From positions 175,645 through 239,644 of the forward strand of contig CAUJCN010000001.1 of assembly GCA_963169855.1 (NCBI GenBank): 64,000 nt of DNA. The letters run 5' to 3'. The notes under the pieces are model-generated. The model was not told the DNA's origin, did no database searches, and was given only the letters and a program-made list of their open reading frames with translations. The position numbers were made by a program, and so were the translations under genes. This stretch comes from Patescibacteria group bacterium. Lineage in GTDB: Bacteria > Patescibacteriota > Dojkabacteria > J137. This document shows, piece after piece, positions 1 to 64,000 of this stretch (positions are counted from its first letter, which is position 1; each line of letters starts with the position of its first letter).

Positions 1-459
1 AGACTACTTGCTTCAGCTTGGAATCCTGCTGACTTTTTTAAAATGGCGTTACCTCCTTGTCATGTGCTTTTTCAGATAAACATAATCGAAGGGCAACTTG
101 CACTACACATGTATCAAAGAAGTGCAGATATCTTTTTAGGAGTTCCATTCAACATACCATCATACGCATTACTTGCACACATGCTGGGAAATGTTCTTGA
201 TGCACAGCCATCATTACTAACTATTTCTTTTGGAGATTCTCACATTTACAAAAATCATATTGAACAAATGGAAACGCAATTGACCAGAGAAATACTTCCG
301 ATGCCACAATTATTACTTGATCCAAGAATAAACGACATAGACAGCTTTGATCATAACAGTATCGTTTTACAAGGATACAAATCACATAAGAAACTTGGTG
401 GAGTAATGGCAGTTGATAGAAAGAAACCTGTGGAGCAGTTGCAGACAATCGAACAGTAA
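1..459 (+). CDS. thyA: thymidylate synthase, 5'-partial (continues upstream of window)
   Basis: Frame open from nt 1; ...RLLASAWNPADFFKMALPPCHVLFQ... and YQRSADIFLGVPFNIPSYALLAHM match ThyA catalytic Cys (PCH) and folate-binding motifs. Confidence 0.85.
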   Translation, partial: RLLASAWNPADFFKMALPPCHVLFQINIIEGQLALHMYQRSADIFLGVPFNIPSYALLAHMLGNVLDAQPSLLTISFGDSHIYKNHIEQMETQLTREILPMPQLLLDPRINDIDSFDHNSIVLQGYKSHKKLGGVMAVDRKKPVEQLQTIEQ

Positions 460-489
460 CGTAGTTCTATTAAAATCTAAAACAAAAAG

Positions 490-1716
490 ATGAGTGAAGT
501 TCTTGAAATAATAGAAAATCCTAAATCTCCAAGCTTTCCTGACGCCGTAATAGAATTAACACAAAGCAAATATCCTAGACTTTCAAGAAGACAATTTTTA
601 AAACTTACAGCAATTCTTGCTGGAGCAGGTTTGATAAAGAGAATTATTGACATCGAAACTCTAGATTGGAAAAATTATTCATACTCTAAAACTGAATTGA
701 TGAATGCCGCAATGAAATATCAGAAAGCATTTAACTTTGGAGTATATCCAGATTTCGAAGGAAACGATCCTTGGACTAATACAAATTTACTACGCGATGC
801 GATTGGGTTTCAAAACAAGATTGGAACGTTTTTAAATTTAGAATGGACTGATGAACAATCGTATCCTGGGAAATTAGACCATGCGATAGAACTTCTTTAC
901 GAAATAAACTCAAGAAATGCACAACCATTAATTAGTTTACATACAGCGTTACGTCCAAATGGAAGCCATATTTTTAGTGATTCAAATGCTAATTGGCTCA
1001 GAACTCATATCGAGTTAATGATGAAAAAGTTGAATGCTGAGTTTCCATTTCCATTAGAAATCAGAAGTTTTTACGAAGCGGATATAGATTCAAGATTTGC
1101 ATTTTCTTATGGACCAAGCAACGATTTGCACGGAGCTGCTCATCAAGAAGGATTCAAAAGAGCTGCGAGAATGCTTTCAAATGCAAATGATATGACAAAT
1201 TATAGACGTGATATCGGAATGTGTCTCTCCGTTTTTTGTTCCGACATACAAGGTTACTGGATTCCTCAAGATGGAGGTTCAAGAATTTTTGATGCAGCAG
1301 GACTAGATGGTTACGATATTTTTCCAGGAAGGCTTTCTGATTGGGTAGATGAAGACATTCCTTTTGATGGTTGGGTAACTTTGCTTGGATATTACATGTT
1401 AGGGAAAAGAAGTCCTGAACAAGTTTTCGAAGGTGGATTAAGAACCCTTGCAGAATTAACACGAGGCGAAGTTCCTTTTCATATTTACGAAATTGGATCT
1501 AAGCAAGGTGATATTGAATGGATCGATCACGCTTTCTGGCTCCTCGCGGCTTTGGGTGGAGACGGAGCTTATCCATTTATTTATGATAAACAATATCAAA
1601 TCAAAAAATATAACAAACCGTACGAAGCCGATTGGTCACGCAATTTGGGTCGAGGCGCAGAAGTTTATGCTCAAAGCTTGCATGTGTTAAATTCTCGAGC
1701 TAATATTCAACGATGA
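490..1716 (+). CDS. hypothetical secreted protein with twin-arginine-like signal (RRQFLKLTAILAGAGL)
   Basis: 408-aa ORF; N-terminal RRxFLK + hydrophobic stretch; no firm family assignment. Confidence 0.5.
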   Translation: MSEVLEIIENPKSPSFPDAVIELTQSKYPRLSRRQFLKLTAILAGAGLIKRIIDIETLDWKNYSYSKTELMNAAMKYQKAFNFGVYPDFEGNDPWTNTNLLRDAIGFQNKIGTFLNLEWTDEQSYPGKLDHAIELLYEINSRNAQPLISLHTALRPNGSHIFSDSNANWLRTHIELMMKKLNAEFPFPLEIRSFYEADIDSRFAFSYGPSNDLHGAAHQEGFKRAARMLSNANDMTNYRRDIGMCLSVFCSDIQGYWIPQDGGSRIFDAAGLDGYDIFPGRLSDWVDEDIPFDGWVTLLGYYMLGKRSPEQVFEGGLRTLAELTRGEVPFHIYEIGSKQGDIEWIDHAFWLLAALGGDGAYPFIYDKQYQIKKYNKPYEADWSRNLGRGAEVYAQSLHVLNSRANIQR

Positions 1717-2099
1717 AGAAAATCGTAATTTGCGGATCAACAAAATTTGCGGAAGAAATGAAATCATTTTCGGAAGAGCTAGAGTCGTTCGGATTTGAAG
1801 TTATATTTCCCAAAGTAGATATTTCTGATGAAGATATTGATAAATTCCCATTTGCGGAAAAACAATTCGTTTACAACAGATTGATTACAAATTATTTCAA
1901 ACACATTTCGGAATCAGATGCAGTTTTCATTTACAACAAAAATGGTTACATCGGAACAAGTGTAACAATGGAACTTGCATACGCCTTTGCTATGAAAAAA
2001 CCAATCTATGCTTTTCATGCTGATGAAGATATTACTCGCGGTTCTTTAATTACAAAAATAACTCCGACTTCAAATGAGTTAGTAGAACTTTTGAAGTAA
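1713..2099 (+). CDS. nucleoside 2-deoxyribosyltransferase-like / flavodoxin-like fold protein
   Basis: MKKIVICGSTKF... Rossmann-like N-terminus typical of NDT-like proteins; start overlaps upstream stop (ATGA). Confidence 0.4.
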   Translation: MKKIVICGSTKFAEEMKSFSEELESFGFEVIFPKVDISDEDIDKFPFAEKQFVYNRLITNYFKHISESDAVFIYNKNGYIGTSVTMELAYAFAMKKPIYAFHADEDITRGSLITKITPTSNELVELLK

Positions 2100-2401
2100 T
2101 GAACATTTACGTTTTCAAAAGTCCTCTACAAATGTTTCAAACGGATGCTGCTTGGTACTTTGTAACTTTGCCAAAAAATATTGCAGAAGAAATTAAATTT
2201 TTATTTTCTTCTCAATCACGAGGATGGGGATCTTTTCCAGTAAAAGTTATAGTTGGAGAATCCGAATGGAGAACTTCAATCTTTCCGGATAAATCTTCGA
2301 ACTCATACTTTCTACCAATAAAAAAATCAGTTCGATTAGCTGAAGATCTAAGTATAAACGAAATTGTGGAAGTTGAAATAAACATGTTAGTTTCGTTATG
2401 A
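2099..2401 (+). CDS. DUF1905-family protein
   Basis: 100 aa; FVTLP...GWGSFPVKVIVGESEWRTSIFP pattern typical of DUF1905; translationally coupled (TAATG). Confidence 0.5.
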   Translation: MNIYVFKSPLQMFQTDAAWYFVTLPKNIAEEIKFLFSSQSRGWGSFPVKVIVGESEWRTSIFPDKSSNSYFLPIKKSVRLAEDLSINEIVEVEINMLVSL

Positions 2402-2410
2402 TGTATCAAT

Positions 2411-3148
2411 ATGAAACTCAAAAATAAAAAGATTGGATTATCAATTAGAGGAGGCGGAACAAAATCCGTTGCTTATGCAGGGGTTTTGAAAGCATTTGAA
2501 GAATTAGAAATACCAATTCACGCAATCGTATCTGCAAGTGGCGGCTCAGCAGTTGCAACCTATCACGCACTAGGGTTAAAACCAGAGCAGATTCTTGAAA
2601 ATTTAAAAAAAGTTCGACCTTATTCAATATTTTCATTAAGATCATTAATTAGAGGACGTATTGCAGATTACAGAGAATGGGAAGAGTTTGCGCAACAGGC
2701 AACACAAGGTAAACGAATAGAAGATACTCAGATAAAACTATTTATTCAAGCGACAAATGTAAATACGCACGAACTAGAGTACATCGAGACCGGTGATTTA
2801 GCCAAGGCAGTAGTAGCATCCTCTGCAATTTTATATCCATACAAATTTAAGCACAGACAATATGTTGATGGTGAATACTCACCTGCATACGGAATTGATA
2901 AGCTCGAAGAATTCGGATGCGACATAACATTTATTATTAATCTACATGAAGGAAGAAAAAGATTTTCCTTATTAGATATTGCGAGATTATCTCAAGCGAA
3001 AGCGTTTAAGTTCGACGAAAATCTCCATCCAGCTGATTTCAAGATTTCAGTAAGGATTCCAGCAACATTTCCTTTCTCTCTGAAAGGTATGGATAAGATA
3101 TTCGACCACGGTTACAAGCAAGCTCTCAGGTTTATACAAAATCTGTAA
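2411..3148 (+). CDS. patatin-like phospholipase
   Basis: GLSIRGGGTKSVAYAGVL (oxyanion GGGxK/R) and SASGGS (GxSxG) motifs. Confidence 0.7.
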   Translation: MKLKNKKIGLSIRGGGTKSVAYAGVLKAFEELEIPIHAIVSASGGSAVATYHALGLKPEQILENLKKVRPYSIFSLRSLIRGRIADYREWEEFAQQATQGKRIEDTQIKLFIQATNVNTHELEYIETGDLAKAVVASSAILYPYKFKHRQYVDGEYSPAYGIDKLEEFGCDITFIINLHEGRKRFSLLDIARLSQAKAFKFDENLHPADFKISVRIPATFPFSLKGMDKIFDHGYKQALRFIQNL

Positions 3149-3225
3149 TAGGTTAAAATGTAAATATTACTTATTCCTGAATCAAGTTCAGGATTAGATT
3201 GAATTTTACTTATTATTAATATTTT

Positions 3226-3492
3226 ATGAGTAGCACCGCAAAAAAATTCATTGCAGGAATTATAATATTAGTAGTAGGAATCTTAGTTGGGTTGACAGTT
3301 CCAACAGTTATTAAGAAGTCTCAAGATTTTGATAGATACGCAAAGGCCAGAGAAGCAGCACCAGATAAAGAAGAATTCGATAGAAATTTTGATGCGATGG
3401 TTCAATGGTTTGAAGATTATAAAACAAACAATCCTGGAGCAACAGACGAGGATGCACAAGAAGCTTTCGAGGAGCTTTGGGATCGAAATTAA
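3226..3492 (+). CDS. small membrane-anchored hypothetical protein
   Basis: 88-aa ORF with N-terminal TM helix. Confidence 0.4.
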   Translation: MSSTAKKFIAGIIILVVGILVGLTVPTVIKKSQDFDRYAKAREAAPDKEEFDRNFDAMVQWFEDYKTNNPGATDEDAQEAFEELWDRN

Positions 3493-3516
3493 GATATCCT
3501 AATCAAAATCAATAAT

Positions 3517-3936
3517 ATGGCACACTATTTCGCAGGAGTAATTTTACTTAATCAATGTGGATTTCTTTTAGCCCAACATCGAGACAACGCTCCAGAAATT
3601 TTGGGAAAGAATCAATGGTGTGTTTGTAGCGGAGAAAAAGAAAATTTCGATAAAGACATTTTTGAAACTGGTACAAGAGAGTTGTTCGAAGAAACACGGT
3701 ACAAAATTCATCCTTCAGAACTAAAACTTCTTTTAGAAGATAGTTTCGTTAACGAGCTTGGAAACGAAGTTCATATTACTGTTCTCATTGCAGATTACGA
3801 TGGTCAACAAACTATTGAATGTCGCGAAGGACAAGAGATCAGATTCATCAATCCGAGTGAAATTGAAACTTTAAGTTGGTACAACAACAACCAGAACTAT
3901 TTTAAAGAAGCTTATAACCATTATCTCAAAAGGTAA
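3517..3936 (+). CDS. NUDIX hydrolase
   Basis: Nudix-box-like SGEKENFDKDIFETGTRELFEETRY (Gx5Ex7REUxEExGU pattern). Confidence 0.55.
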   Translation: MAHYFAGVILLNQCGFLLAQHRDNAPEILGKNQWCVCSGEKENFDKDIFETGTRELFEETRYKIHPSELKLLLEDSFVNELGNEVHITVLIADYDGQQTIECREGQEIRFINPSEIETLSWYNNNQNYFKEAYNHYLKR

Positions 3937-3990
3937 ATAGTAGTTCGGAAACTATTTACAAATTATTCTTTTCCATTCTATAATCCACGC

Positions 3991-4341
3991 ATGTTCGACA
4001 TGCCAGCTCCTAATGAGCAACCAAAATTAACTCTAGATCAACTTATCGAAGCAGCTGCTGAAAGAGAGCCTATTTTCATTAGAGTAGAGTGCATTTCTAA
4101 CGAAACTGGAGAAAGACATGTTTTAGATTTTGTGTTTGAGAAATCACGCACTCCTTACATGAGAATAAAAAGTGATAAAAGAAAGTTCTTCCTAACCACT
4201 GAAAGAGAAGCAATAGCTGAAGAGAATTTAAAAGTTTTGGCTAATCAAATCAGACAAATAACAGGAGGCGTTTACAGCATCCATCCATTTTACGGATTAG
4301 TTTGGGATACTCGGAACGCAACAATTTCAGAAATCGATTAG
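3991..4341 (+). CDS. hypothetical protein
   Basis: 116-aa ORF, codirectional, typical composition. Confidence 0.4.
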   Translation: MFDMPAPNEQPKLTLDQLIEAAAEREPIFIRVECISNETGERHVLDFVFEKSRTPYMRIKSDKRKFFLTTEREAIAEENLKVLANQIRQITGGVYSIHPFYGLVWDTRNATISEID

Positions 4342-4411
4342 ACAACAGAAAGTAATTGTTTTAGATATTCCAGATAAATTCCGTTATATGGAAAAGGATC
4401 TAATTGATGAA

Positions 4412-5350
4412 CTACAGAATAAAGTCAGTAAGTTCATCTAAAATCCCAGCCCATTCGCAGTATTCAATTCCCCAAAGAATTATTTCTTCAAATCCTAAAT
4501 CTTTATAATCAATAATATTCTTTTTGATCAGATCCAAAGAAACACTTTTAACTTTTTCTGGAGACTTTTTATAATCGAATTTTTCCCAAGGCTCAGCTTG
4601 AAGCTCAGCAATTATTGGTTTAATGTTTTTTGATTGTAGGTGAATTGTGATTTCTTTTAAATCTACCAATGAATAATCAGGTCCTCTATAACGGAATAAT
4701 CCTGGTTGCTTAGGATAAAAATCAAAACCTATTTGATCAATATTTTTTAGTTTTAAAATTTTCTCCAAATTATTTCTTTTCTTTAAATCGTTTCCCCAAA
4801 TTGTTACTAATATTTTTCTTGATGAATCCAAACCTTTTACTAAATCGATTTCTTGTTGAAGAAAATCTGAATCGATGTTTAAGTTACTCGGACCCGAAGG
4901 ATCAAGTGGTTCGTTTTCAATTTGCCAAGTAGAAATATTTTCGAAATCTTTAAACTGTTCAACGCAAGCTTTAATAAAATCCAAAGTCTTTTGTTCCAAT
5001 TCAGATTTTTGTACGAAGTTTGGGATGTAAAATTCTGGCCATCTAGGTGCTTTCATTCCTACAGTCAAAATAATTTCGAAACCAAGATTTTGAGAGTATT
5101 CAATAATTTCTTTTGAAGATGAAAAATCATAGATTCCATTTTCTTTTTCAATTTCATTCCAATAAAGTCCCAATCTTATTATTTTGAGGTTCGAATTGGA
5201 TAACTTATCTAGCAGTTTCTTCCAATCTAGATTTAACCAATCACACTGACCTTTAGAAAACGAAAATCCGTAAACCATTTTGAAAACAATCTTATCTAAT
5301 GTAAAATTCATTATCTCACAATAAACCTTATGAATAAGAGTAGAACTCAA
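4412..5350 (-). CDS. TIM-barrel glycoside hydrolase (GH5-like)
   Basis: WQIENEP (NEP acid/base motif) and AELQAEPW candidate nucleophile region. Confidence 0.5.
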   Translation of the reverse strand: MSSTLIHKVYCEIMNFTLDKIVFKMVYGFSFSKGQCDWLNLDWKKLLDKLSNSNLKIIRLGLYWNEIEKENGIYDFSSSKEIIEYSQNLGFEIILTVGMKAPRWPEFYIPNFVQKSELEQKTLDFIKACVEQFKDFENISTWQIENEPLDPSGPSNLNIDSDFLQQEIDLVKGLDSSRKILVTIWGNDLKKRNNLEKILKLKNIDQIGFDFYPKQPGLFRYRGPDYSLVDLKEITIHLQSKNIKPIIAELQAEPWEKFDYKKSPEKVKSVSLDLIKKNIIDYKDLGFEEIILWGIEYCEWAGILDELTDFIL

Positions 5351-5575
5351 ATTGATAATATTTTCGGCTGTCTTTCGATTGTTTTCTTAATAATGGGATT
5401 ATTCTTAGCTTTCGCGAACACTGGAATTGCAGCGCAAATCAACAAATGGCAATCACAGATATTAGGAGGTGAATTTTACCCAGCACTAACTGCTTTTGTC
5501 TTGATTATCATACCTTTGTTAGTTTTAATGATAGTAAAGCTGATTGTAGTAAGGATAATCCAAAAAAGAATTTAG
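5330..5575 (+). CDS. small membrane protein
   Basis: 81 aa, two TM helices. Confidence 0.3.
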   Translation: MNKSRTQIDNIFGCLSIVFLIMGLFLAFANTGIAAQINKWQSQILGGEFYPALTAFVLIIIPLLVLMIVKLIVVRIIQKRI

Positions 5576-5618
5576 GTTATAATAAATCGATATTTAAATA
5601 GTTTTTTAAGATTTTAAT

Positions 5619-6623
5619 ATGAAAAAAGTTCTACTTATCTCAATTCCGCTGTTCCTGCTTTGCACATGTGTTTTAGTTATTGGAGGATTCGTGTTCGCAT
5701 TCAATTCTAATACAAATATTCCAGTAGTTTCCAATTTGGTAGAGCGATTAGAAAACGTGTTTGTAAATGAAGAGACTTTCAAAACTCAACTTGTTAAAGA
5801 GATCGAAAATATAGTAAATTCTGATTTTGAAAATGTAGCACCAGCATCAAACGAATTTAAAAGTGTAGCAGCAAATTATGTTTTGAAACTAGATGTTGAA
5901 TCTGAAGAAGGGGATTTTGGATTGGACTCATCTGGCGACATTATGGGAGATTCTAACGGAGATAAAGTTTTCGTTCGAGCTGATCTCGATCTAGATTTCT
6001 CTGGAATCAAGGTTGGGGGAGAAGTGTTCCTAATGAATTTTATAAATAACATGAAGTCTGAAACATTTATTAAATTAGAAGAAATTCCTTCTTTCTTATC
6101 AATGAACATTGAAGGATTAGAAGATGCAGAAGGTGAATGGGTTTTCTTTTCAGGAGATGTTGAACGAACAATTGAATCTACACCATTTGCAGAATTAGAT
6201 ACTGAAAAGAAAGCAGAGCTGCTTCAGTTAATTAATACAGATGAATTTAAGTCTTTAATAAGCCGAGGAAACGATAGAGTTTCTCCTACTACTAATATCC
6301 GATCCAAGTGTATTATTGTTGAAGCAAACGAGCTTAAGATGACTCAGCTTTTAAACAAATACGAAGAGATTGCTGGCAGCGATATTGAACATGATTTATT
6401 ACCTACACCTTTTAGATTTACAAGCGAAATGTGTTTTGGAAGAAAAGATGGAGCACTTTCATACTTAAATTTTGAAATATTTTCACCACAAGGAAATGGA
6501 AGCTTTACTTTAGGAGATATTCGATACTCAAACGAGCCTGTGAGTTTAGAAAAGCCTTCAGATTATATTAGTATCGAAGATCTAAATCTTTCCTTTCCAT
6601 TCTTGGAAGGAGCCCAATTCTAG
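5619..6623 (+). CDS. hypothetical secreted/membrane-anchored acidic protein
   Basis: 334 aa, N-terminal TM/signal anchor. Confidence 0.5.
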   Translation: MKKVLLISIPLFLLCTCVLVIGGFVFAFNSNTNIPVVSNLVERLENVFVNEETFKTQLVKEIENIVNSDFENVAPASNEFKSVAANYVLKLDVESEEGDFGLDSSGDIMGDSNGDKVFVRADLDLDFSGIKVGGEVFLMNFINNMKSETFIKLEEIPSFLSMNIEGLEDAEGEWVFFSGDVERTIESTPFAELDTEKKAELLQLINTDEFKSLISRGNDRVSPTTNIRSKCIIVEANELKMTQLLNKYEEIAGSDIEHDLLPTPFRFTSEMCFGRKDGALSYLNFEIFSPQGNGSFTLGDIRYSNEPVSLEKPSDYISIEDLNLSFPFLEGAQF

Positions 6624-6627
6624 CATC

Positions 6628-6658
6628 ATGACGCCCATTTTGGGCGTCATTTCTATAT
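6628..6658 (+). terminator. rho-independent terminator
   Basis: perfect hairpin ATGACGCCCA-tttt-GGGCGTCAT followed by TTCTATATATT. Confidence 0.6.
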
Positions 6659-6875
6659 ATTCGTGATATAATATATATGTATAAATCATCAATATTTTGT
6701 GCTTTATACAGATCTTTAACAAGGAAGTAACTTACTACGAATTGGACCATTGGTTGTGGGCTTTAGGCGCTTCTGTTCCGTACTTGATACGGAATCTCAT
6801 GAGCATCTAAAGCTCACACCAGTACCAATTTCGGAGTACTGGCAAATCGGAGCACAACAAGGAGAAAGTTCTACC

Positions 6876-7358
6876 ATGAAGAAGCTCATCGTCATTTCGC
6901 TGCTCATCGTCGTTTCGCTGCTCGCCGTTTTCAACGCATTCGCCCAGGAACAAACCGTCGTCATCCAGAATGTCGTCGAGTGCCCCGTCACCACCATAGG
7001 CTGGTGGGGATTAACAGGAGAACTCATCAACGACGCCCCAACGAGGGACGTAATAGTCCATTGGGACGACACCAACCAACGCTCCGCGAAGGAACTCGGC
7101 GTCGACCCAGAGCAAGGGTGGATCGTCTGGTGCACGGAGAGCGATATGCTCAGCCGCGTTGCCACAGTCGAGGGCGAGCCGAACCGAATCACTATCGATG
7201 GTGACGAATATTGCCAAGTGGCGGGCTTCGTTACTAACCTCCCGGATCGACGAGTTGTTGGCGTTACGGCGGCCGCGGCGTATGCATTCACGGAATGTCT
7301 CGGGGAGACGATCGTCGAAAGCTCATACGTAAGGACTTTCGGGATCGTCTTCGACTAG
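6876..7358 (+). CDS. small secreted 4-Cys protein encoded in a GC-rich island
   Basis: RBS GGAGAAAG 7 nt before ATG; signal peptide MKKLIVISLLIVVSLLAVFNAFA; about 50-60% GC with high GC3, versus about 33% in flanks; ORF track lists 6750..7358 from a TTG. Confidence 0.5.
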   Translation: MKKLIVISLLIVVSLLAVFNAFAQEQTVVIQNVVECPVTTIGWWGLTGELINDAPTRDVIVHWDDTNQRSAKELGVDPEQGWIVWCTESDMLSRVATVEGEPNRITIDGDEYCQVAGFVTNLPDRRVVGVTAAAAYAFTECLGETIVESSYVRTFGIVFD

Positions 7359-7369
7359 CCAGCGTTACT

Positions 7370-7405
7370 TCCTCCCGGACCCGCTTAATCGCGTGGTCCG
7401 GAGGA
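7370..7405 (+). terminator. GC-rich hairpin terminator after island ORF
   Basis: TCCTCCCGGACC...GGTCCGGAGGA imperfect 11-bp stem followed by T-rich stretch. Confidence 0.45.
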
Positions 7406-7439
7406 CTTTAATCTTAAATTTCAAATACTTCTCTTTTTT

Positions 7440-7851
7440 GATCTTTTATTCTTAAACCTTCAATCTTTTTAGATATTGATCAATCTCTTAGTAAATTATA
7501 TAATCTAGATATTCACAACGATAAAGGTTCCCAGCCTTTGGAGTGAGAATGGAACTACTATTGTCATATTGAGCCTGTCGAAATATAGACAATTGGATAA
7601 CATTCCTCAGAACTCAACTGAGATAACACAAATGAGAACTAGTAAATTGCTAGTTACAGAGTCTTTAATAGCAATATTAAGGAAAAGCAAGATGGTACCA
7701 CGATCGTGTACACCGAAGCGTTTGCGTAGGTTGTAAGCCTCGTTCTTGCTAAATACTATTACCCGTAGTGTTTAGCAAGAATGGGGCTTTTTTTGTAGCT
7801 AAAGGCGTCAAATCGCCTCTGGCTAATATATTTAAATTTTATTTTGTAATT
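7440..7851 (+). promoter_or_regulatory. proS 5' leader with candidate attenuator (T-box-like motif plus long terminator hairpin)
   Basis: about 410 nt noncoding; GAUGGUACCACG at 7691-7702 resembles T-box GGUGGUACCGCG; 19-bp hairpin 7735-7789 followed by U-tract, 57 nt before proS ATG. Confidence 0.35.
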
Positions 7852-9324
7852 ATGGACGACAAGAAAATTACTCCAAGAGCCGAGGACTATTCTCAATGGT
7901 ATCTTGATATTGTAGAGAAAGCTGAACTTGCAGAAAACTCAGCGGTTAGAGGATGCATGGTAATTAAACCTTACGGTTACGCTCTTTGGGAAAACTTTCA
8001 AAAAGTATTAGATGGAAAGTTCAAAGAACTTGGTCACGTAAATGCTTACTTTCCTTTGTTAATTCCAAAATCATTTTTAACAAAAGAAGCAAAACATGTT
8101 GAAGGATTTGCTCAAGAAACAGCAGTTGTAACTCATTACAGATTAAAAACTGATCCAGTAACAAGAGAAGTTATTGTTGATCCAGAAGCAAAATTAGAAG
8201 AAGAATTAGTTATCAGACCAACATCAGAAACCATTATTTACGATACTTACTCAAACTGGATTAAATCTTACAGAGATTTACCATTACTGATTAATCAATG
8301 GGCAAATGTTTTAAGATGGGAAATGCGAACAAGACCATTCTTAAGAACAGCAGAATTTCTATGGCAAGAAGGTCACACAGTTCATGCGACTTTAGAAGAA
8401 GCTGAAGAAGAAGCAATTCAAATGCTGAAAGTTTATCAGTGGTTTGCAGAAGAATATCTTGCGATTCCAGTTATCCCTGGTCAAAAATCAGAATCTGAAA
8501 AATTTGCAGGAGCATTACGAACTTATACAATCGAAGCAATGATGCAGGATGGCAAAGCTCTTCAAGCGGGAACTTCACATAATTTAGGTGATAACTTCGC
8601 AAAAGCTTTTGATATAAAATTCTTGGACAAAGATGAAACTGAGAAATATGCTTGGCAAACAAGTTGGGGATTAAGCACAAGAATGATCGGAGCATTAATT
8701 ATGACTCACAGCGATGACAAAGGATTAGTTGTTCCACCAAAAATTGCACCAACTCAAATTGTTATAGTTCCAATTTGGAAAGATGATTCTCAAAAAGAGT
8801 TAGTATTAGCAGAGGCTAAGAAATTGAAAGAACAATTTGCAGGATTCAGCGTAAAATTAGACGATAGAGACTACAACACTCCTGGAGAGAAATTCTACCA
8901 GTGGGAAAAGAAAGGAGTGCCTTTGAGAGTAGAAATCGGACCAAAAGATATCGAGAAAAATCAGGTCGTATTTGTAAGAAGAGACAGCGGAGAAAAATCT
9001 TTTATCCCAATGAGTGAAGTTTCATCTCAAGCTAAATCCACACTAGATAATATCCAATCTTCACTTTACGAAAAAGCAAAGGCGTTTAGAGATTCTAGAG
9101 TTTACGAAGTAAATTCATACGAAGAATTGAAAGATGTTGTAGAAAATAAAAATGGATTTGCTTTAGCATACTGGGATGATTCTGCAGAAAACGAAGCGAA
9201 GATTAAAGAAGAAACTAAAGCCACAATCAGATGTATTCCTTTTGAGCAGAATGGAGTTTCTGGAAAATCAATTATTTCTGGAAATGAAACTAATCATAGA
9301 GTAATTTTTGCAAAAGCTTATTAA
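7852..9324 (+). CDS. proS: prolyl-tRNA synthetase, archaeal/eukaryotic-type class II
   Basis: [26 protein letters not shown]...[15 protein letters not shown]-terminus, motif 2 [15 protein letters not shown]-terminal zinc-binding-type domain; ORF track start 7768 is an upstream in-frame ATG inside the terminator hairpin. Confidence 0.9.
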
Positions 9325-9330
9325 TTGAGC

Positions 9331-10161
9331 ATGAGAATTGTCCAAACCAAAACATCTGACGGAATAAACTTTAATGGATTAATTTCAGAAGCAGAAAATC
9401 CAAAAGGAATTATTATTCATATTCACGGCATGGCTGGAAGTATAGTTATCAATTCTTTTTATCAAAGCATGCACGATGAGTATACAAAAAATGGTTGGTC
9501 ATTTCTTGTAGGAGAATTAAGAGGCACTGGAACAGTTACTCAATTCACATCTGCCAGTGGTGTAAGAACTATTGGTAATGCCTACGAAATATTTGAAGAA
9601 TGTGTTTTTGACATCGATTCCTGGATAAATTTTGCAAGAGATTTAGGTTATTCGAACATTTGTCTACAAGGACACAGTTTAGGTACATCTAAAATTGCTT
9701 ATTATTTGGATCAGACACACTCTAAAGATATTGAAAAAGTAATACTGTTAAGTCCTTCAGATATGCACGGATTAGTTCATGATTCTACTAGCATTAAGGA
9801 GCACGAAATATTACTTGCTGAAGCAGAAAGGCTAATTCCATCATCGCCTAGAGAATTATTAAGCCAGCCATTATGGGAAGATGTATTGTTATCAGCACAA
9901 AGTTACTTGACTTTTTTTGGGCAGAATTCAAAAGATAATATTTTTCATTATAAGCAAAATAATAATTGGGAAGTTTTAAATTCAATAAAAATCCCTGTTC
10001 TTGCAATAACAGGAACACAAGATGATGGAATCGTTCCAGTAATTTCTGCAAACGAAGCAATGGAGATTCTGAAATCTCAACTCATGAACTCATCCAAGGT
10101 TAAAACTATAGTGTTCGAAGGTGCCGAACACGATTTCAATAATTTTTTGAGAAAGAAATAG
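9331..10161 (+). CDS. alpha/beta-hydrolase fold protein
   Basis: GHSLGT nucleophile elbow (GxSxG), HGMAGS; ORF track TTG start at 9325. Confidence 0.55.
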   Translation: MRIVQTKTSDGINFNGLISEAENPKGIIIHIHGMAGSIVINSFYQSMHDEYTKNGWSFLVGELRGTGTVTQFTSASGVRTIGNAYEIFEECVFDIDSWINFARDLGYSNICLQGHSLGTSKIAYYLDQTHSKDIEKVILLSPSDMHGLVHDSTSIKEHEILLAEAERLIPSSPRELLSQPLWEDVLLSAQSYLTFFGQNSKDNIFHYKQNNNWEVLNSIKIPVLAITGTQDDGIVPVISANEAMEILKSQLMNSSKVKTIVFEGAEHDFNNFLRKK

Positions 10162-10190
10162 TTAAAAATGTTTTAGAATTCATTAATTAA

Positions 10191-10679
10191 ATGATCTGGA
10201 CTAAACCTCACATTTCAAAAATTTACGAAGCGGCTGGTGCGATTGGAGACAATCGCATCGAAGTTTCGGATTCAGAAAATTCTGCAAAGATGTTTTCTTC
10301 TTCTAAAGGCAAGTTCTACACAGTTACCTGGAACGATGATTTATCCCAAATGATGAGTAACGATAACAGTGCTTACTGGACTGGACAAGTCAGCTATCCA
10401 ATGATTTCAATTTTAATGCTGAAAGGTAAAATTCAATTTGATCCAAAAATCTGCGATTTACTAAAAGGATTTGCATGGAAAGATATAAATCAGACCCCGT
10501 ATAAGTTACGGGGTAAAAATGATTTCGACAAAACAGTGGAATTTGTTCTTAACGAACTTGAGAATAGAGGAGAAGATGTCGAATTTGTAAAAAGTGAAAC
10601 TCAGAATATTGCTGACCAACTTGATAGTTTGCAAATCGAGCATTTAGGAAACAGATTAAAACCACCAAAGGGATACTAA
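10191..10679 (+). CDS. hypothetical protein
   Basis: 162-aa ORF. Confidence 0.4.
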   Translation: MIWTKPHISKIYEAAGAIGDNRIEVSDSENSAKMFSSSKGKFYTVTWNDDLSQMMSNDNSAYWTGQVSYPMISILMLKGKIQFDPKICDLLKGFAWKDINQTPYKLRGKNDFDKTVEFVLNELENRGEDVEFVKSETQNIADQLDSLQIEHLGNRLKPPKGY

Positions 10680-10854
10680 ATCATATTCTCTTTAAACCTG
10701 GATATAAATTAGGTAAAGTTTATAGTAACAAAGCCAGAAAATTTTAAGTTCGAAAAAGTTGGAACATTTTCTCTCTTCGAGCTTGAATATTGAGCTTTTG
10801 TTTTATCAAGTATTTTTCGATCTTTGAATTTAGAATTTCGAGCTTTTATTTTAT

Positions 10855-11241
10855 ATGGATCTTATTATTTTCGACGATGTTTGCGTACTTTGTAATGGAT
10901 TTGCAAAATTTGTGCTGAATCGTGACAAAAAAGACCGTTACCTTTTTACATCTCAAACTTCCGAAGCTTTCAAAAAGTTGAATATAGATCAAAAGTTAAT
11001 AGGACAAACAGTTATCCTGGTGAAGAATTTTGAAACTAAACCAAAAGTTTTCGTTAAGTCCAGAGCGGCGATAGAAATCTTAACTTCACTTTCTAAAATC
11101 TACTTTCCACTGAAAGTTTTAATTTTAGTTCCCTGGTTTATTCGTGATTTCTTTTACGATTTAATCAGTAGAAATCGATACCGAATTTGGGGAAAGACAT
11201 CTGTTTGCTCAATAGCTAAAAACAGCAAGATGTTAAAATAA
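10855..11241 (+). CDS. DCC-family thiol-disulfide oxidoreductase (DUF393)
   Basis: N-terminal IIFDDVCVLCNGFAKFV (DxxCxxC) signature. Confidence 0.55.
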   Translation: MDLIIFDDVCVLCNGFAKFVLNRDKKDRYLFTSQTSEAFKKLNIDQKLIGQTVILVKNFETKPKVFVKSRAAIEILTSLSKIYFPLKVLILVPWFIRDFFYDLISRNRYRIWGKTSVCSIAKNSKMLK

Positions 11242-11349
11242 CCTATAGTAGAAATCTGAGAGGTTAAAACCTTTAACCCAACATCTCTTGCTATTAATCC
11301 TGTTACAGCTTATACTCGCTAAGACTTATATAAATTTAACTATAATGCC

Positions 11350-11883
11350 ATGGCATACTTTAATAGAAACGATAGAGGGAATAGAAGAGGAGGAAGAGGT
11401 TTTGGAGGATCTAATTTTGGAAGAGATAGAGGAAACAGAAGTTTCGAAGATAGAGATTCATTCGAAAGAAAGGAAATGTTCAAAACAGTTTGTGATAACT
11501 GTGGAAAAACTTGCGAAGTTCCATTTAAACCAAGCGGAGACAAGCCAGTTTACTGTAGTGACTGCTTTAATGAACAACGACAATCACCTCCAAGAGATCG
11601 AGGAGACAGAGGAGAAAGAAATTTCGACAGACAAGAATCTAAGCCTGTAGACAACAGAACTAACGAAAAAATTCTTGAGCAATTGGGAGAACTAAATTTA
11701 AAAATAGCTCAACTAACATCAGCTGTAGAAAGCTTATCAAAATATACTCGAGCAGGAAAGATTGTTACTCAATCTGAAAACAAGAATGAAGAGTCAGAGT
11801 CTGAAGAAGCTATTCCGGAAGTAGAAGAGAAAACGAAACCTGTTGCAAAAACAAGAAAAGCTAAGAGTGCAAAAGCAGAATAA
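11350..11883 (+). CDS. RGG-rich C4 zinc-ribbon nucleic-acid-binding protein
   Basis: RGG/RDR repeats then CDNCGKTCEVPFKPSGDKPVYCSDCF (CxxC-x17-CxxC), coiled-coil/Lys-rich tail. Confidence 0.5.
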   Translation: MAYFNRNDRGNRRGGRGFGGSNFGRDRGNRSFEDRDSFERKEMFKTVCDNCGKTCEVPFKPSGDKPVYCSDCFNEQRQSPPRDRGDRGERNFDRQESKPVDNRTNEKILEQLGELNLKIAQLTSAVESLSKYTRAGKIVTQSENKNEESESEEAIPEVEEKTKPVAKTRKAKSAKAE

Positions 11884-12055
11884 TCTAATTGGAGATTGGT
11901 CACTACTTGATGGCTAATCTCCAATCTTTCAAACATACTTAATCCCAAACGACTAAGCACACAAACAGTTTTTAAATCTATAAAGACAGCGATCAGTTTT
12001 AGAAATTTAATAAATTAGCCGTTGTTGTTATAATAACTTTGATTATTTTCAACCT

Positions 12056-12598
12056 ATGTACCCAAAACTAATTCTAAGAATTCAAAACAACACTCCTCAT
12101 CTTTATTTAGTTAAAGATGAAAATACAGAAACAAAAATGACTTTAGTAGATGAAAATCTATCTGCTTTATTTCCAACAATTGCAAAAAAATTAGGAATCA
12201 AAGATGCTACATCTTTTGACGAATTACTAGAACTTGCAAATAATTCTGACGAAACATATTTCGATGCTTCACCAGAAGTAAACACCGATTCATTAGAATT
12301 CGAACTTACAGAAGTTGCCGACAAATTAATCGAAGAAGTTTCAGAAATGGAAGATGAATACTCTAATGTTGAATTAAAAGATGATTTACGAAACGAATTA
12401 AATAATAATCAAAAGAATGATAACTTCGCGAGCATTTTGGACATTCTTTACAAAGTGATTATTACAAAAACATTAATTGCAGCTCACGATTTAGAAATCG
12501 ATAAAGTTTATTTACAATCTCCAGAAAACTTAGCGAGATTTAGAGAAAAGATGGCAAAGGAATTAGACAACCTTGGAGTAGAGATGTTTGTTGAATAA
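12056..12598 (+). CDS. acidic hypothetical protein
   Basis: 180-aa ORF. Confidence 0.4.
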   Translation: MYPKLILRIQNNTPHLYLVKDENTETKMTLVDENLSALFPTIAKKLGIKDATSFDELLELANNSDETYFDASPEVNTDSLEFELTEVADKLIEEVSEMEDEYSNVELKDDLRNELNNNQKNDNFASILDILYKVIITKTLIAAHDLEIDKVYLQSPENLARFREKMAKELDNLGVEMFVE

Positions 12599-12950
12599 CT
12601 TTCTCACTATAAAAGATTAACAAACCTTACTACAAACTTAGGATGGGGTTTGGGAAGAAATCGGCGAGACCACCAAACCACTGTAACTCGTTTCCGATTT
12701 CGCTCCCAAAACTTGGGCTCCACCTTTAGTTATAAAGGTGGAAAAGTACCAAATAACAACTTCTGAGACTTAGTAATCTTATTTTTATTTACTTTTCCTT
12801 ACGTACTTTTGAAACCAAAAGTACCAAAAGTTCCGGAGGTAAATGAGTGGACAAATGCTCTTTTTGAGTCAGACTACTAGCACGGCATTTACCCCCGGAC
12901 CCCCATTCGATATATCTAAGTCCAAAAAGTATCAATACTTTTATTTGACA

Positions 12951-13832
12951 TCACATACTTATAACAATCGTTGCTGATTTATCGGTCATTTCGATATCTT
13001 CTCCTTTTAGCTGGAGCTTAGCAAGCCCATCCATAAAGTATTCTAGCGGTGCGAATTTTTGAAAAATCCAAAAGTCTTTTGCATTAATTTCTTTTCTTTT
13101 CCATGACTGTGATTTTGGTGCAATCTTAACTGTCATTACGATTTTTCCTTCTTTGGTTAAGAATGAAATTAAATTGCTGAAGAACGCAGATTCAGAATCA
13201 AACGGAATTGTATTCCATGCATAATCAGAAATTATTAAATCGTATTTCGATTTTAATTTCATTTCCAAAATATCAGCTGATTTTTTTCTAGCTTGAGGAA
13301 CTTTTATAAGTTTTAAAACTTTTGAAGATAAATCAACATAATCAATTTTTTTGAAACCCTCAACTGCAACTGGAAGATTTAAAAGCAAAACTCTGCTCGG
13401 ATTATTTTGCAAAATTTGTGCTTGAATAAAATCTAAACGAATTTTTGCTCCATCAACAATATCTTCTGAATATAAATCTCTAATTTTTTTTGCATTTTTA
13501 TAAACAAAATCCCACTCAAAGTTAGTACTATTTTTATAGTCTTCAAACTCTTTTCTGAGTTGTTTAATTTTCCAAAAGAAAACCTTGGCTTTATTATCAC
13601 TTTTAGAATCAATAGTATAAGAATATGCTTTTTCTACAATTAAGCGATCTACATTTTTAAGAACACTTAAATAGATTCTTAAGTTCTCGACATCATTAAA
13701 ATCTGCAGCTATTTTATATGCAAATGCTTGAAATTCATGTGCTGCATGACGTTTTCCTTTTCCCTTAGGCTCGTTAGAAAATCTTTTATCTAGAAGTTGC
13801 TTTGCAGATATCATGAAGTGATTATACATCAT
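12951..13832 (-). CDS. hypothetical protein, C-terminal half weakly resembles a class I SAM methyltransferase
   Basis: YDLIISDYAWNTIPFD and LTKEGKIVMTV resemble MTase motifs II/III; no clear Gly-rich motif I. Confidence 0.35.
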   Translation of the reverse strand: MMYNHFMISAKQLLDKRFSNEPKGKGKRHAAHEFQAFAYKIAADFNDVENLRIYLSVLKNVDRLIVEKAYSYTIDSKSDNKAKVFFWKIKQLRKEFEDYKNSTNFEWDFVYKNAKKIRDLYSEDIVDGAKIRLDFIQAQILQNNPSRVLLLNLPVAVEGFKKIDYVDLSSKVLKLIKVPQARKKSADILEMKLKSKYDLIISDYAWNTIPFDSESAFFSNLISFLTKEGKIVMTVKIAPKSQSWKRKEINAKDFWIFQKFAPLEYFMDGLAKLQLKGEDIEMTDKSATIVISM

Positions 13833-13868
13833 GAGAAAGGTTAAAAATAAAAAGGTTAATAGGTAAAA

Positions 13869-14255
13869 TTATTTAAGTTTCCTTACTATTGAACTCTGAA
13901 TATATTCAATTTCCTTGACCTCAGTAAATAGAGGGTACAAAAGTTGATCTTTTGTGATCTCTATAAGTATTGATATCCAATAACTTGTTTCTCGCGCCTC
14001 CTTCTTTGCTATTTTCATTCTCATCTTGCAATCTCTTGTACCGAGGTTTTGATTAGCCTCAATATAGTTAGCGCCGATCGAACCGGAGCTTCTAATTAAT
14101 TGTTTATAGTCTTCGATCGTAATAATAGAAAGTTTTTTTGTTTTTACATATTGACGGATGTTTACAGCAAATTCTTTACATCTATCTTCTAAGTCATACT
14201 TCATTAAAGAATTGTACCTAATGCTAAACGGAATTGACACTCTATCGTAATACAT
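13869..14255 (-). CDS. four-helix-bundle protein (23S rRNA intervening-sequence protein family, TIGR02436-like)
   Basis: GSIGANYIEA...KEARETSYW signature. Confidence 0.65.
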   Translation of the reverse strand: MYYDRVSIPFSIRYNSLMKYDLEDRCKEFAVNIRQYVKTKKLSIITIEDYKQLIRSSGSIGANYIEANQNLGTRDCKMRMKIAKKEARETSYWISILIEITKDQLLYPLFTEVKEIEYIQSSIVRKLK

Positions 14256-14408
14256 TTTTAGCCTTTCAATCTTTTGTGCTTTAGTCTTTTACCCATTTTA
14301 GCTAATTGTGCATATCTCAGCCCTATAGTAATTAAGTTAATCATTTCGAACCCGTGAAAATATTGCCCAAAAACCCATGTTATGTGGAACGTATTATTTT
14401 TCATTGAC

Positions 14409-14424
14409 GACACAACATATAGTG
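14409..14424. promoter_or_regulatory. NrdR box 1
   Basis: ACACAACATATAGTGT matches 15/16 of the NrdR-box palindrome consensus acaCwAtATaTwGtgt. Confidence 0.7.
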
Positions 14425-14440
14425 TTTAATCTGTACATTA

Positions 14441-14456
14441 ACCACTAAATTTAGTG
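14441..14456. promoter_or_regulatory. NrdR box 2
   Basis: CCACTAAATTTAGTGA with perfect 14-bp palindrome core; centre-to-centre spacing 32 bp from box 1. Confidence 0.65.
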
Positions 14457-14471
14457 ATTAATAAGAAAAAC

Positions 14472-14927
14472 ATGGTTTGCCCATACTGTAAAAGTGAACA
14501 ACTAAAAGTGGTTGATAAACGAAACTGCGCAGAAACCGCAATTAGAAGAAGAAGAGAGTGCGAAAGTTGTAGCAAAAGATTTACTACATACGAAAGAATC
14601 GAAAGAGTAACTTTGAATGTACAAAAACGAGACGGTAGAGTTGAAGAATTCGATAGAGAAAAATTAAAACGTGGAATTAAGAAAGCTGTCAGCAAAAGAG
14701 ATGTCGAAGAATCAGTAATTGACGAAATGATCTTTGATATAGAAAGTAATCTGATGAATAGGGACGAGCAAACAATTAATGCAAAGGAGATTGGAGAAAT
14801 GGTTTTAAAAAGATTAACAAAAGTTGATAAATTAGCTGCTTTACTTTTTGCAGCAGTTTATAAAGATTTCAAGAAACTTGAAGATGTTCATAAAGAACTA
14901 GTAAAGCTTGAACAACTTAAAAATTAA
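14472..14927 (+). CDS. nrdR: transcriptional repressor NrdR
   Basis: MVCPYCKSEQLKVVDKR...RRRRECESCSKRFTTYERIE zinc ribbon + ATP-cone (VQKRDGRVEEFDREKLKRGI). Confidence 0.85.
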   Translation: MVCPYCKSEQLKVVDKRNCAETAIRRRRECESCSKRFTTYERIERVTLNVQKRDGRVEEFDREKLKRGIKKAVSKRDVEESVIDEMIFDIESNLMNRDEQTINAKEIGEMVLKRLTKVDKLAALLFAAVYKDFKKLEDVHKELVKLEQLKN

Positions 14928-14956
14928 TATAGATATTTTATTTAATCAATTATTCA

Positions 14957-17758
14957 ATGAAACTAGCAGCACTTAAAGCGTTGGACTCTTTAACTCCATT
15001 TAACCGCGAAACTTTTAAAACCTTTATTTCTAATTTAACTGAAGGAATTCCTAATTCTACAGATATGGTAGATACAATTGTAAGAGAAGTTGAACTTACA
15101 GTTTTTAGTGGAATTACTATTGATCAATTATTAGAAGCTACAACATTAGTAGCAACTCAGAACATCCAGAATGATATCAACTACGATAAAATTGCTGCGA
15201 GAATCTTACTAACAAATATTTATAGAAGTGCACTAAAAAATTATCCAGCTGCTGAGAATTTTGAGGAATTGTACAAAAATTCTTTCATTGAATATATCGA
15301 ATATGGAGTAGCGAAAAGACTTCTACACACTCAAATGGGAGAAGTTTACTCAAGAGACGAAGTGAATGAATTAGCTGCAGAATTACTCCCAGAAATGGAC
15401 GATACTTTCGATTTCATTGGGTTAGATACAGCATTCAAAAGATACATGAGATTCGATTGGGATCAGAAAGCTTTGGAAACTCCTCAATTCATGTGGATGA
15501 GAATCGCAATGTGGATGGGGATTAAAGAAAAAGATAGAGTACGATGGGCAAAAGGTTTCTATCAGAAATTAGCAAAACTCCTATATATTCCAGGAGGTTC
15601 TACAAATATTGGAGCAGGAACTACTTACCCAACTTTAAGTAACTGTTATTTAATCGACACAGAAGACGATACTAGAGCAATTTTCGACAACGTAAAAAAT
15701 ATCGCTTTAATTTCTAAAGCAACTGGAGGAATCGGAATCTCCGTTACTAAACTAAGAGCTTCCGGATCTCTTGTTCGAAGTAACAACACATTCTCAACAG
15801 GACCAATTCCATTCATCAAAGTAATGGATACAACTTTGAAATCAATGTCTAGAGCTGGGAAAAAACACGGAGCAATGTGTATCTACATGGAAAACTGGCA
15901 CTATGATTTCTCAGAATTTATCGATTTGAGACAAAACGCTGGAGACGATTACAGAAGAGTTCGAACAGCAGATACAGCAGTTTACCTTTCTGACGAATTC
16001 ATGAAGAGAGTAGAAAACGACGATATGTGGTATTTATTCGATCCAGCAGAAGTTTCTGATTTACCAGAACTTTATGGAGCAGAGTTTAGTCAAAAATATT
16101 CTGAATATTGCAAAATGGCGGAGGAAGGAAAAATCACTCTGTTCAAAAAAATGCCTGCTAGAGAACAAATGAAAATAATGTTGAATTCGTTGGTTAGCAC
16201 ATCACATCCTTGGATAACATGGAAAGACCCGATTAATGTAAGAGCATTAAACAACAATACAGGAACAATTCATAGTTCTAACTTATGTACAGAAATCTGC
16301 TTACCTCAGGATAGAGAAAACATTGCTGTATGTAACTTAGCTTACATTAACTTAACAAGACATATCGATACAGGTTCAGATAAATCACAAACAAAAGTAA
16401 ACTGGGATTTATTAAAAGAAACAGTTAGAGTTTCAATTCGACACTTGGATAATCTTGTAGACGTAAATGAATTAACAGTTGCAGAAGCAAAAAAATCTGA
16501 CAGTGAAAACAGGGCAGTGGGATTAGGAATGTCTGGCTTAGCAGAAGTATTCGAAAAATTCGGATTCGCTTACGACTCACCAGAAGCTTATGACTTAACT
16601 GATAAACTAACAGAATTCATTTCTTATCATTCTATCGATGCTACTGCAGACTTAGCTCAGGAGAAAGGAAGTTACACTCACTTCCCAGGATCAATGTGGG
16701 CAAAGGGATTTGTTCCATACGACACTTTGGAATTGTTAGAGAAAAGCAGAAACTTCTCAGAAGTTGATAGTAAACTTGCAGGAATCGATAAAATCAAAAG
16801 TAGAATCGAAACAAAAATTGATTCTATCTCTGATCCTGAATTAAAAGAAATCTACGCAGCTGTAAAAGAATTAACTTCATTGTTTGAGAAGCCAGCAGAA
16901 ACCGGTGCATCAGAGCCAAAAGTTTCTTACTACAAACAAGATCGAAGCAAAGATTTAAACTGGGATTCATTGAAAGAGAAAGTAAAGAAGGGAGTTAGAA
17001 ACGCAACTGTAATGGCGATTGCACCTAACGCATCAACAGGATTGGTGTTGGGAACATCTCCAGGAATCGATGTTAGATTCTCACAGATTTTCAGTAGAGC
17101 AACAAGTAGAGGAAAATACTTAGATATTAATAAAAATCTTGTAAAAGATCTTCAACAACTAGGACTTTGGGATAGATTAAAGGATCAGATTATTGAAAAA
17201 TACGGAGACATTTCGGATATGTCGGAAATTCCACAATCTTTGAAAGAAGTTTACAAAACTTCATTCCAAGTCTCACCTTATGGAGTAATCGAAGTTGCAT
17301 CAAGAGCACAGAAATGGATCGATCAGGCACTAAGTAGAAATATGTACTTAGAAACTAGAGAAGTAGATGAATTAATCGAAATCTATACAGAAGCATGGAA
17401 GAGAGGTTTAAAGACAACATATTACTTACACACAAAGCCAAGACATACAGCTGAACAGAGTACTACTGTTGTTAATAAATCACAGGCGTTAAACAAATCT
17501 GGGTTTGCAAGAGTTGCAAAACCAATCAGCTCAAAACCTGAAGAAGAAGTTGTTCCGCAGAAAGTTGAAGCTCCAGCTCCAGCAGCATTTGCAGTAGAGC
17601 CAGCACCTGTCTTACAGTCAGTAACAGTTACAGCTCCGGCAGAAACTAAATTAGAAAGAATTAGAAGAGAACAAAAAGCTAAACAGAAAGCTATGAAAAT
17701 TGCAGAAGCATGTCCAATCGATCCTGCAGAAAGAGCACTTTGCGAAGCCTGTCAGTAA
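14957..17758 (+). CDS. nrdA: ribonucleotide reductase class I alpha subunit
   Basis: SNCYL and NLCTEI active-site cysteines, C-terminal CEACQ pair after an Ala/Pro-rich linker; no obvious N-terminal ATP cone. Confidence 0.85.
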   Translation: MKLAALKALDSLTPFNRETFKTFISNLTEGIPNSTDMVDTIVREVELTVFSGITIDQLLEATTLVATQNIQNDINYDKIAARILLTNIYRSALKNYPAAENFEELYKNSFIEYIEYGVAKRLLHTQMGEVYSRDEVNELAAELLPEMDDTFDFIGLDTAFKRYMRFDWDQKALETPQFMWMRIAMWMGIKEKDRVRWAKGFYQKLAKLLYIPGGSTNIGAGTTYPTLSNCYLIDTEDDTRAIFDNVKNIALISKATGGIGISVTKLRASGSLVRSNNTFSTGPIPFIKVMDTTLKSMSRAGKKHGAMCIYMENWHYDFSEFIDLRQNAGDDYRRVRTADTAVYLSDEFMKRVENDDMWYLFDPAEVSDLPELYGAEFSQKYSEYCKMAEEGKITLFKKMPAREQMKIMLNSLVSTSHPWITWKDPINVRALNNNTGTIHSSNLCTEICLPQDRENIAVCNLAYINLTRHIDTGSDKSQTKVNWDLLKETVRVSIRHLDNLVDVNELTVAEAKKSDSENRAVGLGMSGLAEVFEKFGFAYDSPEAYDLTDKLTEFISYHSIDATADLAQEKGSYTHFPGSMWAKGFVPYDTLELLEKSRNFSEVDSKLAGIDKIKSRIETKIDSISDPELKEIYAAVKELTSLFEKPAETGASEPKVSYYKQDRSKDLNWDSLKEKVKKGVRNATVMAIAPNASTGLVLGTSPGIDVRFSQIFSRATSRGKYLDINKNLVKDLQQLGLWDRLKDQIIEKYGDISDMSEIPQSLKEVYKTSFQVSPYGVIEVASRAQKWIDQALSRNMYLETREVDELIEIYTEAWKRGLKTTYYLHTKPRHTAEQSTTVVNKSQALNKSGFARVAKPISSKPEEEVVPQKVEAPAPAAFAVEPAPVLQSVTVTAPAETKLERIRREQKAKQKAMKIAEACPIDPAERALCEACQ

Positions 17759-17771
17759 AAATTTGAAACAC

Positions 17772-17800
17772 GAAGATCGAAGACTTAAATTTCGATCTTC
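17772..17800 (+). promoter_or_regulatory. intergenic hairpin between nrdA and nrdB
   Basis: GAAGATCGAA-9nt-TTCGATCTTC perfect 10-bp stem. Confidence 0.35.
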
Positions 17801-17829
17801 AAATATTATATTTTCGATCTTTTTTAATT

Positions 17830-18810
17830 ATGGGAATACTACGAAGAAAAAAACTAACAGATGATTTGCAGTTACAAAACGTGACTTACAAATGGGCACA
17901 AGAATTATTAGATCAGGCGGTAGCAAACACTTGGTTTCCAAAAGAAATTCCTCTTGCCGATGATTTGGAAAATTGGAAAAAAATGACACAGGAAGAAAAA
18001 GATGCTGTCACAATGTACATAGGATTTTCTAATCCTTGTGAATTCGAAGTAAATGAATCCATTATGCACGGAATGATGCCTTTTGTTTCTGCGCCAGAAA
18101 TTCAAATGTACTTGGTAAGACAAATGTGGGAGGAAGTAAACCATTCAATGACGTTTACCTACATAATGAACACATTAGAAATTGATAGAAGCAAAGCGTT
18201 CAATTTACATACCGCTGTCGAAGAAGTTCATGCAAAGGAATCATTTTTAACGGACTCAATCAAGAAAATGGCAACTGGTGATATCAACATCGATACCGTA
18301 GAAGGAATTCAAGACTTCATCAGAAATATTATTAAAACAAATATTGTTACAGAAGGAATTTGGTTCTATACAGGATTTATGTTTGCGTTAAGTTTCAGAC
18401 AAAGAGGATTAATGCGAAATCTAGGAAGCTTAACTGACTGGATTGCTAGGGACGAAGCACTTCACTTAAAAGTTGGAATCAATATGATTCTTACAATCTT
18501 AGAAGAATATCCTGAAGTTGCAACAGAAGAGTTTGCAGACGAAATTAGAGACATTGTTTTGGAAGCAGTAAGATTAGAACAGAATTACAATAAAAAATTA
18601 ATTCCAAATGGAATTTTAGGAATGAATACAGAATTCATAAACAATTATGTTGAATACGTTGCAGATAGAAGATTAGTAGAGTTAGGATTTCCTCCTCACT
18701 TTAATACACCAAACCCAGCAAAGTGGATGGCAACGGCAAACGATACTTATCAACTAGTAAATTTCTTCGAAGCTCAGAATACTTCTTATGAGGTTAACGC
18801 AGGAAAATAA
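17830..18810 (+). CDS. nrdB: ribonucleotide reductase class I beta subunit (ferritin-like), possibly class Ic-like
   Basis: ExxH pairs EEVNH and DEALH; Phe rather than Tyr 4 residues after first His (HSMTF); Glu at first metal-ligand position. Confidence 0.75.
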   Translation: MGILRRKKLTDDLQLQNVTYKWAQELLDQAVANTWFPKEIPLADDLENWKKMTQEEKDAVTMYIGFSNPCEFEVNESIMHGMMPFVSAPEIQMYLVRQMWEEVNHSMTFTYIMNTLEIDRSKAFNLHTAVEEVHAKESFLTDSIKKMATGDINIDTVEGIQDFIRNIIKTNIVTEGIWFYTGFMFALSFRQRGLMRNLGSLTDWIARDEALHLKVGINMILTILEEYPEVATEEFADEIRDIVLEAVRLEQNYNKKLIPNGILGMNTEFINNYVEYVADRRLVELGFPPHFNTPNPAKWMATANDTYQLVNFFEAQNTSYEVNAGK

Positions 18811-18811
18811 T

Positions 18812-19180
18812 ATGAACACTACACAGACTATACTGGATGTCCCTTACGAAGAAGTACCTAAAATTAGATCCACACCTTTAGCAGTTGATGAAACTTTTGA
18901 AGGTTTTAGAACATCAATTGATGAGAGGTATCATCAAACAATTTTGTCAGTCTATGATCAAGCAAGCACAAGTTCTACATTCGATCCTTTTGACTTGAGT
19001 GCGATCGTTAGTACAATAAAAAGCAAATTAACAGAAACTAGGTTAGAAGAAACTCGAAATAAGCTCGGTAGGATACCTAGAGCACGTGATGTGTTAGAGC
19101 ACTTTCCTCCTATAAGTAGACAAGATATTGAATTATTTATTCATCACCACAGAAGCCCACAATTATTCCGTGAATTCTAG
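18812..19180 (+). CDS. hypothetical protein
   Basis: ORF beginning MNTTQT immediately after nrdB stop. Confidence 0.4.
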   Translation: MNTTQTILDVPYEEVPKIRSTPLAVDETFEGFRTSIDERYHQTILSVYDQASTSSTFDPFDLSAIVSTIKSKLTETRLEETRNKLGRIPRARDVLEHFPPISRQDIELFIHHHRSPQLFREF

Positions 19181-19282
19181 TTTTATAATGCGAATTATGT
19201 TATCATAATATAGTAACAAAACAGGCGAATGAGTACTAAAGACATTGAAAGACCAACTTTTCTAAGAGCTTTATTCATAAGC

Positions 19283-19322
19283 TAATAGCTTGACCCTTGC
19301 AGCAATGCAGGGGTTTTTTATT
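19283..19322 (+). terminator. rho-independent terminator
   Basis: CCCTTGCAGCAATGCAGGGG hairpin followed by TTTTTTATT. Confidence 0.55.
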
Positions 19323-19338
19323 ATTTTAAAGTAACATT

Positions 19339-20025
19339 ATGATGGGATTAAGATTAAGTAACGATACAATAGTTCGAGAAATTTCTACACACGAAGTCAG
19401 AGACCTGAACACTCTGTTAAGGGAATATAAAGAGGCTGTTGGGCAAAACTCCCCTATTATTGAAGATATATTGGAACGTATCGTATTAGAGCACGAATAC
19501 ACAGACGCTGTTTATGCAGCTGCATTAAAATCTTTACAAAGTAGTTCGGCAACTCAAGAAACGGTAAACATCAGTCCTGATCAAATTGAGGCAGCAAGAA
19601 GGGAAAGGAGTCAAGCTGTTAACGATATAGCCGAGCAGTACTTTAAAGCAAAACCTTTTGCAGGAAGTTACGAAGTCGAACTACCTTTAGTTAGGGATTT
19701 AATCCGTAATGATGGCAGATATCCTGTAGAAGAAATAGGGAGCCTTGTAGTAAGTGAACTCCGAGGAAGGCTTTCTGGGATTGAACAAGACATCCAAATA
19801 GAAAAAGAAACAGATCCTCTAGAAAGAGCAATAGAAGCTTACTTTCAAGCACTTCCTGAAGATATAAAAAATGCACAAATATTTGATCATAGTACTTTCG
19901 GCAATATCGCAATTGCATTTAATCTTGATGACACGCAAAGAAGAGAATTTCGTGATCAAATATCTATAATTCTCGAAGCTGAAGTTACCTTCGAAACCTC
20001 AGCAGACTTAGACGAGGAAATCTAA
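19339..20025 (+). CDS. hypothetical protein
   Basis: 228-aa ORF. Confidence 0.4.
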   Translation: MMGLRLSNDTIVREISTHEVRDLNTLLREYKEAVGQNSPIIEDILERIVLEHEYTDAVYAAALKSLQSSSATQETVNISPDQIEAARRERSQAVNDIAEQYFKAKPFAGSYEVELPLVRDLIRNDGRYPVEEIGSLVVSELRGRLSGIEQDIQIEKETDPLERAIEAYFQALPEDIKNAQIFDHSTFGNIAIAFNLDDTQRREFRDQISIILEAEVTFETSADLDEEI

Positions 20026-21104
20026 TCTCTAAGATTCTTGTAAATTATATTCACGCATCCTGCGAATGGGATTGCTAATAACGCTCCTATCGCACTTCCT
20101 GTCAGCGAGAATCCAGCAATAATTACCAAGATTGAAACAATTGGGTTTAAATCAATCGCCTTTCTCATAATCACAGGAACCAAGAATACTCCTTCAATTT
20201 GCTGAATCAGAATAAAGCTGATCAAAATATAAACAATAATTGCAGCAACACTTCCAGTTAAAATTGCTAAAAGAACAGCAAACACCAAAGTAATTGTTGG
20301 ACCTAGGTTTGGTAGTGCCTCTAGAATTGCAGCAATCAGCGAGATAAGCAATGCAAATCTTCCAAGATCGTAATCCTGAACAAATAAGCCAGGAATCGAG
20401 ATAACTATATAAGTTAGTAAACCAACGAAGAACATTAACGCTATCTGCCCCACTAACCAACTACCCAAACCAGTCTTCATCTGAGTGAAAATCTTATTCC
20501 ATTTTTGTCTCTGATTTTCGTTTTTCAGGAAATAATTCACTCCCTCTTCAAAGAAATCTTTCTTTGGAAGAATCATATACAGGGATATGAAAATCACTAA
20601 GAAAATATTCAAAAGTCCTGCTGCTATTCCACCAGCAATCTTTAATCCCGCAGCTCCAACTCCATTAAAATTTCCTAGAAAGTTAGCATCAAAAACCTGA
20701 TTCAATTCAATTTCATTATTCGCAAGCTGATCAATTTTACCCACGACATTCGATACAGGTTCTGATAAAACTGGGAATCTATCATCAACAAAAGATTGAA
20801 TACTGTCTGAATTTAATTCAACATCCTGTAAAGCAGTTCTAACTTCGTTGTAAGTAGCATTCAGAATTAAACTTAAAACAAATGAAGTCAAAGCTATCAA
20901 ACCCATAAAGACAAATGCAATTGCCAAGCCTCGTGGAATCTTCTTTCTTTGAAGATAATCTACAGTTGGTTTCAGTCCAGCAAAAATAATAAATGCTGAG
21001 AAAACAATTATAAATATAGAGTAGACTTCACTAAAAAACAGAACAAAACCTAGAAGTAGAATTCCGATAAGGATGTTTTTGGGAGAGAATAATTCAAATT
21101 GCAT
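20022..21104 (-). CDS. AI-2E family (PerM/UPF0118) transporter-like membrane protein
   Basis: 360 aa, about 8 predicted TM helices with typical AI-2E size/topology. Confidence 0.45.
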   Translation of the reverse strand: MQFELFSPKNILIGILLLGFVLFFSEVYSIFIIVFSAFIIFAGLKPTVDYLQRKKIPRGLAIAFVFMGLIALTSFVLSLILNATYNEVRTALQDVELNSDSIQSFVDDRFPVLSEPVSNVVGKIDQLANNEIELNQVFDANFLGNFNGVGAAGLKIAGGIAAGLLNIFLVIFISLYMILPKKDFFEEGVNYFLKNENQRQKWNKIFTQMKTGLGSWLVGQIALMFFVGLLTYIVISIPGLFVQDYDLGRFALLISLIAAILEALPNLGPTITLVFAVLLAILTGSVAAIIVYILISFILIQQIEGVFLVPVIMRKAIDLNPIVSILVIIAGFSLTGSAIGALLAIPFAGCVNIIYKNLRD

Positions 21105-21199
21105 AAAAATGCGTTAACTAAAGGAATATTACCATGATCTAAAACATCTGAATACCCTACAGATAAACGCTATAGTGAGCGCAAGAATAAATGATGCAT

Positions 21200-21263
21200 G
21201 TTGAAGCACTCGAAATGTTCAACAAAAGAATGAATGATGTCATGGTGAGGCACTCGAACCATC
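21200..21263. repeat. two tandem hairpins of the ATGGT-TCGANNNNCCTC-ACCAT family (left flank of GIY-YIG gene)
   Basis: GTTGAA-GCACTCGAAAT-GTTCAAC and GATGTCATGGTGAGGCACTCGAACCATC. Confidence 0.7.
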
Positions 21264-21569
21264 ATCATTCTTTCTCTCTCCTAGACTATAACGTTGTGCT
21301 AACTTACTAATAAGATCGTAATCGTTTTTAATTAAAGCTTCTTTCTTAGCTCTAGACCACCTCTTAATTTGTTTTTCAAAAGCAATCGCATAATTTATAT
21401 CATTGAATTCAAAAGTGGCACAAACAATAATCGGTCTTCTTTTGTAAGTGTAACAACGATTATTCAATCCATTAGAATGCTCAGAAATTCTTCTATCTAA
21501 ATTATTAGTTACTCCTATATAAAAAGTATCGTCAATACACCTAAGAATATACACATAAAAAGACTTCAT
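21240..21569 (-). CDS. GIY-YIG nuclease family protein (COG2827/YhbQ-like)
   Basis: FYVYILRCIDDTFYIGVTNNLDRRISEH signature. Confidence 0.65.
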   Translation of the reverse strand: MKSFYVYILRCIDDTFYIGVTNNLDRRISEHSNGLNNRCYTYKRRPIIVCATFEFNDINYAIAFEKQIKRWSRAKKEALIKNDYDLISKLAQRYSLGERKNDDGSSASP

Positions 21570-21632
21570 ATTTGAAGAATACTACTAACCTCTGAGAAGT
21601 TCTTTGTCATGAAATACAAATTCCTTCTTTGT

Positions 21633-21657
21633 ACGGTTCGAGAGCCTCACCGTGACA
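21633..21657. repeat. hairpin repeat of same family, inverted relative to 21236-21263 (right flank of GIY-YIG gene)
   Basis: ACGGTTCGAGAGCCTCACCGTGACA; reverse complement matches left copy at 21/23 positions. Confidence 0.7.
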
Positions 21658-21705
21658 AAGTTATAAGCACTCAAATCGGAACTAACTTTGATATAATGCA
21701 TATGT

Positions 21706-23178
21706 ATGACAATTCTAGATACCAAGAACGAAAATTTCCAAACTACAGTAAGGACAGCCCCTAAAAAGCCGGGTTGTTATATGTATAAGGATTCGTCCGG
21801 AACTATTATCTACATTGGCAAAGCAAAGAATCTTTTCAATAGAGTTCGAAGCTATTTTATGAACTACCCCAAGTTAGAAATTAGAATTCAGCAAATGATA
21901 GATCTGGCAGTTGAAGTTGAGTATCTGGTAGTCGATTCTGATGTTGAATCGATAATTCTAGAAACGAATCTAATCAAAAAATACCACCCTAAATACAACA
22001 TTTTGATGAGGGATGATAAAAACTACAGCTGGATTCTTTTTGAGAAACAGATAAAGGGCAAGAATGATTTCCCAAGAATTAGAATTGTAAGAGATAACTC
22101 AGAACCAAATGCAGATTACTTTGGACCTTTTCCATCCAGACTTCCATTAAAAAACATTTTAAGAAGAGCAAGAAAAGTTTTTCCTTATGCGAGTTGTAAC
22201 AGAACAATTGTTCAAGTTTCAAACGATCCACTGCAAGTTGAAACAAACAATAGCATCCCTTGCCTATACTACCATTTAGGACTATGTAGCGCTCCATGTG
22301 CAAGTAAAGAAAATAGAGAAGATTACATGAAAAATTTCAACAACATAAAAAGAATTTTTCAAGGTCAAAAGGGCGAAATCATTAACGAACTTGAAGACAA
22401 AATGAAAATACTTTCTGAATCCAGAGAATACGAAAAAGCCGCTGAAGTTAGAGACAGAATCGATGATATTCAATACGTGACAAAGAGAATCAAAATAGAT
22501 AATAATGTTGATGATATAGTTGTAGCAGGGCTTGTAGAAGCTGCCAGAGAAAATGGAATTAACGAGCTAATTGAAAAATTGAAATTTCCTGCTAGCGTTT
22601 TAAGTAATCACAAAGGTTTTAGAATCGAGTGTTACGACATTAGTAACTTCCAGGGATCGAACCCGGTTGGAGCTATGACAGTAATGATTGATGGTGAATT
22701 GAGAACTGATTTGTACAGAAGATTTAAGATTCAAATCAAAGATACTCCAGATGATTTTGCCATGCATCAAGAAATGCTGGAAAGAAGGCTAAAGTACTTG
22801 ATAGACGATCAGAACAAACTAAAAGACGAATCTTTGAAGCAAATGCCAGATCTAATAATTGTAGATGGAGGAAAAGGTCAATTGAGTTCAACATTCTTAA
22901 TTCTTAAACAATTTGGTTTAGAAAAACGAATTCCAATCGTTGGGTTAGCAAAGAGAGAAGAAGAGATATTCAAACTGAATAATCAATTTGATGTTTCAAA
23001 TAATGAATCTAAAGGTCAGGAAAAAGCAAAAAAATTGTTAGCAAAGTTCGGTAGAGTAATGCTTCCAAGAAGATCCGAGTCTTTATTTATAGTTCAGAGA
23101 ATTAGAGACGAAGCTCATAGATTTGGAATTACATTCCACAGAAAACTGAGAAGTAAAGCAATGAAACTTAATGATTGA
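21706..23178 (+). CDS. uvrC: excinuclease ABC subunit C, short form lacking C-terminal (HhH)2 domain
   Basis: N-terminal GIY-YIG (GCYMYKDSSGTIIYIGKAKNLFNRVRSYF), Cys motif CLYYHLGLCSAPC, UvrBC domain EYEKAAEVRDRIDDIQ, ends shortly after EAHRFGITFHR. Confidence 0.8.
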   Translation: MTILDTKNENFQTTVRTAPKKPGCYMYKDSSGTIIYIGKAKNLFNRVRSYFMNYPKLEIRIQQMIDLAVEVEYLVVDSDVESIILETNLIKKYHPKYNILMRDDKNYSWILFEKQIKGKNDFPRIRIVRDNSEPNADYFGPFPSRLPLKNILRRARKVFPYASCNRTIVQVSNDPLQVETNNSIPCLYYHLGLCSAPCASKENREDYMKNFNNIKRIFQGQKGEIINELEDKMKILSESREYEKAAEVRDRIDDIQYVTKRIKIDNNVDDIVVAGLVEAARENGINELIEKLKFPASVLSNHKGFRIECYDISNFQGSNPVGAMTVMIDGELRTDLYRRFKIQIKDTPDDFAMHQEMLERRLKYLIDDQNKLKDESLKQMPDLIIVDGGKGQLSSTFLILKQFGLEKRIPIVGLAKREEEIFKLNNQFDVSNNESKGQEKAKKLLAKFGRVMLPRRSESLFIVQRIRDEAHRFGITFHRKLRSKAMKLND

Positions 23179-23180
23179 GA

Positions 23181-23771
23181 CTATTTTCGCTTAATCCCAT
23201 TAAACATTCCTCGAAGCATTCGTTCTAGATAGATATCTAGAACAACAAGCATAATCAGAATAAAGATTGAAGAGATGTTTATGACTCCGCTAGGTATCGT
23301 TATTCCAGAGAATATTCCTTGAGTCCAATCTGTAGAAGAATAGACGAATTGTATGAACCCCGGAGCCGAACTTCTTGGGAATAGTCCAAAAGCATCAATA
23401 ATAATTCTGAAGAAAATTAGGAATTCTACAATCTTTAGTAATCCGTCCAACAAGTTTACAAAAATATCTTCAACACTTTCGTATAAGAAAGATGTAAGAA
23501 CTTCCGAAACACCTACTCCAATAAAAATATAGATAAGAATGGCGATTAACGCGTCAAAGTTTAATTGTGCAACTACGGAAGCAATTGAAATCGGAACAGC
23601 TCCGACAAATGGTTCTAAAAAGAAACTACTTACAGAAAAGAAAAAAGAAACTAAAAAGTTTCCTGTGCTTGCGTTTAAAAGCTCTAATAAAATTCTAAAA
23701 ACAAGAAAAACAACTATAACTCCAGTTATTCCTAATATTATTGATCTTAATCGTGTTCTTAGGTCTTCCAT
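23181..23771 (-). CDS. polytopic membrane protein (YggT-like?)
   Basis: 196 aa with 4-5 TM helices. Confidence 0.4.
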   Translation of the reverse strand: MEDLRTRLRSIILGITGVIVVFLVFRILLELLNASTGNFLVSFFFSVSSFFLEPFVGAVPISIASVVAQLNFDALIAILIYIFIGVGVSEVLTSFLYESVEDIFVNLLDGLLKIVEFLIFFRIIIDAFGLFPRSSAPGFIQFVYSSTDWTQGIFSGITIPSGVINISSIFILIMLVVLDIYLERMLRGMFNGIKRK

Positions 23772-24027
23772 ATATCTAGTATTTTAACAGAAAAAGTTGC
23801 GACTGTAAGCGTAGCCACTCTAAGTTACATCTAAAGAAAAGATTTAAAGGCTTGAAGATCAAAGGTTCTAAAACGAAAAGATGAGAAGAATTTAAGGTTC
23901 AAAGATTAAAACCTAAAACCTGAAAGCTGAAAACACAGGATCTACATCCTAAACCTTCTCCTTCACCTTTTCCTCTTCCTTTTATCATTTGATCTTTACC
24001 TTTAACTCCTTTATATTGTTATTAGGT

Positions 24028-26526
24028 ATGAATTTTACGCTTAAAAAACGACAAAAATTTCTGGTTTTATTCTCATTCCTTTTTCTATACCTATTCACAC
24101 CTGTCAGTAATGTTTTTGCGTTGTCTGGACCAACAGAAGATGTGATTTTTGGAGTAACCCCGGGAGTAGTTAATCAGGTTAAATACGGCTGTACAGTTGA
24201 TAGTTTAAAAGGAGCTGGAGGAGGATTTGTTACCTCTGTGTCTAAACTTGTTGGAGCAGATTTTGCAGATTTGAAGTGTGCCTTAGAAACTGGAGCATTA
24301 GATTTGAATCAAGATGGAACAGGATACATTTTTACTCCAAGCTCTGGTAATCCAAACAATTCACTTTTAGGACTAGCTGTTTCTGCTTCTCAAATGATGA
24401 TTACAGAAAAGCCAGCAAGTGGAATGGATTTCATTCAAGATAAAGTATACGCATTAACTCATATAGGAACTGTTTCTGCACAAGACCCCGCTACTTACTA
24501 CCCTGGGACAGGATCAGATTTATTGAGACCTATTCAATCTTTCTGGGGATGGTCTGTAAATTTCGTTTTCTCATTCTTGGTTCTATTAATTCTTGCTATA
24601 GCATTCGCAATTATTTTCAGATCTAGATTAGGAGGGAAAGCTGACATTACAATTCAAAATTCAATCCCTAACATTGCATTGGCATTGATTCTAGTTCCGC
24701 TAAGTTATGCAATTTCAGGATTATTTATCGACGCAGTTACTTTGGGAACCAATGCTGTTCACGGATTCTTAATTGGCCCAGGAGCGCCTGGAAGTCAGGT
24801 TTATCAAACTAGAAACGACGATGGAAGTTGTGTTCCTTACAATCCAAACGATGTTACAACCGAAAATTGCGATAGAGGGTTGTATGTAGATGATGACAGA
24901 ATTAACATTTGGAATGTTAGAGGAAAGATCAGCATTGGCGAAGAAATTGGTAATGCATTAGGATCAACAATCAATGGGGGAACTACTGATGGTGCAGTTG
25001 GAATTATACTTGGATTATTCAGAGCAATCGATTCTGTAATTGGACTTTTAACCGGAGGAACATCTGGGCAATTTGCTTGGCTGGGAAGCATTATTAACTT
25101 TTTTGTTTCGATTCTGACTTTGTGGATCAGTTTAAAGATTGCATGGCAGCTATTTAAGAAATTCCTGACATTCTTGTTATTCCCGATTTTCTCACCTTTC
25201 ATCTTTGCCACAATCGCTTTGCCTGGGAATGGATTGAACGCTGTTATAAATTACGCAAAGATAATGGGGGCAGCGTCTCTAAATTTCATAGCAACCTACG
25301 CGATGTTTATTCTAACTTTAGTATTCACAAGTGAAGGATTCCAGTCACAGTTCCCAGATATAAGAACATCGGGATATATACCTCCTTTGTTAGGACTAGA
25401 ATCTATACTTGCAAGCGGAACCGATACCCAGCTAACAGGAATTACTGCATTGGTACTAACTCTTGTTGGAATTGGTATTTTCTTCAATATTCCAAATACT
25501 TTGAATAATATCGACAAGGCACTCGGAGCAGATAAAATCATACTTCCACAATTCGCAACAGATGCATTTGCAAGTATGAAGGAAAGTTTTGGTGCGACAT
25601 ATGGATTGGCGAGCAGAGGAGTTGGTCTTACAAGAACTACAGTTCAAGGTGGAATTAATTCTGTAAAAGCACTTCAAGATGGAAAAGGTTTGGTAAATAG
25701 GTGGAGAGCTAGAAGTCAACTGGCTTATGATAAAGATTTAGGATTAAATCCTTCTGACAAAGGTTCTGCTAGAAATGCGAAGTATGTAGAATTGAACAAG
25801 AAGAGACAGGGTGCTAATGCTGATATCGAAAGAGGACGAAAACTTTTGAACAATCCTAATGCAACCGCAGCACAAAAAGCTGAAGGTGAACAATTGATCC
25901 AAAATGGTCAAAAACAAATGAATAAAATTCAAAAAGAAGCTGAATTATTTGATATCAAAGGATTCTACGGAGACGATGTTAAAGCTCCATCTCTTAAGGT
26001 ATCGTTTGATTTTGAAGATGTATTTAAAGGTCCTTTCAACAGATCAGCTTTACGAACACTTAAAGCCCAAGGGCCTCAGGATATTGAACTTGGTAAAATT
26101 GTATTCGAAGCTGAAGAGTTTGAGTTTGATAATAGCTTTGAAATTAAGGCGTATAAGGCAGGAACTCCTACAGAAGCGGATCCAGCTGGACCTCCCGAAG
26201 GAGCAGCTATTAATATTAGCAATGACTCATTAGTTAGTTCTAATATTTTCTTATCTGATTTCGGAACAGAAGATAAACTTCCAACTTATGCATCTTTAGT
26301 ATTAAAAGCTAAAAGAGTTGATGTTACTAAACCGAAGGAAATTAAAATTACAGCTCTTCTACGAGTTAAGGATGCCAAATTCTTTGGGGATGTTGCTGGA
26401 TCGACAGATCCTAATGTATTGAGACCTTTGTGGTCTGTGGCTTTACTAAAGAAGTTTAGATTTAGTTATAACGACTTACTATCTGGAAGGTTTAACGTAA
26501 CATTAACAGCAGGTTCAGGTAATTAA
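24028..26526 (+). CDS. large surface protein: signal peptide, extracellular Cys-containing domain, polytopic TM core, long coiled-coil/Lys-rich tail
   Basis: ATG at 24028 after AGGT; MNFTLKKRQKFLVLFSFLFLYLF signal; 6-8 TM helices between aa about 190-520; ORF track lists TTG 23989. Confidence 0.5.
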   Translation: MNFTLKKRQKFLVLFSFLFLYLFTPVSNVFALSGPTEDVIFGVTPGVVNQVKYGCTVDSLKGAGGGFVTSVSKLVGADFADLKCALETGALDLNQDGTGYIFTPSSGNPNNSLLGLAVSASQMMITEKPASGMDFIQDKVYALTHIGTVSAQDPATYYPGTGSDLLRPIQSFWGWSVNFVFSFLVLLILAIAFAIIFRSRLGGKADITIQNSIPNIALALILVPLSYAISGLFIDAVTLGTNAVHGFLIGPGAPGSQVYQTRNDDGSCVPYNPNDVTTENCDRGLYVDDDRINIWNVRGKISIGEEIGNALGSTINGGTTDGAVGIILGLFRAIDSVIGLLTGGTSGQFAWLGSIINFFVSILTLWISLKIAWQLFKKFLTFLLFPIFSPFIFATIALPGNGLNAVINYAKIMGAASLNFIATYAMFILTLVFTSEGFQSQFPDIRTSGYIPPLLGLESILASGTDTQLTGITALVLTLVGIGIFFNIPNTLNNIDKALGADKIILPQFATDAFASMKESFGATYGLASRGVGLTRTTVQGGINSVKALQDGKGLVNRWRARSQLAYDKDLGLNPSDKGSARNAKYVELNKKRQGANADIERGRKLLNNPNATAAQKAEGEQLIQNGQKQMNKIQKEAELFDIKGFYGDDVKAPSLKVSFDFEDVFKGPFNRSALRTLKAQGPQDIELGKIVFEAEEFEFDNSFEIKAYKAGTPTEADPAGPPEGAAINISNDSLVSSNIFLSDFGTEDKLPTYASLVLKAKRVDVTKPKEIKITALLRVKDAKFFGDVAGSTDPNVLRPLWSVALLKKFRFSYNDLLSGRFNVTLTAGSGN

Positions 26527-26529
26527 TCA

Positions 26530-29500
26530 CTAAACATCTCTTCCTAGAACTGCTTTTCCGTATTCAACCCGGTCTTCAGATTCTCTTAATCTCTTTCCGC
26601 CTCTGTTTAATTTTGATCGAGCATAGATCAATCTTAAAGTTCTGGATTTATCATCAAAGACTGCAGGATCGAATCTTTCTGTTCTAATTTCTTGAATTAC
26701 CTTATTTCGCTCTTTAGCAATCGATCCAGAAGAAAGCGAGTTCAATTGTGAGAGGTAGAATTTCTGACGAGTTTTATAGTCATTAAATAGTTGTGCAATT
26801 TTTCTTCGCAACTCTACAGTATCAGATGTTGAGTTAGCTAAGTCCGTACCTTTTTCTTTTCTAGTTAAGAATGAATTCACCTGAGAAATTCTGACTTTTA
26901 CAGATGTTGTTGCATTAGCATAGTCATTTAAATTTCCTAAGAATAAGTGGATGAAATGAGCGAACACACTTGGGTCAAAAGCAAACGTCATTCCCTGCCA
27001 TCCAAAAACTTTCATCTTTGTATTAATCACTTTATTGTAAAACTTTTGTCCAACTGATCTTATTTGCGACAAAATTGTTCTTTGATATTCAGGAGATAAG
27101 GAAGAAATACCTAGTAATGCAATGACTTCTTGTGCATTCGTAGTTGCTGGATTCTGCAGATCTGCAAACAACGATTTATCTAGGAATGCATCTTGGATAT
27201 TTTGAGAATTCATCATGATATAAAGTATATCTTGTAGTCTTTGAGCATCTACTGGAGATTGAAGGAACATATTTCCTATATCTTGTGCCTGATTTATTAA
27301 TTCTCGTGGATTGTATAAACCTGAATCTGTCATGATGTCTTGGTCCAAAAAGTTTTCGATAGATTTCTCATTTACTTGCTCATCCATTACTTGAAGCATC
27401 TTTATTTTGTTTGCTTTATAAAGATTAAGAGCTCTTGGATCATCAATTATTTCTTCTGGAATTCCAAGCATACTCTCTGGTGGCAAACTTCCATTTGCTT
27501 TTACATATCTACTTCTGATTTTTCGATCGGAAATTCCTTCATCTTTCTGCAAAGCTCTACCAACTGCGTGATCGTATTGACCCTTGAAGTTCGAATTATT
27601 AATAAGCATTTGTGCTGTTGCAACAACCTTTCCTAAAGATTTTGCAGTCTCTACAACTTTATCTGAATCTATTGTGTACATTGCAAGTGTCGATAGTTCA
27701 GCTGCATCTGCAGAATCGTCGTTACCTTCCGCGTTCTTAGTAAATGTTTGTTTCTCTAAAAGTAATGTATCAATCATTGATTGGTTTATTCCTGCACGTT
27801 TAGCAGCACCGTAAAGTCTATCTAGGTAAGAAATAATTCCTCTTGTATTTGGCGAGTAGTCCAGATCAAGAAAATTGTTTAAACCATTGATTGGATTGAG
27901 TTTAGATGAAAGTGTTTGTCTTTCAACGCTTCCTTCTAATCCTTTTAACTTCTTTTTATCCTGACCTTTATACATCTTCAAAGTTGAAGCTAATCCTGCT
28001 TTATCTTGGCCTCCAAAAAAGAAGAAACCTCCTTGCACAAGATCCTCCATTAATCCTTTATCTACATTGTGTAATTGTTGGAAAAGAGTTCCTAGATTCG
28101 CAAACTTCGGTTGCAGAGAACCAGTATTTACATCCACTACTTGTTGATGAGCTTTATTTAATGGTTCGAAATATTTTAGTGATTCATTAATTTCACCACC
28201 TGATGCAAACGGAGGAAGACCCATATAGCTATAAACCTCTATATCCACTCTTTCAATTCCAGCAGAAGTCCGCATCTCTGTAAACAATTTCGTTAAACTT
28301 TCGCCATCTTTGTTTAAAGACTCTTTTAAAGATGTAAACTCTTCTTCAGTTAATGTCCCTAAAGTTTTTCCAAGCATAGTTTCAATTTCGTCTGCGAGGA
28401 ACGGATTTGTTGCTTTTGCCTTTGCAAAAGAAGTAGAGGAATCGATTAGAAGAATAATGTTTGGTTTTAAATCTTCCGCAGGTTGGGAAACGAATTGTAA
28501 AAAGAATTTTTTCTGAATTCGTTCTAATGCACCAGTTGGGTAAGAGATAATATCAACAACCTTCTGCAAATCTCCCTCAAAAAGATTAATTAGATTTGTA
28601 ACTGGAGAATCACCAGTAAGCGAACCTCTTACATCTGCTTCAATAGCTCTTGCAATATCGCTCACAGGCATGCCATTACCTTTTCGTTCAGCAATATATT
28701 TAACTTCTTGCGCAAGTGTTTTTACAGATACAGCACTTCCTGGGAACAATCGTTTCAACTCAATTGCTTTGTGCATACTAATTCTTTCAGTTGTTTCTCT
28801 ATCTTTTTTAGCAAGCTGGACTTCTGTATTTATTGTATCTACCATTGATTGAGCTTTTTGGTATGCAGAATCAAAATCACCCACAATATCAAAATCTGTC
28901 ATTTTACCTCTTGCCAGAACTGCTGCAATGTTCGGAGGAAATATAGCATTCAAGTTTAATGGAGCGTTAGGATTAGTCATTTTTTCTTGTAATCCTGTAG
29001 CAATGATATTTTCAAGGTTAGAATTTACCAACTTCTGATCTGCTTCATTCAAGTTAGCTTTTGCTCTGGCTGAGAGTACTTCTGCTTTTATTTCTAGATA
29101 TGATCGAAATTCAGGGGAATTCGGACCAAATGAAGTAGGGTTCTTTGTGTAATCTAAAGCACTTTGTAATTGAGGATACTTTTCTGGAGGAACAGAAACT
29201 TCTCCACCAGTTAAAGCAAACTCTGTTGCCTTATTTAGCAGATCTGCATTCATATCAATAGAATCGAATAACTCTCGATTTTCTCGGATGAACTTTACAG
29301 GGTCTTTTCTTAACTTTGCGGCTTCTTTCTTTTCTTTGCCAAGTGCTTTTTCATTTCTAACTTTCTGAGTTAGGATGTACCATAAAGCCCCTGTGTATTT
29401 TGCTAAGTTCTCTGGTAATTGCCATGTCAGCTTGTATAGAGAATGGAATTTATCGATGTAACTTAATACTTTTGGTTCTCCAAAACCTCTTGCCCAATCA

Positions 29501-29739
29501 TCAAAAGCTCTCACTAACTTTACAGGTCCACCTAGTGTTTCAATCTCTTTATACTTTTCCTTATCAAAAGCCTTATCGATCCATTTGCTAATATCGCCCA
29601 TGCCATCAACAAGTGCGTCTCTACCGTCTCCAACACTTCTCCAAAATCCTAATTTTTTAACAGTTCGATTACCGTTATTTAAACGGTTTTCAAATCTGCT
29701 ATCTGCTAAATCTCTAGTTACATCAGGCGCGGCTTTCAT
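26530..29739 (-). CDS. large (1069 aa) soluble hypothetical protein, translationally coupled to P-type ATPase
   Basis: 17-bp overlap with upstream ATPase gene; no TM, no Walker A. Confidence 0.5.
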   Translation of the reverse strand: MKAAPDVTRDLADSRFENRLNNGNRTVKKLGFWRSVGDGRDALVDGMGDISKWIDKAFDKEKYKEIETLGGPVKLVRAFDDWARGFGEPKVLSYIDKFHSLYKLTWQLPENLAKYTGALWYILTQKVRNEKALGKEKKEAAKLRKDPVKFIRENRELFDSIDMNADLLNKATEFALTGGEVSVPPEKYPQLQSALDYTKNPTSFGPNSPEFRSYLEIKAEVLSARAKANLNEADQKLVNSNLENIIATGLQEKMTNPNAPLNLNAIFPPNIAAVLARGKMTDFDIVGDFDSAYQKAQSMVDTINTEVQLAKKDRETTERISMHKAIELKRLFPGSAVSVKTLAQEVKYIAERKGNGMPVSDIARAIEADVRGSLTGDSPVTNLINLFEGDLQKVVDIISYPTGALERIQKKFFLQFVSQPAEDLKPNIILLIDSSTSFAKAKATNPFLADEIETMLGKTLGTLTEEEFTSLKESLNKDGESLTKLFTEMRTSAGIERVDIEVYSYMGLPPFASGGEINESLKYFEPLNKAHQQVVDVNTGSLQPKFANLGTLFQQLHNVDKGLMEDLVQGGFFFFGGQDKAGLASTLKMYKGQDKKKLKGLEGSVERQTLSSKLNPINGLNNFLDLDYSPNTRGIISYLDRLYGAAKRAGINQSMIDTLLLEKQTFTKNAEGNDDSADAAELSTLAMYTIDSDKVVETAKSLGKVVATAQMLINNSNFKGQYDHAVGRALQKDEGISDRKIRSRYVKANGSLPPESMLGIPEEIIDDPRALNLYKANKIKMLQVMDEQVNEKSIENFLDQDIMTDSGLYNPRELINQAQDIGNMFLQSPVDAQRLQDILYIMMNSQNIQDAFLDKSLFADLQNPATTNAQEVIALLGISSLSPEYQRTILSQIRSVGQKFYNKVINTKMKVFGWQGMTFAFDPSVFAHFIHLFLGNLNDYANATTSVKVRISQVNSFLTRKEKGTDLANSTSDTVELRRKIAQLFNDYKTRQKFYLSQLNSLSSGSIAKERNKVIQEIRTERFDPAVFDDKSRTLRLIYARSKLNRGGKRLRESEDRVEYGKAVLGRDV

Positions 29740-32230
29740 TTAATTTACTTAATAAAATTGATAATAAAACTCCAATCATTCCTACAATTAGCACTATCTG
29801 AATCTGAGAAAAGTCTATTCTTACAACATTATAGTATGTTCTCCAAGGGAAAAGAAATAGAAGCCCTGCCGCTACCAACCCAACAACGTTTATCATAATA
29901 ATCTTCTTAACCGACTTAAGTCCTAAGCTCCATTGAATGTATGTAAAACAGAGAAGTCCCAACCCAACTGTTGCAATTATAGTAGCAACATTTCCAGTTA
30001 AATCTTCCAAATTTACAGGTAAGACTGTTTGATAAGTTCCAAGAATCATTAGGAAAATGAAAATAGCGATAGAGTTTAGCGGCTTTAGTTTCTTAGCGTT
30101 CAGTAATATAAACAATGAGTAAACAACACTCAAAGATAAAATCATCAAAACTAGAGAAGTATTAATTTGATCGTATGATAAATCCAACGCTTTTAGATAT
30201 AAGAAGTAACCGAAGGTTACAACAGTCATAATGACTGCAAATGGAACGGAAGAGTAGAGAACTTCCTCGAAGAAGTTTCTTTTTGATTTTACTTTCTGTC
30301 TTGTAAGAATTACTGCGTAACTCGGCGCACTACTTCCTAAGAAACTAAAAATCAATGTTGATGATGGATGTATTGGAAGATAATATCCAAGCAAAGCTAA
30401 GGTTAACACAAAGAATACTGCCAAGAAAGATTTGTTCAAAAACATTTTTGTAGAAATCTTTAAGTTGTGAAGAATGTTTTCTCCTTCGTAAAAGATTTCA
30501 GGAACTTTTGCATAATCGTTGTTCAACAATACAATGTCAGAAACGTCCCTAGCCACTTTAGCTCCACTTTCTACAGATATTGCTACATCAGAAGCTTTTA
30601 ACGCAAGTACATCATTAATTCCATCTCCAACCATTGCAACTCTGTGTCCTGAATTTTGAAGAGTTTCGATAATTCTCAATTTATCTTCAGGCTTGGATCT
30701 TGTGAATACATCGTATTCTTCAATCACTTTACTGTCTAATTGAACTTCGCTTAGATCAACAATTTTCAAATCCAGAATATTTAATCTGCTCAGAATTCTT
30801 GAAACCGCAACTTTACTATCTCCAGAAATAATTTTGACGCGAATATCTTGAGAGTAGAAGTCATCCAGAGTTTTCGCTATACCTGGATTAACATCTTCTT
30901 CAATCACAAAAATGATCGCTTTATCTGCTGTGAAATCTAGTTCCTTTACAATTTTGTGACTGAATAACGCAAGAACAACTCTGTATCCTTTGTCTTCATA
31001 ATGTTTTAGTTTTCTTTCTACATCTGCTTTTATTTTCTTATCGATACTATTTTCTAACGCTGCAAATGCACCAATTGTTAATGTAACAGGTTCACCATCG
31101 ATTTCTCCAGATGTCTGGCTATATTTCTGTTTTGATGTGAATGGAATTTGATCGAAGTTCTTAACAGTCTGAACTTCGTAGTCTTTATAATGATTTCCAA
31201 TTGTTTCCTGAGTTTTATTTACTCCAACTAGTTTTGTTGAAATTGATTTGTAATAACGACCTAATAGTTCTACATCTACATCGTTGAAGGTTTCTACTTC
31301 TATCAACTTCATATTATTAGTTGTGATTGTTCCCGTTTTATCCAAACAAATCACATCGATATTTGCGAGATCCTCGATGCTTCCTCCTTTCTGAATTAAG
31401 ACGCCTTTTCTATACAATCTGATAATCGAAATCGTGAATGTAAGTGTAAATAGGAAAATCAAAGTCTGAGGAATAATTAAACTGATTGCTGTTGTTAAAG
31501 AAAGTAAAGATTTAACCTGACTTTCACCTAAACTAATTGATGATGCGTATGTAATTGCACTCGTTACAATCGATGCGATTACTAAGAATAAAATCATTTT
31601 GTCTCCATTTTTTTGAAGAACGCTTTTCTTTTCTTTATATTTTGTAGCTTCGGAACCTAGTTTATTTAGGTAGTTTGATTTTCCAACGTTTTCAGCAATA
31701 TAAACACAATCTCCAGTTACAACAAAACTAGCAGATAAAACCTTATCTTTAATTTCTTTCTGAAGATAATTTGATTCTCCTGTAAGCATCGATTCATCAA
31801 TCTGAAGATAATTTGAGTAAACAATTTCTCCGTCCGCAACAATATTTTCTCCTTCTTTTACAGCAATATAATCTCCTTTAACAATTTGATTTACAGGGAT
31901 TTCGATTCGCTGAGAATCTCGGATAACTGTAGCCGTGATTTGAAATTGAGATTTAAGTTTATCTAAAGTTCTTTTAGCTCGAATTTCGTCTGCAGCAGAA
32001 ATGATTGTGTTGATAAACACGAATACAATAAATGCCAAAACTTCTCTGAACAGTCCAAAAGCAACTAAAGCAATCAGCAATGGAACAACAACTATGTTAA
32101 TTATGCTGAAAATATTTCGAATAATAATCCTCGTGTATCCAGGAGTGTACGAATCAATTACCTGGTTGGACAATCCCAGCTTTTTTCTTTTTTGTACTTC
32201 GATGGTTGAAAGTCCTTCAAAATTTTCCAT
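29723..32230 (-). CDS. P-type cation-transporting ATPase (type II, Ca2+/Mg2+-like)
   Basis: TGES, DKTGTIT phosphorylation site, GDGINDVLAL hinge, 8-10 TM helices. Confidence 0.85.
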   Translation of the reverse strand: MENFEGLSTIEVQKRKKLGLSNQVIDSYTPGYTRIIIRNIFSIINIVVVPLLIALVAFGLFREVLAFIVFVFINTIISAADEIRAKRTLDKLKSQFQITATVIRDSQRIEIPVNQIVKGDYIAVKEGENIVADGEIVYSNYLQIDESMLTGESNYLQKEIKDKVLSASFVVTGDCVYIAENVGKSNYLNKLGSEATKYKEKKSVLQKNGDKMILFLVIASIVTSAITYASSISLGESQVKSLLSLTTAISLIIPQTLIFLFTLTFTISIIRLYRKGVLIQKGGSIEDLANIDVICLDKTGTITTNNMKLIEVETFNDVDVELLGRYYKSISTKLVGVNKTQETIGNHYKDYEVQTVKNFDQIPFTSKQKYSQTSGEIDGEPVTLTIGAFAALENSIDKKIKADVERKLKHYEDKGYRVVLALFSHKIVKELDFTADKAIIFVIEEDVNPGIAKTLDDFYSQDIRVKIISGDSKVAVSRILSRLNILDLKIVDLSEVQLDSKVIEEYDVFTRSKPEDKLRIIETLQNSGHRVAMVGDGINDVLALKASDVAISVESGAKVARDVSDIVLLNNDYAKVPEIFYEGENILHNLKISTKMFLNKSFLAVFFVLTLALLGYYLPIHPSSTLIFSFLGSSAPSYAVILTRQKVKSKRNFFEEVLYSSVPFAVIMTVVTFGYFLYLKALDLSYDQINTSLVLMILSLSVVYSLFILLNAKKLKPLNSIAIFIFLMILGTYQTVLPVNLEDLTGNVATIIATVGLGLLCFTYIQWSLGLKSVKKIIMINVVGLVAAGLLFLFPWRTYYNVVRIDFSQIQIVLIVGMIGVLLSILLSKLNESRA

Positions 32231-32324
32231 AAATCATTAAAGCTAAAAGGTGATAAGGCTAAAAGACGAAAAATTAAATCTTTCATCTTTTTAATTTCTA
32301 GCCTTTCCTGTAAATGTTATCATA

Positions 32325-33191
32325 ATGCATATGTACAGAATAGAGCAGTTAATCAAAGAGGAGGCACTTTTCTACACAATAGACGAGGTCGATTCTATTC
32401 AAATAATTGATATTTACAGCCTAGATCAGGAAGTTTCTGACGCATTGAGCGAACGAATAAAGAGTACCGAAAATGTAGTTGTGAATGTTAAATCTAGAGG
32501 TTTGTTGGACTCAGAATCCGATAATCACTTGGGAGAGATCTTCAAGATTATGAAACAAGCTGATTTCGATTCTTACGTAAAAGGAACTGTTCCTGAGTTT
32601 GCTATTTTACGAGAGGAAAATGTTTCTTTAAAGTTTGATTTTGTTCACTCAGAAAAAAATCCACAGTTATTCAAATATAGGTTGAGACAGACAATTGCAG
32701 AGTATTCTAAGAACAAAAGGGTATTAAACATGTTCCCAGGAATTTCTGATTTAACTGCTGCAGCGATTGGTGGCGAAGCAACGCATGTAGTTGAGTTTTC
32801 TGATTTTGCTCTGAAGGAACAATCTGATTTTACTAAAAACTTGAATGATGTTTCTGATAAAGTCCAACAGATTGAAGGAGATTTTGAGTCTGCAATGCAA
32901 GCTTTGGAGCAACCTTATCAGCGATTCGAACTTATTATCGCAGAACTAAGTGTTTTGGAAAGATATTTTCCCGAGGCTTCTACATCTTTCAAAGAGAATC
33001 ATAAGAATACTATTCGAAATATGCAGCACATGCAGTTGGAGCAAAACGGTATTTTGATTCTTGTTTCTGATGATTTGAATTTCCATCTGGATAGCTATAT
33101 CAGACCTGGAGCGGATAGACTAACTAAATACTTGAGTGGGAAAGAGTATGGTGAACAGAAGCAGTTTCATGCGTACGCGTTTTATAAATAG
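32325..33191 (+). CDS. hypothetical protein
   Basis: 288-aa ORF. Confidence 0.4.
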   Translation: MHMYRIEQLIKEEALFYTIDEVDSIQIIDIYSLDQEVSDALSERIKSTENVVVNVKSRGLLDSESDNHLGEIFKIMKQADFDSYVKGTVPEFAILREENVSLKFDFVHSEKNPQLFKYRLRQTIAEYSKNKRVLNMFPGISDLTAAAIGGEATHVVEFSDFALKEQSDFTKNLNDVSDKVQQIEGDFESAMQALEQPYQRFELIIAELSVLERYFPEASTSFKENHKNTIRNMQHMQLEQNGILILVSDDLNFHLDSYIRPGADRLTKYLSGKEYGEQKQFHAYAFYK

Positions 33192-33246
33192 TATCAATCC
33201 ATTAGCTAAGCAGAGATTAATTCTCGCTGACACGTTTTTCCCGAAT

Positions 33247-33272
33247 CGTCACATCTGCAAATGCAGGTGTCT
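33247..33272. repeat. hairpin inverted-repeat arm, left flank of second GIY-YIG gene
   Basis: CGTCACATCTGCAAATGCAGGTGTCT, internally palindromic. Confidence 0.65.
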
Positions 33273-33338
33273 CCTAAAAGAAGACGATTTTGTATCATAG
33301 AACAATGCTACTTATGCAACGACATAGTAAACTGCGTT

Positions 33339-33629
33339 ATGAGAAGTGGATACGTTTACATAATCAGCAACAGAATTTGTACAGTACTGTACATAGGAGT
33401 CACTAACAATCTAGTGCGACGTATCCAAGAACACAGAGATAATAAAACCGTAACCTCATTTTCATATAGATACAACATTAACAGACTTTTATACTTTGAA
33501 TATTATGAACGAATCAGTGATGCTATCGTTCGGGAGAAACAATTGAAAAAATGGAAACGTTCTTGGAAGTTAAAGTTAATAATAGAACTGAATCCTGCAT
33601 TCGAAGATTTGTTTAAGAATTTGCTTTAA
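33339..33629 (+). CDS. GIY-YIG nuclease family protein (COG2827/YhbQ-like)
   Basis: YVYIISNRICTVLYIGVTNNLVRRIQEH; start taken at MRSGYVY because ORF-track ATG 33261 lies inside the flanking hairpin. Confidence 0.6.
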   Translation: MRSGYVYIISNRICTVLYIGVTNNLVRRIQEHRDNKTVTSFSYRYNINRLLYFEYYERISDAIVREKQLKKWKRSWKLKLIIELNPAFEDLFKNLL

Positions 33630-33635
33630 CCCAAA

Positions 33636-33661
33636 AGACACCTGCATCCGCAGGTGTGACG
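33636..33661. repeat. hairpin inverted-repeat arm, right flank of second GIY-YIG gene
   Basis: AGACACCTGCATCCGCAGGTGTGACG; reverse complement matches left arm at 23/26 positions. Confidence 0.65.
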
Positions 33662-33711
33662 TTACTCATAAAACTGTTTTCTATTGAATGACTTCGTGGA
33701 AAGCCAAGATG

Positions 33712-35067
33712 TTACACTTCGAAGTTTTTTCCTCTAGCACCTTTTGTTAACTCAACTGGAAGATACCTTTCGAAACCTGGATCTTGTTTGTAAAGTGTTA
33801 GTAGTTTCTGCGCTGATGCAGGATCTCCAGTTCTTAGATACTTTACTTTTAGAGAGAAAAAGTAAGTATTCATCGCTTTCTTAATTTTTGGCAAATCGAT
33901 TTCCTTTTTTGACTTTCCAAGAACGTGGATTCTTTTTTCTAGCATTAGTAAATGCCAGTCTAGTTCTTCATCTGTATATTTTTCTAAATCATCTCCAATA
34001 TAGCTAGATAAGTCATCTCCAAAAACCAAAGTCAGCATTTCTATATCTGATGTTGTCAATTTAGAAATCAGTTTAACCATTTCTGATCCAAAGTATTTAT
34101 TCTTGAATGTTCTAGAATTCACTATAGCTGATTTTATTAACTCCGCTACTAATTCTTTTTCTTCAGCTGTTAAGTGTAGAGAGAATTCTGCATATGCACC
34201 AATAAAAACATCCCAATTTCCAGAAACTTCCATAACTACTCTTAGGAAGCTGTCGAATTTTTCTGTAATTCTTGAACGAATAAGTGGTTTGCTAAGATAT
34301 TCATTTATGAAACCTTTAAATAAATTTTGAATATACTCAGGTTCTACATCTTCAAGAGTTTTGCCTCGAAGAAATCCTTCTGCAAATTCTCGATCTAGAT
34401 ATGCTCCTGTTTCGATCAATAGATCTGCAATTTCTCGTTTCATGTAAGGTATTTTAATACCTCCCCTTTCTAAAATCTTAATTGCATAGTAACGGTGATC
34501 CTCAGGACTCAAATTGGGAATAATATACTCAATCAAGAAAGCCTGATAATATTGAGCGGCAGAATATTGCAAGTTGCCACTATATGCTTCTCTGTATTTA
34601 TCAACTCCTATCTTCAAGATGATATTTTTGATCCCCTCTAGAATATGTGGATCTGGAATGAAACCCTTTTTGCCCGCATCACTAAATTTTGGTTTTATAG
34701 AGATTTCTAAGTTTTCTTCGTCAGGAACAACTACTTCTGTATCGATATGTTCAGGATTCTCAGGACTATTTCTTAGCAGATCTTCAAAAGATGTAATATG
34801 TGGAACAAGAACTTTATTTCCTTTCAGAATTTCGTTCATTTGATCTGGATTTATGTGTGGTGCTGGTACTCCGCCAGAACTTCGGAGTTGTGATTCAGCA
34901 TCATCTATAAGTGGATCTTCCATATACTTATTATAGCAGGCAATCGCCCATATCACAATACTGGTAGTAATTATAGGAGTTTCAAATCTCTGCGAATAGA
35001 AATTTCTGATAACCAGCGAATAATTCCTCAAAGAGTTTCCAAGTATCCTCATCGGGTCTTTTTGCAT
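33712..35067 (-). CDS. hypothetical protein (true start possibly at internal Met, nt 34923)
   Basis: 451-aa ORF; the first 48 codons overlap the upstream gene. Confidence 0.4.
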   Translation of the reverse strand: MQKDPMRILGNSLRNYSLVIRNFYSQRFETPIITTSIVIWAIACYNKYMEDPLIDDAESQLRSSGGVPAPHINPDQMNEILKGNKVLVPHITSFEDLLRNSPENPEHIDTEVVVPDEENLEISIKPKFSDAGKKGFIPDPHILEGIKNIILKIGVDKYREAYSGNLQYSAAQYYQAFLIEYIIPNLSPEDHRYYAIKILERGGIKIPYMKREIADLLIETGAYLDREFAEGFLRGKTLEDVEPEYIQNLFKGFINEYLSKPLIRSRITEKFDSFLRVVMEVSGNWDVFIGAYAEFSLHLTAEEKELVAELIKSAIVNSRTFKNKYFGSEMVKLISKLTTSDIEMLTLVFGDDLSSYIGDDLEKYTDEELDWHLLMLEKRIHVLGKSKKEIDLPKIKKAMNTYFFSLKVKYLRTGDPASAQKLLTLYKQDPGFERYLPVELTKGARGKNFEV

Positions 35068-35614
35068 TCAAAACTCGTCCAAATGCGGTTCTTATCAAGT
35101 CTGGATTATCAACCAAGTCACCTTTAGACTTTCTAAAATCTCTTCCGTACCTATCTTGGTCTACAAATCTTCGTAGGAATTCTTCAAGTCTCTTTAGCAG
35201 AAGAGAGTGTTGTTCAACTATTTGAGGTTTCTTGCGTCTATTTTCTCTAAACTCAGCTACAGTTTTCCTAATATATTTTTCTAACAACCCTTTCATCACC
35301 ATAGTTCTTTGCATTTGATAGGTTTCTACGTAATCGGCAACATCTGGAAACTTTTTATCGTAGTCTTTGTAATCATTTAAGTAAGCTACTCTATGTACAA
35401 CAAATTCCCCAAGTATCTGCAAGAATCGATCAGCAGGACACATGTCTATAAGATTGAGGGTGAGAACTTCCCCGCTGGTTGGGTGAATAGTGCCAGCGTG
35501 CCTTTCGATATATTCTCGGTAAGGTCCGTTTGGGAGGCTTGGTGTTTCAGGCATAGGGGAATTATAGCAGGGGACTAGATACAATTTTGAAAAAACTGCA
35601 CATATTGTTATCAT
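34982..35614 (-). CDS. hypothetical protein
   Basis: 210-aa ORF. Confidence 0.35.
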   Translation of the reverse strand: MITICAVFSKLYLVPCYNSPMPETPSLPNGPYREYIERHAGTIHPTSGEVLTLNLIDMCPADRFLQILGEFVVHRVAYLNDYKDYDKKFPDVADYVETYQMQRTMVMKGLLEKYIRKTVAEFRENRRKKPQIVEQHSLLLKRLEEFLRRFVDQDRYGRDFRKSKGDLVDNPDLIRTAFGRVLNAKRPDEDTWKLFEELFAGYQKFLFAEI

Positions 35615-35704
35615 GTAACGATTATTATATAAAAATAAATTATGAGCGACACAATAACAAAAACAACTGCTCCGGCTCCGGACTCAATAACTAAGAAATA
35701 AACT

Positions 35705-36217
35705 ATGGGAAGTAATCTATCATCAAAAGCAGAGCAGAACTTTGAGTACATGAGAGGTGTGTATCAAGATACATTGAATCATGAAAACAGTAATGAGCTA
35801 CATATTTATGATTACTTAAGCCTTTCTGCATCCATTCTATTAGGGATTTCAGCCCTAGATCTTATTGATGTTTCAAGTGACAGTGAAAAATTTATATTGA
35901 TGCTTTATCTCCTATCTCTTTCTGCTGTTTTGGGAATAGGTTTTTATGGGAGACTACAGATTTACAACTTTTGGAAGCAATGTAAAAAATTTGATTTAGA
36001 AAATGTAAATAACTGGAACAAGACCTCTTCAGAAATATCATCAGCTAAAGATGAGCAAGAGGCAAAATTAATATATAGCGGTGCAAAATCAACTGAGGCT
36101 TCTATATCACTGCTCAAACGTACTTCAACTAGTGATGGTATGATTTACGCGCAAGCCTTTTTTATGATGGTTAGCTTAGTCAGCTTGATAATTCTATTCA
36201 CAGTAAAACTTTGGTAA
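35705..36217 (+). CDS. membrane hypothetical protein
   Basis: 170 aa, 3 TM helices. Confidence 0.4.
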   Translation: MGSNLSSKAEQNFEYMRGVYQDTLNHENSNELHIYDYLSLSASILLGISALDLIDVSSDSEKFILMLYLLSLSAVLGIGFYGRLQIYNFWKQCKKFDLENVNNWNKTSSEISSAKDEQEAKLIYSGAKSTEASISLLKRTSTSDGMIYAQAFFMMVSLVSLIILFTVKLW

Positions 36218-36641
36218 CCCTACGTATTCATTTTGTGCTAGATCTATTATCTAAATATGAGCTTGTATTTAGAAACTGGTCAAAGTAATCAAAATCAGGG
36301 TAACTGATAGGAGTAATATTTGTTACTGGCGGACAAATGTCCATTTGCAATAAAGTGCTTTAATACAGTTATATAAGATTATCCAATTCAAACGCATCTA
36401 TGCCAAATAATACCTTTTGACAGAATTCATAGCTTGCATTTAAACTATTGTATTTAATTTCTACATTATAAAAACACCAACAGAACTAAAATTCATCGAC
36501 TTATTTGCTGGGATTGGAGGTACTAGAATAGCATTTGAGAATGCTTGTAATAGTTTCAACATCAAAGCTCATTGCGTATTTACGTCTGAAATAAAGCCGT
36601 CAGCGATCAAAGTTTATAAAGATAACTTCAACAATGACTAT

Positions 36642-37775
36642 GTGAATGGTGATGTAACAAAAATTGATAGTAGGGATATTCCAGATTTTGACTTTCTCCT
36701 TGCAGGATTTCCTTGTCAACCATTCAGTGCTGCAGGTAATAGAAAGGGATTTTTAGATACTAGAGGTACACTATTTTTCGAGATTGAAAGAATATTAAAA
36801 GAAAAAAAACCTCAAGGATTTCTTTTAGAAAACGTTGAAGGACTAGTCAACCATGATAAAATCGATCCTAAAGCAAAGATGGGTAGAACCCTTGAAACAA
36901 TTCTCACTAAACTCGATTTACTTGAATACAAAACCTCTTGGAAAGTTTTAGATTCTTCAGAATTTGGAGTTCCTCAAAAAAGAAAAAGAATATATATAGT
37001 AGGTCATAAGAAAACTGCCATTGATTTAGAAAACTTTCCTAAGACGAAATCAAAATTAGATGAAATTTTAGAAAAGGGACTCGATGTTCTAAATACACCG
37101 TTCACAAACAAATTGTTAAGCAAGTTTAATGTCAAGGAACTTTACGGTAAATCTATAAAAGATAAACGCGGCGGGAATGAAAATATTCATAGTTGGGAAT
37201 TAGAACTTAAAGGGTCGGTTAGTAAGTTTCAATCCGAGCTACTTAATATTTTGCTGAAAGAAAGAAGAAAAAAAATTTGGGCTGTCAAAAAAGGAATTCA
37301 TTGGATGGATGGAATGTCTTTAACATTAGCCGAGATTCAAAGTTTCTTACAACCCAATCTCTTTCAAGAAGATAATCTGAAATCTGAATTAGATGATCTT
37401 GTTACTAAAGGATATCTGGTTTTCGAACACCCTAAAGATCTCAACTCATCTGGAATAAGAGATTACAGATATGACTTAGAACCAGGTTATAACATTGTTT
37501 CTGGGAAATTAAGTTTTGAAATCAGCAAGATTCTAGATCCAAATGGAATTTCGCCTACTTTAGTTGCTACTGATATCGAAAAAATTGCCATCCCTGATAT
37601 TAACGGGGTAAGAAGGTTAACTACTAGAGAAGGATTGCGATTATTTGGGTTTCCTGAAGATTTTCGAATAGATGTAAAAAAACGAGAAGCTTATGATCTT
37701 CTAGGAAACACTGTGGTAGTAACTGTGGTGCAGAAGGTTGCAGAAAGGATACTACAAAGTATTGCCAGTATGTGA
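36642..37775 (+). CDS. DNA (cytosine-5)-methyltransferase; homology continues in frame upstream to about 36444 without an ATG/GTG/TTG
   Basis: PCQPFS (motif IV), ENV (VI), QKRKR (VIII), GNTVVVTV (X); in-frame upstream codons encode KFIDLFAGIGG (motif I). Confidence 0.75.
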   Translation: MNGDVTKIDSRDIPDFDFLLAGFPCQPFSAAGNRKGFLDTRGTLFFEIERILKEKKPQGFLLENVEGLVNHDKIDPKAKMGRTLETILTKLDLLEYKTSWKVLDSSEFGVPQKRKRIYIVGHKKTAIDLENFPKTKSKLDEILEKGLDVLNTPFTNKLLSKFNVKELYGKSIKDKRGGNENIHSWELELKGSVSKFQSELLNILLKERRKKIWAVKKGIHWMDGMSLTLAEIQSFLQPNLFQEDNLKSELDDLVTKGYLVFEHPKDLNSSGIRDYRYDLEPGYNIVSGKLSFEISKILDPNGISPTLVATDIEKIAIPDINGVRRLTTREGLRLFGFPEDFRIDVKKREAYDLLGNTVVVTVVQKVAERILQSIASM

Positions 37776-38435
37776 CAAGTAATTTTCTTTTACTTTTACT
37801 AACCAATCACTGCTTGCTAATGAAGTCTTGGGGTATTTCATCAGTACTGAATAAAGAGCTTCAACAAAAGACTTCCGAGAGTCGAAAATCTTAAACTTGC
37901 TTTTACCTGATGGATTTCTAAATATACTTGCAGGTCTTATATTATAAATGACGTCTCTTTTTATTTGAAATCTAATTGCGTATCTTTCTCCAGGACAAGT
38001 TATTTCCCATATTTTTTTTAAAAAAATATTATTAACTTTAAAGATCCCCTCTCTCAAAGTGTATGAGAATATAAGGTAATCAGCATCTAGTCTGTATGAA
38101 TCTGAAAGCAAGGAGTCACAGTAGGATTCAAAGTTCGCAATATCAAAGTTTGCGTCGCCGTCGTAATCGAAAACCTTTATTTCGAGAAGATCTTTGGTAG
38201 TGCTCAACGGAGACATGTAAAAGTCTGGAAATTCTTGAGTATTCTCAGGAGATGCTGCTTCAATACCACTTTGATTCATCCATGCCAGTAACCAATTTTG
38301 AAAAATGTACCCAACTGCACTTTTGTCAGTTAAAGTATTAGATACACCTAAAAAATCAAATCGAGATTGTCCAGAATTCTCAAGAATCCCACTTTCTTTT
38401 AGTCTTTTTACAAGTTCTTGCGCTGTAATAACCAT
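37752..38435 (-). CDS. putative type II restriction endonuclease (convergent partner of the MTase)
   Basis: 24-bp convergent overlap with MTase; candidate PD-(D/E)xK element D...LLEIKVFD. Confidence 0.4.
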   Translation of the reverse strand: MVITAQELVKRLKESGILENSGQSRFDFLGVSNTLTDKSAVGYIFQNWLLAWMNQSGIEAASPENTQEFPDFYMSPLSTTKDLLEIKVFDYDGDANFDIANFESYCDSLLSDSYRLDADYLIFSYTLREGIFKVNNIFLKKIWEITCPGERYAIRFQIKRDVIYNIRPASIFRNPSGKSKFKIFDSRKSFVEALYSVLMKYPKTSLASSDWLVKVKENYLSHTGNTL

Positions 38436-38550
38436 ATATCCTTGTTTATATGCATTAAGTATACTACATCAGGATGTGATTCGTGGATTGAATCTCTGAT
38501 ACTTTGAAGTTGCCATGAGTGTTTTTCTGGGTCTTATTCTGACATTCTTA

Positions 38551-39357
38551 CTATTGATTTGTTACTTCGTTTATGTACTTCATCAGAGAGGCTAGTTGAT
38601 AGATCAAGAATTCATTTTCTTCTTCAGATATATCTCCATCGTTATGTTTACTATTGTTATTAAAGAAATAATCAAGTTTTGAAAATGTTCCCATTATTAT
38701 TTCTCTAATGAATGCATCTCTGTTATCCTTTTTTAAAAGCTTTCCTAGTTCTACTATATTTTGTTTTAACCCTTTTTTATTTCCCAACTGTGATCTCAGA
38801 AATTCCTCTAACGATCTTCTTATAGATTCTGCAGATTTAATAAAATTCTTTTCGTAGTAGAATTTTAAAGCATCCAATAAATGCTTATTCGAGTTTCCAC
38901 TAAGAAAGGAAAGTGTAGTATCTACCTCCTCGTCTAAGAATTTCTCACCCTTAGGAACTGTAATTACTTGTTTTTTTAATACTTTTATATCAACCTCCAA
39001 CCTCGATAACTGTAAGGATCGGAGCAGACTTTTTATATAAAGGCCTCTTATGTGATCACTGGAAAACTCACTTCTAAAAATGATTTCAATCTTTCTGAAA
39101 AATTCAGCAATGTTATTTTCTACATCCAGACTGTCAGAAACATTTTTACTTATAGGTTCAGAAAAAGCATCATATCGATCAGGATCTTGCCACACTTCAT
39201 CTATAGCCAATTCCATACAGTATTGATACACTCCTAATTTTGTCATTGCTGAATCAATATTTTTAAAATCGTTCATCAATCTAATTTTAAATTTGCGGAA
39301 TTCATCTTCTGGATTAACTGTAGTATTAATTTTCCATCTACGATCAAAGTCCGACAT
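38551..39357 (-). CDS. hypothetical protein adjacent to R-M pair
   Basis: 268-aa ORF. Confidence 0.4.
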   Translation of the reverse strand: MSDFDRRWKINTTVNPEDEFRKFKIRLMNDFKNIDSAMTKLGVYQYCMELAIDEVWQDPDRYDAFSEPISKNVSDSLDVENNIAEFFRKIEIIFRSEFSSDHIRGLYIKSLLRSLQLSRLEVDIKVLKKQVITVPKGEKFLDEEVDTTLSFLSGNSNKHLLDALKFYYEKNFIKSAESIRRSLEEFLRSQLGNKKGLKQNIVELGKLLKKDNRDAFIREIIMGTFSKLDYFFNNNSKHNDGDISEEENEFLIYQLASLMKYINEVTNQ

Positions 39358-39359
39358 AT

Positions 39360-41222
39360 TTACTCCCCCTTCCTCAACTCATACATCCTCACAATCTCCT
39401 CAACACTATTAGGGTAATCCTTATCTCGATTCCAAATCTTTAATCTTGGAAATCGAATAGACAACCCTTTTGTTGAATCATCGTTTTTTACTTTTGCAGG
39501 AATTCCTTTCGCTGCTGTGTGGTTTGGGCTTCTTGTAATTTCGTCTGCAACAATTTCCATAACTAATTTTGGTTTTACCCAAACGTCTGGAACTAAAGTT
39601 TTATCTACAACATAGTTTTCTGGTTTCTCGGCCACGAAATGTTTCTGTAAGTCTGCATTAATTGTTGGAGCTTGTTCATCTGTAAATCCGCTTCCAACTT
39701 TTCCAATAGAGTAGTAGGTATCGTTACTTGCATCGTAGACCCCTGCCAACATCGCACCAAATCCGTATTTATTTCTCGCACCTTGTCCGTAGAAATATCC
39801 CAACACAACAACGTCGATTGTATCTACCAAGTGACTTTGAGTATTAGCCTTCAGCTTAATCCATTTGAAATTTCTTGTTCCAGGTTCGTATGTAGATTTT
39901 TCTTCTTTAGTAATTATTCCTTCTAAACCTGCATTCACTTTGCTGAAGAAATATTCTTCCAACTCAGCTTCTGATTGCATTTGTTTTGTCTCCAGCATCT
40001 TTAATGAGCCCTGAGCTTTGAGCTTTGAGCTTTGAGCTTCCTCCTTAGAGTTCTGAGAAAGCAAAGACTCCAGTATTCTCAGCCGTTCCTCTATCGGTTC
40101 CTGAGTTATATCTTTTCCATTCAAATACAAAACATCAAAACACATTGCTCGGACAGGAATATCTTTTGCATAAGTTTCCACATCGTACTTTCTTCTTCGC
40201 TGCATTGTTTCCTGATAAGTTTTGTAATTACCATCTTCTTCTACACCAATAATTTCTGAATCCAAAACAACAGAATCAACACCAAGATTTTTTACAGATT
40301 CCAAAAGCTCTGGGAAGTTGTCTGTAAGTCTTTCCATATTTCGACTGTAGACTTCGGCCTCACCAGTTTTTTTATCAAAATGAATTTGACCACGTAGTCC
40401 ATCCAACTTTGGCTGAACAAAACACTTCGGCATTCTTTCCCAAACAGAAGCTGCAGAATCTTCTCGCTCCACAAGCTTAGATGCGATTGGAACTCCAGGA
40501 ACAATTTTAATTTTTGATAGATTTTCAATTGCTGAAGATTTATCAGTGAGAATAATTTCCGCAAGTTGACCAGCATCTGCTCTTGCTCCAAAAGCCTGAT
40601 CAATTAATTTTCTTGTAGATTTATCTCCAGACACAACAAAAGAAAGAGAGTCGAGTAGAGTTTTGTCGCTAGCACCAAGCCTTAAGTCTCCTAAAATAAT
40701 TCTAGTTGTGAATTTAATTTCCTGAGGTTCAAGAATTCTGAAAAGGTTTTCGTACAATTTTAATTTTGCATCTTGAGATCCTTTCCCAGAAGTTTGAGTT
40801 ATTTTAATTAAGAATGAGTGTAGTTCTTCGATAGTTTCGACTTTGATGTCTGTCACATCGAGCTTGTCGAGATGTGTTTCACCATTTTGGTTATCATGCT
40901 TCGACAGGCTCAGCATGACATCTCCTTTGAATGTTTCTCGAATTTCTGCTGCAACATTCCCCATATCCCCAAGTTTACCCAACATCGACTTAACATCTTC
41001 AGAAGTAAATTCCTGAAGTTTTCTGATAATCATTTTGTCTGAGAAGTTGAATTCAATCGGCTCGAATTTTGGTGCAACTCTACCTTGAAGAAAGTAGATA
41101 AAAAATCGAGCTTCTTTTGGTGAAAGCTGGGTTAGAAAATCCGCGGTTAAAGTGGTTAGATCGTTTCTAGAACTTGTGGTTTCGAGTTTGTTTAAAAAAG
41201 CTGAGAGTTCTGTTAGTTTCAT
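39360..41222 (-). CDS. ATP-dependent DNA ligase
   Basis: adenylation motif I KLDGLRGQIH, EGIITK, WIKLK motifs. Confidence 0.8.
   Translation of the reverse strand: MKLTELSAFLNKLETTSSRNDLTTLTADFLTQLSPKEARFFIYFLQGRVAPKFEPIEFNFSDKMIIRKLQEFTSEDVKSMLGKLGDMGNVAAEIRETFKGDVMLSLSKHDNQNGETHLDKLDVTDIKVETIEELHSFLIKITQTSGKGSQDAKLKLYENLFRILEPQEIKFTTRIILGDLRLGASDKTLLDSLSFVVSGDKSTRKLIDQAFGARADAGQLAEIILTDKSSAIENLSKIKIVPGVPIASKLVEREDSAASVWERMPKCFVQPKLDGLRGQIHFDKKTGEAEVYSRNMERLTDNFPELLESVKNLGVDSVVLDSEIIGVEEDGNYKTYQETMQRRRKYDVETYAKDIPVRAMCFDVLYLNGKDITQEPIEERLRILESLLSQNSKEEAQSSKLKAQGSLKMLETKQMQSEAELEEYFFSKVNAGLEGIITKEEKSTYEPGTRNFKWIKLKANTQSHLVDTIDVVVLGYFYGQGARNKYGFGAMLAGVYDASNDTYYSIGKVGSGFTDEQAPTINADLQKHFVAEKPENYVVDKTLVPDVWVKPKLVMEIVADEITRSPNHTAAKGIPAKVKNDDSTKGLSIRFPRLKIWNRDKDYPNSVEEIVRMYELRKGE
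40006..40040. repeat. heptanucleotide tandem repeat (GAGCTTT)n inside ligase CDS
   Basis: gagccct gagcttt gagcttt gagcttt gagcttc; encodes EAQSSKLKAQGSL on coding strand. Confidence 0.7.
40895..40920. repeat. hairpin-family copy embedded in ligase CDS
   Basis: CATGCTTCGACAGGCTCAGCATGACA; the 12-mer TCGACAGGCTCA is also at 47943 and, reverse-complemented, at 7569. Confidence 0.6.
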
Positions 41223-41315
41223 ATTAAGATTCTATCATAGAGGAGAGCAAGTTTGCTCAGGCATTTGACAACCTTAAACTCTGCGATATAACATCTCGTC
41301 ATATTAATAAAACTT

Positions 41316-41909
41316 ATGCAAATGGATCAGTTTCCCGACGACGAACGAGCAGAGCAGACTTTTCAAGATTTAGTCCAGAGTAAATCTAAAGCCTTATATT
41401 CTCACATTATGCGAGGTATTCGCGAACAAAATTCTTCGGTAGAAATTGTTCATAAATACGAGTTTGGGGACAACACAGTTCTGATTTGTAATCGAATTCC
41501 AGACTACAAAAGTATAAAAGATTTTTTTGATGCGAATATCGATCAACTTTTAGCAGTTTTAGGACAAGATAATAAAGGTTTATCTAATGAAGAAATTAAA
41601 AAGAGTAAAGATAAAATGTATTTCAAATTGAGAAGCAATATGGAAAAAGCCACGTTTGTTTTATGGAAGAATAATTCAGTTTCTTTGGCTGTTACTTTTG
41701 ACAGCGGAGAGGGGAGCATAAAGTTTCCTTTTGTAATTGATCATGTTGGGATTTTAACTAGTGATCTTTTAATTGATAAAATTCTTAAGGCAACCGCATA
41801 CGCAAAACAAGATTTGGTTTATTGTACGAATTCAGAAATGAGAAGAGTAAGAATAATAACTCCGGATGGAAACGATTACTGGGCCGATGAGGCTGCAGAA
41901 AATAATTAA
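41316..41909 (+). CDS. hypothetical protein
   Basis: 197-aa ORF. Confidence 0.4.
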   Translation: MQMDQFPDDERAEQTFQDLVQSKSKALYSHIMRGIREQNSSVEIVHKYEFGDNTVLICNRIPDYKSIKDFFDANIDQLLAVLGQDNKGLSNEEIKKSKDKMYFKLRSNMEKATFVLWKNNSVSLAVTFDSGEGSIKFPFVIDHVGILTSDLLIDKILKATAYAKQDLVYCTNSEMRRVRIITPDGNDYWADEAAENN

Positions 41910-41947
41910 AAATCTATGATAAAATCGTATATATTAAGATTATACTT

Positions 41948-42166
41948 ATGGAGACAGTGGTAGAAAATCCAGCGAAAGGTTTAACTGACGACGAAGAGAA
42001 GGAACTTGCAAAATTAGATGAGTTATACTTTTCGCAACCATTTATGGCTGAAGAGGATGGTAGAAGACGAGCAGAGTTGATTAGAAAAAAGGAAGCTCTT
42101 ACTAATAAGCCTGCATACAGAAGAGCTTTTTATTTATTCGCTATGATGGCAAATACGGAAGCTTAA
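41948..42166 (+). CDS. small hypothetical protein
   Basis: 72-aa ORF. Confidence 0.3.
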   Translation: METVVENPAKGLTDDEEKELAKLDELYFSQPFMAEEDGRRRAELIRKKEALTNKPAYRRAFYLFAMMANTEA

Positions 42167-42176
42167 TTTAGCTTTC

Positions 42177-43349
42177 TTAATTAACTCTCTTAATCGCATC
42201 CATAAAGAAGACAGCATTTGCCAAAGAACCATCGGTTAGTTCTGCAGTTCCATAATAAACATAAATTGGATAAGTGAATCCAACCCATTCCTGAGGTTCG
42301 TAGAAAGCAAGTTCTGTTCTTCGTGCATCGATTTGGAATCTTCTAACTTCTCGGAGCGGAGCAGTAGCAAAATAATCATCTGTAGAAGTTGAAAGAGCAA
42401 CTAAAGCTCCTTCGCCACTTTGAACTCTAGAGAAACCTTCTTCAGGAGTGATAATTTGGTAAACGCCAGTTAAAGTATATTCAAAATTGATGAAATTTAT
42501 TCGGAAAACATCCTTTGCTGGATTAGATAGATTGTAAGAAAATAACGTTTTAAAACTTCCATTTGTAGAATCAGAAGTATAAACCTTTCCTTTTAAATCT
42601 AACGGAGCAGTTTGTCCAGGTCGAACTGCTGGTCTTTCGTTTTGAGGTTTCAAAGTTGCCTGATCCAAAACTCTATAAACAGATCCTGCAGCAAACTCAG
42701 CATCATCAATAGTAGATGTAACAATGTATTCTCCTGCGGCATTCAAGTCTAAAAATTTCAAATCAAATTGTGGACTAGTAAATCCTGTAGAACCAAAATT
42801 CAAAGTTCTTACTAACTGAGCTAATCTAGTTTGGTAACTCGAAGCATCACCAGTTAAATCAGCAACTTTAGCATCAGAGTTTGCAGATAAATCAGTTTCT
42901 AAACTCCAAACCTGAGTTACGCTGTTGTATCTTAGAGTCTTTGTTCTATCGGCAGATTGCCATCTGTAATCATTAGGTCCAAAAATTTGAGGTTCTTCTT
43001 CAAACCCTAAATTTGCTGCTGTGTCTTCAAAAGTTGCTAAGAATTGAAAATTTTCTCTAGGTTTTAAAACTTGATAAACGTACGAAACATCAGGGAATGT
43101 GTTCGAAAATGTTGATGTAATACTATACTGAGGATTTGAGCTTCCAATATTAATAGATGGAATATCGAATTCAGGAAGATCATTAAATATTCGGTTTGAC
43201 TTCATGTAGAATCGACTTGCCTCGTCTGTAGTTCCGCCAATACCTCTTTGAATAGTTCCGAAATTGTCGAAAAATATTATTACGACAGCAAAAACAAGGA
43301 AACCAATTAAAAATTTTCGCGCGTTGTTAGAACTCGAATATAAACTCAT
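42177..43349 (-). CDS. secreted/membrane-anchored hypothetical protein
   Basis: 390 aa, N-terminal signal anchor FLIGFLVFAVVIIFF. Confidence 0.45.
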   Translation of the reverse strand: MSLYSSSNNARKFLIGFLVFAVVIIFFDNFGTIQRGIGGTTDEASRFYMKSNRIFNDLPEFDIPSINIGSSNPQYSITSTFSNTFPDVSYVYQVLKPRENFQFLATFEDTAANLGFEEEPQIFGPNDYRWQSADRTKTLRYNSVTQVWSLETDLSANSDAKVADLTGDASSYQTRLAQLVRTLNFGSTGFTSPQFDLKFLDLNAAGEYIVTSTIDDAEFAAGSVYRVLDQATLKPQNERPAVRPGQTAPLDLKGKVYTSDSTNGSFKTLFSYNLSNPAKDVFRINFINFEYTLTGVYQIITPEEGFSRVQSGEGALVALSTSTDDYFATAPLREVRRFQIDARRTELAFYEPQEWVGFTYPIYVYYGTAELTDGSLANAVFFMDAIKRVN

Positions 43350-43393
43350 AAAACCATTTTATACTAATACTGAAATGAGTTCTATGGCTGTGG

Positions 43394-43495
43394 GAAAGAA
43401 CCCCTCTTGTGCTTCGCACTTTCTCCCTGTCATCCTGAGGCTCTCGAAGGGTTGAAAGGGGAGATGCCCGATTTATCGGGAAGAGGGGTTCTTTC
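43394..43495. repeat. GC-rich structured element with perfect 15-bp terminal inverted repeats
   Basis: GAAAGAACCCCTCTT ... AAGAGGGGTTCTTTC enclosing internal hairpin CCCGATTTATCGGG. Confidence 0.6.
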
Positions 43496-43585
43496 TGATT
43501 TGATTTTTGATCTTTCCTACCGTTTCCTATAGAATGAGAAAGAAGTTTTAATCTTTTGATTTTGAGCTTTTAGCTTTTTTGAACT

Positions 43586-45082
43586 ATGCCTGACTATTAC
43601 GAACAACCAGCTTATCTAAAAGAACTGTTAGAAGAGCCAAAAACAGAAACTACAGTTGTAAATACGAACGTTCCGCCTTCAGATGATGACGACACGCCAA
43701 AAAGATCTTTACCTAAGATTCCTCAAAGATACATTATTATTGTAATCGCATTACTTATTATTCTTGTTTTACTAGTAGTACTTTTAGGAACAAGAAGAAC
43801 TGGTGGAACAACTCCAACAACAACAGGTACTGATCCTAATAAAACAGTGATCTTGCAATGGTGGGGAGTTTACTTATCAGAAGATGCCGTAGGACCTTTG
43901 CTAGATGAATACAATTCCATAAATCCAAACGTAACTATTCAGTATGCAGATCAATGGCCAATCGGCTCTTATGATGACGCAGTTGCAAATTATAGAAGTG
44001 AACTAAATAGAAGAATCGCCTCTACAGATGTAGTTGAAACACCAGACATATTCATGGTGAATAACACTTGGGTCAAAGATTATATTAATTACGCTCAAGC
44101 TGCGACAAGTAATGTAACCGATTACGCAACATTCGCAAATACATATTATCCAGTCGTAGCTTCAGATTTTGCTAGTTCTACAACTCAGAAGGTTTTCGGA
44201 GTACCCTTATGGCTTGATACATACGCGATTTTATACAACAAAGATCAATTGAACGCAGCTTCAGTTTCAACAATTCCAACTGACTGGACTACATTTAGAA
44301 ATTTAGCCAGAACACTAACTCAGAAAACAGGATCAACTTTAACAAGAGGAGGATTTGCAGCAGGAATAGCCTCGAATGTAACTTACGCAACAGCGATGTT
44401 CAATCTATTGATGATTCAGAATGGAGTAGAGATAACAGACGCAAATGGTTTACCAATTTTCGGATCACAAACAGAATCTAAAAGTGCGTTAGATTTCTAC
44501 AAAGATTTTGCTACAAGTGCGAACTATACTTGGAGATCTTCAGCAAAAAATGATGCAGTAGCATTCTTGGAAGGAGACTTATCCATGATTTTTGCACCAA
44601 GCTACAGATACAGAGATTTAAAAACTACAAACGAAGATTTATCTTTAGGGTTAGATATTGGAGTAGCTCAGGTTCCACAGTTAGTTGGACAAAGCCAGCC
44701 ACTAATCAACTGGGCGGACTATTGGGGAAACATGGTTTCTTCGAAAAGACCGAATGCTGCTTACGCGTGGGATTTCTTAAACTGGATTACTCAACCAGAA
44801 CAACTTAGAAAACTAAACGATAATATAAAAACTGATACAGCTCAATTCGGAATTCTATACCCAAGAAAAGATATGGCTGCGGATAATCTTGCAGATACTG
44901 ATTTAAAGATTTTTGCAGAATCGTTACCTTTTGCTCAAAGTTGGCAGATGGTTAAGGGAATAGAAGTAAATGCGGCTTTTGAAGAATTGTTGGATTTGAA
45001 TTCTCCAAGTGCGAATAATATTACTCAGACTCAGAATGATATTACTCCGCTGGTAAATTCTGCTGGAACGCTAACGCAGTAA
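43586..45082 (+). CDS. extracellular solute-binding protein (ABC-transporter SBP family 1-like), membrane-anchored
   Basis: N-terminal TM anchor; VILQWWG...PNVTIQYADQWP...TPDIFMVNNTWVKDY pattern typical of sugar-binding SBPs. Confidence 0.5.
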   Translation: MPDYYEQPAYLKELLEEPKTETTVVNTNVPPSDDDDTPKRSLPKIPQRYIIIVIALLIILVLLVVLLGTRRTGGTTPTTTGTDPNKTVILQWWGVYLSEDAVGPLLDEYNSINPNVTIQYADQWPIGSYDDAVANYRSELNRRIASTDVVETPDIFMVNNTWVKDYINYAQAATSNVTDYATFANTYYPVVASDFASSTTQKVFGVPLWLDTYAILYNKDQLNAASVSTIPTDWTTFRNLARTLTQKTGSTLTRGGFAAGIASNVTYATAMFNLLMIQNGVEITDANGLPIFGSQTESKSALDFYKDFATSANYTWRSSAKNDAVAFLEGDLSMIFAPSYRYRDLKTTNEDLSLGLDIGVAQVPQLVGQSQPLINWADYWGNMVSSKRPNAAYAWDFLNWITQPEQLRKLNDNIKTDTAQFGILYPRKDMAADNLADTDLKIFAESLPFAQSWQMVKGIEVNAAFEELLDLNSPSANNITQTQNDITPLVNSAGTLTQ

Positions 45083-45169
45083 ACCTCTCCTGGCACCACT
45101 ACGTGGTGTCCTCCCTCTTCTTTTTTAAAGGAGAGGGAAGTTCCGACTTGTCGGAACAGGGAGAGGTTT
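45081..45169. repeat. GC-rich hairpin-rich element (includes a probable terminator)
   Basis: AAACCTCTCCTGG...CAGGGAGAGGTTT terminal IR; internal GTTCCGAC-tt-GTCGGAAC and GGCACCAC-tacg-GTGGTGTCC hairpins, then T-run. Confidence 0.55.
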
Positions 45170-45213
45170 ATTAAACATTGGCTTATTCCCCAATTTCTTT
45201 TATAATACAATCA

Positions 45214-47265
45214 ATGAAGAGAATATTTTTACTAATAATTGCGGCCACATTTTTCACATTCAGTGCTGGAATCGTACGCGCTAACGACATTTTTACAGAT
45301 CCACTGGCAGATGCTGCAGATCAATTTTTTCTAGTTTCACCTACAGCAAATCAAAAAGTAAAAAACTCAGTAGTAATAAGTGTAAGAACTTTTGATGATG
45401 AACAAACTGCGATTCCTACAACAATAGAAATTTGGGATTCTGCATCTTGTAGATCAACGAAAGTAGGAACAATAATGAGCACGAACTTTGTCTCGAATGC
45501 TTCTGTTAATAACGATATCAACTGGAACACAAAAGCCAATGTTGGAGCAGCGCCATTAAACGATGGAGATTACTGTTTGAAAGTTTGTCTTACTTTAAAG
45601 AACGGTGCTAATAATTACACAGCATGTAATGGAAGAAGAGTGAGAGTTCTAAACAATAATAGAATTCCTACAATCACTTCTTTGCCACCACAGCTATCAA
45701 TTTACGAAAACGATGCTTGGCAATACGATGTAAACGCAACTGACCCAGATAACGACCCTATTACATATAGACTTGTTCAAACAGCAAGTTTCTTATCGAT
45801 TGATCCTTCTACTGGATTGATTACTAGAAACGGCGGAGTTTCATTCCCAAACGGAGTTACAAGATTAGACTATACAATCATTGTTGCAGCAGATGATAAT
45901 TTTGCTGGAGCGGCAACTCAGCAATTTGTTCTTTCAATTTTGAAAAGACCACCGCCACCTCCAGTTAATCCACCAACTCAGCCAACACCTGAACCTGAAG
46001 TAACAAATACAGCGGCTCAGATTACATTTATTACACCTACAGAAAATCAGATTTTCAAAGGTGCGGATAACAAAATCACTTGGAAGATTGTTGATCCAGA
46101 CGGATTAGCAGAAGGTTATTTACTATTCGCAAAGGAAGAAAGTAATCCTGATTTCGATATAATTTTTGAATTCAGTACTTTAGAAACAAACTCATTTACT
46201 TGGGATGTTGGCAATTTACCTGATGGAAGATACTACTTAAATCTTGTAGCAATCGACTCCGAAAATGTTGAAACTATCAAACGGTCACCAACATTTGTAA
46301 TTCAAAATAAAGAGCCAGAAGAACCACAGGAACCTGAAGAACCTTCAGATGCATTTGTAGAAATTACAGATATTCTTCCTCAAGATGGAGCAACTCTAAA
46401 TTTACGAAAACCTGAAGTAGTTGGGAAATTCAGACCTAGTGTAAATGCAGAAGTGGATATAAATTCATTTAAATTCTTTTTAAACGGCGAAGACAAAACT
46501 AGCTTATGTACAGTTTCGATTTTAGACTTTACATGTAGAGTGGATCAGGATTTAGTAAACGGAACATACGAAATTAAACTATCAGTTTCTGCAGCAGGAG
46601 GCGAGAGCAGAGAAGTAACTCAATCAGTAAATATTAATGCCGAAGATATTGTATCGTTCCCACAAGGCGAATCAGATAATGTAAATTTCTTGGGGATTTT
46701 AATTCCAAGATCAGTTGTAAATTTGATTTTAATTCTTTGCGGATTAACATTCCTATTATTATTTATTCCATGGATTCTAATCAGAATTTGGAAAAGAGAC
46801 GATGTAGAGGAAGAGGAAATCACAACTGTAACTACTGATTACACAAGTTCAGATCCTTACTCATCTTTTGATAACAGCTACTTTATTACGCCAACGGTGG
46901 ATAAACCTGTTGTAGAAGAACCGGTAATAAAAGAAACAACTGTAGCAGAACAGCCAAAGAATGCAATTGAAAAAGAAGACCAAGACATCCGAGCACAAAT
47001 TGTTGCAGACTACTCTCAACCAAATTATCTTGTAACTGAAGCTCCTGCACCAGTTGTTGATGTTCCAAAAGCTCCTGAAGTTGTGGAAACGAAACCTGTA
47101 GAAACTACAGAAACACCAGTAGCCTCTGTAACTGAAGCACCAAAGGAAAAATCTTTAGATGAAAAGACTGAAGAAGAAATAATGCAGGATTATTACAAAT
47201 ATATTAATCCAACAAACGATCAGACATTTGTAGAGCCAACTCCAACTGACGAACCAACAAAATAG
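45214..47265 (+). CDS. cell-surface protein with cadherin-like/putative Ig (He_PIG-like) repeats, Pro-rich linkers and C-terminal TM anchor
   Basis: signal peptide MKRIFLLIIAATFFTFSAGIVRA; YENDAWQYDVNATDPDNDPITY motif; TM LILILCGLTFLLLFIPWILIRIW; ORF track TTG start 45178. Confidence 0.55.
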   Translation: MKRIFLLIIAATFFTFSAGIVRANDIFTDPLADAADQFFLVSPTANQKVKNSVVISVRTFDDEQTAIPTTIEIWDSASCRSTKVGTIMSTNFVSNASVNNDINWNTKANVGAAPLNDGDYCLKVCLTLKNGANNYTACNGRRVRVLNNNRIPTITSLPPQLSIYENDAWQYDVNATDPDNDPITYRLVQTASFLSIDPSTGLITRNGGVSFPNGVTRLDYTIIVAADDNFAGAATQQFVLSILKRPPPPPVNPPTQPTPEPEVTNTAAQITFITPTENQIFKGADNKITWKIVDPDGLAEGYLLFAKEESNPDFDIIFEFSTLETNSFTWDVGNLPDGRYYLNLVAIDSENVETIKRSPTFVIQNKEPEEPQEPEEPSDAFVEITDILPQDGATLNLRKPEVVGKFRPSVNAEVDINSFKFFLNGEDKTSLCTVSILDFTCRVDQDLVNGTYEIKLSVSAAGGESREVTQSVNINAEDIVSFPQGESDNVNFLGILIPRSVVNLILILCGLTFLLLFIPWILIRIWKRDDVEEEEITTVTTDYTSSDPYSSFDNSYFITPTVDKPVVEEPVIKETTVAEQPKNAIEKEDQDIRAQIVADYSQPNYLVTEAPAPVVDVPKAPEVVETKPVETTETPVASVTEAPKEKSLDEKTEEEIMQDYYKYINPTNDQTFVEPTPTDEPTK

Positions 47266-47300
47266 TTTGCTAACTTACACTTGAACTCTCACTTACACAG

Positions 47301-47804
47301 TTAAAGCATTCCTCGATTATTGAAGGAATTGCGATTATTTTCTTCAATTGCGTCTCTAGCACACTGAGCTAATTTCTCTTCATCATTACCTGCCTGTTCT
47401 GTACAACTACTGTCTAGAAGTCCGCTGAAGCGAGTGGGGTTCGCTAAAAATGCTACTGGAAAAGCAATAAGTAAAAATATAATGCAACCAAACAACGGTA
47501 TTGCCCAGATCCAGAAAGTAGAGGCTAAAAAAGAGATTCCTGTTCCAATAGTCCTCAAAGTTTTTACTTTCCCGGCGATTTTTTGAACCTTTGCCTTACT
47601 AGCATTCACAAGTTTGTTTCTCGTTTTCGCATCTTTTAAAGCGTTTTTCGCCTCCTCGATAGATAGTCCTTGTGCCTGAAGCTTTCTTCTAGCATCTTTT
47701 TCTTCGTAATATTGTTCTACAAGTTGAATTCGACGAAGATTAATATACTCGTCGTTCATTTCTGCTATGGATTGTGGCTTATCGTCTTTTTCTTCATCAC
47801 TCAT
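47301..47804 (-). CDS. membrane hypothetical protein
   Basis: 167 aa with 2 TM helices. Confidence 0.4.
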   Translation of the reverse strand: MSDEEKDDKPQSIAEMNDEYINLRRIQLVEQYYEEKDARRKLQAQGLSIEEAKNALKDAKTRNKLVNASKAKVQKIAGKVKTLRTIGTGISFLASTFWIWAIPLFGCIIFLLIAFPVAFLANPTRFSGLLDSSCTEQAGNDEEKLAQCARDAIEENNRNSFNNRGML

Positions 47805-47850
47805 ACTATTAATATATCATATTTTGAGATACCGATTCCGATACAACCAT

Positions 47851-47911
47851 AGATCCCGTACCACCGACAGATCCCGCACCACCGACAGATCCCGCACTTG
47901 ATGCGGGATCT
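47851..47911. repeat. 18-bp tandem repeat ending in perfect hairpin
   Basis: AGATCCCGTACCACCGAC / AGATCCCGCACCACCGAC / AGATCCCGCA-cttga-TGCGGGATCT. Confidence 0.65.
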
Positions 47912-47936
47912 AATTAAAGTTTTACATATATCGCAA

Positions 47937-47962
47937 CATGGTTCGACAGGCTCACCATGACA
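47937..47962. repeat. hairpin-family copy upstream of alaS
   Basis: CATGGTTCGACAGGCTCACCATGACA. Confidence 0.65.
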
Positions 47963-47993
47963 CGATATAATCCTGTATATTAATTTACACATC

Positions 47994-49922
47994 ATGAAAA
48001 CGTCAGAGCAAATCAGAGAAGAATTTTTGAAATTTTGGGAAGAATCACCTAGAAACGCCAAGCTTGTTCCGAACATGTCATTAGTGCCAAATAACGATCC
48101 TACTTTACTTTTCGTAAATTCAGGAATGTTCCCACTTGTTCCTTATTTAGGAGGACAACCACACCCTTTGGGAACGAGACTTTATAATTTGCAAAGATGC
48201 GTAAGAACAATCGATATTGATGATGTAGGGGACAATCGACATTTAACTTGTTTCGAAATGATGGGCAATTGGTCACTTGGGGATTTTACAAAAGCTGAAC
48301 AAATTCCTTGGATTTTGGAACTTCATGTAGAAAGATACGGATTCGATCCATCCAGACTATACATCTCGGTTTGGGGAGGAGACGATTCTATTCCAAGAGA
48401 CGACGAAGCAATCGAACTTTGGAAAAAGGCATTCAGGAAATACGGCATCGAAGCTGAATACTCAGAAGACAGATCAAACTTACCAAAAGATTTAGAAGAA
48501 GGAAAAACTTGGAAGCCAAGAATCTTTCCATTCGGAAAGAAAGAAAATTGGTGGCAAAGAGGACCTGATGTTGTTGGAGAACTTGGAGGACCTTGTTCAG
48601 AAATTTTCTTTGATACAGGAAAAATTGTTCACGAGCAGGAAAAGTACGACATTAACGATGACTCATGGAGATTCATCGAAATCGGAAACAACGTTTTCAT
48701 GGAGTACAGATTTGATGAAAGCGGAAAGTGGGTTCAGATGGAAAAGAAGAACATCGACTTTGGGGGAGGATTTGAAAGAGTAGTTAAGTGTATTCAAGAT
48801 CAAGAAGACTTCTTTGGAACAGACATTTTCATGCCTTACATTCAAAAAGTTGAAGAGCTTTCTGGAATGAATTACAAAGACGGAAATGGAAAAGATCACG
48901 ATAAATCAAACTCATTTAGAGTTATTGCGGACCACATTAGAACAAGCGTTTTAATGATTGGAGACGGAGTTGTTCCTTCAAACAAAGACCAGGGATATAT
49001 TCTAAGAAGACTTATAAGAAGAATGATCCGACACGCTATGAAAGTTGGAATTCAAGATAATTTTGCAGAAGATTTGGCAAAAGTTGTAATCGAAAAAATG
49101 ACTCACGGTTACCCTCATTTACAAGAACAGAAAGCTCGAATTATTTCTGAATTAGTTAGAGAAGAAGAAAAGTTCTCAAAGACAATAAGCAATGGTTTGA
49201 GAGAATTAAACAAACTTGTAGACGAAGTAAATAATTCTCAGAGAACTTCCCTGCCTGCCGGCAGGCATGGGATTTCGGGAGGAGACGCTTTCAACTTGTA
49301 CGAAACTTACGGTTTTCCAGTAGAACTTACATTAGAACTTTTGAAAGAAATGGGAATTTCTGAATTTTCTATGGATGAATTCAACGCTGAACAGGAAAAA
49401 CACCAATCCGATTCTAGAGCTGGAGCAGAGCAGAAGTTTAAAGGAGGTTTAGCTGATCAGTCAGAAGAAACTACAAAACTTCATACAGCTCATCACTTGT
49501 TACTTGCAGCTTTACAGAAACTTGTTAATCCTACTATCAAGCAGAGGGGAAGTAATATTACTGCTGAAAGATTAAGAATTGACTTCAATTTGGATAGAAA
49601 ACTAACTGAAGAAGAAATCAAGAATGTAGAAGAATGGGTTAACGCAAGAATTGCAGAAAAGTTACCTGTTGTAAGATTAGAAATGAAAAAAGAAGAAGCT
49701 GAAAATATTGGTGCACAAATGGAATTCGGAGCTAAATATCCAGATGTCGTATCAATTTATTACATTGGGAATTCAGTGGAAGAATCTGTTTCTAAAGAAT
49801 TCTGCGGAGGTCCACACGTTTCCAATACTTCTGAACTTGGTGAAGGCGGAAAAACTTTCAAGATTGTAAAAGAAGAAAGTAGTGGAAGCGGAATCAGAAG
49901 AATAAAAGCTTCTTTAGTTTAA
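47994..49922 (+). CDS. alaS: alanyl-tRNA synthetase, short form lacking C-Ala domain
   Basis: N-terminal catalytic-domain motifs (LVPNNDPTLLFVNSGM, RHLTCFEMMGNWSLGDF), editing HxxxH (HTAHHLLLAAL) and CGGPHV; 642 aa. Confidence 0.85.
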   Translation: MKTSEQIREEFLKFWEESPRNAKLVPNMSLVPNNDPTLLFVNSGMFPLVPYLGGQPHPLGTRLYNLQRCVRTIDIDDVGDNRHLTCFEMMGNWSLGDFTKAEQIPWILELHVERYGFDPSRLYISVWGGDDSIPRDDEAIELWKKAFRKYGIEAEYSEDRSNLPKDLEEGKTWKPRIFPFGKKENWWQRGPDVVGELGGPCSEIFFDTGKIVHEQEKYDINDDSWRFIEIGNNVFMEYRFDESGKWVQMEKKNIDFGGGFERVVKCIQDQEDFFGTDIFMPYIQKVEELSGMNYKDGNGKDHDKSNSFRVIADHIRTSVLMIGDGVVPSNKDQGYILRRLIRRMIRHAMKVGIQDNFAEDLAKVVIEKMTHGYPHLQEQKARIISELVREEEKFSKTISNGLRELNKLVDEVNNSQRTSLPAGRHGISGGDAFNLYETYGFPVELTLELLKEMGISEFSMDEFNAEQEKHQSDSRAGAEQKFKGGLADQSEETTKLHTAHHLLLAALQKLVNPTIKQRGSNITAERLRIDFNLDRKLTEEEIKNVEEWVNARIAEKLPVVRLEMKKEEAENIGAQMEFGAKYPDVVSIYYIGNSVEESVSKEFCGGPHVSNTSELGEGGKTFKIVKEESSGSGIRRIKASLV

Positions 49923-50539
49923 ACTTCGAATGCAGAAGGACTTGAACCCTGGTTTGAGTCCTTTTTCTTTCCATTTTTTGTATTCTTAATTGTTCCTAAA
50001 TACTTCCTTAATTTATCGTATTCGCAAAGATCAGCCATTTCGTAGTCAGGAAAGACATGTGGTGGTACCTGAAAGTCTTTACTAGCAGAGGCCATTACCA
50101 AGTATCTAGCAATTGATTCTGCAGCGTCTCTAAAAAACATATCATTAACAACCTGCTCTCTATTGCCATATTGTCCAAGGATATTAACTATTTCAAGCCT
50201 TTTCTTTGCAATTCTCTTTTCTACCATGCTTCTTAATTCTGCGAAGAACTCTTCTTGTTCGTAACCATCCTTTAAAGAAAAATGATATCCGGCTAGTGGT
50301 TGTTCATATCTATCAAGTTGAACACTTGCCATCCAAGTTTCGTAATCGCTGTCTGGTTCTAATATTTCAGTTTCACTTGAATTATTAACTTTTCCAGACC
50401 CTCTTCTCCTTTCCTCTACAACAAAAATCATACCAACGAAAACATATTGAAATTCTGGTAAAAGTGTAGAAAACAAAGGAAATTCGCTTGTTTTATCTAT
50501 TATTTCAAATTGAATAAAGTCGTCGCCCATTTTTAGCAA
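49919..50539 (-). CDS. hypothetical protein
   Basis: 206-aa ORF. Confidence 0.4.
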   Translation of the reverse strand: MLKMGDDFIQFEIIDKTSEFPLFSTLLPEFQYVFVGMIFVVEERRRGSGKVNNSSETEILEPDSDYETWMASVQLDRYEQPLAGYHFSLKDGYEQEEFFAELRSMVEKRIAKKRLEIVNILGQYGNREQVVNDMFFRDAAESIARYLVMASASKDFQVPPHVFPDYEMADLCEYDKLRKYLGTIKNTKNGKKKDSNQGSSPSAFEV

Positions 50540-50574
50540 TATTTATGTTGTTGGATTTTATCACATCGAAGAAT

Positions 50575-51810
50575 TTAGGAAAGTAGAAGCTGTGCAGATT
50601 CGTTAGAATTTTTGATCTCGTATTCCGAAGGTGTTGCTGTTGTGTAAACGACCTGGTTAGTTCTTTTTGTAAACTCGTCGAACATTAGAGGTCTATTATC
50701 TAGCGCTGATCTCATTCGAAATCCGTAATCAACAAGGTTTTCTTTTCTTGATCTATCTCCTGAATACATTCCTCCAATCTGAGGGACTGTAATATGGGAT
50801 TCGTCGATAATTGTTAGATAGTCTTCTGGAAAATAATCGAGTAAAGTAGACGGAGCTGAACCAACTGCTCGCCCATCTATGTATCTAGAATAATTCTCAA
50901 TTCCCTTGCAGAATCCAGTTTCTTCGATCATTTCCATGTCGTAGTTTACTCTTTGTTTTAATCTAGTTGCTTCTACAAGTTTACCTCTATCAGTAAAGTC
51001 TTTTACCTCTTTTTCTAAATCTTCTCGAATTCGCACAATTGCTCTTTTTAGTTTTTCTTCTGGAGTTACGTTATGCTTTGCTGGAAAGATTGTAATCTCG
51101 TCGACTCTTCCAATAACTTCTCCACTGATTGGATTCATAATTCTAATTGAATCGATGTCATCTCCAAAGAATTCAACTCTAACAGCTCTGTCTTCGGAAA
51201 CTGTAAGATTAATATCTAATGAGTCACCTCTAACTCTGTAAGTTCCTGTTCCAAAATCATTGTTAGTTCTTTCGTACTGCATATCTCTTAAACGAGAAAG
51301 TAGTTTGTCTCGTGTTAAAGCTTTTCCTGTTTCAATTTTCACGCTCATACCCTCGTAATCATCTGGATTTCCAAGACCATATATGCATGAAACAGTTGAT
51401 ACAATAATAGTATCCTTTCGTGATAAAAGCATTTGAGTTGCAGAGTTTCTGTATCTTTCGATTACCTCGTTAATATCTGAATCTTTCTCAATATATAAAT
51501 CTCTAGAAGGAACGTATGCTTCTGGTTGGTAATAGTCGTAGTAACTTACAAAGTATTCCACTGCATTTTCTGGAAAAAAGTCTATAAATTCTGAGTACAA
51601 CTGTGCCGCCAAAGTCTTATTATGGGATAAGATCAATGTTGGTTTATTTACATTCTGAATCAGGTTCGCCATAGTGAAAGTCTTACCTGTTCCCGTAGCT
51701 CCAATCAAAGTCTGATGTTTTAATCCAGCTTTTACACCTTCTGAAAGAATATCAATTGCCTGTGGTTGATCGCCAGATGGTTTGTAGTTTGAGTGAAGTT
51801 TAAATGCCAT
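50575..51810 (-). CDS. uvrB: excinuclease ABC subunit B, N-terminal fragment (domains 1a/2/1b only); truncated gene or pseudogene
   Basis: GATGTGKTF Walker A, NKTLAAQLY, VEYFVSYYDYYQPEAYVP; stops after ...TTATPSEYEIKNS, lacking helicase domain 3 (motifs IV-VI) and UvrC-binding domain. Confidence 0.75.
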   Translation of the reverse strand: MAFKLHSNYKPSGDQPQAIDILSEGVKAGLKHQTLIGATGTGKTFTMANLIQNVNKPTLILSHNKTLAAQLYSEFIDFFPENAVEYFVSYYDYYQPEAYVPSRDLYIEKDSDINEVIERYRNSATQMLLSRKDTIIVSTVSCIYGLGNPDDYEGMSVKIETGKALTRDKLLSRLRDMQYERTNNDFGTGTYRVRGDSLDINLTVSEDRAVRVEFFGDDIDSIRIMNPISGEVIGRVDEITIFPAKHNVTPEEKLKRAIVRIREDLEKEVKDFTDRGKLVEATRLKQRVNYDMEMIEETGFCKGIENYSRYIDGRAVGSAPSTLLDYFPEDYLTIIDESHITVPQIGGMYSGDRSRKENLVDYGFRMRSALDNRPLMFDEFTKRTNQVVYTTATPSEYEIKNSNESAQLLLS

Positions 51811-51984
51811 AGTTGAATTATACCATCGACTGAAAGGAGATGATAAAAGCTTTCCTTGGTCAAAGATAAAGTGAGCTTATATCGCAGAAACGCTATTTTA
51901 ATAACCAACTATCCAGATGAAATCCTAACCCAGATTGATGTTGTTTAAACTGGAACTTGAGGTATATAATATTGACATTACTTT

Positions 51985-52251
51985 GTGGTAACTATGGCAG
52001 ATAAAGAAGAACTTAGGGCAATCGATTCTCAAGAATGGGATCAGATTAAAGGGAATGCAATTTCAGATCAACCTGACGAAGGTGCGGAAAGAGTTGCGAT
52101 GGATGCTTTGCGAAATATAGCTAGACAGATTGCTAAAATCTACGGGAAAGTCGACGCATCAACAGTTTTAACTTACTCATATTCCAAAAATTTAGGACTA
52201 ACATTGGACGATGTTCAGCAAATTATCGATGCTTCCAATCATGAAGAGTAA
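51985..52251 (+). CDS. small hypothetical protein
   Basis: 88-aa ORF. Confidence 0.35.
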   Translation: MVTMADKEELRAIDSQEWDQIKGNAISDQPDEGAERVAMDALRNIARQIAKIYGKVDASTVLTYSYSKNLGLTLDDVQQIIDASNHEE

Positions 52252-53209
52252 TTCTACCAAAATAAATGTTGTAATCTTGAATAGTGGTGAAAATCCCAGA
52301 TACGTTGTAAGTTCAGTTCCTAGAAACTCATACTTACGATATAATGATAAAATGGATTTAATAGGAAACATCTGGAATAGAAATCATTTAGATAGATTGC
52401 CCAATTCAAGAGAAGGCTTAGAGGTTAAGCGATACTTTGTTAAAAAAAGTAGTAACCAATATACAGATAAGTACAGAACAAAGACTCGAGAGGTAATAGA
52501 TTACAAGCAAGAATTCTACAAAATTAATAATCTCCCACTTTCAGATCAGGAAGCAGAATTCATTGGGTTAAAAAAGAGAAATGATGGGAAACCTTATCGA
52601 ATTAGCCTTAAATTCCCTAACGATAATAGTGTTGATATAAAGGCGATCAAACAAATAATGACTGATGGGAACTTGAGTGAGGGAGAAATGTCAAGTAACT
52701 CTTTTTTGTTACATCTACGGAAACTTCTACGCACTACCTCTTCAAGACATTCTTCAGCAGAAGCAGATATTTTAAGTGACGTTGTCAGTGCCAATCCAGA
52801 CAAACCTATACACATATCTTTAGGCTCTAGTTCCAATGCTTATTTTATAGATGAGATGGGTACCGAGATACATAATATTTCTCCCTCAAGATTTTGTGCA
52901 ATTATTGACCTGACCGAAAATCCGAATGATGATAAAATGAAGCTTCGTAGATCATATAGTTTACCTAGTGATCATGTTCCATATTTTTTTGAAAATCCTA
53001 CCGAGAATGAAATCAATTTAAGGCTTAAAACTGATGTAAGACCACTAACCGATAAAGAAAAACTCATTTTACATTTCATAATGGAACGAAGAAGCAATAC
53101 TTTTCGAGAAAGCGAACTCGAGTTTATGAAGTATATTATTAAAGATGCTGAAGGAAACGTTACTGGAGTGGATAGAGCGAGGTGGATTGCAGATCAAAAA
53201 ACAAGTTAA
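52211..53209 (+). CDS. hypothetical protein
   Basis: 332-aa ORF. Confidence 0.4.
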   Translation: MFSKLSMLPIMKSNSTKINVVILNSGENPRYVVSSVPRNSYLRYNDKMDLIGNIWNRNHLDRLPNSREGLEVKRYFVKKSSNQYTDKYRTKTREVIDYKQEFYKINNLPLSDQEAEFIGLKKRNDGKPYRISLKFPNDNSVDIKAIKQIMTDGNLSEGEMSSNSFLLHLRKLLRTTSSRHSSAEADILSDVVSANPDKPIHISLGSSSNAYFIDEMGTEIHNISPSRFCAIIDLTENPNDDKMKLRRSYSLPSDHVPYFFENPTENEINLRLKTDVRPLTDKEKLILHFIMERRSNTFRESELEFMKYIIKDAEGNVTGVDRARWIADQKTS

Positions 53210-53218
53210 GACACGAAA

Positions 53219-53986
53219 TCAATATACCTTAATTTCATTTACACAGCTACAGATCTTACTCCATTCAGGATCCAGGTAACATTTAGGGTCTCTCGATGTA
53301 CATCGATATCTTCCGTGAAAAACCATTCTGAGTGCAGTATCTGCCCATTCAGATGGTGGAAAAATCTTCATTAAATCTTTCTCAACTTTCTCTGGAGTTT
53401 TATTTTTTGATAATCCTAACCGATTGGCTGTTCTTAAAACATGAGTATCAACAACAAATCCTGGTGGAACGTAACCAGCCACAACCTTAGGCATTTTTTT
53501 ATCTTCTTCAGTTAAGAATCCGTCTAGTCTCCCATCTGTAACTCCTGCGTGTTGCCTTTCAATAACTCTTTTTCTGAAAGCCTCTGGTCTTGCAAACCAT
53601 TCAGCAATAACTACATTCGCAGTTTTTCTTCCGACACCAGGTAGAGTAGTTAGTTCTTCCATTGTCGAAGGAATCTCCCCTCGGAATTCTGAATTCACCT
53701 TCTTCGCCATTTCGACTAAATGTTTAGACTTAGTTTTATAGTAATTAATGCCTCCAATTATCATCTCTACATCAATTGGATCAGCTTTTTCTAAATCTTT
53801 GAGAGTTGGATACTTTTTGAAAAGTGCTGGAGTTTTTTTATTAACTGTTGCATCTAAAGTCTGTGCAGAAAGCATTACAGACACAATCAATTCATAAACA
53901 TTGTTATGAGTAAGCGGTGTTTGAACAACAGGATAATCGCGTTTAAGAAGTTCATCTACTTTTTTAACTCGGTCCTCAAAAGTCAT
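53219..53986 (-). CDS. nth: endonuclease III (HhH-GPD DNA glycosylase) with about 45-aa insertion
   Basis: LPGVGRKTANVV HhH, catalytic VDTHVLRTANRLGL, 4Fe-4S CTSRDPKCYLDPEWSKICSC. Confidence 0.75.
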   Translation of the reverse strand: MTFEDRVKKVDELLKRDYPVVQTPLTHNNVYELIVSVMLSAQTLDATVNKKTPALFKKYPTLKDLEKADPIDVEMIIGGINYYKTKSKHLVEMAKKVNSEFRGEIPSTMEELTTLPGVGRKTANVVIAEWFARPEAFRKRVIERQHAGVTDGRLDGFLTEEDKKMPKVVAGYVPPGFVVDTHVLRTANRLGLSKNKTPEKVEKDLMKIFPPSEWADTALRMVFHGRYRCTSRDPKCYLDPEWSKICSCVNEIKVY

Positions 53987-53987
53987 A

Positions 53988-54194
53988 TTAGAATATTTTG
54001 AAGCCTATAATTTCGAGTACAGCTGCTATAGCGAAGAAAAATCCAACTAGAATAAAGAGATAAATTGCCCCGTACAGTTTGTAAGTCTGTCTATATGTAC
54101 TAAAATCTTTAGTCTTTCTAGAAGCAATAAATCCGATTCCTAGCAACCCAACGACTACAAATCCAATCATTAATAATCCTAATATTATTCCCAT
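53988..54194 (-). CDS. small membrane protein
   Basis: 68 aa, 2 TM. Confidence 0.3.
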   Translation of the reverse strand: MGIILGLLMIGFVVVGLLGIGFIASRKTKDFSTYRQTYKLYGAIYLFILVGFFFAIAAVLEIIGFKIF

Positions 54195-54253
54195 GAAGTT
54201 ATTTTACCATTACAGTGATAACTTAGGCATGAAGAAGTTTGATTTCAGAAAGA

Positions 54254-54640
54254 TTAAGCACCTGATAGGAAATCTAGTACTTTATCCAAAACTTCGTTGA
54301 TCTTATCCACACAAGCTCGATCTACATTTTGCGAGAAATCCAAGCTCTTTACATAAGATACGAAATCTTGAATTGCTACATTAAGAGCGTGTTCTTCAGG
54401 AAGAGGGACATCGTATGGTAAGCAGAATAGAAGATTTCTTAACCCAGTAATAAAACCTCCTCTGCATTTATACAGCTGATCATTTAGCTGACCAGTCACA
54501 ATTCGTCTATCGGGAAGTTCATCCAAACAATCAAATCGCATGTATCTGAACAAGGCTGAATATTTTTCTCTTTTTTCTTCAACTGAATCAGAGTCCAGTA
54601 TTTTAAACTCTGGTTTAACTGGTGCTATTAGCGTTTCCAC
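54254..54640 (-). CDS. hypothetical protein
   Basis: 128-aa ORF. Confidence 0.4.
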   Translation of the reverse strand: METLIAPVKPEFKILDSDSVEEKREKYSALFRYMRFDCLDELPDRRIVTGQLNDQLYKCRGGFITGLRNLLFCLPYDVPLPEEHALNVAIQDFVSYVKSLDFSQNVDRACVDKINEVLDKVLDFLSGA

Positions 54641-54681
54641 ATAATGTTTTTAAGTATGTGATTCTAACACGATAACATTAT

Positions 54682-55203
54682 CTATTTTCCTAAGTTCTTC
54701 ATTGCTTCCAACAGAGTAGAGTGAATATACTCAGATTCTGGTGTAGGTTCCCATGATTGCTCTGAAGTATCGGAAGAAGATTCATCCCATTTTAAATCTT
54801 CCATATGCTGATAAACCCACCACATATTTCCCCATGCATCCTTTATTCTAGAGAATTTATATCCAAGAAAATCTGTTGGCTTAGTTATAACAACTGCTCC
54901 TAAAGATTCAGCTTTTGCCAATGTGGATTCAACATCATTAACATAAACTTGTAAAAGGCTTGGTGTATAAGGCCAGTCTGGTTTAGTATCTGCCACTGCA
55001 ACCATCGAATTCCCTATCATTAATTCACAATGCAAAACTAGTCCATCAGTATCGTAAGTTAGAGAATAGGGTTGCTCAACAGCAAAGAAAACATCCTTCA
55101 GAAATTGAATTACCTTTGTAGCGTCTTTAGTTATTACGAAAGGCATTATTGTATTGTAGCCTTCTGGTGCTTTTGGAATAGTAGACATAAAAAAAGTTAA
55201 CAT
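54682..55203 (-). CDS. VOC (glyoxalase/bleomycin-resistance) family protein
   Basis: HCELMIGNSMVAVAD...DFLGYKFSRIKDAWGNMWWV pattern. Confidence 0.5.
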   Translation of the reverse strand: MLTFFMSTIPKAPEGYNTIMPFVITKDATKVIQFLKDVFFAVEQPYSLTYDTDGLVLHCELMIGNSMVAVADTKPDWPYTPSLLQVYVNDVESTLAKAESLGAVVITKPTDFLGYKFSRIKDAWGNMWWVYQHMEDLKWDESSSDTSEQSWEPTPESEYIHSTLLEAMKNLGK

Positions 55204-55248
55204 ATTAAACGTTAACTTAATTTACTATATTTAGAGGTTTAAATCTAA

Positions 55249-55551
55249 TTAAACAACATCAGGTTCTGACCACCAAATCGCAAGAACAATAATTCCTCCA
55301 ACAGGAATCAACCAAAGTAATAACCACCACTTGTCTTTCCCAACTGCATTTAATCTTCTTGCACCAACAGCCAGAATTGGTAATAGAACTGCGATTAAAA
55401 ATATACTGGCAACAACTGTACTTAAAAGTGACAGAGCAGAGGTTACTAATGCTACAGCAAGGTGAAACCACCATAATTCAGATCTAGAAGCTTTTCCTTC
55501 GAATTCAGCGTACTTATTCAAACATGTTTGGATTGATTCTTGAAAAGTCAT
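55249..55551 (-). CDS. DUF805 family inner-membrane protein
   Basis: ASRSELWWFHL...VGARRLNAVGKDKWWLLLWLIP signature. Confidence 0.55.
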   Translation of the reverse strand: MTFQESIQTCLNKYAEFEGKASRSELWWFHLAVALVTSALSLLSTVVASIFLIAVLLPILAVGARRLNAVGKDKWWLLLWLIPVGGIIVLAIWWSEPDVV

Positions 55552-55567
55552 AATTGTTTGCTAATGG

Positions 55568-55969
55568 TTAATTAAATTTTTGTTTTGAATGGTTGTAAGA
55601 TCTTTCGATAATTTGCTCAAGAACGCCCAAGTCCACCTCGCTAAGTTTAGTTATGTACAAACAGGCTTTACTCGTAGTGTTCTTACCTAACTTTGATAAT
55701 AGGTCAGAAAGGTCTAAATCATCTTGCATTACGTACAAAGTTTGGTTTTGTTTTCTTGGTGAGAATCCAGCCAAAGGCCAAGTTCCAGATTTAGTTTCAT
55801 ATTCTCCAAATCCAACAATCGCTGTTCCCCACATTTTTGGTTCTTCTTTGATAACTTTCTTATACAGATCGAGCAAAACTAAACCATCAGCTCTTCGAGT
55901 TTCATCTTCTATTGAATTTAAGAAATCTTCAACACTAGCATCATTTTTTTTAGTTTTTGGCTCTGCCAT
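55568..55969 (-). CDS. hypothetical protein (DUF1801/YdhG-like?)
   Basis: 133-aa ORF. Confidence 0.35.
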   Translation of the reverse strand: MAEPKTKKNDASVEDFLNSIEDETRRADGLVLLDLYKKVIKEEPKMWGTAIVGFGEYETKSGTWPLAGFSPRKQNQTLYVMQDDLDLSDLLSKLGKNTTSKACLYITKLSEVDLGVLEQIIERSYNHSKQKFN

Positions 55970-56559
55970 AGAAATTGTCTATTAATTACAATGATTATAT
56001 CAAGAATTAGGGAAGGGTGATATTTGGTGGGCAATGTTCAACTACCCGGAAGCCACTAAAATTATACCAAAAGAATTTAATTTAATCTTCGTACTAGATA
56101 ATTTAGATAAAAATATTAAAAGAATCTCTCAAAAGTATCAACTTCCTAATAAAAACGCCTAATTTAGGCGATTTTGTATTGCAATACAATTGTTATCTGG
56201 CTTTTTGGTGCTATAATCCTTCAATTATTAAATCAGGACAACGTTTAACGCGAATACTCTTGAAAAATATATTGATATTAAAGAACCTCTAAATCTAGGG
56301 GAGTTTTTTGAGGCAATGGATATAAAGTTCTTTCTTCAGAAGTTACTAAAGGAGGATCTAACTCAAGATGCCTCAGAGTAACAATAGTTTCTACAGAATC
56401 AGAAGTTTCAACTCCTGTGGTATTGCACATTAAATGGATTGAGAGAGCACAAAGACTACTAGGTAAGCGTAATGAAATTAAGAATGGTACTTACATATTG
56501 CCAGGTACAATTGAATCCTAATTTCAGTTATTATTTAAAAGTATTTTTTAAATAAGTTT

Positions 56560-57168
56560 ATGAAACCTGTTCTTTTTGTAGATTTTAATGGTGTTATCTC
56601 TTATCAAAACTTCTGGAATAGTATTTACTCTGAAGACCATAAATTATTCAACCTTAGAAACGATATTAATACCTTTGTATTTGTTGAGAACAAAGACTTC
56701 GTAAAAGATTGGATGGTGGGGTTACATACTGCTGAAGAAGCTCATGATTTAATAAAAGCAAAATTTGATATTGATAAAGAATATCTATTTGAAATATTTA
56801 AGAAAGACGCTGAGACAATTGATGTATCTGAAAAAATATTATTGAAGTTACAAGAGTTAAAAAGTAAGTATAAGGTTGTAATGATTACCGATAATATGGA
56901 TACATTTACTAGATTTACACTTCCCAATAATCCAGAGATAAGTAGGACATTCGATGGGATATTCGTATCCTTTCATACAGGCAAATTAAAGAAAACTGAT
57001 GAAGGTAAGATCTTCAAAAATATTGTAAATCTATTCGATAGTAAATTAGAAGAAAGCATCCTAATCGATGACTCTAAATCTAACTGTGAACTATTCGAGT
57101 CTATTGGTGGAAAATCTATTTGTATTACCGGGGAGGATAAGATATTAAAAGAACTGAAAGCGCTTTAA
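56560..57168 (+). CDS. HAD-superfamily hydrolase-like protein
   Basis: motif I LFVDFNGV, motif IV LIDDSKSN. Confidence 0.45.
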   Translation: MKPVLFVDFNGVISYQNFWNSIYSEDHKLFNLRNDINTFVFVENKDFVKDWMVGLHTAEEAHDLIKAKFDIDKEYLFEIFKKDAETIDVSEKILLKLQELKSKYKVVMITDNMDTFTRFTLPNNPEISRTFDGIFVSFHTGKLKKTDEGKIFKNIVNLFDSKLEESILIDDSKSNCELFESIGGKSICITGEDKILKELKAL

Positions 57169-57410
57169 AGTCCTTGTCAGTAAACTAAAAACACTCTTGT
57201 TGTTGACGTTGTACTATAGCAGGACTTAAAAAAGATAAGCAAGAGATTCCACATAAGATACTTATTAAACTAAGGCTTCCTCATGAGATTATACTCGATC
57301 TACTAAGGACTTCCGAGTTTGATAATCCAGTTAAAAATCCAAAAAAGTCCAAAACTATGGCTCTAAATTCTAATATTAAAAAGGGGGAGTTCGGGGTAAA
57401 TGAACATAAA

Positions 57411-57486
57411 TGGTGCCAGGGGGCAGACTTGAACTGCCGACACCTCGCTCTTCAGGCGAGTGCTCTACCAGCTGAGCTACCCTAGC
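57411..57486 (-). tRNA. tRNA-Phe (GAA), CCA encoded
   Basis: manual cloverleaf: acceptor GCUAGGG/CCCUGGC, anticodon stem CUCGC/GCGAG, loop CUGAAGA, T-loop UUCAAGU. Confidence 0.85.
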
Positions 57487-57546
57487 ATGTCGAAGTATTT
57501 ATTTCCCATCTTCCTTAACTCTACCCCTACTACACAAAGTTTCGTA

Positions 57547-57624
57547 GGACTAAGATCTTCTTTAATTCGGCTACATTTCATTTGCCTCATTAAGAATCTC
57601 TTGAGCAGCTGAGCTACCCTAGCA
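57547..57624 (-). repeat. 78-bp tRNA-upstream repeat A, ending in a copy of tRNA-Phe nt 1-19
   Basis: 70/70 with one mismatch to repeat B, then CAGCTGAGCTACCCTAGCA identical to the 5' end of tRNA-Phe. Confidence 0.8.
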
Positions 57625-57767
57625 TTAAGTAAGATTCAAGACTAAAGATTAAAGATCTAAAAAAATTAAGATTTTTGAATAAAACCCACTTACTGTTTCA
57701 AATCTTCGTTTCAGAACATGACTTGCCCTTTTGAATCTTTGATCTTTCAGCTTTTAACTTTTTTTAA

Positions 57768-57840
57768 TGGGCAGTATAGGATTCGAACCTATGACCATCC
57801 CGGTGTAAACGGGGCGCTCTACCAGCTGAGCTAACTGCCC
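57768..57840 (-). tRNA. tRNA-Val (UAC), CCA not encoded
   Basis: acceptor GGGCAGU/ACUGCCC, anticodon loop UUUACAC, T-loop UUCGAAU. Confidence 0.8.
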
Positions 57841-57888
57841 AATTCGGGACTTTGTATTCTAACATTCTATTGGCTCTACTCCCTAAAG

Positions 57889-57966
57889 GGACTAAGATCT
57901 TCTTTAATTCGGCTGCATTTCATTTGCCTCATTAAGAATCTCTTGAGCAGCTGAGCTAACTGCCCA
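57889..57966 (-). repeat. 78-bp tRNA-upstream repeat B, ending in a copy of tRNA-Val(UAC) nt 1-19
   Basis: same 70-bp core as repeat A, then CAGCTGAGCTAACTGCCCA identical to the 5' end of the tRNA-Val. Confidence 0.8.
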
Positions 57967-58045
57967 TTTTGGGCTATCCCAAGATCAAATGATTAACTTG
58001 GTCTTGAGATTATAGCCGAAAATTCAAAATTCTTAAAGTACTAAT

Positions 58046-58699
58046 TTATTTCAATCTGAAACTCTTTACAATATCTTCCATCTCTTCTAACTCAGCTCTC
58101 TGTGGATTAGTTGTTAGAGTTAAATAGTACATTTTTCTTCCTTGTTCGTCAGGGAAAATGAATTGTTTCTGCAACAAAGCCACTCCATCTAGAACTCCAT
58201 TCCATTCAGTAACACAAACAATCACTCCGTTAATTCTCTGAACTGTTGCGGACCAATCTTCTAAAGAGTCATAGTAAGGTTGAAGTTCGTTAATGCTTGC
58301 ATCAACTAAATCGCTACATACTGATGCAGAAAATTCTAAGTAATCCTCAGAAGTAATCAAATTTAAATTTGGAACAAAATCTCCTTCTTCTATAGTTGCT
58401 GGATCTTGAGAGAAGATAAAGGTTATATCTTCGCTGCTTTCGTCAATGAAAAAATTTTCAGGAATAGCCATTCCGATATCAGAAGAATATTTTCCAGTGT
58501 ATGTGGATTCTTTATTATTTCCTACATCTTGATTAGAATCGTCAACTTTCTTACAAGCACCTTCAGATGGTGAAGTTAAAAGACCTCTAAATTTACATTC
58601 ATTATTAACTTCGATGTATCCAAACAATCCGAATCCCACAATTCCTAAAACTAAGAAACATCCAAAACACCCTAATACTATTAATATTGCTTTTTTCAT
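58046..58699 (-). CDS. secreted hypothetical protein
   Basis: 217 aa, N-terminal signal/TM. Confidence 0.45.
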   Translation of the reverse strand: MKKAILIVLGCFGCFLVLGIVGFGLFGYIEVNNECKFRGLLTSPSEGACKKVDDSNQDVGNNKESTYTGKYSSDIGMAIPENFFIDESSEDITFIFSQDPATIEEGDFVPNLNLITSEDYLEFSASVCSDLVDASINELQPYYDSLEDWSATVQRINGVIVCVTEWNGVLDGVALLQKQFIFPDEQGRKMYYLTLTTNPQRAELEEMEDIVKSFRLK

Positions 58700-58845
58700 T
58701 ATTATTTTTTAACTAAACAGATAATACACTAACATTGAGCGTAAAGGAAATTCGAGATCGAAATAAATGTGAATACAGATCAAAAGATCAAACACTCTCG
58801 TAAGAATAGAATCCATTTTAAATAGAGAAATGATAGAATAGGTTC

Positions 58846-60648
58846 ATGGGAAAGATTAAGAAACTCAGCACAGAACTAATCAATTTGATTGCAGCAGGAG
58901 AAGTTGTAGAACGACCAGCATCTGCTCTAAAAGAGTTAATGGAAAATGCGATTGACGCAGGATCGTCTAAAGTTATTGTAAACATCGAAGAATTTGGAAC
59001 AAAGCTAATTGAGGTTATCGATAACGGATCTGGTATGGATAACGACGATGCAATTAATGCATTTATTCAACACGCAACCTCCAAGATCTCAGATAAAACC
59101 GACTTGCTAAAAATTTCTTCTTTTGGATTTAGAGGAGAGGCACTTGCAAGCATCTCTCAAGTTTCCGAGGAGACGATCATCGAGACTCAGCAAGCCGAAG
59201 CTTCTACAGGCACTATAGCTCGATTTCGATCAGGAGAAACAACAACCGAACAGAAATACGTAAAAGAGCAGGGAACAACGATAAAGGTTAAAAATCTATT
59301 CAAGAATTTTCCTGCAAGATTAAAGTTTCTGAAATCCGCTTCGACGGAAAACAAATACCTCGAAGAAATATTCAAAGGGATAGCATTCGCAAATCCCCAC
59401 ATTGAATTCGAGCTGAATATCGACAAGAAGAACGAATACAAACTTCCAGCGGCCAAGGACAAACTATCAAGAATTTACGACATCTGGGGAAAAGATTCCG
59501 CAGGCACTTTCTACCAAGAAGAATTTTACGATGGAACAACTATTCAGATTTCGCTAATTGCTGGGAAACCAGAACTTGCGAAGAAGGCGAATCCTTTGCA
59601 GATGATTTACGTCAACCAAAGGCCTATATCAAGCAAACTTATCCACGCGGCAGTCAACCAGGGCTACGAAGGTTCGATTCACAGAGAACTCAAACCAAAT
59701 TACGTAGTCTTAGTTCAGCTTGATCCGGAACTTGTGGATGTAAATATTCATCCTAGAAAAATGGAAGTTAAATTTGCCAACGAACAGGAAATTTTCAAAT
59801 TAGTTTACGGACTAACAAAGAAAACCTTAGAAAAACATGCGAGAAGTGCGATTTTCTCCGAACCTGTTCAGAGAGTACAGACTACCAACGATTTACCATT
59901 CAAAGTTTCAAACAATGCACCAAGTTTCAAAAGCGTTCCATCAACAGGTAGCTCGAAACCATTTTCTACAAAGGACGAGGCTATCAGCTTCTCAAAAATA
60001 CTCAGTGATTCAGTAAAAGATATTTCGTCAACGGGCGAAACTAGTTACCAGCAAGAGAATTTTAAGCCAATCCAGGTGTTCAGCACTTACATTGTTTTTC
60101 AAAAAGATAATCAGATTTTTATTGTGGACCAACATGCTGCGGCCGAAAAGATTCTGTTTGAGAAATTAGTTCGGGAATACACACAAGACAAACCTAGATC
60201 CAAACCGATTTTAGTTCCTCAAATAATCGAACTTAAAAAAGCAGATAAAGAAAAAGTTTTAGCACATACAGACCTTTGTGCCCGAATGGGACTAGTTTTA
60301 GACGACTTTGGAGGTAACTCAGTGAGAGTCACGGAAGTTCCAGAGTTACTCAAAGATTTCGATGCAGAAGGATTTCTAGACGAAATTATCGAAAGAGAAG
60401 AAGAACTAGTACCACTTAAAAATTTCAATAACGACTTTGATTTAACAGAAGATGAATATTATTTGATAGCCACTGCTGCTTGCCACGGAAGCATTAGGGC
60501 AGGGCAGACACTTTCAGAATACGAAATGGTAAATTTGTTAAGAACCATAGATTTTATCGATACAACTCAAAACTGCCCTCACGGCAGACCAATAGTAACA
60601 AAATTAAAACGAGAAGATATAGAAAAAAACTTTAAAAGAGTAATATGA
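58846..60648 (+). CDS. mutL: DNA mismatch repair protein MutL (endonuclease-type)
   Basis: GHKL motifs (ELMENAIDAG, DNGSGM, GFRGEAL) and C-terminal DQHAAAEKILFE endonuclease motif. Confidence 0.85.
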   Translation: MGKIKKLSTELINLIAAGEVVERPASALKELMENAIDAGSSKVIVNIEEFGTKLIEVIDNGSGMDNDDAINAFIQHATSKISDKTDLLKISSFGFRGEALASISQVSEETIIETQQAEASTGTIARFRSGETTTEQKYVKEQGTTIKVKNLFKNFPARLKFLKSASTENKYLEEIFKGIAFANPHIEFELNIDKKNEYKLPAAKDKLSRIYDIWGKDSAGTFYQEEFYDGTTIQISLIAGKPELAKKANPLQMIYVNQRPISSKLIHAAVNQGYEGSIHRELKPNYVVLVQLDPELVDVNIHPRKMEVKFANEQEIFKLVYGLTKKTLEKHARSAIFSEPVQRVQTTNDLPFKVSNNAPSFKSVPSTGSSKPFSTKDEAISFSKILSDSVKDISSTGETSYQQENFKPIQVFSTYIVFQKDNQIFIVDQHAAAEKILFEKLVREYTQDKPRSKPILVPQIIELKKADKEKVLAHTDLCARMGLVLDDFGGNSVRVTEVPELLKDFDAEGFLDEIIEREEELVPLKNFNNDFDLTEDEYYLIATAACHGSIRAGQTLSEYEMVNLLRTIDFIDTTQNCPHGRPIVTKLKREDIEKNFKRVI

Positions 60649-61130
60649 ACAGTCCAAGAAAAGCCATAATGATTGCGGTAGTAATAATCGCAACAGGCTT
60701 CTTGGCCTTTATAAGTTTCAATCGAACTTCCCAAAACGGTTTTACTCCAATTAGCCAAGCTATTTCTAAAATTCCAGTGAACATTAACGGTATAGAAATT
60801 GAAGCCGAAGTAGCTAGTACCGATGCAGAAAGAGCGACAGGCCTGATGAATAGAGAATTCTTACCCAGATATTCTGGTATGCTTTTCGTTTATGGCAGTG
60901 AAGCTCAAAGAACATTTTGGATGAAAAACACCTTGATTCCTTTGGACATAATATTCCTAAATTCGAATAAAGAAGTAGTCTCAATTTCATCCAATACTGT
61001 ACCCAACCAAACTGATAAACTTTATTACTCAAAGTTCCCCGCACAATTTATTTTAGAATTGAATGCAGGAATGGCCGAAGAGCTAGAAATCAATACAGGT
61101 AATGTTTTAGAGTTCGCTAACACTTTCTGA
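60645..61130 (+). CDS. DUF192 family protein
   Basis: ERATGLMNR...GMLFVYG...FWMKNTLIPLDIIFL signature; ATGA overlap with mutL stop. Confidence 0.55.
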   Translation: MNSPRKAIMIAVVIIATGFLAFISFNRTSQNGFTPISQAISKIPVNINGIEIEAEVASTDAERATGLMNREFLPRYSGMLFVYGSEAQRTFWMKNTLIPLDIIFLNSNKEVVSISSNTVPNQTDKLYYSKFPAQFILELNAGMAEELEINTGNVLEFANTF

Positions 61131-61236
61131 AATTTTCTTTCTAAAAGTGTTGACAAAACTTAATCTTGGATTTAGAATTATATTACTAAAGTTATACAAG
61201 TGGCTTTAGGAAGGTAAAAATAGTTAAAAGTGCAAT

Positions 61237-61270
61237 GAAAATTCCCCGTAAGGGGAATTTTCATTTGTGT
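61237..61270 (+). terminator. rho-independent terminator
   Basis: GAAAATTCCCC-gtaa-GGGGAATTTTC perfect 11-bp stem then TTTCATTTGTG. Confidence 0.6.
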
Positions 61271-61308
61271 CCGATCCAGTGTATAATAAACAAGTTTAAC
61301 ACTATACA

Positions 61309-61887
61309 ATGAGTTACTACGTCCCAACAGTTATTAAAAAGTCTCCAAGAGGAGAAAGAGTATACGATATTTACTCAATGCTTTTAGAATCTCGAATAAT
61401 CTTTGTAGGTTCAGGCATCAACGATGAAGTTGCAAACTCAGTTGTTGCACAATTATTGTTTTTAGCACAAGAAGATTCAGAAAAAGACATAGTTATGTAT
61501 GTGAATAGTCCAGGAGGATCTGTTTACGCAGGATTAGCAATTATCGACACAATGAATCATATTAAACCTGATGTAGCTACAATAGCAGTTGGATCTGCAG
61601 CTTCTATGGGAACAATGATTCTGACAAATGGAGCAAAAGGAAAGAGATTCGCTTTGAAGAACTCTACAGTTCATATTCATCAACCATTAGGTGGTGCAGA
61701 AGGACAAGCGAGTGACATCGCTATTACAGCAAAAGAAATTTTGAGAATAAAAGACATGCTTAAAAACATGTTGGTAGAGCAGACTGGGCAATCAGCAGAA
61801 AAAATCGAGAGAGATATGGATAGAGATTTCTTCATGACTGCAGAAGAAGCTAAGAATTACGGAATCATCGATAAAGTTATTGAATAA
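61309..61887 (+). CDS. clpP: ATP-dependent Clp protease proteolytic subunit
   Basis: catalytic triad context GSAASMG, IHQPLGG, DRD. Confidence 0.9.
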
Positions 61888-62056
61888 AGGCATCCTAAAG
61901 GATGGAAGATTCAAGACCAAAGATAAGAAGATTAAAAAGAAAAAATTTACCAAGAAGATTCAAAATAAGATTAGGATTCTTCAATAGTTCTTTGTGCTTT
62001 GATCTTTTAATTTTTGATCTTGAAAAAATAATTTGAAAAATTATTATTTTCTAAGT

Positions 62057-62129
62057 GGGTAGCTAGCTCAACTGGTAGAGCATTTCTTTGACGTAGAAAA
62101 GGTTACAGGTTCGAGCCCTGTGTTACCCA
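62057..62129 (+). tRNA. tRNA-Val (GAC)
   Basis: acceptor GGGUAGC/GUUACCC, anticodon stem UUUCU/AGAAA, loop UUGACGU, T-loop UUCGAGC. Confidence 0.8.
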
Positions 62130-62179
62130 TTAAAGTAAAATATTAAGATCCAAGATTCGAAGATTCAAAAATAATAAAG

Positions 62180-62212
62180 TGTGATGGTGAGCGTTAGTCG
62201 AACCATTGACCT
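62180..62212. repeat. hairpin-family copy between tRNA-Val(GAC) and ThrRS-like gene
   Basis: reverse complement GGTCAATGGTTCGACTAACGCTCACCATCACAC. Confidence 0.6.
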
Positions 62213-62256
62213 TTATTTTAATCTTTTAGTCTTTTAAACTTTAAACTTTTTTGAAT

Positions 62257-63765
62257 ATGACTCCAATTACTGACGAAGCAAAACACTCAGCTGCTCACAT
62301 TTTAGCGCAAGCTGTACAAAGAGTTTACCCAAAAGTTAAGATCGGAATAGGACCAGTCACAAAAGATGGATTTTATTACGACTTTGATCTCGGAGATAAA
62401 AAGATTACTCCAGAAACAATCGATTTACCAGAAATTGAACAGGAGATTAAAAAGATAATTTTAGAAAATCTTCCATTCAAACAAGTAGTCATGCCAAAAG
62501 AAACTGCATTAAACTACATGCTTCAGATGGGTCAGATTTATAAATCAGAATTGATTAACGTAGTTCCCGACGATAGCATAAGCTTCTTTAAAACTGGAGA
62601 TGAATTTATAGATGTTTGCCGAGGACCTCATATCGCTTACACGGGAGATATTGGACCAATCATTCTTACCAAGGTTATTTCTACATTCTGGAACGAAGAC
62701 CCTAAAAGACCTCCAATGATCAGAATTTATGGGAAGACTTTTTACAACGAAGACGAGGTTTCTGACTACAGATCTAAAGAAGAGCAGAAGAGTAAAAAAA
62801 GTTATTTAAACACACTAAAGAACTTCGGAATGGCTTCGAAAGAAGGGAATATCAATATTCTTGGACTAAAGTACATTGAAAAAGTTTCTGATGATTTGAG
62901 CAAAAAGCTTGGAATCTACTCTAATCTAAGAACCGACATTTTCGGGATTCACGAAAATACCCAAAGTGTTCTTGCAGATCTCGAATCAAAAGCATTCACT
63001 ATTCAAAGAGCAAAGGAAAAATCACATTTGAAAACAGCAGGAAAGACTTTGATTAAAAACTTACCACTAAAAGATTCTTTAGAAGATCAAATTACTTATT
63101 TCCATGTAACTTATTGCAAGGAGCAAGATTTATTCTTAAACATTGGATTTATCGAAAACTTCTTAGACCAAGTCAATTTCGAAAATAATAATGTTACGGC
63201 AGAAATCGAATTCAACGACGCCGAAAATAGCGTTTTCCGAGCAATCTCTGGAATTTTGCAGAATAAATATATTTCTCACGACAGAGTTATTACGGAATCT
63301 AAAGAAATTTTAGTTAGAATCAACGTTCTTGATGAACTGGACAGGGAATGGAAACTTGCAGAAGTAAGGATTAGATTCAACGGGGATAAATCTATAATGC
63401 TGTTCACATTACCCTTATTAAACTATATTGCATTCCAAGTCGAAAGCAATCCAAGCTTCCCTAAATCTTATTATGATGTTTATCTAATTCCTACAGACAA
63501 GAAATTCGAATCATATTCATTTGAATTAGCAGACGAACTTTCTCAAAAAGGCTTTGTAACAAAGGTTTTGAAGAATACTAGCAGCTTAAAGAAGAGAATT
63601 CGAAAATCATACATCGATAGCGTTAAGTACACTTTATTGCTTGGAGCAAAGGAAGTTTCTAACAGCTCAATTTCTTTGAGAAGTATCGAAGAAGACATCG
63701 GATTAGTTAAGAATGAAGAGTTAATTTCATATCTAGAAAAATTAGACGAGCAGATCGGCAACTAA
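62257..63765 (+). CDS. ThrRS-like protein: N2 editing domain + catalytic-fold domain lacking class II motifs + anticodon-binding domain
   Basis: HSAAHILAQA and DVCRGPH (ThrRS editing site), C-terminal HGTP_anticodon-like region, middle region homologous to ThrRS core (DELDREWKLAEVRIRF vs DCLDRAWQCGTVQLDF) but without motif 2/3 Arg or Zn ligands; ORF track TTG start 62251. Confidence 0.65.
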   Translation: MTPITDEAKHSAAHILAQAVQRVYPKVKIGIGPVTKDGFYYDFDLGDKKITPETIDLPEIEQEIKKIILENLPFKQVVMPKETALNYMLQMGQIYKSELINVVPDDSISFFKTGDEFIDVCRGPHIAYTGDIGPIILTKVISTFWNEDPKRPPMIRIYGKTFYNEDEVSDYRSKEEQKSKKSYLNTLKNFGMASKEGNINILGLKYIEKVSDDLSKKLGIYSNLRTDIFGIHENTQSVLADLESKAFTIQRAKEKSHLKTAGKTLIKNLPLKDSLEDQITYFHVTYCKEQDLFLNIGFIENFLDQVNFENNNVTAEIEFNDAENSVFRAISGILQNKYISHDRVITESKEILVRINVLDELDREWKLAEVRIRFNGDKSIMLFTLPLLNYIAFQVESNPSFPKSYYDVYLIPTDKKFESYSFELADELSQKGFVTKVLKNTSSLKKRIRKSYIDSVKYTLLLGAKEVSNSSISLRSIEEDIGLVKNEELISYLEKLDEQIGN

Positions 63766-64000
63766 TGGAAAATACGAAAGTATTAGCTGACAAATCGAGC
63801 AAGCCACCTCTAAATGCAGAGGTAATGTTCAACACTGTTTTTAAGATTTCGAATCCCCCAACACAAAGCATGGTAAGTGAAACTGGATTTGTTGCTATGT
63901 TTACAGAAACAGAAACATTAGGCTTTCTGAAACCGTATCTTAAAAATGGTGCTACAGAAAACGACATCAGAGGAAAAAGACTCAAAGTTTCTTTCCTAGA
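63766..64000 (+). CDS. hypothetical protein, 3'-partial (runs off window)
   Basis: ATG overlapping the preceding stop (TAATGG), open to window end. Confidence 0.3.

Follow-up and report, generated by a model that had tools for sequence, protein, structure and literature searches.

A persistently GC-rich, recombining gene for a predicted secreted four-cysteine protein in an AT-rich patescibacterial lineage

Compositional outliers in bacterial genomes are routinely taken as recent transfers. Is this the right way to read a 480-bp gene that stands about 20 GC points, and about 40 at third codon positions, above the genome around it? The gene lies in a stretch of 64,000 nucleotides (the window) from a contig of the Dojkabacteria, and a first-pass annotation, made from the letters alone, saw in it the recent horizontal acquisition of a secreted effector, toxin or bacteriocin-like gene. 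Here that reading fails: the island did not arrive recently from a GC-rich donor. The offset is found in all five of the diverged alleles, and the locus is a clean counter-example to the usual reading. A local force must beat the AT mutation bias of the genome here, be it selection on the physical properties of the mRNA or an unusually strong and sharply bounded GC-biased gene conversion, and either would be informative about how base composition evolves in bacteria.

How sharp is the contrast? The open reading frame at 6876-7358 of the plus strand has 56.7% GC (0.59, 0.40 and 0.71 at codon positions 1, 2 and 3), against about 35% GC and a GC3 of 0.27 for the window, and is about 8 SD out; the mean over 43 reference ORFs in the window is 34.9% GC, with a GC3 of 0.27 (SD 0.036, maximum 0.346). 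In 50-bp steps the GC content goes up at about 6725 and down at about 7400. Outside 6300-7500 every 480-bp window has at most 41.5% GC, the ORF standing 8.4 SD above this rest; it is the single such island within the 64 kb, where only the tRNA genes have comparable values (0.47-0.62). A CAI-like index gives 0.32 for the ORF and 0.60-0.69 for the other genes of the window. Windowed GC and codon usage thus agree with the jump in GC and the high GC3 first described, and both strands are indeed rich in ORFs. Since two independent Logan assemblies (L001 and L002) match the window with 100% identity through both junctions, the island is not a chimera. The leader shares in the elevation (45% GC), and the boundaries at about 6725 and 7400 match a closing helix and a 3' hairpin of the predicted transcript, not the ends of the ORF.

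Does the ORF encode a protein at all? The frame, 160 codons and a stop, is the only one that is open in all five orthologs (the window, L003, L004, L008 and L009). Between L008 and L009 the third positions differ at 0.28 of sites, against 0.11 and 0.10 for the first and second. The coding part evolves several-fold faster than its neighbours and is still under purifying selection, with a dN/dS of 0.18-0.29 against about 0.02-0.15. Minus-strand ORFs are not kept in the orthologs; the antisense ORF of 164 aa meets 4-8 stops in L003, L008 and L009. A 200-202-aa N-terminal extension called by gene finders was rejected as an over-extension because the indels of the leader are not multiples of three and L003 has an in-frame TAA. 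Another ORF, upstream and behind the Shine-Dalgarno-like AAGGAAG, was discarded, having no start codon at a suitable distance. The proposed plus-strand gene with a Shine-Dalgarno sequence is therefore borne out: AGGAG is read at 6860-6864, 11 nt before the ATG at 6876, and GGAGG or AGGAG stands 5-7 nt ahead of the start codon in all orthologs.

The product begins with a predicted signal peptide, MKKLIVISLLIVVSLLAVFNAFA (6876-6944, plus strand), which consists of MKK, 17 hydrophobic residues and AFA, is followed by QE and has the features of a Sec (SPase I) substrate; its 23-residue coordinates were set by inspection. Inspection likewise places cleavage between TSA and QE in L003 and between AGA and QP in L004, and L008 and L009 have a hydrophobic N-terminus without a clear AxA site. 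The mature domain of 137 aa (6945-7355) carries the four cysteines that had been noted, C36, C86, C113 and C141, and the ortholog alignment shows them to be invariant, together with W43, W63-D64, G81-W82, W85, G117-F118 and L122-P123. A conserved housekeeping lipoprotein had been named as a possibility that would refute the first reading; a lipobox (L-x-x-C) is absent, the first cysteine lying 13 residues past the predicted cleavage site, so the protein is not a lipoprotein. Taken together, this is a real plus-strand gene, and its sequence predicts a Sec-type secreted, non-lipoprotein, four-cysteine protein.

As for relatives, the homology searches matched no known family or fold. Pfam, NCBIfam and PDB-sequence searches with the protein and all five members gave nothing significant; the best matches, to an OXA beta-lactamase (E 0.0065 over 45 residues) and to WelO5 (E 0.16), were treated as chance. 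An exhaustive HMMER search over 1.84 billion representatives found three members of the family, and in 5.8 billion clusters two profile searches brought up the five and no more. No homolog outside the clade appeared among about 15 billion proteins, nor did tblastn find one in 50,697 phage records and 72,556 plasmids. Nothing relevant to the topic was found in the literature.

All five members sit upstream of the same proS leader, three of them also with a GH5 gene upstream; the neighbours in the window are GH5, a 334-aa membrane protein and proS. Between its own predicted promoter and the 3' hairpin the unit is monocistronic. Pfam, NCBIfam and the neighbouring genes revealed no immunity gene, export gene, toxin domain or double-glycine leader at the locus. 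A role as effector, toxin or bacteriocin would be compatible with the fast evolution and allele mosaicism of the gene, but this is a guess from sequence.

What does the transcript look like? An extended -10 promoter, TGaTATAAT, is read at 6664-6672 of the plus strand, with a predicted start at about 6679; a simple promoter scan did not list it, as there is no good -35. L003, L008 and L009 share the block TTC(A/G)TGATATAATATATA at this promoter without change, although neutral divergence has reached saturation. The RNA would open with a hairpin, GUAUAAA...UUUAUAC (6679-6709), predicted in the leader fold. L003, L008 and L009 have GGUAAUA...UAUUACC in its place, so that four of the seven pairs are changed on both sides and still paired; the comparison was made by eye, MAFFT shifting one arm by one column.

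Next comes the 5' half of the closing helix, AGGAAGUAAC (6722-6731), which pairs with GUUACUUCCU (7364-7373), 5 nt past the stop codon. The 10-mer occurs twice in the 64 kb, once per strand and at the edges of the island (0.07 occurrences expected). The helix has 10-11 bp, with pair probabilities of 0.73-1.0 in the window, L003, L008 and L009, and its 5' element is invariant in the four complete loci, with no covariation to draw on. In L004, whose 5' element is off the contig, the 3' element reads GUUGCUUCCU and would still pair (G-U) as RNA.

Inside the closing helix, RNAalifold predicts a leader stem P1 (UUGG..UGGUUGUGGGCUUUAGG / UCUAAAGCUCACACCAGUACCAA; 6742-6829) of about 22 bp or more. 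The consensus of five loci holds 28 pairs, and the arms are nearly invariant; the only changes in them (G6759 in the window, U in L004) keep pairing as G-U if the plus strand is the RNA and would leave C-A mismatches on the minus strand. The fold of the leader has a z of -4.55. The two perfect hairpins first reported in the 5' UTR are both present, as parts of this larger structure, and the loop of the second has 10 nt rather than 11. The first, TTCCGTA-cttga-TACGGAA (6776-6794), is the tip of P1 and belongs to its variable part: the apical 25 nt are found in the window and L004 and missing from L003, L008 and L009. The second, P2 (CCAGUAC-10 nt-GUACUGG, 6819-6842), is read in the sequence and weakly supported; its CCAGUAC also belongs to the 3' arm of P1, so that the two pairings are alternatives. 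In L004 it becomes CCAGUUC/GAACUGG, with one compensated pair, and L003, L008 and L009 have one mismatch each. A 19-mer of P1 also hits one viral record (L007) and three metagenome records (L010-L012); these are chance matches within unrelated sequence, with neither the second arm of the stem nor a GC island.

The GC-rich hairpin noted after the ORF is there as well, at 7371-7405, and may serve as terminator, as 3' stabiliser or as both. RNAalifold of the five loci gives it 14 pairs, four of them with compensatory changes on both sides. Its U-tract is weak (TTTAATCTT; UUU(A/U)AU), and a terminator scan registers a 5-pair partial site only. An integron attC site was considered for this hairpin and dismissed, the core sites, compared by eye, not fitting RYYYAAC/GTTRRRY. 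Support for all of these helices comes from five sequences in which most pairs are invariant.

With gene and transcript in hand, the origin of the island can be addressed. Could it have come from a GC-rich donor, in a single recent event or by repeated imports into one site? The strong contrast in composition and codon usage, an orphan protein without a wider family and short inverted repeats at the island edges would all fit such a transfer. However, all the related lineages found carry the gene at one and the same site, and its conserved leader and trailer are continuous with AT-rich flanks (0.33-0.37 GC) in AT-rich hosts. Between clades the proteins have 35-41% identity, and every allele is GC-rich (0.52-0.585, GC3 0.63-0.71), with C+G at 4-fold sites of about 0.66-0.71 against 0.11-0.29 in the neighbours. 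The flanks are saturated: between the window and the L003/L008/L009 clade dS is 1.5-2.5 for ProRS, GH5 and UCP014422, and a simple amelioration model predicts a GC3 of 0.14-0.55, not the values observed. The searches of proteins, phages and plasmids found no copy in another context. Among the ORFs scanned within 15 kb there is no integrase or transposase, tRNA genes come no nearer than about 50 kb, and target-site duplications are absent. Deeply diverged copies at the same site that are all GC-rich mean that the composition is an old, maintained trait; recent acquisition is largely refuted and very improbable. Still less can be said for the 10-bp inverted repeats (6722-6731 and 7364-7373) as DNA recombination sites, either of an invertible, phase-variable cassette that would flip the ORF relative to its fixed promoter or as relics of the terminal repeats of an inserted element. 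They are perfect, unique in the 64 kb and flank the GC-rich segment exactly, with the promoter outside. Yet the orientation is the same in seven assemblies (the window, L001, L002, L003, L008, L009 and, in part, L004), no recombinase is seen among the ORFs scanned within 15 kb or in the 18 kb of L008, and the island is single-copy at each locus, without target-site duplication. The repeats are predicted to pair as RNA with high probability, and this idea, which we consider scarcely credible, leaves the composition unexplained. Is the island, then, chiefly a large structured RNA, non-coding or of dual function, to which the ORF is secondary or incidental? Read on the plus strand, the whole transcript folds with a z of -6.7 (-9.2 for the minus strand), the helices of its leader and ends are conserved, tRNA genes alone reach this GC in the window, and the coding sequence of L004 is packed with perfect hairpins (z = -6.5 to -8.9). 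Against this stand the single frame kept open at all five loci, the dominance of third-position divergence with dN/dS below 0.3, and a conserved Shine-Dalgarno sequence and signal peptide, with Cys and Trp residues that do not vary. Moreover, the coding sequence of the window has no excess structure when dinucleotides (z = 0.05) or synonymous codons (z = 0.18) are shuffled, and those of L003 and L008 are likewise unremarkable. Rfam 15, at gathering and permissive thresholds, returned nothing in 6500-7900 at E up to 10 save weak, chance-level matches elsewhere in that stretch, and no match in the orthologs. A mainly RNA function is thus very unlikely, although the unit may have a dual role.

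There remain two forces that could hold the GC content. The explanation that we prefer as a whole, with a probability of roughly 0.45, is that a compact, stable mRNA with maintained GC encodes a hypervariable extracellular protein. One monocistronic plus-strand unit, from about 6679 to 7405, would encode a disulfide-stabilised extracellular factor under diversifying pressure, which may interact with other cells, with a host or partner, or with a polysaccharide surface. The mRNA would be a compact, end-closed and nuclease-resistant molecule, and selection on the whole RNA would hold its high GC against AT-biased mutation; GC-biased repair during frequent exchange of alleles may add to it. The z of the whole transcript and the strong excess structure inside the coding sequence of L004 speak for this reading. 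With the z of the coding sequence near 0, any selection at the RNA level would have bulk GC and stability as its target rather than a particular fold. A bolder version is more doubtful: that this protein-coding mRNA of an AT-rich bacterium with a reduced genome is selected in a way normally confined to stable RNAs, keeping about 57% GC past synonymous saturation as an end-closed, nuclease-resistant particle that is perhaps stored, long-lived or exported, while the protein diversifies by allele shuffling. The alternative is a recombination hot spot at which GC-biased gene conversion chiefly shapes the composition. Near-identical flanks, with promoter and leader upstream and 3' hairpin and proS leader downstream, would serve as homology arms for frequent exchange of alleles. 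Heteroduplex mismatches would then arise in the cassette only, GC-biased repair there would push up all three codon positions, and the helices would be common regulatory or stabilising elements that have nothing to do with GC. That alleles recombine is clear enough from their sequences, and the coding cassette is a mosaic. Over some 240 nt L008 and L009 have about 100% identity (dS 0-0.19), and in the 3' half dS is saturated (3.4), with a dS of 0.41 in the flanking GH5; the middle part of L009 is closer to L003. Downstream, proS is of archaeal type in the window, L003 and L008 and of bacterial type in L004 and L009 behind one and the same leader, which means that the locus recombines. All three codon positions have an elevated GC content, which at a recombining locus fits conversion equally well; the very uneven dS along the gene, the coding sequence of the window without specific excess structure and the MutL gene present in the window are also in its favour. 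By calculation, an equilibrium GC3 of about 0.68 against an AT mutation bias of about 4:1 needs a population-scaled bias of no more than about 2. However, conversion should be strand-symmetric, and in four of the five alleles C3 is above G3 (in the window 0.46 and 0.25). The adjacent recombining genes, proS and GH5, show no rise in GC, and the conserved, mismatch-free leader is GC-elevated too. The effects of GC-biased conversion reported in bacteria are small, and we know of no bacterial case near +40 points of GC3. If conversion were the force, no conversion hot spot described in a bacterium would be as strong or as sharply bounded as this one, and we regard conversion as an unlikely main cause, if one to be taken seriously. 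Polarised substitution counts do not help here: the ratio of S-to-W to W-to-S changes, 15:5 in the island against 18:59 in ProRS, mirrors a known parsimony artefact and is uninformative.

As for island-free relatives, the nearest ProRS match in GTDB (L005, from a MAG labelled Limisphaerales) is the only one, and at 60% ProRS identity it is too distant to count. An Erysipelotrichaceae match from the same scan is unrelated, and a 27-mer of the proS leader found nothing in JGI metagenomes.

What the locus adds is a new and very narrow protein family, secreted and with four cysteines, an RNA architecture of conserved leader and closing helix that had not been described, and a recombining cassette in a poorly known lineage. 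How does it compare with known systems? With the GC-atypical islets left by recent transfer it shares the sharp contrast in GC and codon usage and the orphan secreted protein, but it occupies a fixed site in all relatives, with diverged GC-rich alleles and no mobility genes, donor or amelioration. Loci of hypervariable secreted or surface proteins and of bacteriocins offer a fast, mosaic cassette between conserved flanks and a cysteine-containing secreted product. They differ in that the present locus lacks a double-glycine leader and any gene for immunity, transport or modification, and its flanks are RNA elements; to our knowledge, a persistent GC offset is not a feature of such loci.

The closest parallels lie among RNAs. 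OLE, GOLLD, HEARO and ROOL are GC-rich structured RNAs that form GC peaks in AT-rich genomes, and the island resembles them in its GC peak, its conserved helices and the strongly negative z of the whole unit; in contrast to them, 70% of it is a genuine ORF with codon-type divergence, without an Rfam match or excess structure in the coding sequence. The mRNAs of hok-type (type I) toxins fold back by pairing of their 5' and 3' ends. Such pairing is predicted here too, a helix between the 5' UTR and the 3' end enclosing the coding region of a compact mRNA with a 3' hairpin, but what is encoded is a Sec-secreted protein of 160 aa whose signal peptide is cleavable, not a small hydrophobic toxin, that is, a membrane peptide of fewer than 60 aa. 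Finally, the ompA leader stabilises its mRNA by a 5'-terminal stem-loop. The present leader likewise has a hairpin at the +1, in this case a predicted one, that is kept by compensatory change, and it differs in that a closing helix, a long stem in the leader and a GC-rich body accompany this hairpin.

The GC-rich island is genuine, and its edges are sharp. Per 50-bp step, the GC content lies at 0.16-0.34 before position 6725, at 0.44-0.64 across 6725-7400, and at ∼0.22 past 7400. The ORF within it starts at 6876, not at 6877, and ends at 7358 (plus strand). Its 56.7% GC (GC1/2/3 = 0.59/0.40/0.71) compares with a mean of 34.9% and a GC3 of 0.27 (sd 0.036, maximum 0.346) in the other 43 ORFs of the window, so that the proposed compositional contrast is confirmed. 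All 480-bp stretches elsewhere in the 64-kb window have at most 41.5% GC, the ORF being 8.4 SD out, and only tRNA genes have a similar GC content. Codon preference is the reverse of that of the genome (CAI-like index of 0.32 versus at least 0.60): CTC supplies 8 of 11 Leu codons versus a 4% genome share, and GTC 13 of 23 Val codons versus 6%. Both junctions are 100% identical to the window in two independent Logan assemblies, ERR10655380 and ERR10655377, which rules out a chimera.

The gene is genuine: a monocistronic unit that encodes a secreted protein with four cysteines. Frame +0 is the sole frame open in all five orthologs, i.e., the window and the corresponding loci of four relatives (L003, L004, L008, and L009). 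A 164-aa antisense ORF and the other alternative frames were rejected, being interrupted in L003, L008, and L009 by 4-8 stops or more. Differences between L008 and L009 follow a codon-like pattern (0.28 at third positions, 0.11 at first, 0.10 at second), and dN/dS is 0.18-0.29. The 200-202-aa gene-finder product (P0001) is an over-extension, because the lengths of the leader indels are not divisible by 3 and L003 carries a TAA in frame. The 160-aa pre-protein has a predicted signal peptide, MKKLIVISLLIVVSLLAVFNAFA, which is cleaved before QE and contains no lipobox. The first-pass annotation had correctly read the Shine-Dalgarno sequence, the signal peptide with its AxA site, and four cysteines in the mature part, and the claim of a secreted cysteine protein stands. 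C36, C86, C113, and C141 are invariant in all five members, as are the motifs CPxxT..W, WD, GWxxWC, C...GF...LP, and GV...A...F..C. Searches of Pfam, NCBIfam, and PDB sequences gave no credible match. We infer that the protein is extracellular, disulfide-stabilized, and under diversifying pressure. A gene for a DCC1-like thiol-disulfide oxidoreductase is conserved 3-4 kb downstream in three loci (window 10855-11241; L003 4375-4761; L008 13527-13913), which may reflect shared gene order alone and no functional tie.

The gene is lineage-restricted, syntenic, fast-evolving, mosaic, persistently GC-rich, and framed by conserved RNA helices. An exhaustive HMMER search of 1.84 billion representatives of ∼15 billion proteins returned the query plus two distant homologs and nothing else, profile searches of 5.8 billion clusters enlarged the family to five members with none beyond these, and tblastn found no homolog in phage and plasmid collections. 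The family evidence comprises five sequences, all from uncultured organisms. All five occupy the same site, where one conserved proS leader follows each of them, and GH5 lies upstream of the gene in the window, L008, and L009. Every member forms a GC island of its own (0.52-0.585 GC and a GC3 of 0.63-0.71 in the gene, with flanks at 0.33-0.37), and C+G at 4-fold sites is ∼0.66-0.71 in the island gene versus 0.11-0.29 in ProRS, GH5, and UCP014422. The lineages carrying it are old: flanking-gene dS is 1.5-2.5 (rough near saturation) when the window is compared with the L003/L008/L009 clade and ∼0.4-0.6 within that clade, and island proteins of different clades share 35-41% identity. A two-state amelioration model, with the equilibrium composition taken from the neighbors, predicts a present GC3 of 0.14-0.55 from a start of 0.7-1.0, whereas all alleles are at 0.63-0.71. 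Within 15 kb of the island, no integrase, transposase, or tRNA was found. The atypical composition is thus an old state that the locus has maintained. The recent horizontal acquisition first proposed is contradicted by the shared site in five lineages, the old divergence, the GC richness of all alleles, and the lack of an outside homolog in the collections searched. That the atypical composition is conserved and not transient makes the finding more interesting than it first seemed.

The cassette also recombines. L008 and L009 share ∼100% identity over ∼240 nt of its 5′ half (dS 0-0.19), whereas dS is saturated in the 3′ half (3.4, rough) and is 0.41 in the adjacent GH5; the middle section of L009 is nearer to L003. 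The island protein is the fastest-evolving of the neighborhood, with 72-85% identity among L003, L008, and L009 versus 94-98% for ProRS, GH5, and UCP014422. Evidently, deeply diverged GC-rich alleles have been swapped between lineages via conserved flanks. Between GH5 and the island, at 5330-6623, the window has two extra genes that are missing from L008 and L009, an insertion or deletion adjoining the cassette. Their products are a membrane protein of 81 aa and a protein of 334 aa anchored at its N-terminus; neither has a credible Pfam match (Prominin scores 18.6 bits for the latter versus a gathering threshold of 34.3).

Unlike the coding sequence, the non-coding ends are nearly invariant despite saturated divergence. 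An extended -10 promoter, TGaTATAAT (6664-6672), is followed by a hairpin at the predicted +1 (6679-6709), in which 4 of 7 pairs differ by compensatory changes when the window is set against L003/L008/L009. Then comes a closing helix, in which AGGAAGUAAC (6722-6731) pairs with GUUACUUCCU (7364-7373) with a predicted probability of 0.73-1.0 in all four complete loci; its 10-mer is found nowhere else in the 64 kb (0.07 expected). An inverton reading of these inverted 10-mers finds no support: the segment has one orientation in all assemblies, and no recombinase was found nearby. The leader stem P1 (6742-6829, ∼22-27 bp) has arm substitutions that all yield plus-strand G-U pairs, and its variable apical insert is the first of the two 7-bp hairpins noticed in the first-pass annotation. 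The second, P2, has CCAGUAC in common with P1 and is weakly supported; it is present as well, with a loop of 10 nt instead of 11. The GC-rich 3′ hairpin proposed as a terminator is present too (7371-7405, 4 compensated pairs), with a weak U-tract.

The folding z score is -6.7 for the whole transcript and -4.55 for the leader alone. Compared with dinucleotide and synonymous-codon shuffles, the coding sequence of the window by itself has no excess structure (z of 0.05 and 0.18), those of L003, L008, and L009 lie between -0.2 and -2.6, and that of L004 (125-601) reaches -6.5 to -8.9. The L004 allele is packed with perfect local hairpins, e.g., GUACUGGGAC-8 nt-GUCCCAGUAC and GUGUUCAGGCU-UAG-AGCCUGAGCAC, of which the window allele has none. 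The UCP014422-family gene downstream of proS (window 10191-10679), taken as a control, has a z of -4.2, with 0 of 60 synonymous-codon shuffles as stable. We infer that the protein is expressed from a compact, end-closed mRNA, probably long-lived.

What, then, keeps the GC content high? Selection at the RNA level is favored because the GC content changes at the closing helix and at the 3′ hairpin rather than at the ORF ends, the UTRs are GC-elevated too, and C3 exceeds G3. From the 4-fold-site data, a population-scaled advantage of ∼2 per site was calculated to suffice to hold a GC3 of ∼0.68 against an AT bias of ∼4:1. A serious rival, GC-biased conversion at a hot spot of recombination, draws support from the mosaicism of the cassette, the raised GC at every codon position, and a window coding sequence without specific structure. 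Among known systems, the island resembles a horizontally acquired islet in composition only; the remaining defining features were tested and do not apply. It shares the 5′-3′ fold-back of hok-type mRNAs, but not their product. In outline it recalls the structured, GC-rich ncRNAs known from AT-rich genomes, yet most of it is a true ORF. It is also like hypervariable secreted-protein cassettes, but without partner genes and with a persistent GC offset.

The conserved leader of ∼280 nt upstream of proS (window 7476-7790; L003 1100-1400; L004 700-975; L008 10590-10880; L009 2060-2340) contains a separate sigma-70 promoter (7476-7504) as well as a strong terminator (7739-7785). With CCU in a conserved loop (∼7604-7606) plus GAUGGUACCACGA, it looks like a proline T-box. 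The Rfam T-box model matched L004 only, below threshold (28.5 bits versus a gathering score of 93), and gave no match to the window leader even at E up to 10. Behind this same leader, proS is of the archaeal type (ProRS-C_1) in the window (7768-9324), L003 (1762-3291), and L008 (10971-12443), and of the bacterial type in L004 (999-1838) and L009 (2773-3849). The two types are ∼29% identical, whereas the GH5 genes of L008 and L009 are 95% identical; the switch looks like an essential-gene replacement at a recombining locus. The called ProRS start, GTG 7768, sits within the terminator hairpin. The true start is probably a downstream ATG (within 7768-7860), giving an N-terminus that aligns with that of ProRS in L005, a distant relative without the island. 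L005, a MAG labeled Limisphaerales, holds the nearest GTDB match of the ProRS (60% identity). Among the window genes and elements are a short AlaRS, an ATP-dependent ligase, NrdR, and the T-box-like leader; this content suggests a reduced-genome bacterium, possibly one of the Patescibacteria.

Upstream of GH5, L008 carries a polymorphic-toxin locus (1-8836) without counterpart at the corresponding place of the window: a protein of >2,275 aa with PA14, RHS, and Tox-REase-7, then TPR proteins and an Imm26 immunity protein. Elsewhere, the window holds a type II restriction-modification pair (36642-38435), with a C-5 cytosine methylase (36642-37775) and an NgoBV-family endonuclease (37752-38435, minus strand), and two small free-standing GIY-YIG domain ORFs (21240-21569, 109 aa; 33261-33629, 122 aa), which may be homing-endonuclease-like genes.

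Follow-up and report, generated by a model that had tools for sequence, protein, structure and literature searches.

A 64-kb stretch of Dojkabacteria DNA (the window) carries short hairpins dispersed among apparently unrelated genes, which raises the question of what these elements are and which gene product acts on them. We consider it likely, with a probability of roughly 75%, that they are the cognate DNA repeats of a small nuclease encoded at positions 21240 to 21569 on the minus strand, and that hairpins and nuclease together form a REP/RAYT-like or Ssn/NTS-like system.

The hairpin family, originally predicted from the window alone, is genuine, and every copy then listed was found in its place. 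The 12-mer TCGACAGGCTCA occurs exactly three times, as predicted (7570-7581, minus; 40901-40912, plus; 47943-47954, plus), where 100 dinucleotide shuffles gave an expectation of 0.00, and the 25-mer core, when at most 3 mismatches are allowed, has three matches against 0 expected. A stem-plus-loop scan gave 7 clean hairpins and some AT-rich noise, compared with 1.7 in shuffles. Furthermore, the covariance model R1, which was trained solely on hairpins of other genomes (alignment A5), recovered eight copies at an E value below 0.01 in the 64-kb window, an independent detection. Two of these, the second ligase copy (40848-40879) and an intergenic one (43425-43456), had been overlooked. Within a span formerly given as 21200-21263, R1 detected the copy at 21235-21266, but 21200-21225 is degenerate: its arms are direct rather than inverted repeats, and it gave no R1 match even at an E value of 10 or less. 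The nuclease gene and the copies are as follows.

7559-7590, minus strand, antisense to proS: solo copy in the proS upstream region, TATATT-TCGACAGGCTC-AATATG-ACA, with the stem lengthened by TTGTC/GACAA; R1 36.4 bits, E=9.5e-8; fold z=-3.4.
21196-21230, minus strand: degenerate second copy downstream of the ssn-like gene, whose loop is TCGAGTGCTTC and which has lost its original stem; sequence and folding allow an alternative stem, TGTTGAA/TTCAACA.
21235-21266, minus strand: hairpin at the 3' end of the ssn-like gene, TGTCA head pointing away from it, ATGGT-TCGAGTGCCTC-ACCAT-GACA; R1 23.1 bits, E=4.6e-4.
21240-21569, minus strand: ssn-like gene; the product, of 109 aa, is a single-domain GIY-YIG nuclease.
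21629-21660, plus strand: hairpin in the divergent region common to the ssn-like gene and uvrC, upstream of the former, TACGGT-TCGAGAGCCTC-ACCGTG-ACA; R1 26.7 bits, E=4.7e-5; fold -8.2 kcal/mol, z=-3.5.
40848-40923: head-out doublet in the ligase gene, formed by 40848-40879 (minus, R1 35.5 bits) and 40892-40923 (plus, R1 38.2 bits).
43425-43456, minus strand: solo copy between divergent genes (42177-43349, minus; 43586-45082, plus), within a unit of about 100 nt bounded by a 15-bp inverted repeat, ACCCT-TCGAGAGCCTC-AGGAT-GACA; R1 21.0 bits, E=0.0018.
47934-47965, plus strand, sense to alaS: solo copy 29 nt upstream of the alaS ATG, CATGGT-TCGACAGGCTC-ACCATG-ACA; R1 35.2 bits, E=2.1e-7.
62177-62210, minus strand: solo copy, antisense to its two neighbors, tRNA-Val (62056-62130) on one side and the ThrRS-like gene on the other, ATGGT-TCGACTAACGCTC-ACCAT-CACA with a 13-nt loop; R1 18.9 bits, E=0.0066.

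Read on the strand that starts with 5'-TGTCA, a unit consists of the head TGTC-A, an outer stem of 5 to 6 bp of free sequence, the conserved core GAG(C/G)-N2-4-(G/C)TCGA, and the closing stem arm (generic formula, TGTCA-stem-GAGCCTGTCGA-stem); the bases G-A-(C/G) of the core can pair to give a 3-bp inner stem capped by a small apical loop. The loop and the tail (T)GACA are conserved, as had been proposed, although the loop is better given as TCGA(C/G)-N2-4-(G/C)CTC, ending in GCTC in most window copies and in CCTC in three others, at 21242, at 21632, and at 43425, the last being one of the overlooked copies. Conservation is limited to about 27 to 33 nt (alignment A1), and the flanks are not shared among copies. 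The stems do differ between copies (CATGGT, TACGGT, CATGCT, CACATC, TATATT, and ACCCT), with a length of 5 to 6 bp. In the copy upstream of alaS, the loop TCGACA, a 17-nt spacer, and TATAAT make an 11/12 promoter-like match.

The ssn-like protein is a bare GIY-YIG domain (Pfam, E=5.8e-18, no other domain) that retains all invariant residues of alignment A2 and has no match in PADLOC or PHROGs. Its gene is bracketed by inverted copies with their heads outward (TGTCA-hairpin-gene-hairpin-TGACA), and the final 9 or so codons (DDGSSASP) and the TGA stop come from the downstream hairpin. Among 2374 homologues, mostly of 95 to 110 aa, many C termini read S(T/A/R)SP before the stop, which is the hairpin in translation; the STSSP or GSAGSP at the end of some homologues and the TLRQAQGDK contained in others are likewise translated hairpins. 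We then examined 80 homologue loci, collected with the protein core minus its tail (A2) as the query. In 61 of them, including loci of Bacteroidota, Nitrospinaceae, and others, a total of 215 loop-plus-tail matches were found, against 0.2 expected; the other 19 had none, and the Dojkabacteria homologue P0009 has no hairpin nearby. The matches are crowded into the 250 nt or so on either side of the gene and share the orientation bias seen in the window (upstream, 48 minus and 17 plus; downstream, 42 plus and 19 minus), and the same arrangement recurs in loci L100 to L102 and in Sphingomonas (L081). Besides, the hairpin class follows the protein clade: proteins of cluster A (the window, Elizabethkingia, Nitrospinaceae, and Sphingomonas) are accompanied by TCGA-core hairpins, and those of cluster B (Rhizobium, Sphingobium, Spirosoma, and Planktothrix) by canonical hairpins with CGTCA/TGTCA stems in the same bracket geometry. 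On the basis of the inverted bracket around the gene and this cross-phylum association, we assign the hairpins to the GIY-YIG nuclease, whose gene is probably their partner.

The variable stems had been taken as a sign of selection on structure, at the level of either DNA or RNA. Selection on structure is supported by 108 distinct copies from other genomes, chosen by loop and tail with the stem ignored: 91.1% of the cells in their alignment are paired, against 14 to 36% with the partners slid, and double-sided changes number 164, compared with 56 in shuffles, none of 500 of which reached 164. Among all 215 foreign copies, 134 have five of five stem pairs and 62 have four of five, with 34 different stems and a mean of 4.47 pairs (slid controls, 1.8 to 1.9). 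Of the two options, a DNA hairpin is favored, and the covariation would reflect the need to preserve this structure rather than an RNA.

The covariance search that had been suggested thus yielded covariation and copies in foreign homologue loci, but none in close relatives: about 76 kb of relatives' sequence (about 64 kb distinct, as L096 and L104 mostly duplicate L095 and L103) contains zero R1 matches at an E value of 0.1 or less, against 8 in the 64-kb window. In a relative with a 79%-identical UvrC, 125 nt without gene or hairpin separate the AI-2E transporter gene from uvrC, whereas the gap is 601 nt in the window. Similarly, the gene for ATP-dependent DNA ligase (39360-41222, minus) carries the doublet in frame, 66 nt that encode approximately VMLSLSKHDNQNGETHLDKLDVT; protein and DNA alignments alike show that the two closest orthologues, 83% and 74% identical, lack it. 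Hairpin units and the whole hairpin-gene-hairpin cassette are therefore gained or lost as blocks, and the presence of cassette and doublet here and their absence from relatives imply that the repeats spread within this lineage. The system is REP-like and apparently mobile.

We place it with the Ssn/NTS system of Chenal et al. (2025, Nat Commun, PMC11893778), of which it is a variant, because the architecture of a GIY-YIG nuclease gene with flanking hairpins matches; for the mechanism the placement is by analogy. Both have a single-domain GIY-YIG protein of about 94 to 110 aa, a gene between inverted repeats with (C/T)GTCA heads outward (a geometry that we confirmed on canonical SRM loci L085 and L087), a nonpalindromic head that orients the repeat, further copies dispersed in the genome, and a spread over many phyla. 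The ssnA gene is flanked by its repeats, and SsnA binds the hairpin only as single-stranded DNA, strand specifically, and cuts upstream of the GTC head (PMC11893778). The SRM consensus was derived from 29 genomes, and neither Bacteroidota nor Patescibacteria is mentioned in the main text of that report; the published consensus, HGTCWYN(0-2)YYVSBRH..., has 0 matches in the window and 0 in the 80 loci. The NTS has a conserved 8-bp stem and a dispensable loop, whereas in the window hairpin the 5- to 6-bp stem is free and the 11- to 13-nt core conserved; since this pattern is reversed, the recognition mode may differ. Furthermore, the window protein falls in a separate cluster, 35 to 44% identical to SRM-flanked proteins (44 to 59 bits) and about as close to UPF0213 proteins (56 to 62 bits), so by sequence it is not clearly inside the Ssn clade. 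Its best solved-structure matches are UPF0213 proteins of the YazA/YhbQ type (Bacillus halodurans BH0048, PDB 1zg2, E=2e-13; Enterococcus faecalis EF2693, PDB 1ywl, E=2e-11), with which it shares size and the C-terminal motif K-x-[WL]-S-R-x-KKE-x-L, but the one UPF0213-like gene examined, Legionella L088, has no adjoining hairpin by eye or by R1.

The resemblance extends to the REP/REPIN-RAYT systems (Nunvar 2010; Bertels & Rainey 2011, PMC3116915; Ton-Hoang 2012), which share the dispersed short hairpins, each with an unpaired head of four nucleotides, the inverted doublet as the likely mobile unit, a repeat-flanked single-copy gene for an enzyme thought to act on the repeats as single-stranded DNA, and lineage-specific inheritance. 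The REP head, however, is GTAG rather than TGTC, and RAYT is an HUH/Y1 transposase of the IS200/IS605 type, whereas the window enzyme is a GIY-YIG nuclease, a type that cuts hydrolytically without a covalent intermediate. The two heads of the bracket lie on opposite strands, a poor fit to a simple single-strand "peel and paste" model. The original prediction counted derivation of the copies, as fragments, from a known IS or REP family against itself, and this is essentially the outcome: the copies are REP-like and go with a nuclease that is Ssn-like (PMC11893778).

By analogy with SsnA of Neisseria, we infer that the nuclease binds and cuts the window hairpins. A unit would fold when its DNA becomes single stranded, during replication or repair or as incoming transforming DNA; the nuclease would recognize the head and conserved core on a suitably shaped stem and place a nick in the single strand, a few nucleotides to the 5' side of the head, and neither RNA nor double-stranded DNA would serve as a substrate. 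It might drive the spread of the repeats, as is thought for RAYTs on REPINs, and/or use the sites in single-stranded DNA processing, for example in restricting transformation as in Neisseria.

Alternatively, a GIY-YIG homing endonuclease or transposase that cuts both strands might use the hairpins as its recognition sites or terminal inverted repeats, in which case the cassette would be autonomous, the doublet a MITE, and movement by double-strand cut and paste or homing. GIY-YIG domains are known as homing drivers in phage and organelle genomes, and the inverted head-out ends, which surround the gene and recur in the gene-less doublet, and the presence or absence of both as blocks would fit. 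This is nevertheless unlikely, as the homologous SsnA is inactive on double-stranded DNA, homing predicts split half-sites in direct order rather than full inverted hairpins, and solo copies are as frequent as doublets. At the insertion sites (ligase and uvrC cassette) neither a target-site duplication nor a precise boundary was definable, and the protein is a bare catalytic domain of about 95 aa lacking the separate DNA-binding domain that homing GIY-YIG enzymes need (PMC11893778).

It is very unlikely that the copies are ordinary REP palindromes with host roles (mRNA 3'-end stabilization, termination, or binding of nucleoid proteins or gyrase) and the GIY-YIG gene a passenger in repeat-rich DNA. 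Size, hairpin form, dispersal, and arrays do resemble REP/BIME elements (L004 has about 20 copies in 1.6 kb), and CGTC-tagged REPs, including Neisseria dRS3 and Rickettsia RPE-4/RPE-6, have been reported without a dedicated transposase (Di Nocera et al. 2013, PMC3733652). These likewise carry a CGTC head (with TGTC variants) beside a hairpin, often form head-to-head dimers, sometimes heterodimers with different stems, and occur in frame inside genes, many for replication or repair. Their stems, however, are 8 to 9 bp long and start with AT, their loops are 4 to 5 nt, and they encode VIPAKAGI and SFPRKRES, whereas the window units have 5- to 6-bp stems and 11- to 13-nt cores and encode MLSLSKH and HLDKLDV. 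Against host REPs, the hairpins keep a systematic position and orientation relative to the gene in different phyla, the hairpin class tracks the protein clade, most window copies lie upstream of genes rather than at 3' ends and have no U-run after them, and the nuclease of the sister system directly binds and cleaves its repeats (PMC11893778).

Finally, cis-regulatory RNA hairpins in the proS, alaS, and ThrRS-like leaders, acting through processing, attenuation, or protein binding, as the originally implied synthetase link would have it, are scarcely tenable: three of the eight copies do lie upstream of synthetase genes, the proS copy shares what is probably a transcribed leader with a terminator-like hairpin, and the stems covary, but of the three only the alaS copy is sense, those of proS and the ThrRS-like gene being antisense, so that with an asymmetric conserved loop the RNAs would differ, the remaining copies flank the GIY-YIG gene, lie in the ligase coding sequence, or separate a pair of unrelated divergent genes, no Rfam family matched even at permissive thresholds, the elements are missing from relatives, and conservation across phyla (61 of 80 foreign loci) is beside GIY-YIG genes and not beside synthetase genes. 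Given these inconsistent orientations, the proximity to synthetase leaders is incidental, and for repeats of a nuclease such positions would mark where a compact genome tolerates insertions.

Dispersed hairpins of one family are indeed present in the window, as the original prediction had proposed, and reading of the sequence confirmed the copies that it listed. The 12-mer TCGACAGGCTCA occurs three times, versus zero across 100 dinucleotide-preserving shuffles, and the 25-mer core with up to 3 mismatches has three matches in the window and zero in shuffles. Besides, a scan of the window for a stem, TCGA-N-CTC, and a second stem arm returned seven clean hairpins, compared with 1.7 in shuffles. 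The conserved stretch is limited to approximately 27 to 33 nt, and nothing is common to the flanks of the copies. Each unit consists, in order, of a variable stem arm of 5 to 6 nt (CATGGT, TACGGT, CATGCT, CACATC, TATATT, and ACCCT in the window), the loop TCGA(C/G)-N2-4-(G/C)CTC, the complementary arm, and the tail (T)GACA. Written head first, the unit with the CATGGT stem is TGTCA-CATGGT-GAGCCTGTCGA-ACCATG, with a TGTC head, a stem of 5 to 6 bp, and a loop of 11 to 13 nt. R1, a covariance model built from foreign hairpins only and thus trained on no window copy, yields eight window copies with E<0.01, two of which were missing from the earlier list. One listed position, 21200-21225, gives no R1 match and has arms that are direct instead of inverted repeats; this is a decayed remnant. 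The features on which the following analysis is centered are listed below.

Nuclease gene, its bracketing hairpins, and further hairpin copies in the window
21235-21266 (-), hairpin copy downstream of the GIY-YIG gene
21240-21569 (-), GIY-YIG nuclease gene, 109 aa
21629-21660 (+), hairpin copy upstream of the GIY-YIG gene, inverted relative to the downstream copy
40848-40879, second copy in the ligase coding sequence, newly found by R1, forming an inverted doublet with the next
40892-40923, other ligase copy of the doublet
43425-43456, intergenic copy, newly found by R1

The intergenic copy sits within a GC-rich unit of approximately 100 nt (43394-43495) whose ends form a 15-bp inverted repeat (GAAAGAACCCCTCTT / AAGAGGGGTTCTTTC) and which holds a second small hairpin, CCCGATTTATCGGG; the whole may be a composite element. 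By 11-mer counting, no other GC-rich repeat family was found in the window.

Two inverted copies bracket the GIY-YIG gene in the layout TGTCA[hairpin]-gene-[hairpin]TGACA, read in the direction of the gene, and the downstream hairpin provides its last nine codons and the TGA stop codon. The ligase doublet has the same head-out geometry, but it is gene-less. The 109-aa product comprises a core of approximately 95 aa and the hairpin-encoded tail; Pfam identifies GIY-YIG only, libraries of defense systems and phage families gave no match, and NCBIfam gave no meaningful match. Homologues of this nuclease are 95 to 110 aa long, and many of those in the database end in ...STSSP*, ...GSAGSP*, or ...RLRSP* or carry TLRQAQGDK within. 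These peptides are the hairpin translated in different frames, and thus the protein database independently supports the link between gene and hairpin. This also identifies an annotation artifact, i.e., GIY-YIG and other open reading frames (ORFs) that are prolonged through hairpins.

We further characterized the association in other genomes by searching an alignment of the protein core (A2) against 185,579 species genomes; the hairpin-encoded tail was cut from the query to avoid circularity. The best 80 loci, kept with 3-kb flanks, were mostly from Bacteroidota and also from Nitrospinaceae, Ignavibacteriaceae, Vulcanimicrobiota, and Eremiobacterota. Using the loop and GAC tail only, without any stem requirement, we found 215 matches in 61 of these best 80 loci (0.2 expected), strongly concentrated within 250 nt of the GIY-YIG gene. 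Furthermore, the orientation of the copies flips across the gene: upstream, 48 are on the minus and 17 on the plus strand, and downstream, 42 are on the plus and 19 on the minus strand. The arrangement is the same at three loci retrieved by exact-protein look-up (L100 to L102) and at a Sphingomonas plasmid locus (L081), all of which encode proteins of the same cluster as the window nuclease (cluster A, see below). It is with high confidence that we regard the hairpin family as the genomic partner of the small GIY-YIG nuclease, and the finding, a REP-like hairpin family partnered with a GIY-YIG nuclease, is largely explained. At the locus of a 60%-identical homologue from Candidatus Dojkabacteria (P0009; L098/L099), R1 at E<=0.1 found no TCGA-core hairpin in approximately 0.4 to 0.7 kb upstream and 5 kb downstream; the repeats there have been either lost or diverged beyond R1. 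In Bacteroidetes bacterium 47-18 (L004, 1820-3450), approximately 20 hairpins of four stem types (TATGCT, GGGCT, TACCCT, and CACATT) form a regularly repeating, BIME-like array that flanks the GIY-YIG gene on both sides.

The statement that the stems vary while pairing is kept holds well beyond the window. Among the 215 copies, which had been picked without a stem criterion, all five stem pairs are formed in 134 and four of five in 62, with a mean of 4.47 pairs, compared with 1.8 to 1.9 when the partner was slid; 34 different stems occur. In an alignment of the 108 distinct foreign copies, 91.1% of the cells are paired (14 to 36% when slid), and there are 164 double-sided stem changes versus 56 in shuffles, a number reached by none of 500 shuffles. 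Four stem positions each show three or four Watson-Crick pair types. The loop core hardly varies: TCG and CTC show no variation, and conservation at C11 and G14 is 90% or higher. Thus, the view that selection acts on hairpin structure is retained, and of the two media that had been considered, DNA cruciform and RNA hairpin, DNA is the better supported.

Within the so-called loop, the pairs G9-C18 and A10-T17 never change, and there are a few replacements of C-G by G-C at C11-G15. Besides, a 47%-identical homologue in Methylobacterium bullatum (L082, 1300-1960) is flanked by a longer repeat, TCGAG-[GCCCGC...GCGGGC]-ACCTC followed by AGGATGAGG, in which the small inner stem of the core is lengthened into a real helix. 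Because of the constant pairs, the swaps, and this extended inner stem, the conserved core probably consists of a small inner stem that is delimited by an unpaired TC in the first-written strand (GA when read head first), and the Methylobacterium variant supports such a two-tier hairpin model.

Among known systems, Ssn/NTS is the closest. SsnA of N. meningitidis is a 94-aa single-domain GIY-YIG protein (CDD cd10448) whose binding to the NTS hairpin CGTCATTCCCGCGMAVGCGGGAATCYRG is restricted to single-stranded DNA (ssDNA) and to one strand, with no binding to double-stranded DNA or RNA; the cut falls upstream of the GTC head, at a distance of a few nucleotides (Chenal et al. 2025, PMC11893778). 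The ssn gene has repeats on both sides, SsnA modulates natural transformation, and Ssn homologues across phyla carry Ssn-related motifs (SRM) (PMC11893778). The window nuclease likewise is a single domain with a core of approximately 95 aa and without an extra DNA-binding domain, its gene is flanked 5' and 3' by inverted hairpins, and the head (C/T)GTCA is common to the SRM and TCGA-core classes. The published SRM expression matches the copies that bracket plasmid-borne homologues in Rhizobium (L085) and Sphingobium (L087), with head-out geometry exactly as in the window. In contrast, the consensus HGTCWYN(0-2)YYVSBRHN(0-5)WNVSBRGN(0-2)RNCYNB has 0 matches in the window and in the best 80 loci (L001 to L080), and of this consensus the window hairpins have the head HGTCW(Y) only. 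Furthermore, the pattern of conservation is inverted: the stem of NTS is conserved and the identity of its loop is dispensable, the loop being even removable (PMC11893778), whereas the window class has a free stem and a near-invariant core.

The proteins differ as well. The window protein aligned with the products of genes flanked by canonical SRM at 44 to 59 bits (35 to 44% identity) and with UPF0213 proteins at 56 to 62 bits, and two UPF0213 proteins are the solved structures closest to it. Taken as a proxy for membership in the Ssn family, these scores put the window protein at the edge of the published threshold or beyond it. An all-against-all comparison gave three clusters.

Protein clusters and their hairpins
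Cluster A: window, Elizabethkingia, Nitrospinaceae, and Sphingomonas; all with TCGA-core hairpins
Cluster B: Rhizobium, Sphingobium, Spirosoma, and Planktothrix; canonical-type hairpins and a C-terminal NPxWxDL
Cluster C: the UPF0213 proteins BH0048, EF2693, and that of Legionella

Bit scores were 39 to 74 between clusters A and B, 55 to 68 between A and C, and 0 to 38 between B and C (one B-C pair was unaligned). The window system is of the Ssn/NTS kind and is a distinct variant of it by hairpin class, recognition logic, and protein cluster. The main text of the Ssn study mentions neither Bacteroidota nor Patescibacteria (PMC11893778). Literature searches, including the loop/core sequence and GIY-YIG combined with REP, RAYT, COG2827, UPF0213, and YhbQ, returned nothing on the TCGA-core hairpin class, and in later literature we found no extension of Ssn to it.

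Other repeat families were compared as well. The CGTC-tagged REPs have the head in common with the window hairpins, likewise tend to occur as dimers, and are also found in frame within genes, but their families 1 to 4 are described as having an 8- to 9-bp stem starting with AT and a 4- to 5-nt loop, as opposed to 5 to 6 bp and 11 to 13 nt here, and they encode other peptides (Di Nocera et al. 2013). Rickettsia palindromic elements are comparable in their behavior, being palindromic repeats inserted in frame in a coding gene that stays intact. REP/RAYT differs in both partners: RAYT is an HUH/Y1 tyrosine transposase and its repeats carry a GTAG head, whereas the window has a GIY-YIG protein and a TGTC head.

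The original prediction had also framed the family through the leaders of synthetase genes, and this framing is not supported. Relative to the downstream gene, the copies are antisense at proS, sense at alaS, and antisense at the ThrRS-like gene, and because the loop is asymmetric, the RNAs would differ between the orientations; moreover, relatives are without the elements in the sequence covered (see below). A promoter function, based on a -35-like TCGACA or TGACA in the unit, finds a good match at the alaS copy only and was rejected because the other copies have no match and the motif is equally conserved in Bacteroidota. Promoters of Bacteroidota differ. As for Rfam, no curated covariance model, including T-box and terminator-like motifs, matches the hairpins: at gathering thresholds the window contains three tRNAs only, and permissive scans of 21150-21720 and 7360-7900 gave nothing over the hairpins. 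A terminator function was likewise rejected, since no U-run follows any copy.

The leaders have features of their own. At 47943-47971, TCGACA, 17 nt, and TATAAT make up an 11/12 match to a sigma-70-type promoter 23 nt upstream of the alaS ATG, with the -35 element in the hairpin loop; in this single case, the hairpin copy may have been co-opted as a promoter. Upstream of it, at 47850-47912, the arm AGATCCCG(C/T)A occurs three times with the spacer CCACCGAC between, and the third of these forms the 5' side of a perfect hairpin, ATCCCGCA-CTTGA-TGCGGGAT, found nowhere else in the window. In loop and stem type, this hairpin is similar to the canonical SRM beside the Rhizobium ssn homologue (ATCCCAGGG-CTTGA-CCCTGGGAT); it has no CGTC head and lies approximately 30 nt from the alaS hairpin copy. 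For proS, the ORF is called from GTG 7768, which is probably wrong; from the alternative ATG 7853, translation gives a typical ProRS start. The leader of approximately 340 nt contains a promoter-like site at 7476-7504 (10/12) and a terminator-like hairpin at 7739-7795 with a 20-bp stem and a U-run, which together suggest attenuation control of proS. A T-box-like GATGGTACCACGA lies at 7692-7704, and Rfam gave no T-box match in the leader even at E<=5.

The window has a GC content of 35% and encodes an archaeal-type ProRS, AlaRS, UvrC, ClpP, MutL, ribonucleotide reductase (RNR), and an ATP-dependent DNA ligase. For the ligase and UvrC, the nearest homologues that carry an organism name belong to Candidatus Dojkabacteria (Patescibacteria/CPR), and identical genes are found on metagenome contigs as long as 245 kb. 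In a relative with a 79%-identical UvrC, the gene order RNR, AI-2E transporter, uvrC, and YggT-like gene is kept, and the gap between the transporter gene and uvrC is 125 nt, without a GIY-YIG gene or hairpin, compared with 601 nt containing the cassette in the window. The segment of approximately 22 aa (approximately 66 nt) encoded by the doublet is absent from the two closest ligase orthologues, which are 83% and 74% identical. In the window ligase, this segment falls in a linker of the N-terminal domain that varies in length, and the ORF is intact, with all three ligase domains detected. The covariance-model search of related genomes that had been proposed along with the original prediction found no copy at E<=0.1 in approximately 76 kb from relatives, of which approximately 64 kb is distinct (L096 and L104 largely duplicate L095 and L103), versus eight in the 64-kb window; the covariation is found in the 108 foreign copies. 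In DNA alignments across the ligase and cassette sites, no exact insertion boundaries or target duplications are definable because the flanks are too diverged. The units are polymorphic for presence and absence, and the family shows signs of recent gain in a CPR bacterium. The locus is a clean natural example of cassette gain and loss and of in-frame insertion in a DNA ligase gene.

By analogy with SsnA, the nuclease would recognize the folded unit in ssDNA, on the strand 5'-TGTCA-stem-GAGCNNGTCGA-stem, and would nick 5' of the head. It is quite possible that such nicking is behind the spread of the repeats, serves to process ssDNA (incoming transforming DNA, for example), or both; we propose the ssDNA-nicking mechanism with moderate confidence. 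In this way, repeats otherwise mistaken for synthetase regulators gain a partner enzyme and a likely way of acting, and the principle of a hairpin plus an ssDNA nuclease is extended to bacteria of the candidate phyla radiation and to a second protein cluster.

A more far-reaching reading, to which we give roughly one chance in three, is that the TCGA-core hairpin and the cluster A GIY-YIG protein constitute a distinct pan-bacterial system of repeat and nuclease that has so far not been described. As a sister of Ssn/NTS, it would have inverted recognition logic (a specific loop and head and a shape-only stem) and would be an active, mobile REPIN analogue driven by a hydrolytic GIY-YIG nuclease, with in-frame insertion in essential genes. 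The TCGA-core system is seen in Bacteroidota, Patescibacteria (Dojkabacteria), Nitrospinaceae, Ignavibacteriaceae, Vulcanimicrobiota, and sphingomonads. If true, this reading would explain the odd ...LSLSK..., ...FDKLR..., and ...STSSP* peptides in many predicted proteins. The conserved core and free stem of cluster A also bear on the programmable ssDNA cutters proposed from Ssn enzymes, since a stem that is free in sequence would be open to design.

Several further observations concern other genes of the window. In the ligase coding sequence, a 7-nt tandem repeat (GAGCTTT, three to four copies) at 40012-40035 lies in a second length-variable region of the protein. A type II restriction-modification pair is located approximately 1 kb from the ligase gene, with one ORF without a Pfam match (38551-39357) in between: the gene for a C-5 cytosine DNA methylase (36642-37775, +) converges and overlaps with that for an NgoBV-type restriction endonuclease (37752-38435, -). 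The uvrB gene (49919-51810, -) is truncated or split: the ORF at 50575-51810 encodes the N-terminal half only (ResIII and UvrB_inter, 411 aa) and ends in a stop, and the ORF that follows encodes 206 aa without a Pfam match. The ThrRS-like ORF (62251-63765; 504 aa, TTG start) is short and atypical compared with a standard ThrRS: in Pfam it matches only tRNA_SAD and an HGTP anticodon-binding domain, without a match to the class II core and without a TGS or editing domain. An 11-mer, CAGCTGAGCTA, is found at four positions, 57469, 57606, 57823, and 57948; two occurrences are within tRNA-Phe and tRNA-Val, the only Rfam matches at these sites, and two are approximately 110 to 120 nt upstream of each tRNA gene, so that each of the two genes may have with it a partial duplicate, either derived from the tRNA or associated with the promoter.

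Follow-up and report, generated by a model that had tools for sequence, protein, structure and literature searches.

The proS leader of a Dojkabacteria-like bacterium is very probably a truncated T-box transcription switch missed by the standard RNA-family scan

The gene proS, for an archaeal-type prolyl-tRNA synthetase (ProRS), lies at 7852-9324 on the + strand of the analysed stretch of 64,000 nt, called the window here. Its product of 490 aa starts at an ATG at 7852 and carries the Pfam domains tRNA-synt_2b, HGTP_anticodon and ProRS-C_1. Two genes follow across narrow gaps, at 9325/9331-10161 and 10191-10679 by the gene calls on the identical contig L003, and both probably share the transcription unit of proS, the regulated gene. 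All features described below are on the + strand. The window has 35% G+C and uses the standard genetic code. Its UvrC finds its closest matches in proteins assigned to Candidatus Dojkabacteria (66%, 62% and lower), and by these best hits the host most likely belongs to the Dojkabacteria (WS6) group of the CPR/Patescibacteria. The nearest upstream ORF stops at 7358 and leaves 493 nt of noncoding DNA before proS; the original prediction had counted about 410 nt, which holds from 7440 onward. The leader has no open frame in any of the six, even with UGA read as sense. An alternative code that would make it coding was rejected, since TGA is the stop of 10 among 48 long ORFs and no leader frame opens under such a code. 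The locus was found identical in four independent assemblies (L003, L004, L034, L035), and the sequence is therefore not an assembly artefact. Folding of 7500-7860 is far better than that of shuffled sequences (z = -6.8). An Rfam scan of the whole window at the gathering score returned three tRNAs only. No tRNA-Pro gene was present in the sequences examined, and the homologous loci retrieved carry no tRNA genes. As for the leaders of other aminoacyl-tRNA synthetase (aaRS) genes, to which the original prediction had pointed, the comparison covers the window, where alaS is the sole other such gene; its leader is short and has no T-box-like element of the proS type.

A sigma-70-like promoter was located at 7476-7504 (TTGATC 7476-7481, 17 nt, TATAAT 7499-7504; 10 of 12 matches in the consensus scan), and the transcript is predicted to start near 7511. 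The TATAAT is kept in the loci L005 and L033, and sequence conservation starts there. At the far end, the terminator scan and the folds place an intrinsic terminator at 7735-7794, composed of a 24-bp hairpin (7735-7758 with 7766-7789) and a U5 tract (7790-7794). The 19-bp hairpin first described (AAGCCUCGUUCUUGCUAAA / UUUAGCAAGAAUGGGGCUU) is present and extends to 24 bp (AAGCC...GGCUU); the U5 after it and the distance of 57 nt from its end to the proS ATG are both as claimed. Terminator equivalents are found in L005, L033, L014, L013, L012 and L036. The spacer between terminator and proS (7795-7851) is poorly conserved, contains a small hairpin at about 7797-7826 and has no Shine-Dalgarno sequence. 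In the alignment with L005 and L033, identity is lost directly after the U-tract and the spacer is unconserved up to the start codon. A separate hairpin, at about 7384-7410, belongs to the upstream ORF. For this reason, and because conservation begins at the -10 box, the fallback considered earlier, in which the 24-bp hairpin would simply end an upstream transcript, does not fit.

Homologous leaders were gathered by walking through ProRS relatives. Six other lineages (L005, L033, L014/L015, L013, L012 and L036) carry them ahead of the proS operon, with flanking genes that vary among the loci. Leader identity to the window is 86% over 7495-7796 in L033 and 77% in L005, and among close relatives conservation spans the -10 box (TATAAT) to the terminator U-tract. 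At L014/L015, BLAST sees the Stem III/T-box block only. Three more loci, L012 (50.9 bits), L013 (39.0 bits) and L036 (35.8 bits), were matched by R2, a small covariance model that was made from the window group and covers the discriminator region; it ties L013 to the window at E 1.4e-8. In the window, R2 scores 73.7 bits at the antiterminator, its only match there with filters off. The element is always oriented into proS. It lies directly before proS in the window, L005 and L036; in the others one short gene stands between the two, coding for a 110-aa tRNA_bind protein (L033, L014) or for a product of 96 aa (L013) or 239 aa (L012). The ProRS relatives L006-L008, L011 (76% identical), L009 and L010 are without the element, even with filters off. 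Wide ProRS searches of genome contigs and of metagenome contigs gave one distant (58%) locus each, again without it, and a 16-mer search of viral contigs returned 17 chance matches and no homology.

The first structured element of the leader is a short Stem I (7513-7546), made up of a C-stem, a K-turn, an NC-stem and an apical 7-nt loop. The C-stem UCAC/GUGA (7513-7516 with 7543-7546) is followed by the K-turn motif, in which a 3-nt bulge AAC (7517-7519) precedes GA (7520-7521) opposite GA (7541-7542), and by the NC-stem UAAAGG/CCUUUG (7522-7527 with 7535-7540). The K-turn (GA motif) is predicted from the arrangement 5'-UCAC-AAC-GA-...-GA-GUGA-3', and its flanking helices covary. Helices 1 and 2 of Stem I are 100% paired, with changes on both sides in 3/4 and 4/5 pairs respectively, and a second model, R1, detects Stem I in family members only. 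The apical loop UUCCCAG (7528-7534) is a putative Specifier loop, with CCC at 7530-7532 followed by A7533, or, in the alternative frame, CCA at 7531-7533 followed by G. Four members (the window, L033, L005 and L014) share this loop unchanged on a covarying stem; the loop reads CCUCCUA in L013 and CCCCA in L036. CCN followed by A is present in every apical loop, as CCU-A in L013 and as CCC-A in L036. We infer that the apical loop is a Specifier carrying a proline codon, in keeping with proS as the regulated gene. A putative specifier loop with a Pro codon, as envisaged earlier, was thus located; it sits at the tip of the short Stem I instead of forming an internal loop. Stem I consists of 5-6 bp followed by the 7-nt loop, and no distal platform (AG bulge plus distal loop, interdigitated T-loops) is present. 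Two other readings were discarded. What could be read as an AGYGA 'AG-bulge' at 7542-7546 is base-paired and forms the 3' side of the C-stem of the K-turn. The Specifier candidate GAA-CUC-A, a leucine codon in the loop 7611-7617, is strand S2 of the pseudoknot described below and is unconserved in L014, L013 and L036.

Stem II (7547-7605) is closed by a base helix GAAUG/CAUUC (7547-7551 with 7601-7605) with inner flanks GAAC...AUAA. The base helix is 100% paired, and 5/5 pairs are changed on both sides. A check for an S-turn (GAA / AGUA) showed GAA after the 5' strand in most members, and AUAA, CAAA or CUAA on the 3' side. The apex of Stem II is occupied by a copy of a dispersed REP-like hairpin (7561-7592; GTCAY-stem-GAGSCNNTCGA-stem), and the copy announced for this leader was thus recovered. 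With <=2 mismatches allowed, the window has 5 occurrences of the loop core of this hairpin, TGAGCCTGTCGAA, where 1.3 would be expected, and none of 100 shuffles reaches 5; a search that also considers the stem brings the number of copies in the window to six. The hairpin is also at the Stem II apex in L033 and L005. It is absent from L014, L013 and L036, and is therefore taken as a tolerated insertion, not as a core part.

An H-type pseudoknot resembling Stem IIA/B follows at 7606-7636, with the order CUCAG-AA-CUCA-A-CUGAG-(A-rich loop)-UGAG. It consists of S1 CUCAG/CUGAG (7606-7610 with 7618-7622), S2 CUCA/UGAG (7613-7616 with 7633-7636) and an A-rich loop 3 at 7623-7632. The topology is shared by L014, L013, L012 and L036, with differing sequences. 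Both pseudoknot stems are 100% paired (both-sided changes in 4/5 and 5/5 pairs). The pseudoknot, of about 31 nt, exceeds the canonical 21 nt and has no F-box sequence (CCGUUA/CGUCA). Between it and Stem III lies an extra hairpin, H4 (7637-7655; AACUAG-UAAAUUG-CUAGUU), which is found in 7/7 members with unrelated stem sequences, 6/7 of its pairs being changed on both sides.

Stem III is set within a RAG - Stem III - AA string (7659-7685), in which GAG (7659-7661) is followed by a 9-bp Stem III with a GCAA tetraloop (7662-7683) and by AA (7684-7685). All members have GAG or AAG before Stem III and AA or GA after it, with a covarying stem of 8-9 bp. The Stem III loop is GNRA in all of them, and 6/9 pairs are changed on both sides. 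The antiterminator (7686-7750) adjoins it and is composed of A1 (AGCAAGA/UCUUGCU, 7686-7692 with 7744-7750), the T-box bulge UGGUACC of 7 nt directly 3' of A1 (7693-7699), and A2 (ACGA/UCGU, 7700-7703 with 7740-7743), which holds a structured insert of 36 nt (7704-7739). The T-box-like motif GAUGGUACCACG, also given as GATGGTACCACG, is indeed present at 7691-7702. The bulge is UGGUACC in 5/7 members and UGGUAAC in L014 and L036. The heptamer TGGNACC is not rare alone, with 7 occurrences in the window, and the motif exceeds chance by its context and conservation, not by the heptamer itself. A1 and A2 are supported by covariation in a discriminator-only alignment of seven members. Beside the bulge, A2 closes with an A-U pair in five members (the window, L033, L005, L014 and L012) and with G-C in the other two, L013 and L036; none has G-U there. 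The A2 insert has a length of about 40 nt in both L005 and L033, reaches about 80 nt in L014, and is missing in L013 and L012.

The antiterminator and the terminator are mutually exclusive, the terminator 5' strand (7735-7758) including the 3' strands of A2 and A1 (7740-7750). The unconstrained minimum free energy (MFE) fold of 7656-7765 consists of Stem III, A1, an unpaired UGGUACC and A2. When the terminator 3' strand is added, the MFE fold becomes the terminator, at -54.5 kcal/mol against -33.2 kcal/mol for the enforced antiterminator. These folds suggest that the antiterminator would form first and would then be displaced unless it is held. The alternative antiterminator pairing on which the original prediction depended was thus found, with covariation, as the MFE fold until the terminator 3' strand is made.

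Covariation was assessed on a core alignment (A10) of six sequences from six lineages, which was built by hand around the structure with variable inserts replaced by N. Three of the six sequences are close relatives, and a few unpaired nucleotides of L036 were dropped for register. Nine helices are supported; 98.6% of cells form standard pairs and 38/51 pairs have both-sided changes, counts that lean toward the model because the alignment was hand-made to fit the structure and holds six lineages, three of them close. Each of the nine helices has compensatory changes. None of 500 shuffles reaches any of the five measures, and in controls with the partners slid by 1-3 columns pairing falls to 33-45%. 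Even so, L014, L013 and L036 keep the topology with wholly different sequences in their helices, which is hard to explain otherwise.

T-box riboswitches are the classic example of an RNA that senses which tRNA it meets and whether that tRNA is charged. The presence of such an element was checked with Rfam RF00230, which gave no match in the window, either at the gathering score (93 bits) or at E<=10, and none in L014 and L036, even at E<=10. The homologous leader of L013 was matched over the full model at 39.6 bits (E 1.1e-7), far short of the 93 bits required. In this alignment, a 7-nt loop takes the place of the 76 distal Stem I positions, the K-turn is matched to the Stem I base of the model (GCAAUGAAGCGA...UCGCAGAGC against gCgaUGAaagGG...CCcugGAGc), and Stem II, Stem III and the T-box/A2 segment UAAGGUGGUACCGUGAGA...CUCACCCUU are also covered. 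The T-box model thus fails on the window itself and reaches the family through a homologue, at a sub-gathering score. Permissive Rfam scans of 7300-7950 and 7500-7800 returned chance-level hairpins only (DUF3800-VIII, GibS, BTnc201, microRNAs), and those of L014 and L036 were likewise at chance level.

The element is in the 5' leader of an aaRS gene, on the same strand as proS. Published T-boxes have a K-turn under the Specifier, a Stem II with a pseudoknot, and a RAG/RRRxG-Stem III-AA purine string (PMC7583486, PMC11297988). Their discriminator has a 7-nt bulge with UGGN at the 5' edge by A1, followed by ACC (PMC7583486, PMC11297988), and apical-loop Specifiers are documented for T-boxes with a short Stem I (PMC7583486). 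Predicted counterparts of the published tRNA-contacting parts are all found in the proS leader. Homologous leaders, covariation, a Specifier-like loop and the switch folds together support the original proposal of tRNA-dependent, T-box-like attenuation of proS, and the leader is very probably a truncated T-box transcription switch that the standard RNA-family scan misses.

We consider it highly likely that 7511-7794 is a T-box-type tRNA-responsive transcription attenuator for proS. Points that speak against this reading are the lack of an RF00230 match in the window, L014 and L036, the low score in L013, the missing distal Stem I platform and F-box, the A-U pair beside the bulge in place of G-U, and the hand-made alignment of few lineages. 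Transcription would begin at the sigma-70-like promoter, and the K-turn-based short Stem I would offer a proline codon (CCC/CCA, then a purine) to the anticodon of tRNA-Pro. Stem II and the H-type pseudoknot probably support presentation of the codon. The RAG - Stem III - AA string and the antiterminator would then capture the free 3'-ACCA of uncharged tRNA-Pro, UGGU pairing with A73-C-C-A. Bacterial tRNA-Pro has the discriminator base A73, and the UGGU bulge fits a tRNA with this base. With the antiterminator held, the 24-bp terminator would be blocked and RNA polymerase would enter proS. Charged tRNA-Pro would not be accommodated, so that the far stabler terminator would form and transcription would stop at the U residues 7790-7794. 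Thus proS would be read when proline charging falls, and transcripts would stop at about 7794 when tRNA-Pro is mostly charged. Uncharged tRNA is proposed as the holder of the antiterminator because of T-box precedent, that is, anticodon-Specifier and NCCA-bulge pairing.

The same attenuator logic could be served by a ligand other than tRNA, such as ProRS, a K-turn-binding protein or a small molecule, with the UGGUACC bulge as a structural relic. The missing elbow-binding platform, the conserved extras (H4 and the always-GNRA Stem III loop) and the tRNA-binding-domain protein co-transcribed in L033 and L014 all count in its favour, and we nevertheless regard it as improbable. In its form of a tRNA-Pro anticodon-arm mimic for ProRS binding it was rejected because the Stem I loop displays a codon (CCN), not a tRNA-Pro-like anticodon (NGG). 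That the region is an independent trans-acting sRNA gene of ~285 nt, with its own promoter and terminator and merely beside proS, appears very unlikely. Such a gene would agree with conservation bounded by the -10 box and a strong terminator, with the unconserved spacer to the ATG, and with weak sub-threshold similarity to the Bacteroides sRNAs GibS and BTnc201; these matches are, however, at chance level (19.5 bits for a gathering score of 115, and 17.6 bits for one of 105), seven contigs from six lineages all have the element directly before the proS operon and in the same orientation while other neighbouring genes vary, and an antiterminator alternative would be purposeless in a stand-alone sRNA. 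Hardly credible is an upstream-transcript terminator or leader-peptide attenuation with a T-box-like motif matched by chance, as the seven TGGNACC copies and the lack of an Rfam T-box in the window might suggest, since the upstream ORF with its own hairpin ends 377 nt earlier, no conserved proline-rich ORF is present in the leader (a 55-aa TTG ORF at 7569-7736 has few prolines and crosses covarying helices), and covariation in nine helices excludes a chance motif.

The T-box reading of the proS leader bears on how such switches keep pace with transcription. In the current kinetic view, the distal platform of a long Stem I grabs the tRNA elbow fast enough to beat RNA polymerase. According to a review, the platform is generally required in transcriptional T-boxes, and short forms are typical of actinobacterial translational control (PMC7583486). 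If the attenuator is as proposed, a short-Stem-I T-box with a strong intrinsic terminator would directly test the kinetic argument for a long Stem I, and tRNA-sensing riboswitches would be extended to the Candidate Phyla Radiation (CPR). It is possible, if rather doubtful, that these leaders form a distinct T-box subclass confined to Dojkabacteria-like CPR, which terminates without the elbow platform and is compensated by H4, by the GNRA-capped Stem III, by the enlarged pseudoknot or, in some lineages, by a co-transcribed Trbp111/CsaA-like tRNA-binding protein. On the T-box reading in general, the standard Rfam model misses a whole branch of the family, and aaRS regulation in uncultivated bacteria is therefore probably under-annotated.

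Among known systems, the actinobacterial ileS T-boxes with a short or 'ultrashort' Stem I, described from Mycobacterium and Nocardia (Sherwood et al. 2015; 6UFG/6UFM), can be compared as far as they are presented in PMC7583486. Like these, the proS leader has a short Stem I that rests on a K-turn, and an apical-loop codon followed by a purine. Both lack the elbow-binding double T-loop platform, and both have a pseudoknot after Stem II and the succession of RAG - Stem III - AA, A1, a 7-nt UGGN-ACC bulge and A2. The actinobacterial elements act on translation by sequestering the ribosome-binding site, whereas the proS leader ends in a strong intrinsic terminator. It also differs from them in regulating proS and in its CPR (Dojkabacteria-like) host, in a pseudoknot of about 31 against 21 nt without an F-box, and in having H4 and an always-GNRA Stem III loop. 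A full-text search of one literature library found no report of an ultrashort Stem I coupled to a terminator, and no paper pairing T-box riboswitches with Patescibacteria or CPR.

With the canonical Firmicutes T-boxes (RF00230), the proS leader shares its position before an aaRS gene, the K-turn, Stem II, Stem III and the T-box sequence (AGAUGGUACCACG against GGGUGGUACCGCG). The likeness, Pro-specific members included, extends to an exclusive antiterminator/terminator pair and to a proline codon as the presumed Specifier. Unlike them, the proS leader has no long Stem I with a Specifier internal loop, AG bulge and distal loop, and the pair closing A2 is A-U or G-C in place of the canonical G-U. 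Pro T-boxes in TBDB prefer CCU (PMC7778990); the putative Specifier in the window is CCC/CCA in contrast to this preference, and L013 has CCU. The staphylococcal glyS T-box offers a parallel in its 'stem Sa' (PMC9177973), also a lineage-specific structured insertion within the antiterminator domain, from which the A2 inserts of the proS leaders appear to differ in position and sequence. New are the combination of an apical-specifier short Stem I with an intrinsic terminator, the extra hairpin, the A2 insert and the CPR host. The element is thus best regarded as a structurally new variant among T-box riboswitches, proline-specific and acting by transcription attenuation, in Dojkabacteria-like CPR bacteria.

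A dispersed family of REP-like hairpins is represented by six copies in the window, three on the plus strand (7563-7589, 21239-21265 and 43429-43455) and three on the minus strand (21630-21656, 40893-40919 and 47935-47961). Each element is laid out as GTCAY followed by a variable stem of 3-4 nt, a conserved loop, GAGSCNNTCGA, and the complementary stem. In three lineages, Stem II of the putative T-box in the proS leader carries a hairpin of this family. A small GIY-YIG-type gene (~21290-21590, minus strand) has a copy on either side. The ATP-dependent DNA ligase gene (ORF 39360-41231) contains the minus-strand copy at 40893-40919 in frame, and the peptide encoded by it reads ...DVMLSLSKHD...; a degenerate second copy (...HLDKLDVT...) is found shortly downstream. 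The hairpin in the ligase gene may be a repeat that was inserted into the coding region and tolerated.

The only other aminoacyl-tRNA synthetase gene in the window, alaS (47961-49922), encodes a short-type protein of 653 aa, for which PRK01584 is the best NCBIfam model. Its leader is short and a search there for a T-box-like element found none. Thus, T-box control is not general among the synthetase genes of this genome segment. The interval separating alaS from its neighbour includes tandem GGGATCTGTCGGTGGTRC units preceded by a hairpin, GATCCCGCATCAAGTGCGGGATC (~47860-47915, minus strand). A similar CCCGCACTTGATGCGGGATC hairpin is seen 3' of the T-box terminator at L033 (1396-1422), the locus of a ProRS relative with a homologous proS leader. 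The GATCCCGCATCAAGTGCGGGATC and CCCGCACTTGATGCGGGATC hairpins may constitute a second small repeat family. Repeats were also observed at 57411-57967, where two 70-nt copies, 99% identical (57547-57616 and 57889-57958), form a direct repeat adjoining tRNA-Phe and tRNA-Val, and a 20-nt repeat resembling a tRNA 5' end occurs at 57469, 57606 and 57948. These may reflect partial duplication of a tRNA gene.

The ORF located 5' of the proS leader (6867-7358, plus strand) encodes a 163-aa product with a signal-peptide-like start and no match in Pfam; a hairpin is present nearby (~7384-7410). The G+C content of this ORF is 56.5%, compared with 35% for the genome. Homologues of its product, 163 and 161 aa in length, are encoded at the same position at L005 (another leader-bearing relative) and L033, respectively, and these genes are likewise G+C-rich (52-53%). 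At L010, the locus of a ProRS relative devoid of the leader element, ~1.5 kb 5' of proS (2476-4000) contains neither a called gene nor a T-box. This region could represent a decayed gene, or the genome could use a different genetic code.

In four relatives, small genes are found between the T-box and proS. At L013 and L012 these encode a Cys-rich product of 96 aa and a product of 239 aa, respectively, and the ATG of the small gene immediately adjoins the terminator U-tract. In two other lineages (L033, 1458-1790; L014, 1152-1484), the position is occupied by the gene for a 110-aa tRNA-binding-domain protein (PF01588) which, from its location, would share the T-box regulation of proS; the protein is Trbp111/CsaA-like.

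Follow-up and report, generated by a model that had tools for sequence, protein, structure and literature searches.

The closest described counterpart of the locus studied here is the Ssn system, in which single-domain GIY-YIG nucleases are accompanied by a hairpin repeat (NTS/SRM) that both flanks the gene and is dispersed (Chenal et al., Nat Commun 2025; PMC11893778). A literature search on hairpin-flanked GIY-YIG nucleases returned this study as the only relevant report. SsnA of N. meningitidis (NMB0047) is a single-domain GIY-YIG protein of 94 aa assigned to CDD cd10448, and it was found to bind the NTS (CGTCATTCCCGCGMAVGCGGGAATCYRG) solely as ssDNA and on one strand only, with no binding of RNA (PMC11893778). 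Cleavage occurs a few nucleotides upstream of the NTS and is lost in the Y6A, Y17A and E64A mutants; the GTC triplet preceding the NTS palindrome matters most for cleavage, and the C right after the palindrome is the most important base for binding (PMC11893778). Three further Ssn homologues bind and cut their own flanking repeats as ssDNA, and the SRM repeat is present near 71% of homologues and on both sides in 42% (PMC11893778). The Neisseria system restricts transformation by incoming ssDNA that carries the NTS. The NTS-ssnA-NTS unit was noted by its discoverers to resemble an insertion sequence (IS), was compared with IS and REP/RAYT elements, and was proposed to have a selfish or domesticated IS-like origin; tool uses were also proposed for the Ssn nucleases (PMC11893778).

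The window, i.e., the whole stretch of 64,000 nucleotides (64 kb) that was analysed, contains a comparable locus (Table 1). With a probability of roughly 0.8, this locus is an Ssn-type cassette, in which inverted copies of a cognate hairpin enclose the gene of a minimal GIY-YIG endonuclease. Its protein is a single GIY-YIG domain without a DNA-binding domain, 109 aa long as compared with approximately 95 aa (<150 aa) for Ssn proteins. The gene lies between inverted copies of a hairpin repeat of 20-50 nt, further copies of that repeat occur scattered and in clusters through the genome, and a conserved GTC(A) is located on the 5' side of the hairpin, facing outward on both flanks. Residues Y7, Y17 and E65 correspond to the catalytic Y6, Y17 and E64 of SsnA, and the locus as a whole looks like an insertion sequence. 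The listed Ssn features were tested (architecture, polarity, similarity, SRM pattern, clade and YazA context), and on the results the locus was filed with the Ssn kind as a new, divergent case. Judged by its sequence, it appears to be a divergent relative of the known Ssn kind, and the arrangement has in essence been published already (PMC11893778).

Table 1. Coordinates of the nuclease gene and of the hairpin copies in the 64-kb window.
Feature	Coordinates	Strand	Sequence and remarks
Solo hairpin copy, intergenic	7562..7585	-	TAT-TTCGACAGGCTCA-ATATGACA; upstream of prolyl-tRNA synthetase gene (Pfam)
Degenerate tandem duplicate of the downstream hairpin unit	21183..21225, core 21197-21223	-	loop TTCGAGTGCTTCA
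Hairpin copy downstream of the nuclease gene	21227..21275, core 21238-21261	-	core ATGG-TTCGAGTGCCTCA-CCATGACA
Single-domain GIY-YIG nuclease gene, 109-aa ORF	21240..21569	-	Pfam PF01541, E=5.8e-18
Hairpin copy upstream of the nuclease gene, inverted relative to the downstream copy	21627..21661, core 21634-21657	+	core ACGG-TTCGAGAGCCTCA-CCGTGACA
Hairpin doublet inside DNA ligase ORF	40851..40920		degenerate copy 40851-40871(-) and exact copy 40897-40920(+)
Solo hairpin copy, divergent intergenic region	43428..43448	-	CCC-TTCGAGAGCCTCA-GGATGACA
Solo hairpin copy	47939..47962	+	TGG-TTCGACAGGCTCA-CCATGACA; outer stem ATATCG/CGATAT; ssDNA fold z=-3.99
Variant hairpin copy, 15-nt loop	62181..62205	-	TGG-TTCGACTAACGCTCA-CCATCACA; directly downstream of tRNA-Val (62056-62130)

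An earlier note on this DNA had claimed that the ORF is bracketed by mutually inverted copies of a hairpin, and the two sequences quoted there, GATGTCATGGTGAGGCACTCGAACCATC (21236-21263) and ACGGTTCGAGAGCCTCACCGTGACA (21633-21657), were recovered exactly. The bracketing was confirmed by the inverted repeat I2, whose 23-nt arms are 91% complementary and 374 nt apart. The folding into hairpins with an 11-nt loop was reproduced as well (z=-4.3). As ssDNA, both flanking copies form a 5-bp inner stem (ATGGT/ACCAT or ACGGT/ACCGT) that carries the 11-nt loop and is extended by an outer stem, and these folds were equalled by 0-1 of 200 shuffles. In the downstream copy, the outer stem consists of AGAATGATG/CATCATTC and contains a 2-nt GA bulge (fold -11.8 kcal/mol, z=-4.26); in the upstream copy, it consists of CTTTGT/ACAAAG (fold z=-4.33). 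The inner-stem difference between the two copies (A-T versus G-C) is compensatory. The third hairpin, which had been described as standing in tandem with the downstream one, does exist and arose by a tandem duplication of 43-44 nt (direct-repeat families D3 and D6; 89-93% identity), but it is a degenerate copy that folds weakly (z=-1.9).

The only Pfam matches of the 109-aa ORF were PF01541 and the overlapping T5orf172, at residues 4-76, and the conserved domain comprises residues ~1-92. The final ~8 codons (GSSASP and the stop) are a read-through into the downstream hairpin, and the stop codon TGA falls within the conserved TGACA of that hairpin. Hairpin-encoded C-terminal tails were also found in about one quarter of the best 120 homologues, examples of such translated tails being GSSASP, HGSTSSP and LRQAQGDK, the latter from CTTCGACAGGCTCAGGGTGACAAA. 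In the protein alignment, Y7, Y17, R27, H31 and E65 were invariant across homologues, and the catalytic residues of the window protein are intact. The AlphaFold model (pLDDT 87.7, confident to residue ~100) consists of one compact GIY-YIG domain followed by a C-terminal helix; the tail encoded by the hairpin is disordered. The best PDB matches were the UPF0213 proteins 1zg2 and 1ywl (E=2e-13 and 3e-11), followed by the Slx1 nuclease domain (rmsd 2.3-3.7 Å over ~70 residues); the structural match to UvrC was much weaker than either. A defence-system reading of the locus was considered and dropped, PADLOC having given no defence-system match and NCBIfam nothing meaningful.

The distribution of the hairpin in the window was studied with the core pattern TTCGA-S-N-G-S-CTCA-NNR-TGACA (oriented motif YNN-TTCGA-S-N-G-S-CTCA-NNR-TGACA). 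Exact matches of the core pattern were present at six sites: 7562(-), 21238(-), 21637(+), 40900(+), 43428(-) and 47942(+). When one mismatch was allowed, six sites were observed in the 64-kb window versus 0.79 expected, and a stricter structural pattern requiring a perfect 3-bp stem gave six matches versus 0.07 expected, adding the variant copy at 62181-62205(-). The loop of this variant resembles the TTCGACTnnGCTCA class found around other homologues. In total, the family comprises nine copies in 64 kb, three at the nuclease locus and six elsewhere, versus less than one expected; enrichment of the family was thus borne out. The copy at 47939..47962 is located 32 nt upstream of an ORF starting at 47994, which was judged from its sequence to encode a probable alanyl-tRNA synthetase. 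In the doublet at 40851..40920, the two members are oriented to each other like the copies that flank the nuclease gene. The earlier note had placed solo copies in intergenic DNA elsewhere. Such copies do occur, but not all of the copies are intergenic, the 40851-40920 pair being inside the ligase ORF.

Other identities of the hairpin were tried and rejected. A tRNA fragment or attachment site was considered because GGTTCGA resembles a T-loop, but ARAGORN detected nothing at the hairpin sites, and the motif is a dispersed repeat. A consensus scan for promoters and terminators gave no terminator-like site and nothing convincing at the hairpins, and TGACA as a -35-like element was dismissed after its spacing, checked by hand, did not fit. 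No Rfam family corresponded to the hairpin, either at gathering thresholds over the whole window or in E-value mode on 21100-21750; these searches returned three tRNAs and noise only. The suspicion that the hairpins might be generic terminators shared by unrelated genes was likewise not upheld, given the conserved loop, the polar GTCA end, the usual absence of a T-run and the presence of one pair within a coding region.

Beyond the window, an exact-pattern scan with one genome per species yielded at least 119 hairpin loci. Among the matches listed, the hosts belonged to many phyla, including Bacteroidota, Vulcanimicrobiota/Eremiobacterota, Nitrospirota, Saccharibacteria, Peribacteria and Verrucomicrobiota. 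In 160 instances, stem positions 1-3 beside the loop formed Watson-Crick pairs at frequencies of 96, 94 and 91%, as against 63, 35 and 52% with shuffled partners. Compensatory change therefore maintains the stem. Conservation was far lower in the arm facing the TGACA end, where it dropped from 64% to 30% within four positions, which indicates that the element is polar; the TGACA end itself was set by the search pattern in this data set. Unconstrained alignments of the inverted repeats around homologous genes started with (T)GTCA too, in most loci. The repeats around homologues share one design, namely GTCA, a short stem, (T/C)GAG, variable bases, TCGA(A/G) and the other stem half, with a variable loop part of 4 to ~30 bases that at times contains a second stem-loop. 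Besides the NTS, a TCGACTnnGCTCA class and a GTCAC-TTCGAGTGA class of hairpins are distinguished. Palindromy extended past the core was examined as a sign of insertion into hairpin tips. Since the excess over a swapped-arm control was small under constrained folding (10.6 versus 9.2 pairs), no claim is made on it.

The association of the hairpin with nuclease genes was studied from both sides. In the loci selected by hairpin, a homologue occurred within 8 kb in three of the at least 119, and in all three the gene adjoined the hairpin; among the matches listed, the ORFs up to 600 nt from a hairpin showed no recurring family of transposases or of other nucleases. For the gene side, 80 metagenome loci were picked by protein similarity only (conserved-domain peptide patterns and tblastn). 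The same loop type was present in 17 loci, with an inverted copy preceding the start by 21-132 nt and a direct copy following the domain end by 14-55 nt, which is exactly the arrangement of the window. A strict hairpin was found on both sides in 25 of 72 loci, versus 0.9% of control windows located more than 900 nt away. Flanking inverted repeats exceeded all 100 shuffles in 58 of 74 independent loci, and 42 of these 58 had the YGAG...YCGA core. These counts may carry a small bias from the last residues of the query, which are hairpin-encoded; most positive loci match residues 1-93 only. The hairpin-gene-hairpin arrangement thus recurs around homologues, and the two measures (25/72 and 58/74) bear out the proposal that related nuclease genes would also be flanked by inverted copies.

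Further variation was observed among the homologues. In a Mucilaginibacter isolate, four tandem doublets follow straight after the nuclease gene. A Dojkabacteria protein (P0009) and a Bacteroidetes protein (P0082) are flanked by another variant, GTCAC-TTCGAGTGA...TATCGAGAAG. Covariation between protein similarity and loop type was weak (51.3% versus 49.1% identity, reached by 46 of 1000 permutations). In several cassettes (L146, L149), the flanking copies share non-palindromic inner bases too, as true terminal inverted repeats do.

Evidence for insertion came from comparisons of filled and empty sites. In the window, the AI-2E transporter gene and uvrC are separated by 601 bp with the nuclease gene between them. 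In a relative whose UvrC is 79% identical, the two genes are divergent and 125 bp apart, and the nuclease gene and the hairpin are both absent from the interval. In three related cassettes located in unrelated contexts, nucleotide conservation spans the left hairpin, the gene and the right hairpin and ends at TGTCA... and ...TGACA. The doublet at 40851..40920 is in frame in an ATP-dependent DNA ligase ORF (39360-41222, minus strand; Pfam), where it encodes ...DVMLSLSKHD...THLDKLDVTD within a 14-residue insertion relative to the PDB ligase 2hiv. It is missing from the orthologues P0122 (83% identical) and P0123 (74% identical), which have ~54 nt net less DNA there, and no hairpin was found in L205 in this orthologue comparison. 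Presence and absence were therefore observed for both the cassette and the ligase doublet.

No target-site duplication was recognised when filled and empty sites were compared, since these sites are too diverged. No polymorphism within the population was seen, as five other assemblies were identical over 751 nt across the cassette. Recent multi-copy transposition was considered for the widely seen protein P0082 and rejected, this protein always occurring in the same context. Taken as a whole, the cassette behaves like an insertion-sequence-like unit that is present in the window lineage and absent from a syntenic relative, and the signs of insertion speak for mobility, in the past at least. 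The empty site, the conservation limits exactly at the hairpins and the in-frame ligase doublet support an IS-like origin, which had only been hypothesised by the Ssn authors.

Other readings of these data were weighed. It might be supposed that a free-standing gene of the homing-endonuclease kind used existing hairpins as landing pads and that the hairpins themselves were made and spread by another enzyme or by replication slippage, the nuclease being in no specific relationship with them. Such a history would account for the 116 of the at least 119 hairpin-selected loci in which no nuclease gene lies within 8 kb, and for the fact that each flanking hairpin of the window has its own outer stem. 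It would also suit a hydrolytic nuclease of the GIY-YIG superfamily, an enzyme that is not known to perform strand transfer by itself. However, recurrence near the hairpins was seen for no other family of nucleases or transposases among the matches listed, the flanking copies share their non-palindromic inner bases in several cassettes, and the hairpin type shifts with the nuclease lineage, as in P0009 and P0082. Considering also that specific binding and cleavage of the flanking repeat were demonstrated for four Ssn homologues (PMC11893778), the landing-pad history is unlikely.

The similarity of the protein to UPF0213 structures, which are its best PDB sequence matches (E=2e-13 and 3e-11), would fit a housekeeping repair nuclease of the UPF0213/YazA/YhbQ type that stands by chance between regulatory or terminator hairpins of its neighbours. 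Several sense-oriented hairpins of the window do directly precede a gene (uvrC, the ORF at 47994 and the AI-2E transporter gene), and a T-rich stretch follows the extended downstream hairpin. Against this, the nuclease gene is missing in the syntenic relative, real YazA genes reside in a trmNF-yazA-rsmI operon without hairpins, 58 of 74 loci in unrelated contexts show the same inverted arrangement, one hairpin pair is within a coding sequence, and the consensus scan gave no terminator-like site at any hairpin. The housekeeping explanation is largely refuted and very improbable. Still less credit can be given to the idea that the hairpins act as RNA elements, such as stabilisers of mRNA or RNA motifs bound by proteins, rather than as substrates in DNA form. 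The covarying stem and the many copies in probable untranslated regions agree with it, but no Rfam family matched, the hairpins of the window have mixed orientations relative to neighbouring genes, and the flanking copies are oppositely oriented, so that the two ends of a single transcript would differ in sequence. Moreover, SsnA does not bind RNA (PMC11893778).

For the preferred reading, that of an Ssn-type cassette, a mechanism can be proposed by analogy with SsnA. The 109-aa protein would bind the hairpin in ssDNA only, with 5'-(T)GTCA-YNN-TGAG-N4-TCGAA-NNR-3' as the substrate strand, and would cut a few nucleotides 5' of the conserved GTC. For the two flanking copies, the predicted cuts would be located just outside the cassette on opposite strands, at ~21233-21238 (plus strand) and ~21658-21663 (minus strand). 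The ssDNA-specific binding and cleavage, as well as these positions, are inferred from the analogy. The earlier note had suggested that the nuclease recognises, cleaves or spreads the hairpins; recognition and cleavage have experimental precedent in SsnA and three other homologues (PMC11893778), and a part of the window enzyme in spreading them would be hypothetical. The dispersed hairpins (singlets, doublet and tandem copy) may be non-autonomous derivatives of the cassette. Candidate roles are the restriction of incoming ssDNA, as in Neisseria, and the selfish propagation of an IS-like unit together with its non-autonomous hairpins.

To place the locus relative to the published system, NTS-flanked ssnA homologues (L298, L225 and L311) were found by scanning viral contigs for the NTS. 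They have GTCATTCCCGCG...GGAATCCAG before the gene and an inverted copy ending in ...GGGAATGACA after it. The polarity of L298 and L225 is identical to that of the window, i.e., GTCA-hairpin, gene, hairpin-TGAC. The window protein is collinear with the three proteins at 31-40% identity, and tblastn of the window protein against the NTS-flanked homologues gave 36-40% identity with E=6e-12 to 1e-6 in a 1-Mb database. In pairwise comparison, the window protein is no less similar to UPF0213 structures (35-40%) than to NTS-type SsnA. In a small neighbour-joining tree built without bootstraps, in which three NTS-type sequences were sampled, the window clade together with a hairpin-flanked Sphingomonas homologue stood apart from the NTS-type SsnA and UPF0213/YazA clades.

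The window locus also differs from the known Ssn kind in its hairpin. The published SRM pattern, HGTCWYN(0-2)YYVSBRHN(0-5)WNVSBRGN(0-2)RNCYNB, gave no match in the window and none in the 80 homologue loci, and the canonical NTS was matched by the same script. Only the first block of this pattern, HGTCWY, is shared by the window hairpin. The window hairpin has a covarying stem of 3-7 bp and a conserved 13-nt loop (TGAG-N4-TCGAA), whereas the NTS has an 8-bp GC-rich stem and a tetraloop. In addition, the base C after the palindrome, which is key for the binding of SsnA to the NTS, is not conserved in the window hairpin, and the host differs, being a Dojkabacteria-like bacterium of the candidate phyla.

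A wider proposal, put forward tentatively at slightly less than even odds, is that a sister lineage of the NTS-type Ssn, with a hairpin class of its own (GTCA, a short covarying stem, TGAG-N4-TCGAA and expanded-loop variants), is formed by the window protein together with its numerous relatives from Bacteroidota and candidate phyla. The cassette and doublets of this lineage would be mobile now or recently, inserting between conserved genes and even in frame in an apparently intact ligase gene. If this were true, the Ssn paradigm would extend well beyond what has been reported, because the published SRM search cannot detect the TGAG-N4-TCGAA class. A hairpin class missed by the SRM pattern would imply an undetected share of Ssn-like nuclease/hairpin pairs, and each such pair would be a potential new ssDNA specificity for tool use. 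The residual novelty of the locus consists of the new host lineage, the SRM-missed hairpin class and the comparative evidence of insertion.

Among other known systems, the UPF0213/YazA/YhbQ proteins and the Slx1 domain have the nearest solved folds, with the same size and the same catalytic core. Unlike YazA genes, which are found in their conserved hairpin-free operon, the window gene is an insertion absent from the relative. Slx1 differs in having an additional zinc-finger domain and in requiring Slx4. The window clade has a Trp (W71, ...IKxWSRAKKEALI) in common with NTS-type SsnA, whereas UPF0213 has Leu. Of the features of classical IS and MITE elements (terminal inverted repeats, target-site duplications and a transposase), inverted ends were seen here, with sharp conservation boundaries; no target-site duplication was recognised between the diverged filled and empty sites, and there is no transposase. 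Rickettsia palindromic elements can sit in frame in protein genes, like the ligase doublet, and are longer than the window hairpin. Rickettsia is among the SRM-rich genera (PMC11893778).

The arrangement is also like that of REP/RAYT elements, in which a gene lies between inverted short hairpins, many solo copies and tandem clusters occur, inverted doublets resemble the gene-bearing unit minus the gene, and hairpin recognition in ssDNA is expected. The enzymes differ: that of the window is a hydrolytic GIY-YIG nuclease in place of an HUH Y1 (IS200/IS605 TnpA-like) transposase. Because it has neither HUH nor catalytic-tyrosine transposase chemistry, it cannot itself rejoin DNA, and its predicted cuts would fall on opposite strands and not on one strand. 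The REP/RAYT-like view of the earlier note is supported, with inverted flanking copies, dispersed singlets, doublets and clusters, and the same analogy was drawn by the Ssn authors (PMC11893778).

The hairpin doublet in the ligase gene of the window, that is, two inverted copies of the dispersed repeat (see the table below), was found to be an in-frame insertion in the N-terminal DNA-binding domain. The rest of the ATP-dependent DNA ligase was intact, and the doublet was absent from the closest ligase orthologues (83% and 74% identity).

Features located in the window and in the comparison loci
Feature	Position	Remarks
Short UvrC homologue	window 21706-23178	490 aa
Hairpin doublet	window 40851-40920	inside ATP-dependent DNA ligase ORF 39360-41222 (-)
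Short tandem repeat gatcccg.accaccgaca, then palindrome	window 47850-47912	period about 21 nt
UPF0213-type genes, Bacillus subtilis (yazA) and Listeria	L344 283-582, L345 280-552

At the hairpin-selected loci L055, L008, L108 and L115, which were chosen by hairpin pattern alone, partial units, e.g. GGCTCAGGGTGACA, were iterated head to tail behind a full hairpin. Because these repeats had in common the short string GACAGG, which is present in the hairpin loop and at the TGACA end, their sequence suggests local expansion by slippage.

Two solo hairpins lay beside other sequence features. Directly upstream of the solo hairpin 47939-47962, the tandem repeat was followed by a small perfect palindrome, gatcccgcacttgatgcgggatc. 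The solo hairpin 7562-7585 was located at the edge of the segment 6600-7760; the G+C profile of the window peaked at 6001-8000 (0.41 vs about 0.34-0.35 elsewhere). This segment contained two large ORFs overlapping on opposite strands, 6750-7358 (+) and 6797-7291 (-), neither of which had a Pfam match, and no Rfam match was found in 6600-7760. It could represent an RNA missing from the annotation or a gene specific to the lineage.

The UvrC homologue had Pfam matches to the GIY-YIG, UVR and RNase H-like endonuclease domains and no Pfam match to a helix-hairpin-helix domain. UvrC orthologues of related Dojkabacteria-like genomes were also short (484-525 aa).

Homologues of the window nuclease were found in other genomes. 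The hairpin-flanked gene of P0082, a Bacteroidetes homologue, directly adjoined cas2-cas1 in a Bacteroidetes MAG (L213 3001-3297 and flanks; L214); of the 24 contigs read, 22 had the gene in this single context. Four tandem units of approximately 103 nt, each of them an inverted hairpin doublet, followed the nuclease gene in a Mucilaginibacter isolate whose genome is complete (CP188251.1; L215 1792-2200). The annotation flanking the yazA-type genes of L344 and L345 contained no inverted repeat, and the overlapping gene order trmNF-yazA-rsmI was conserved between B. subtilis and Listeria. These UPF0213-type genes mark a clade without hairpins, distinct from the hairpin-flanked clades and probably with a housekeeping role.
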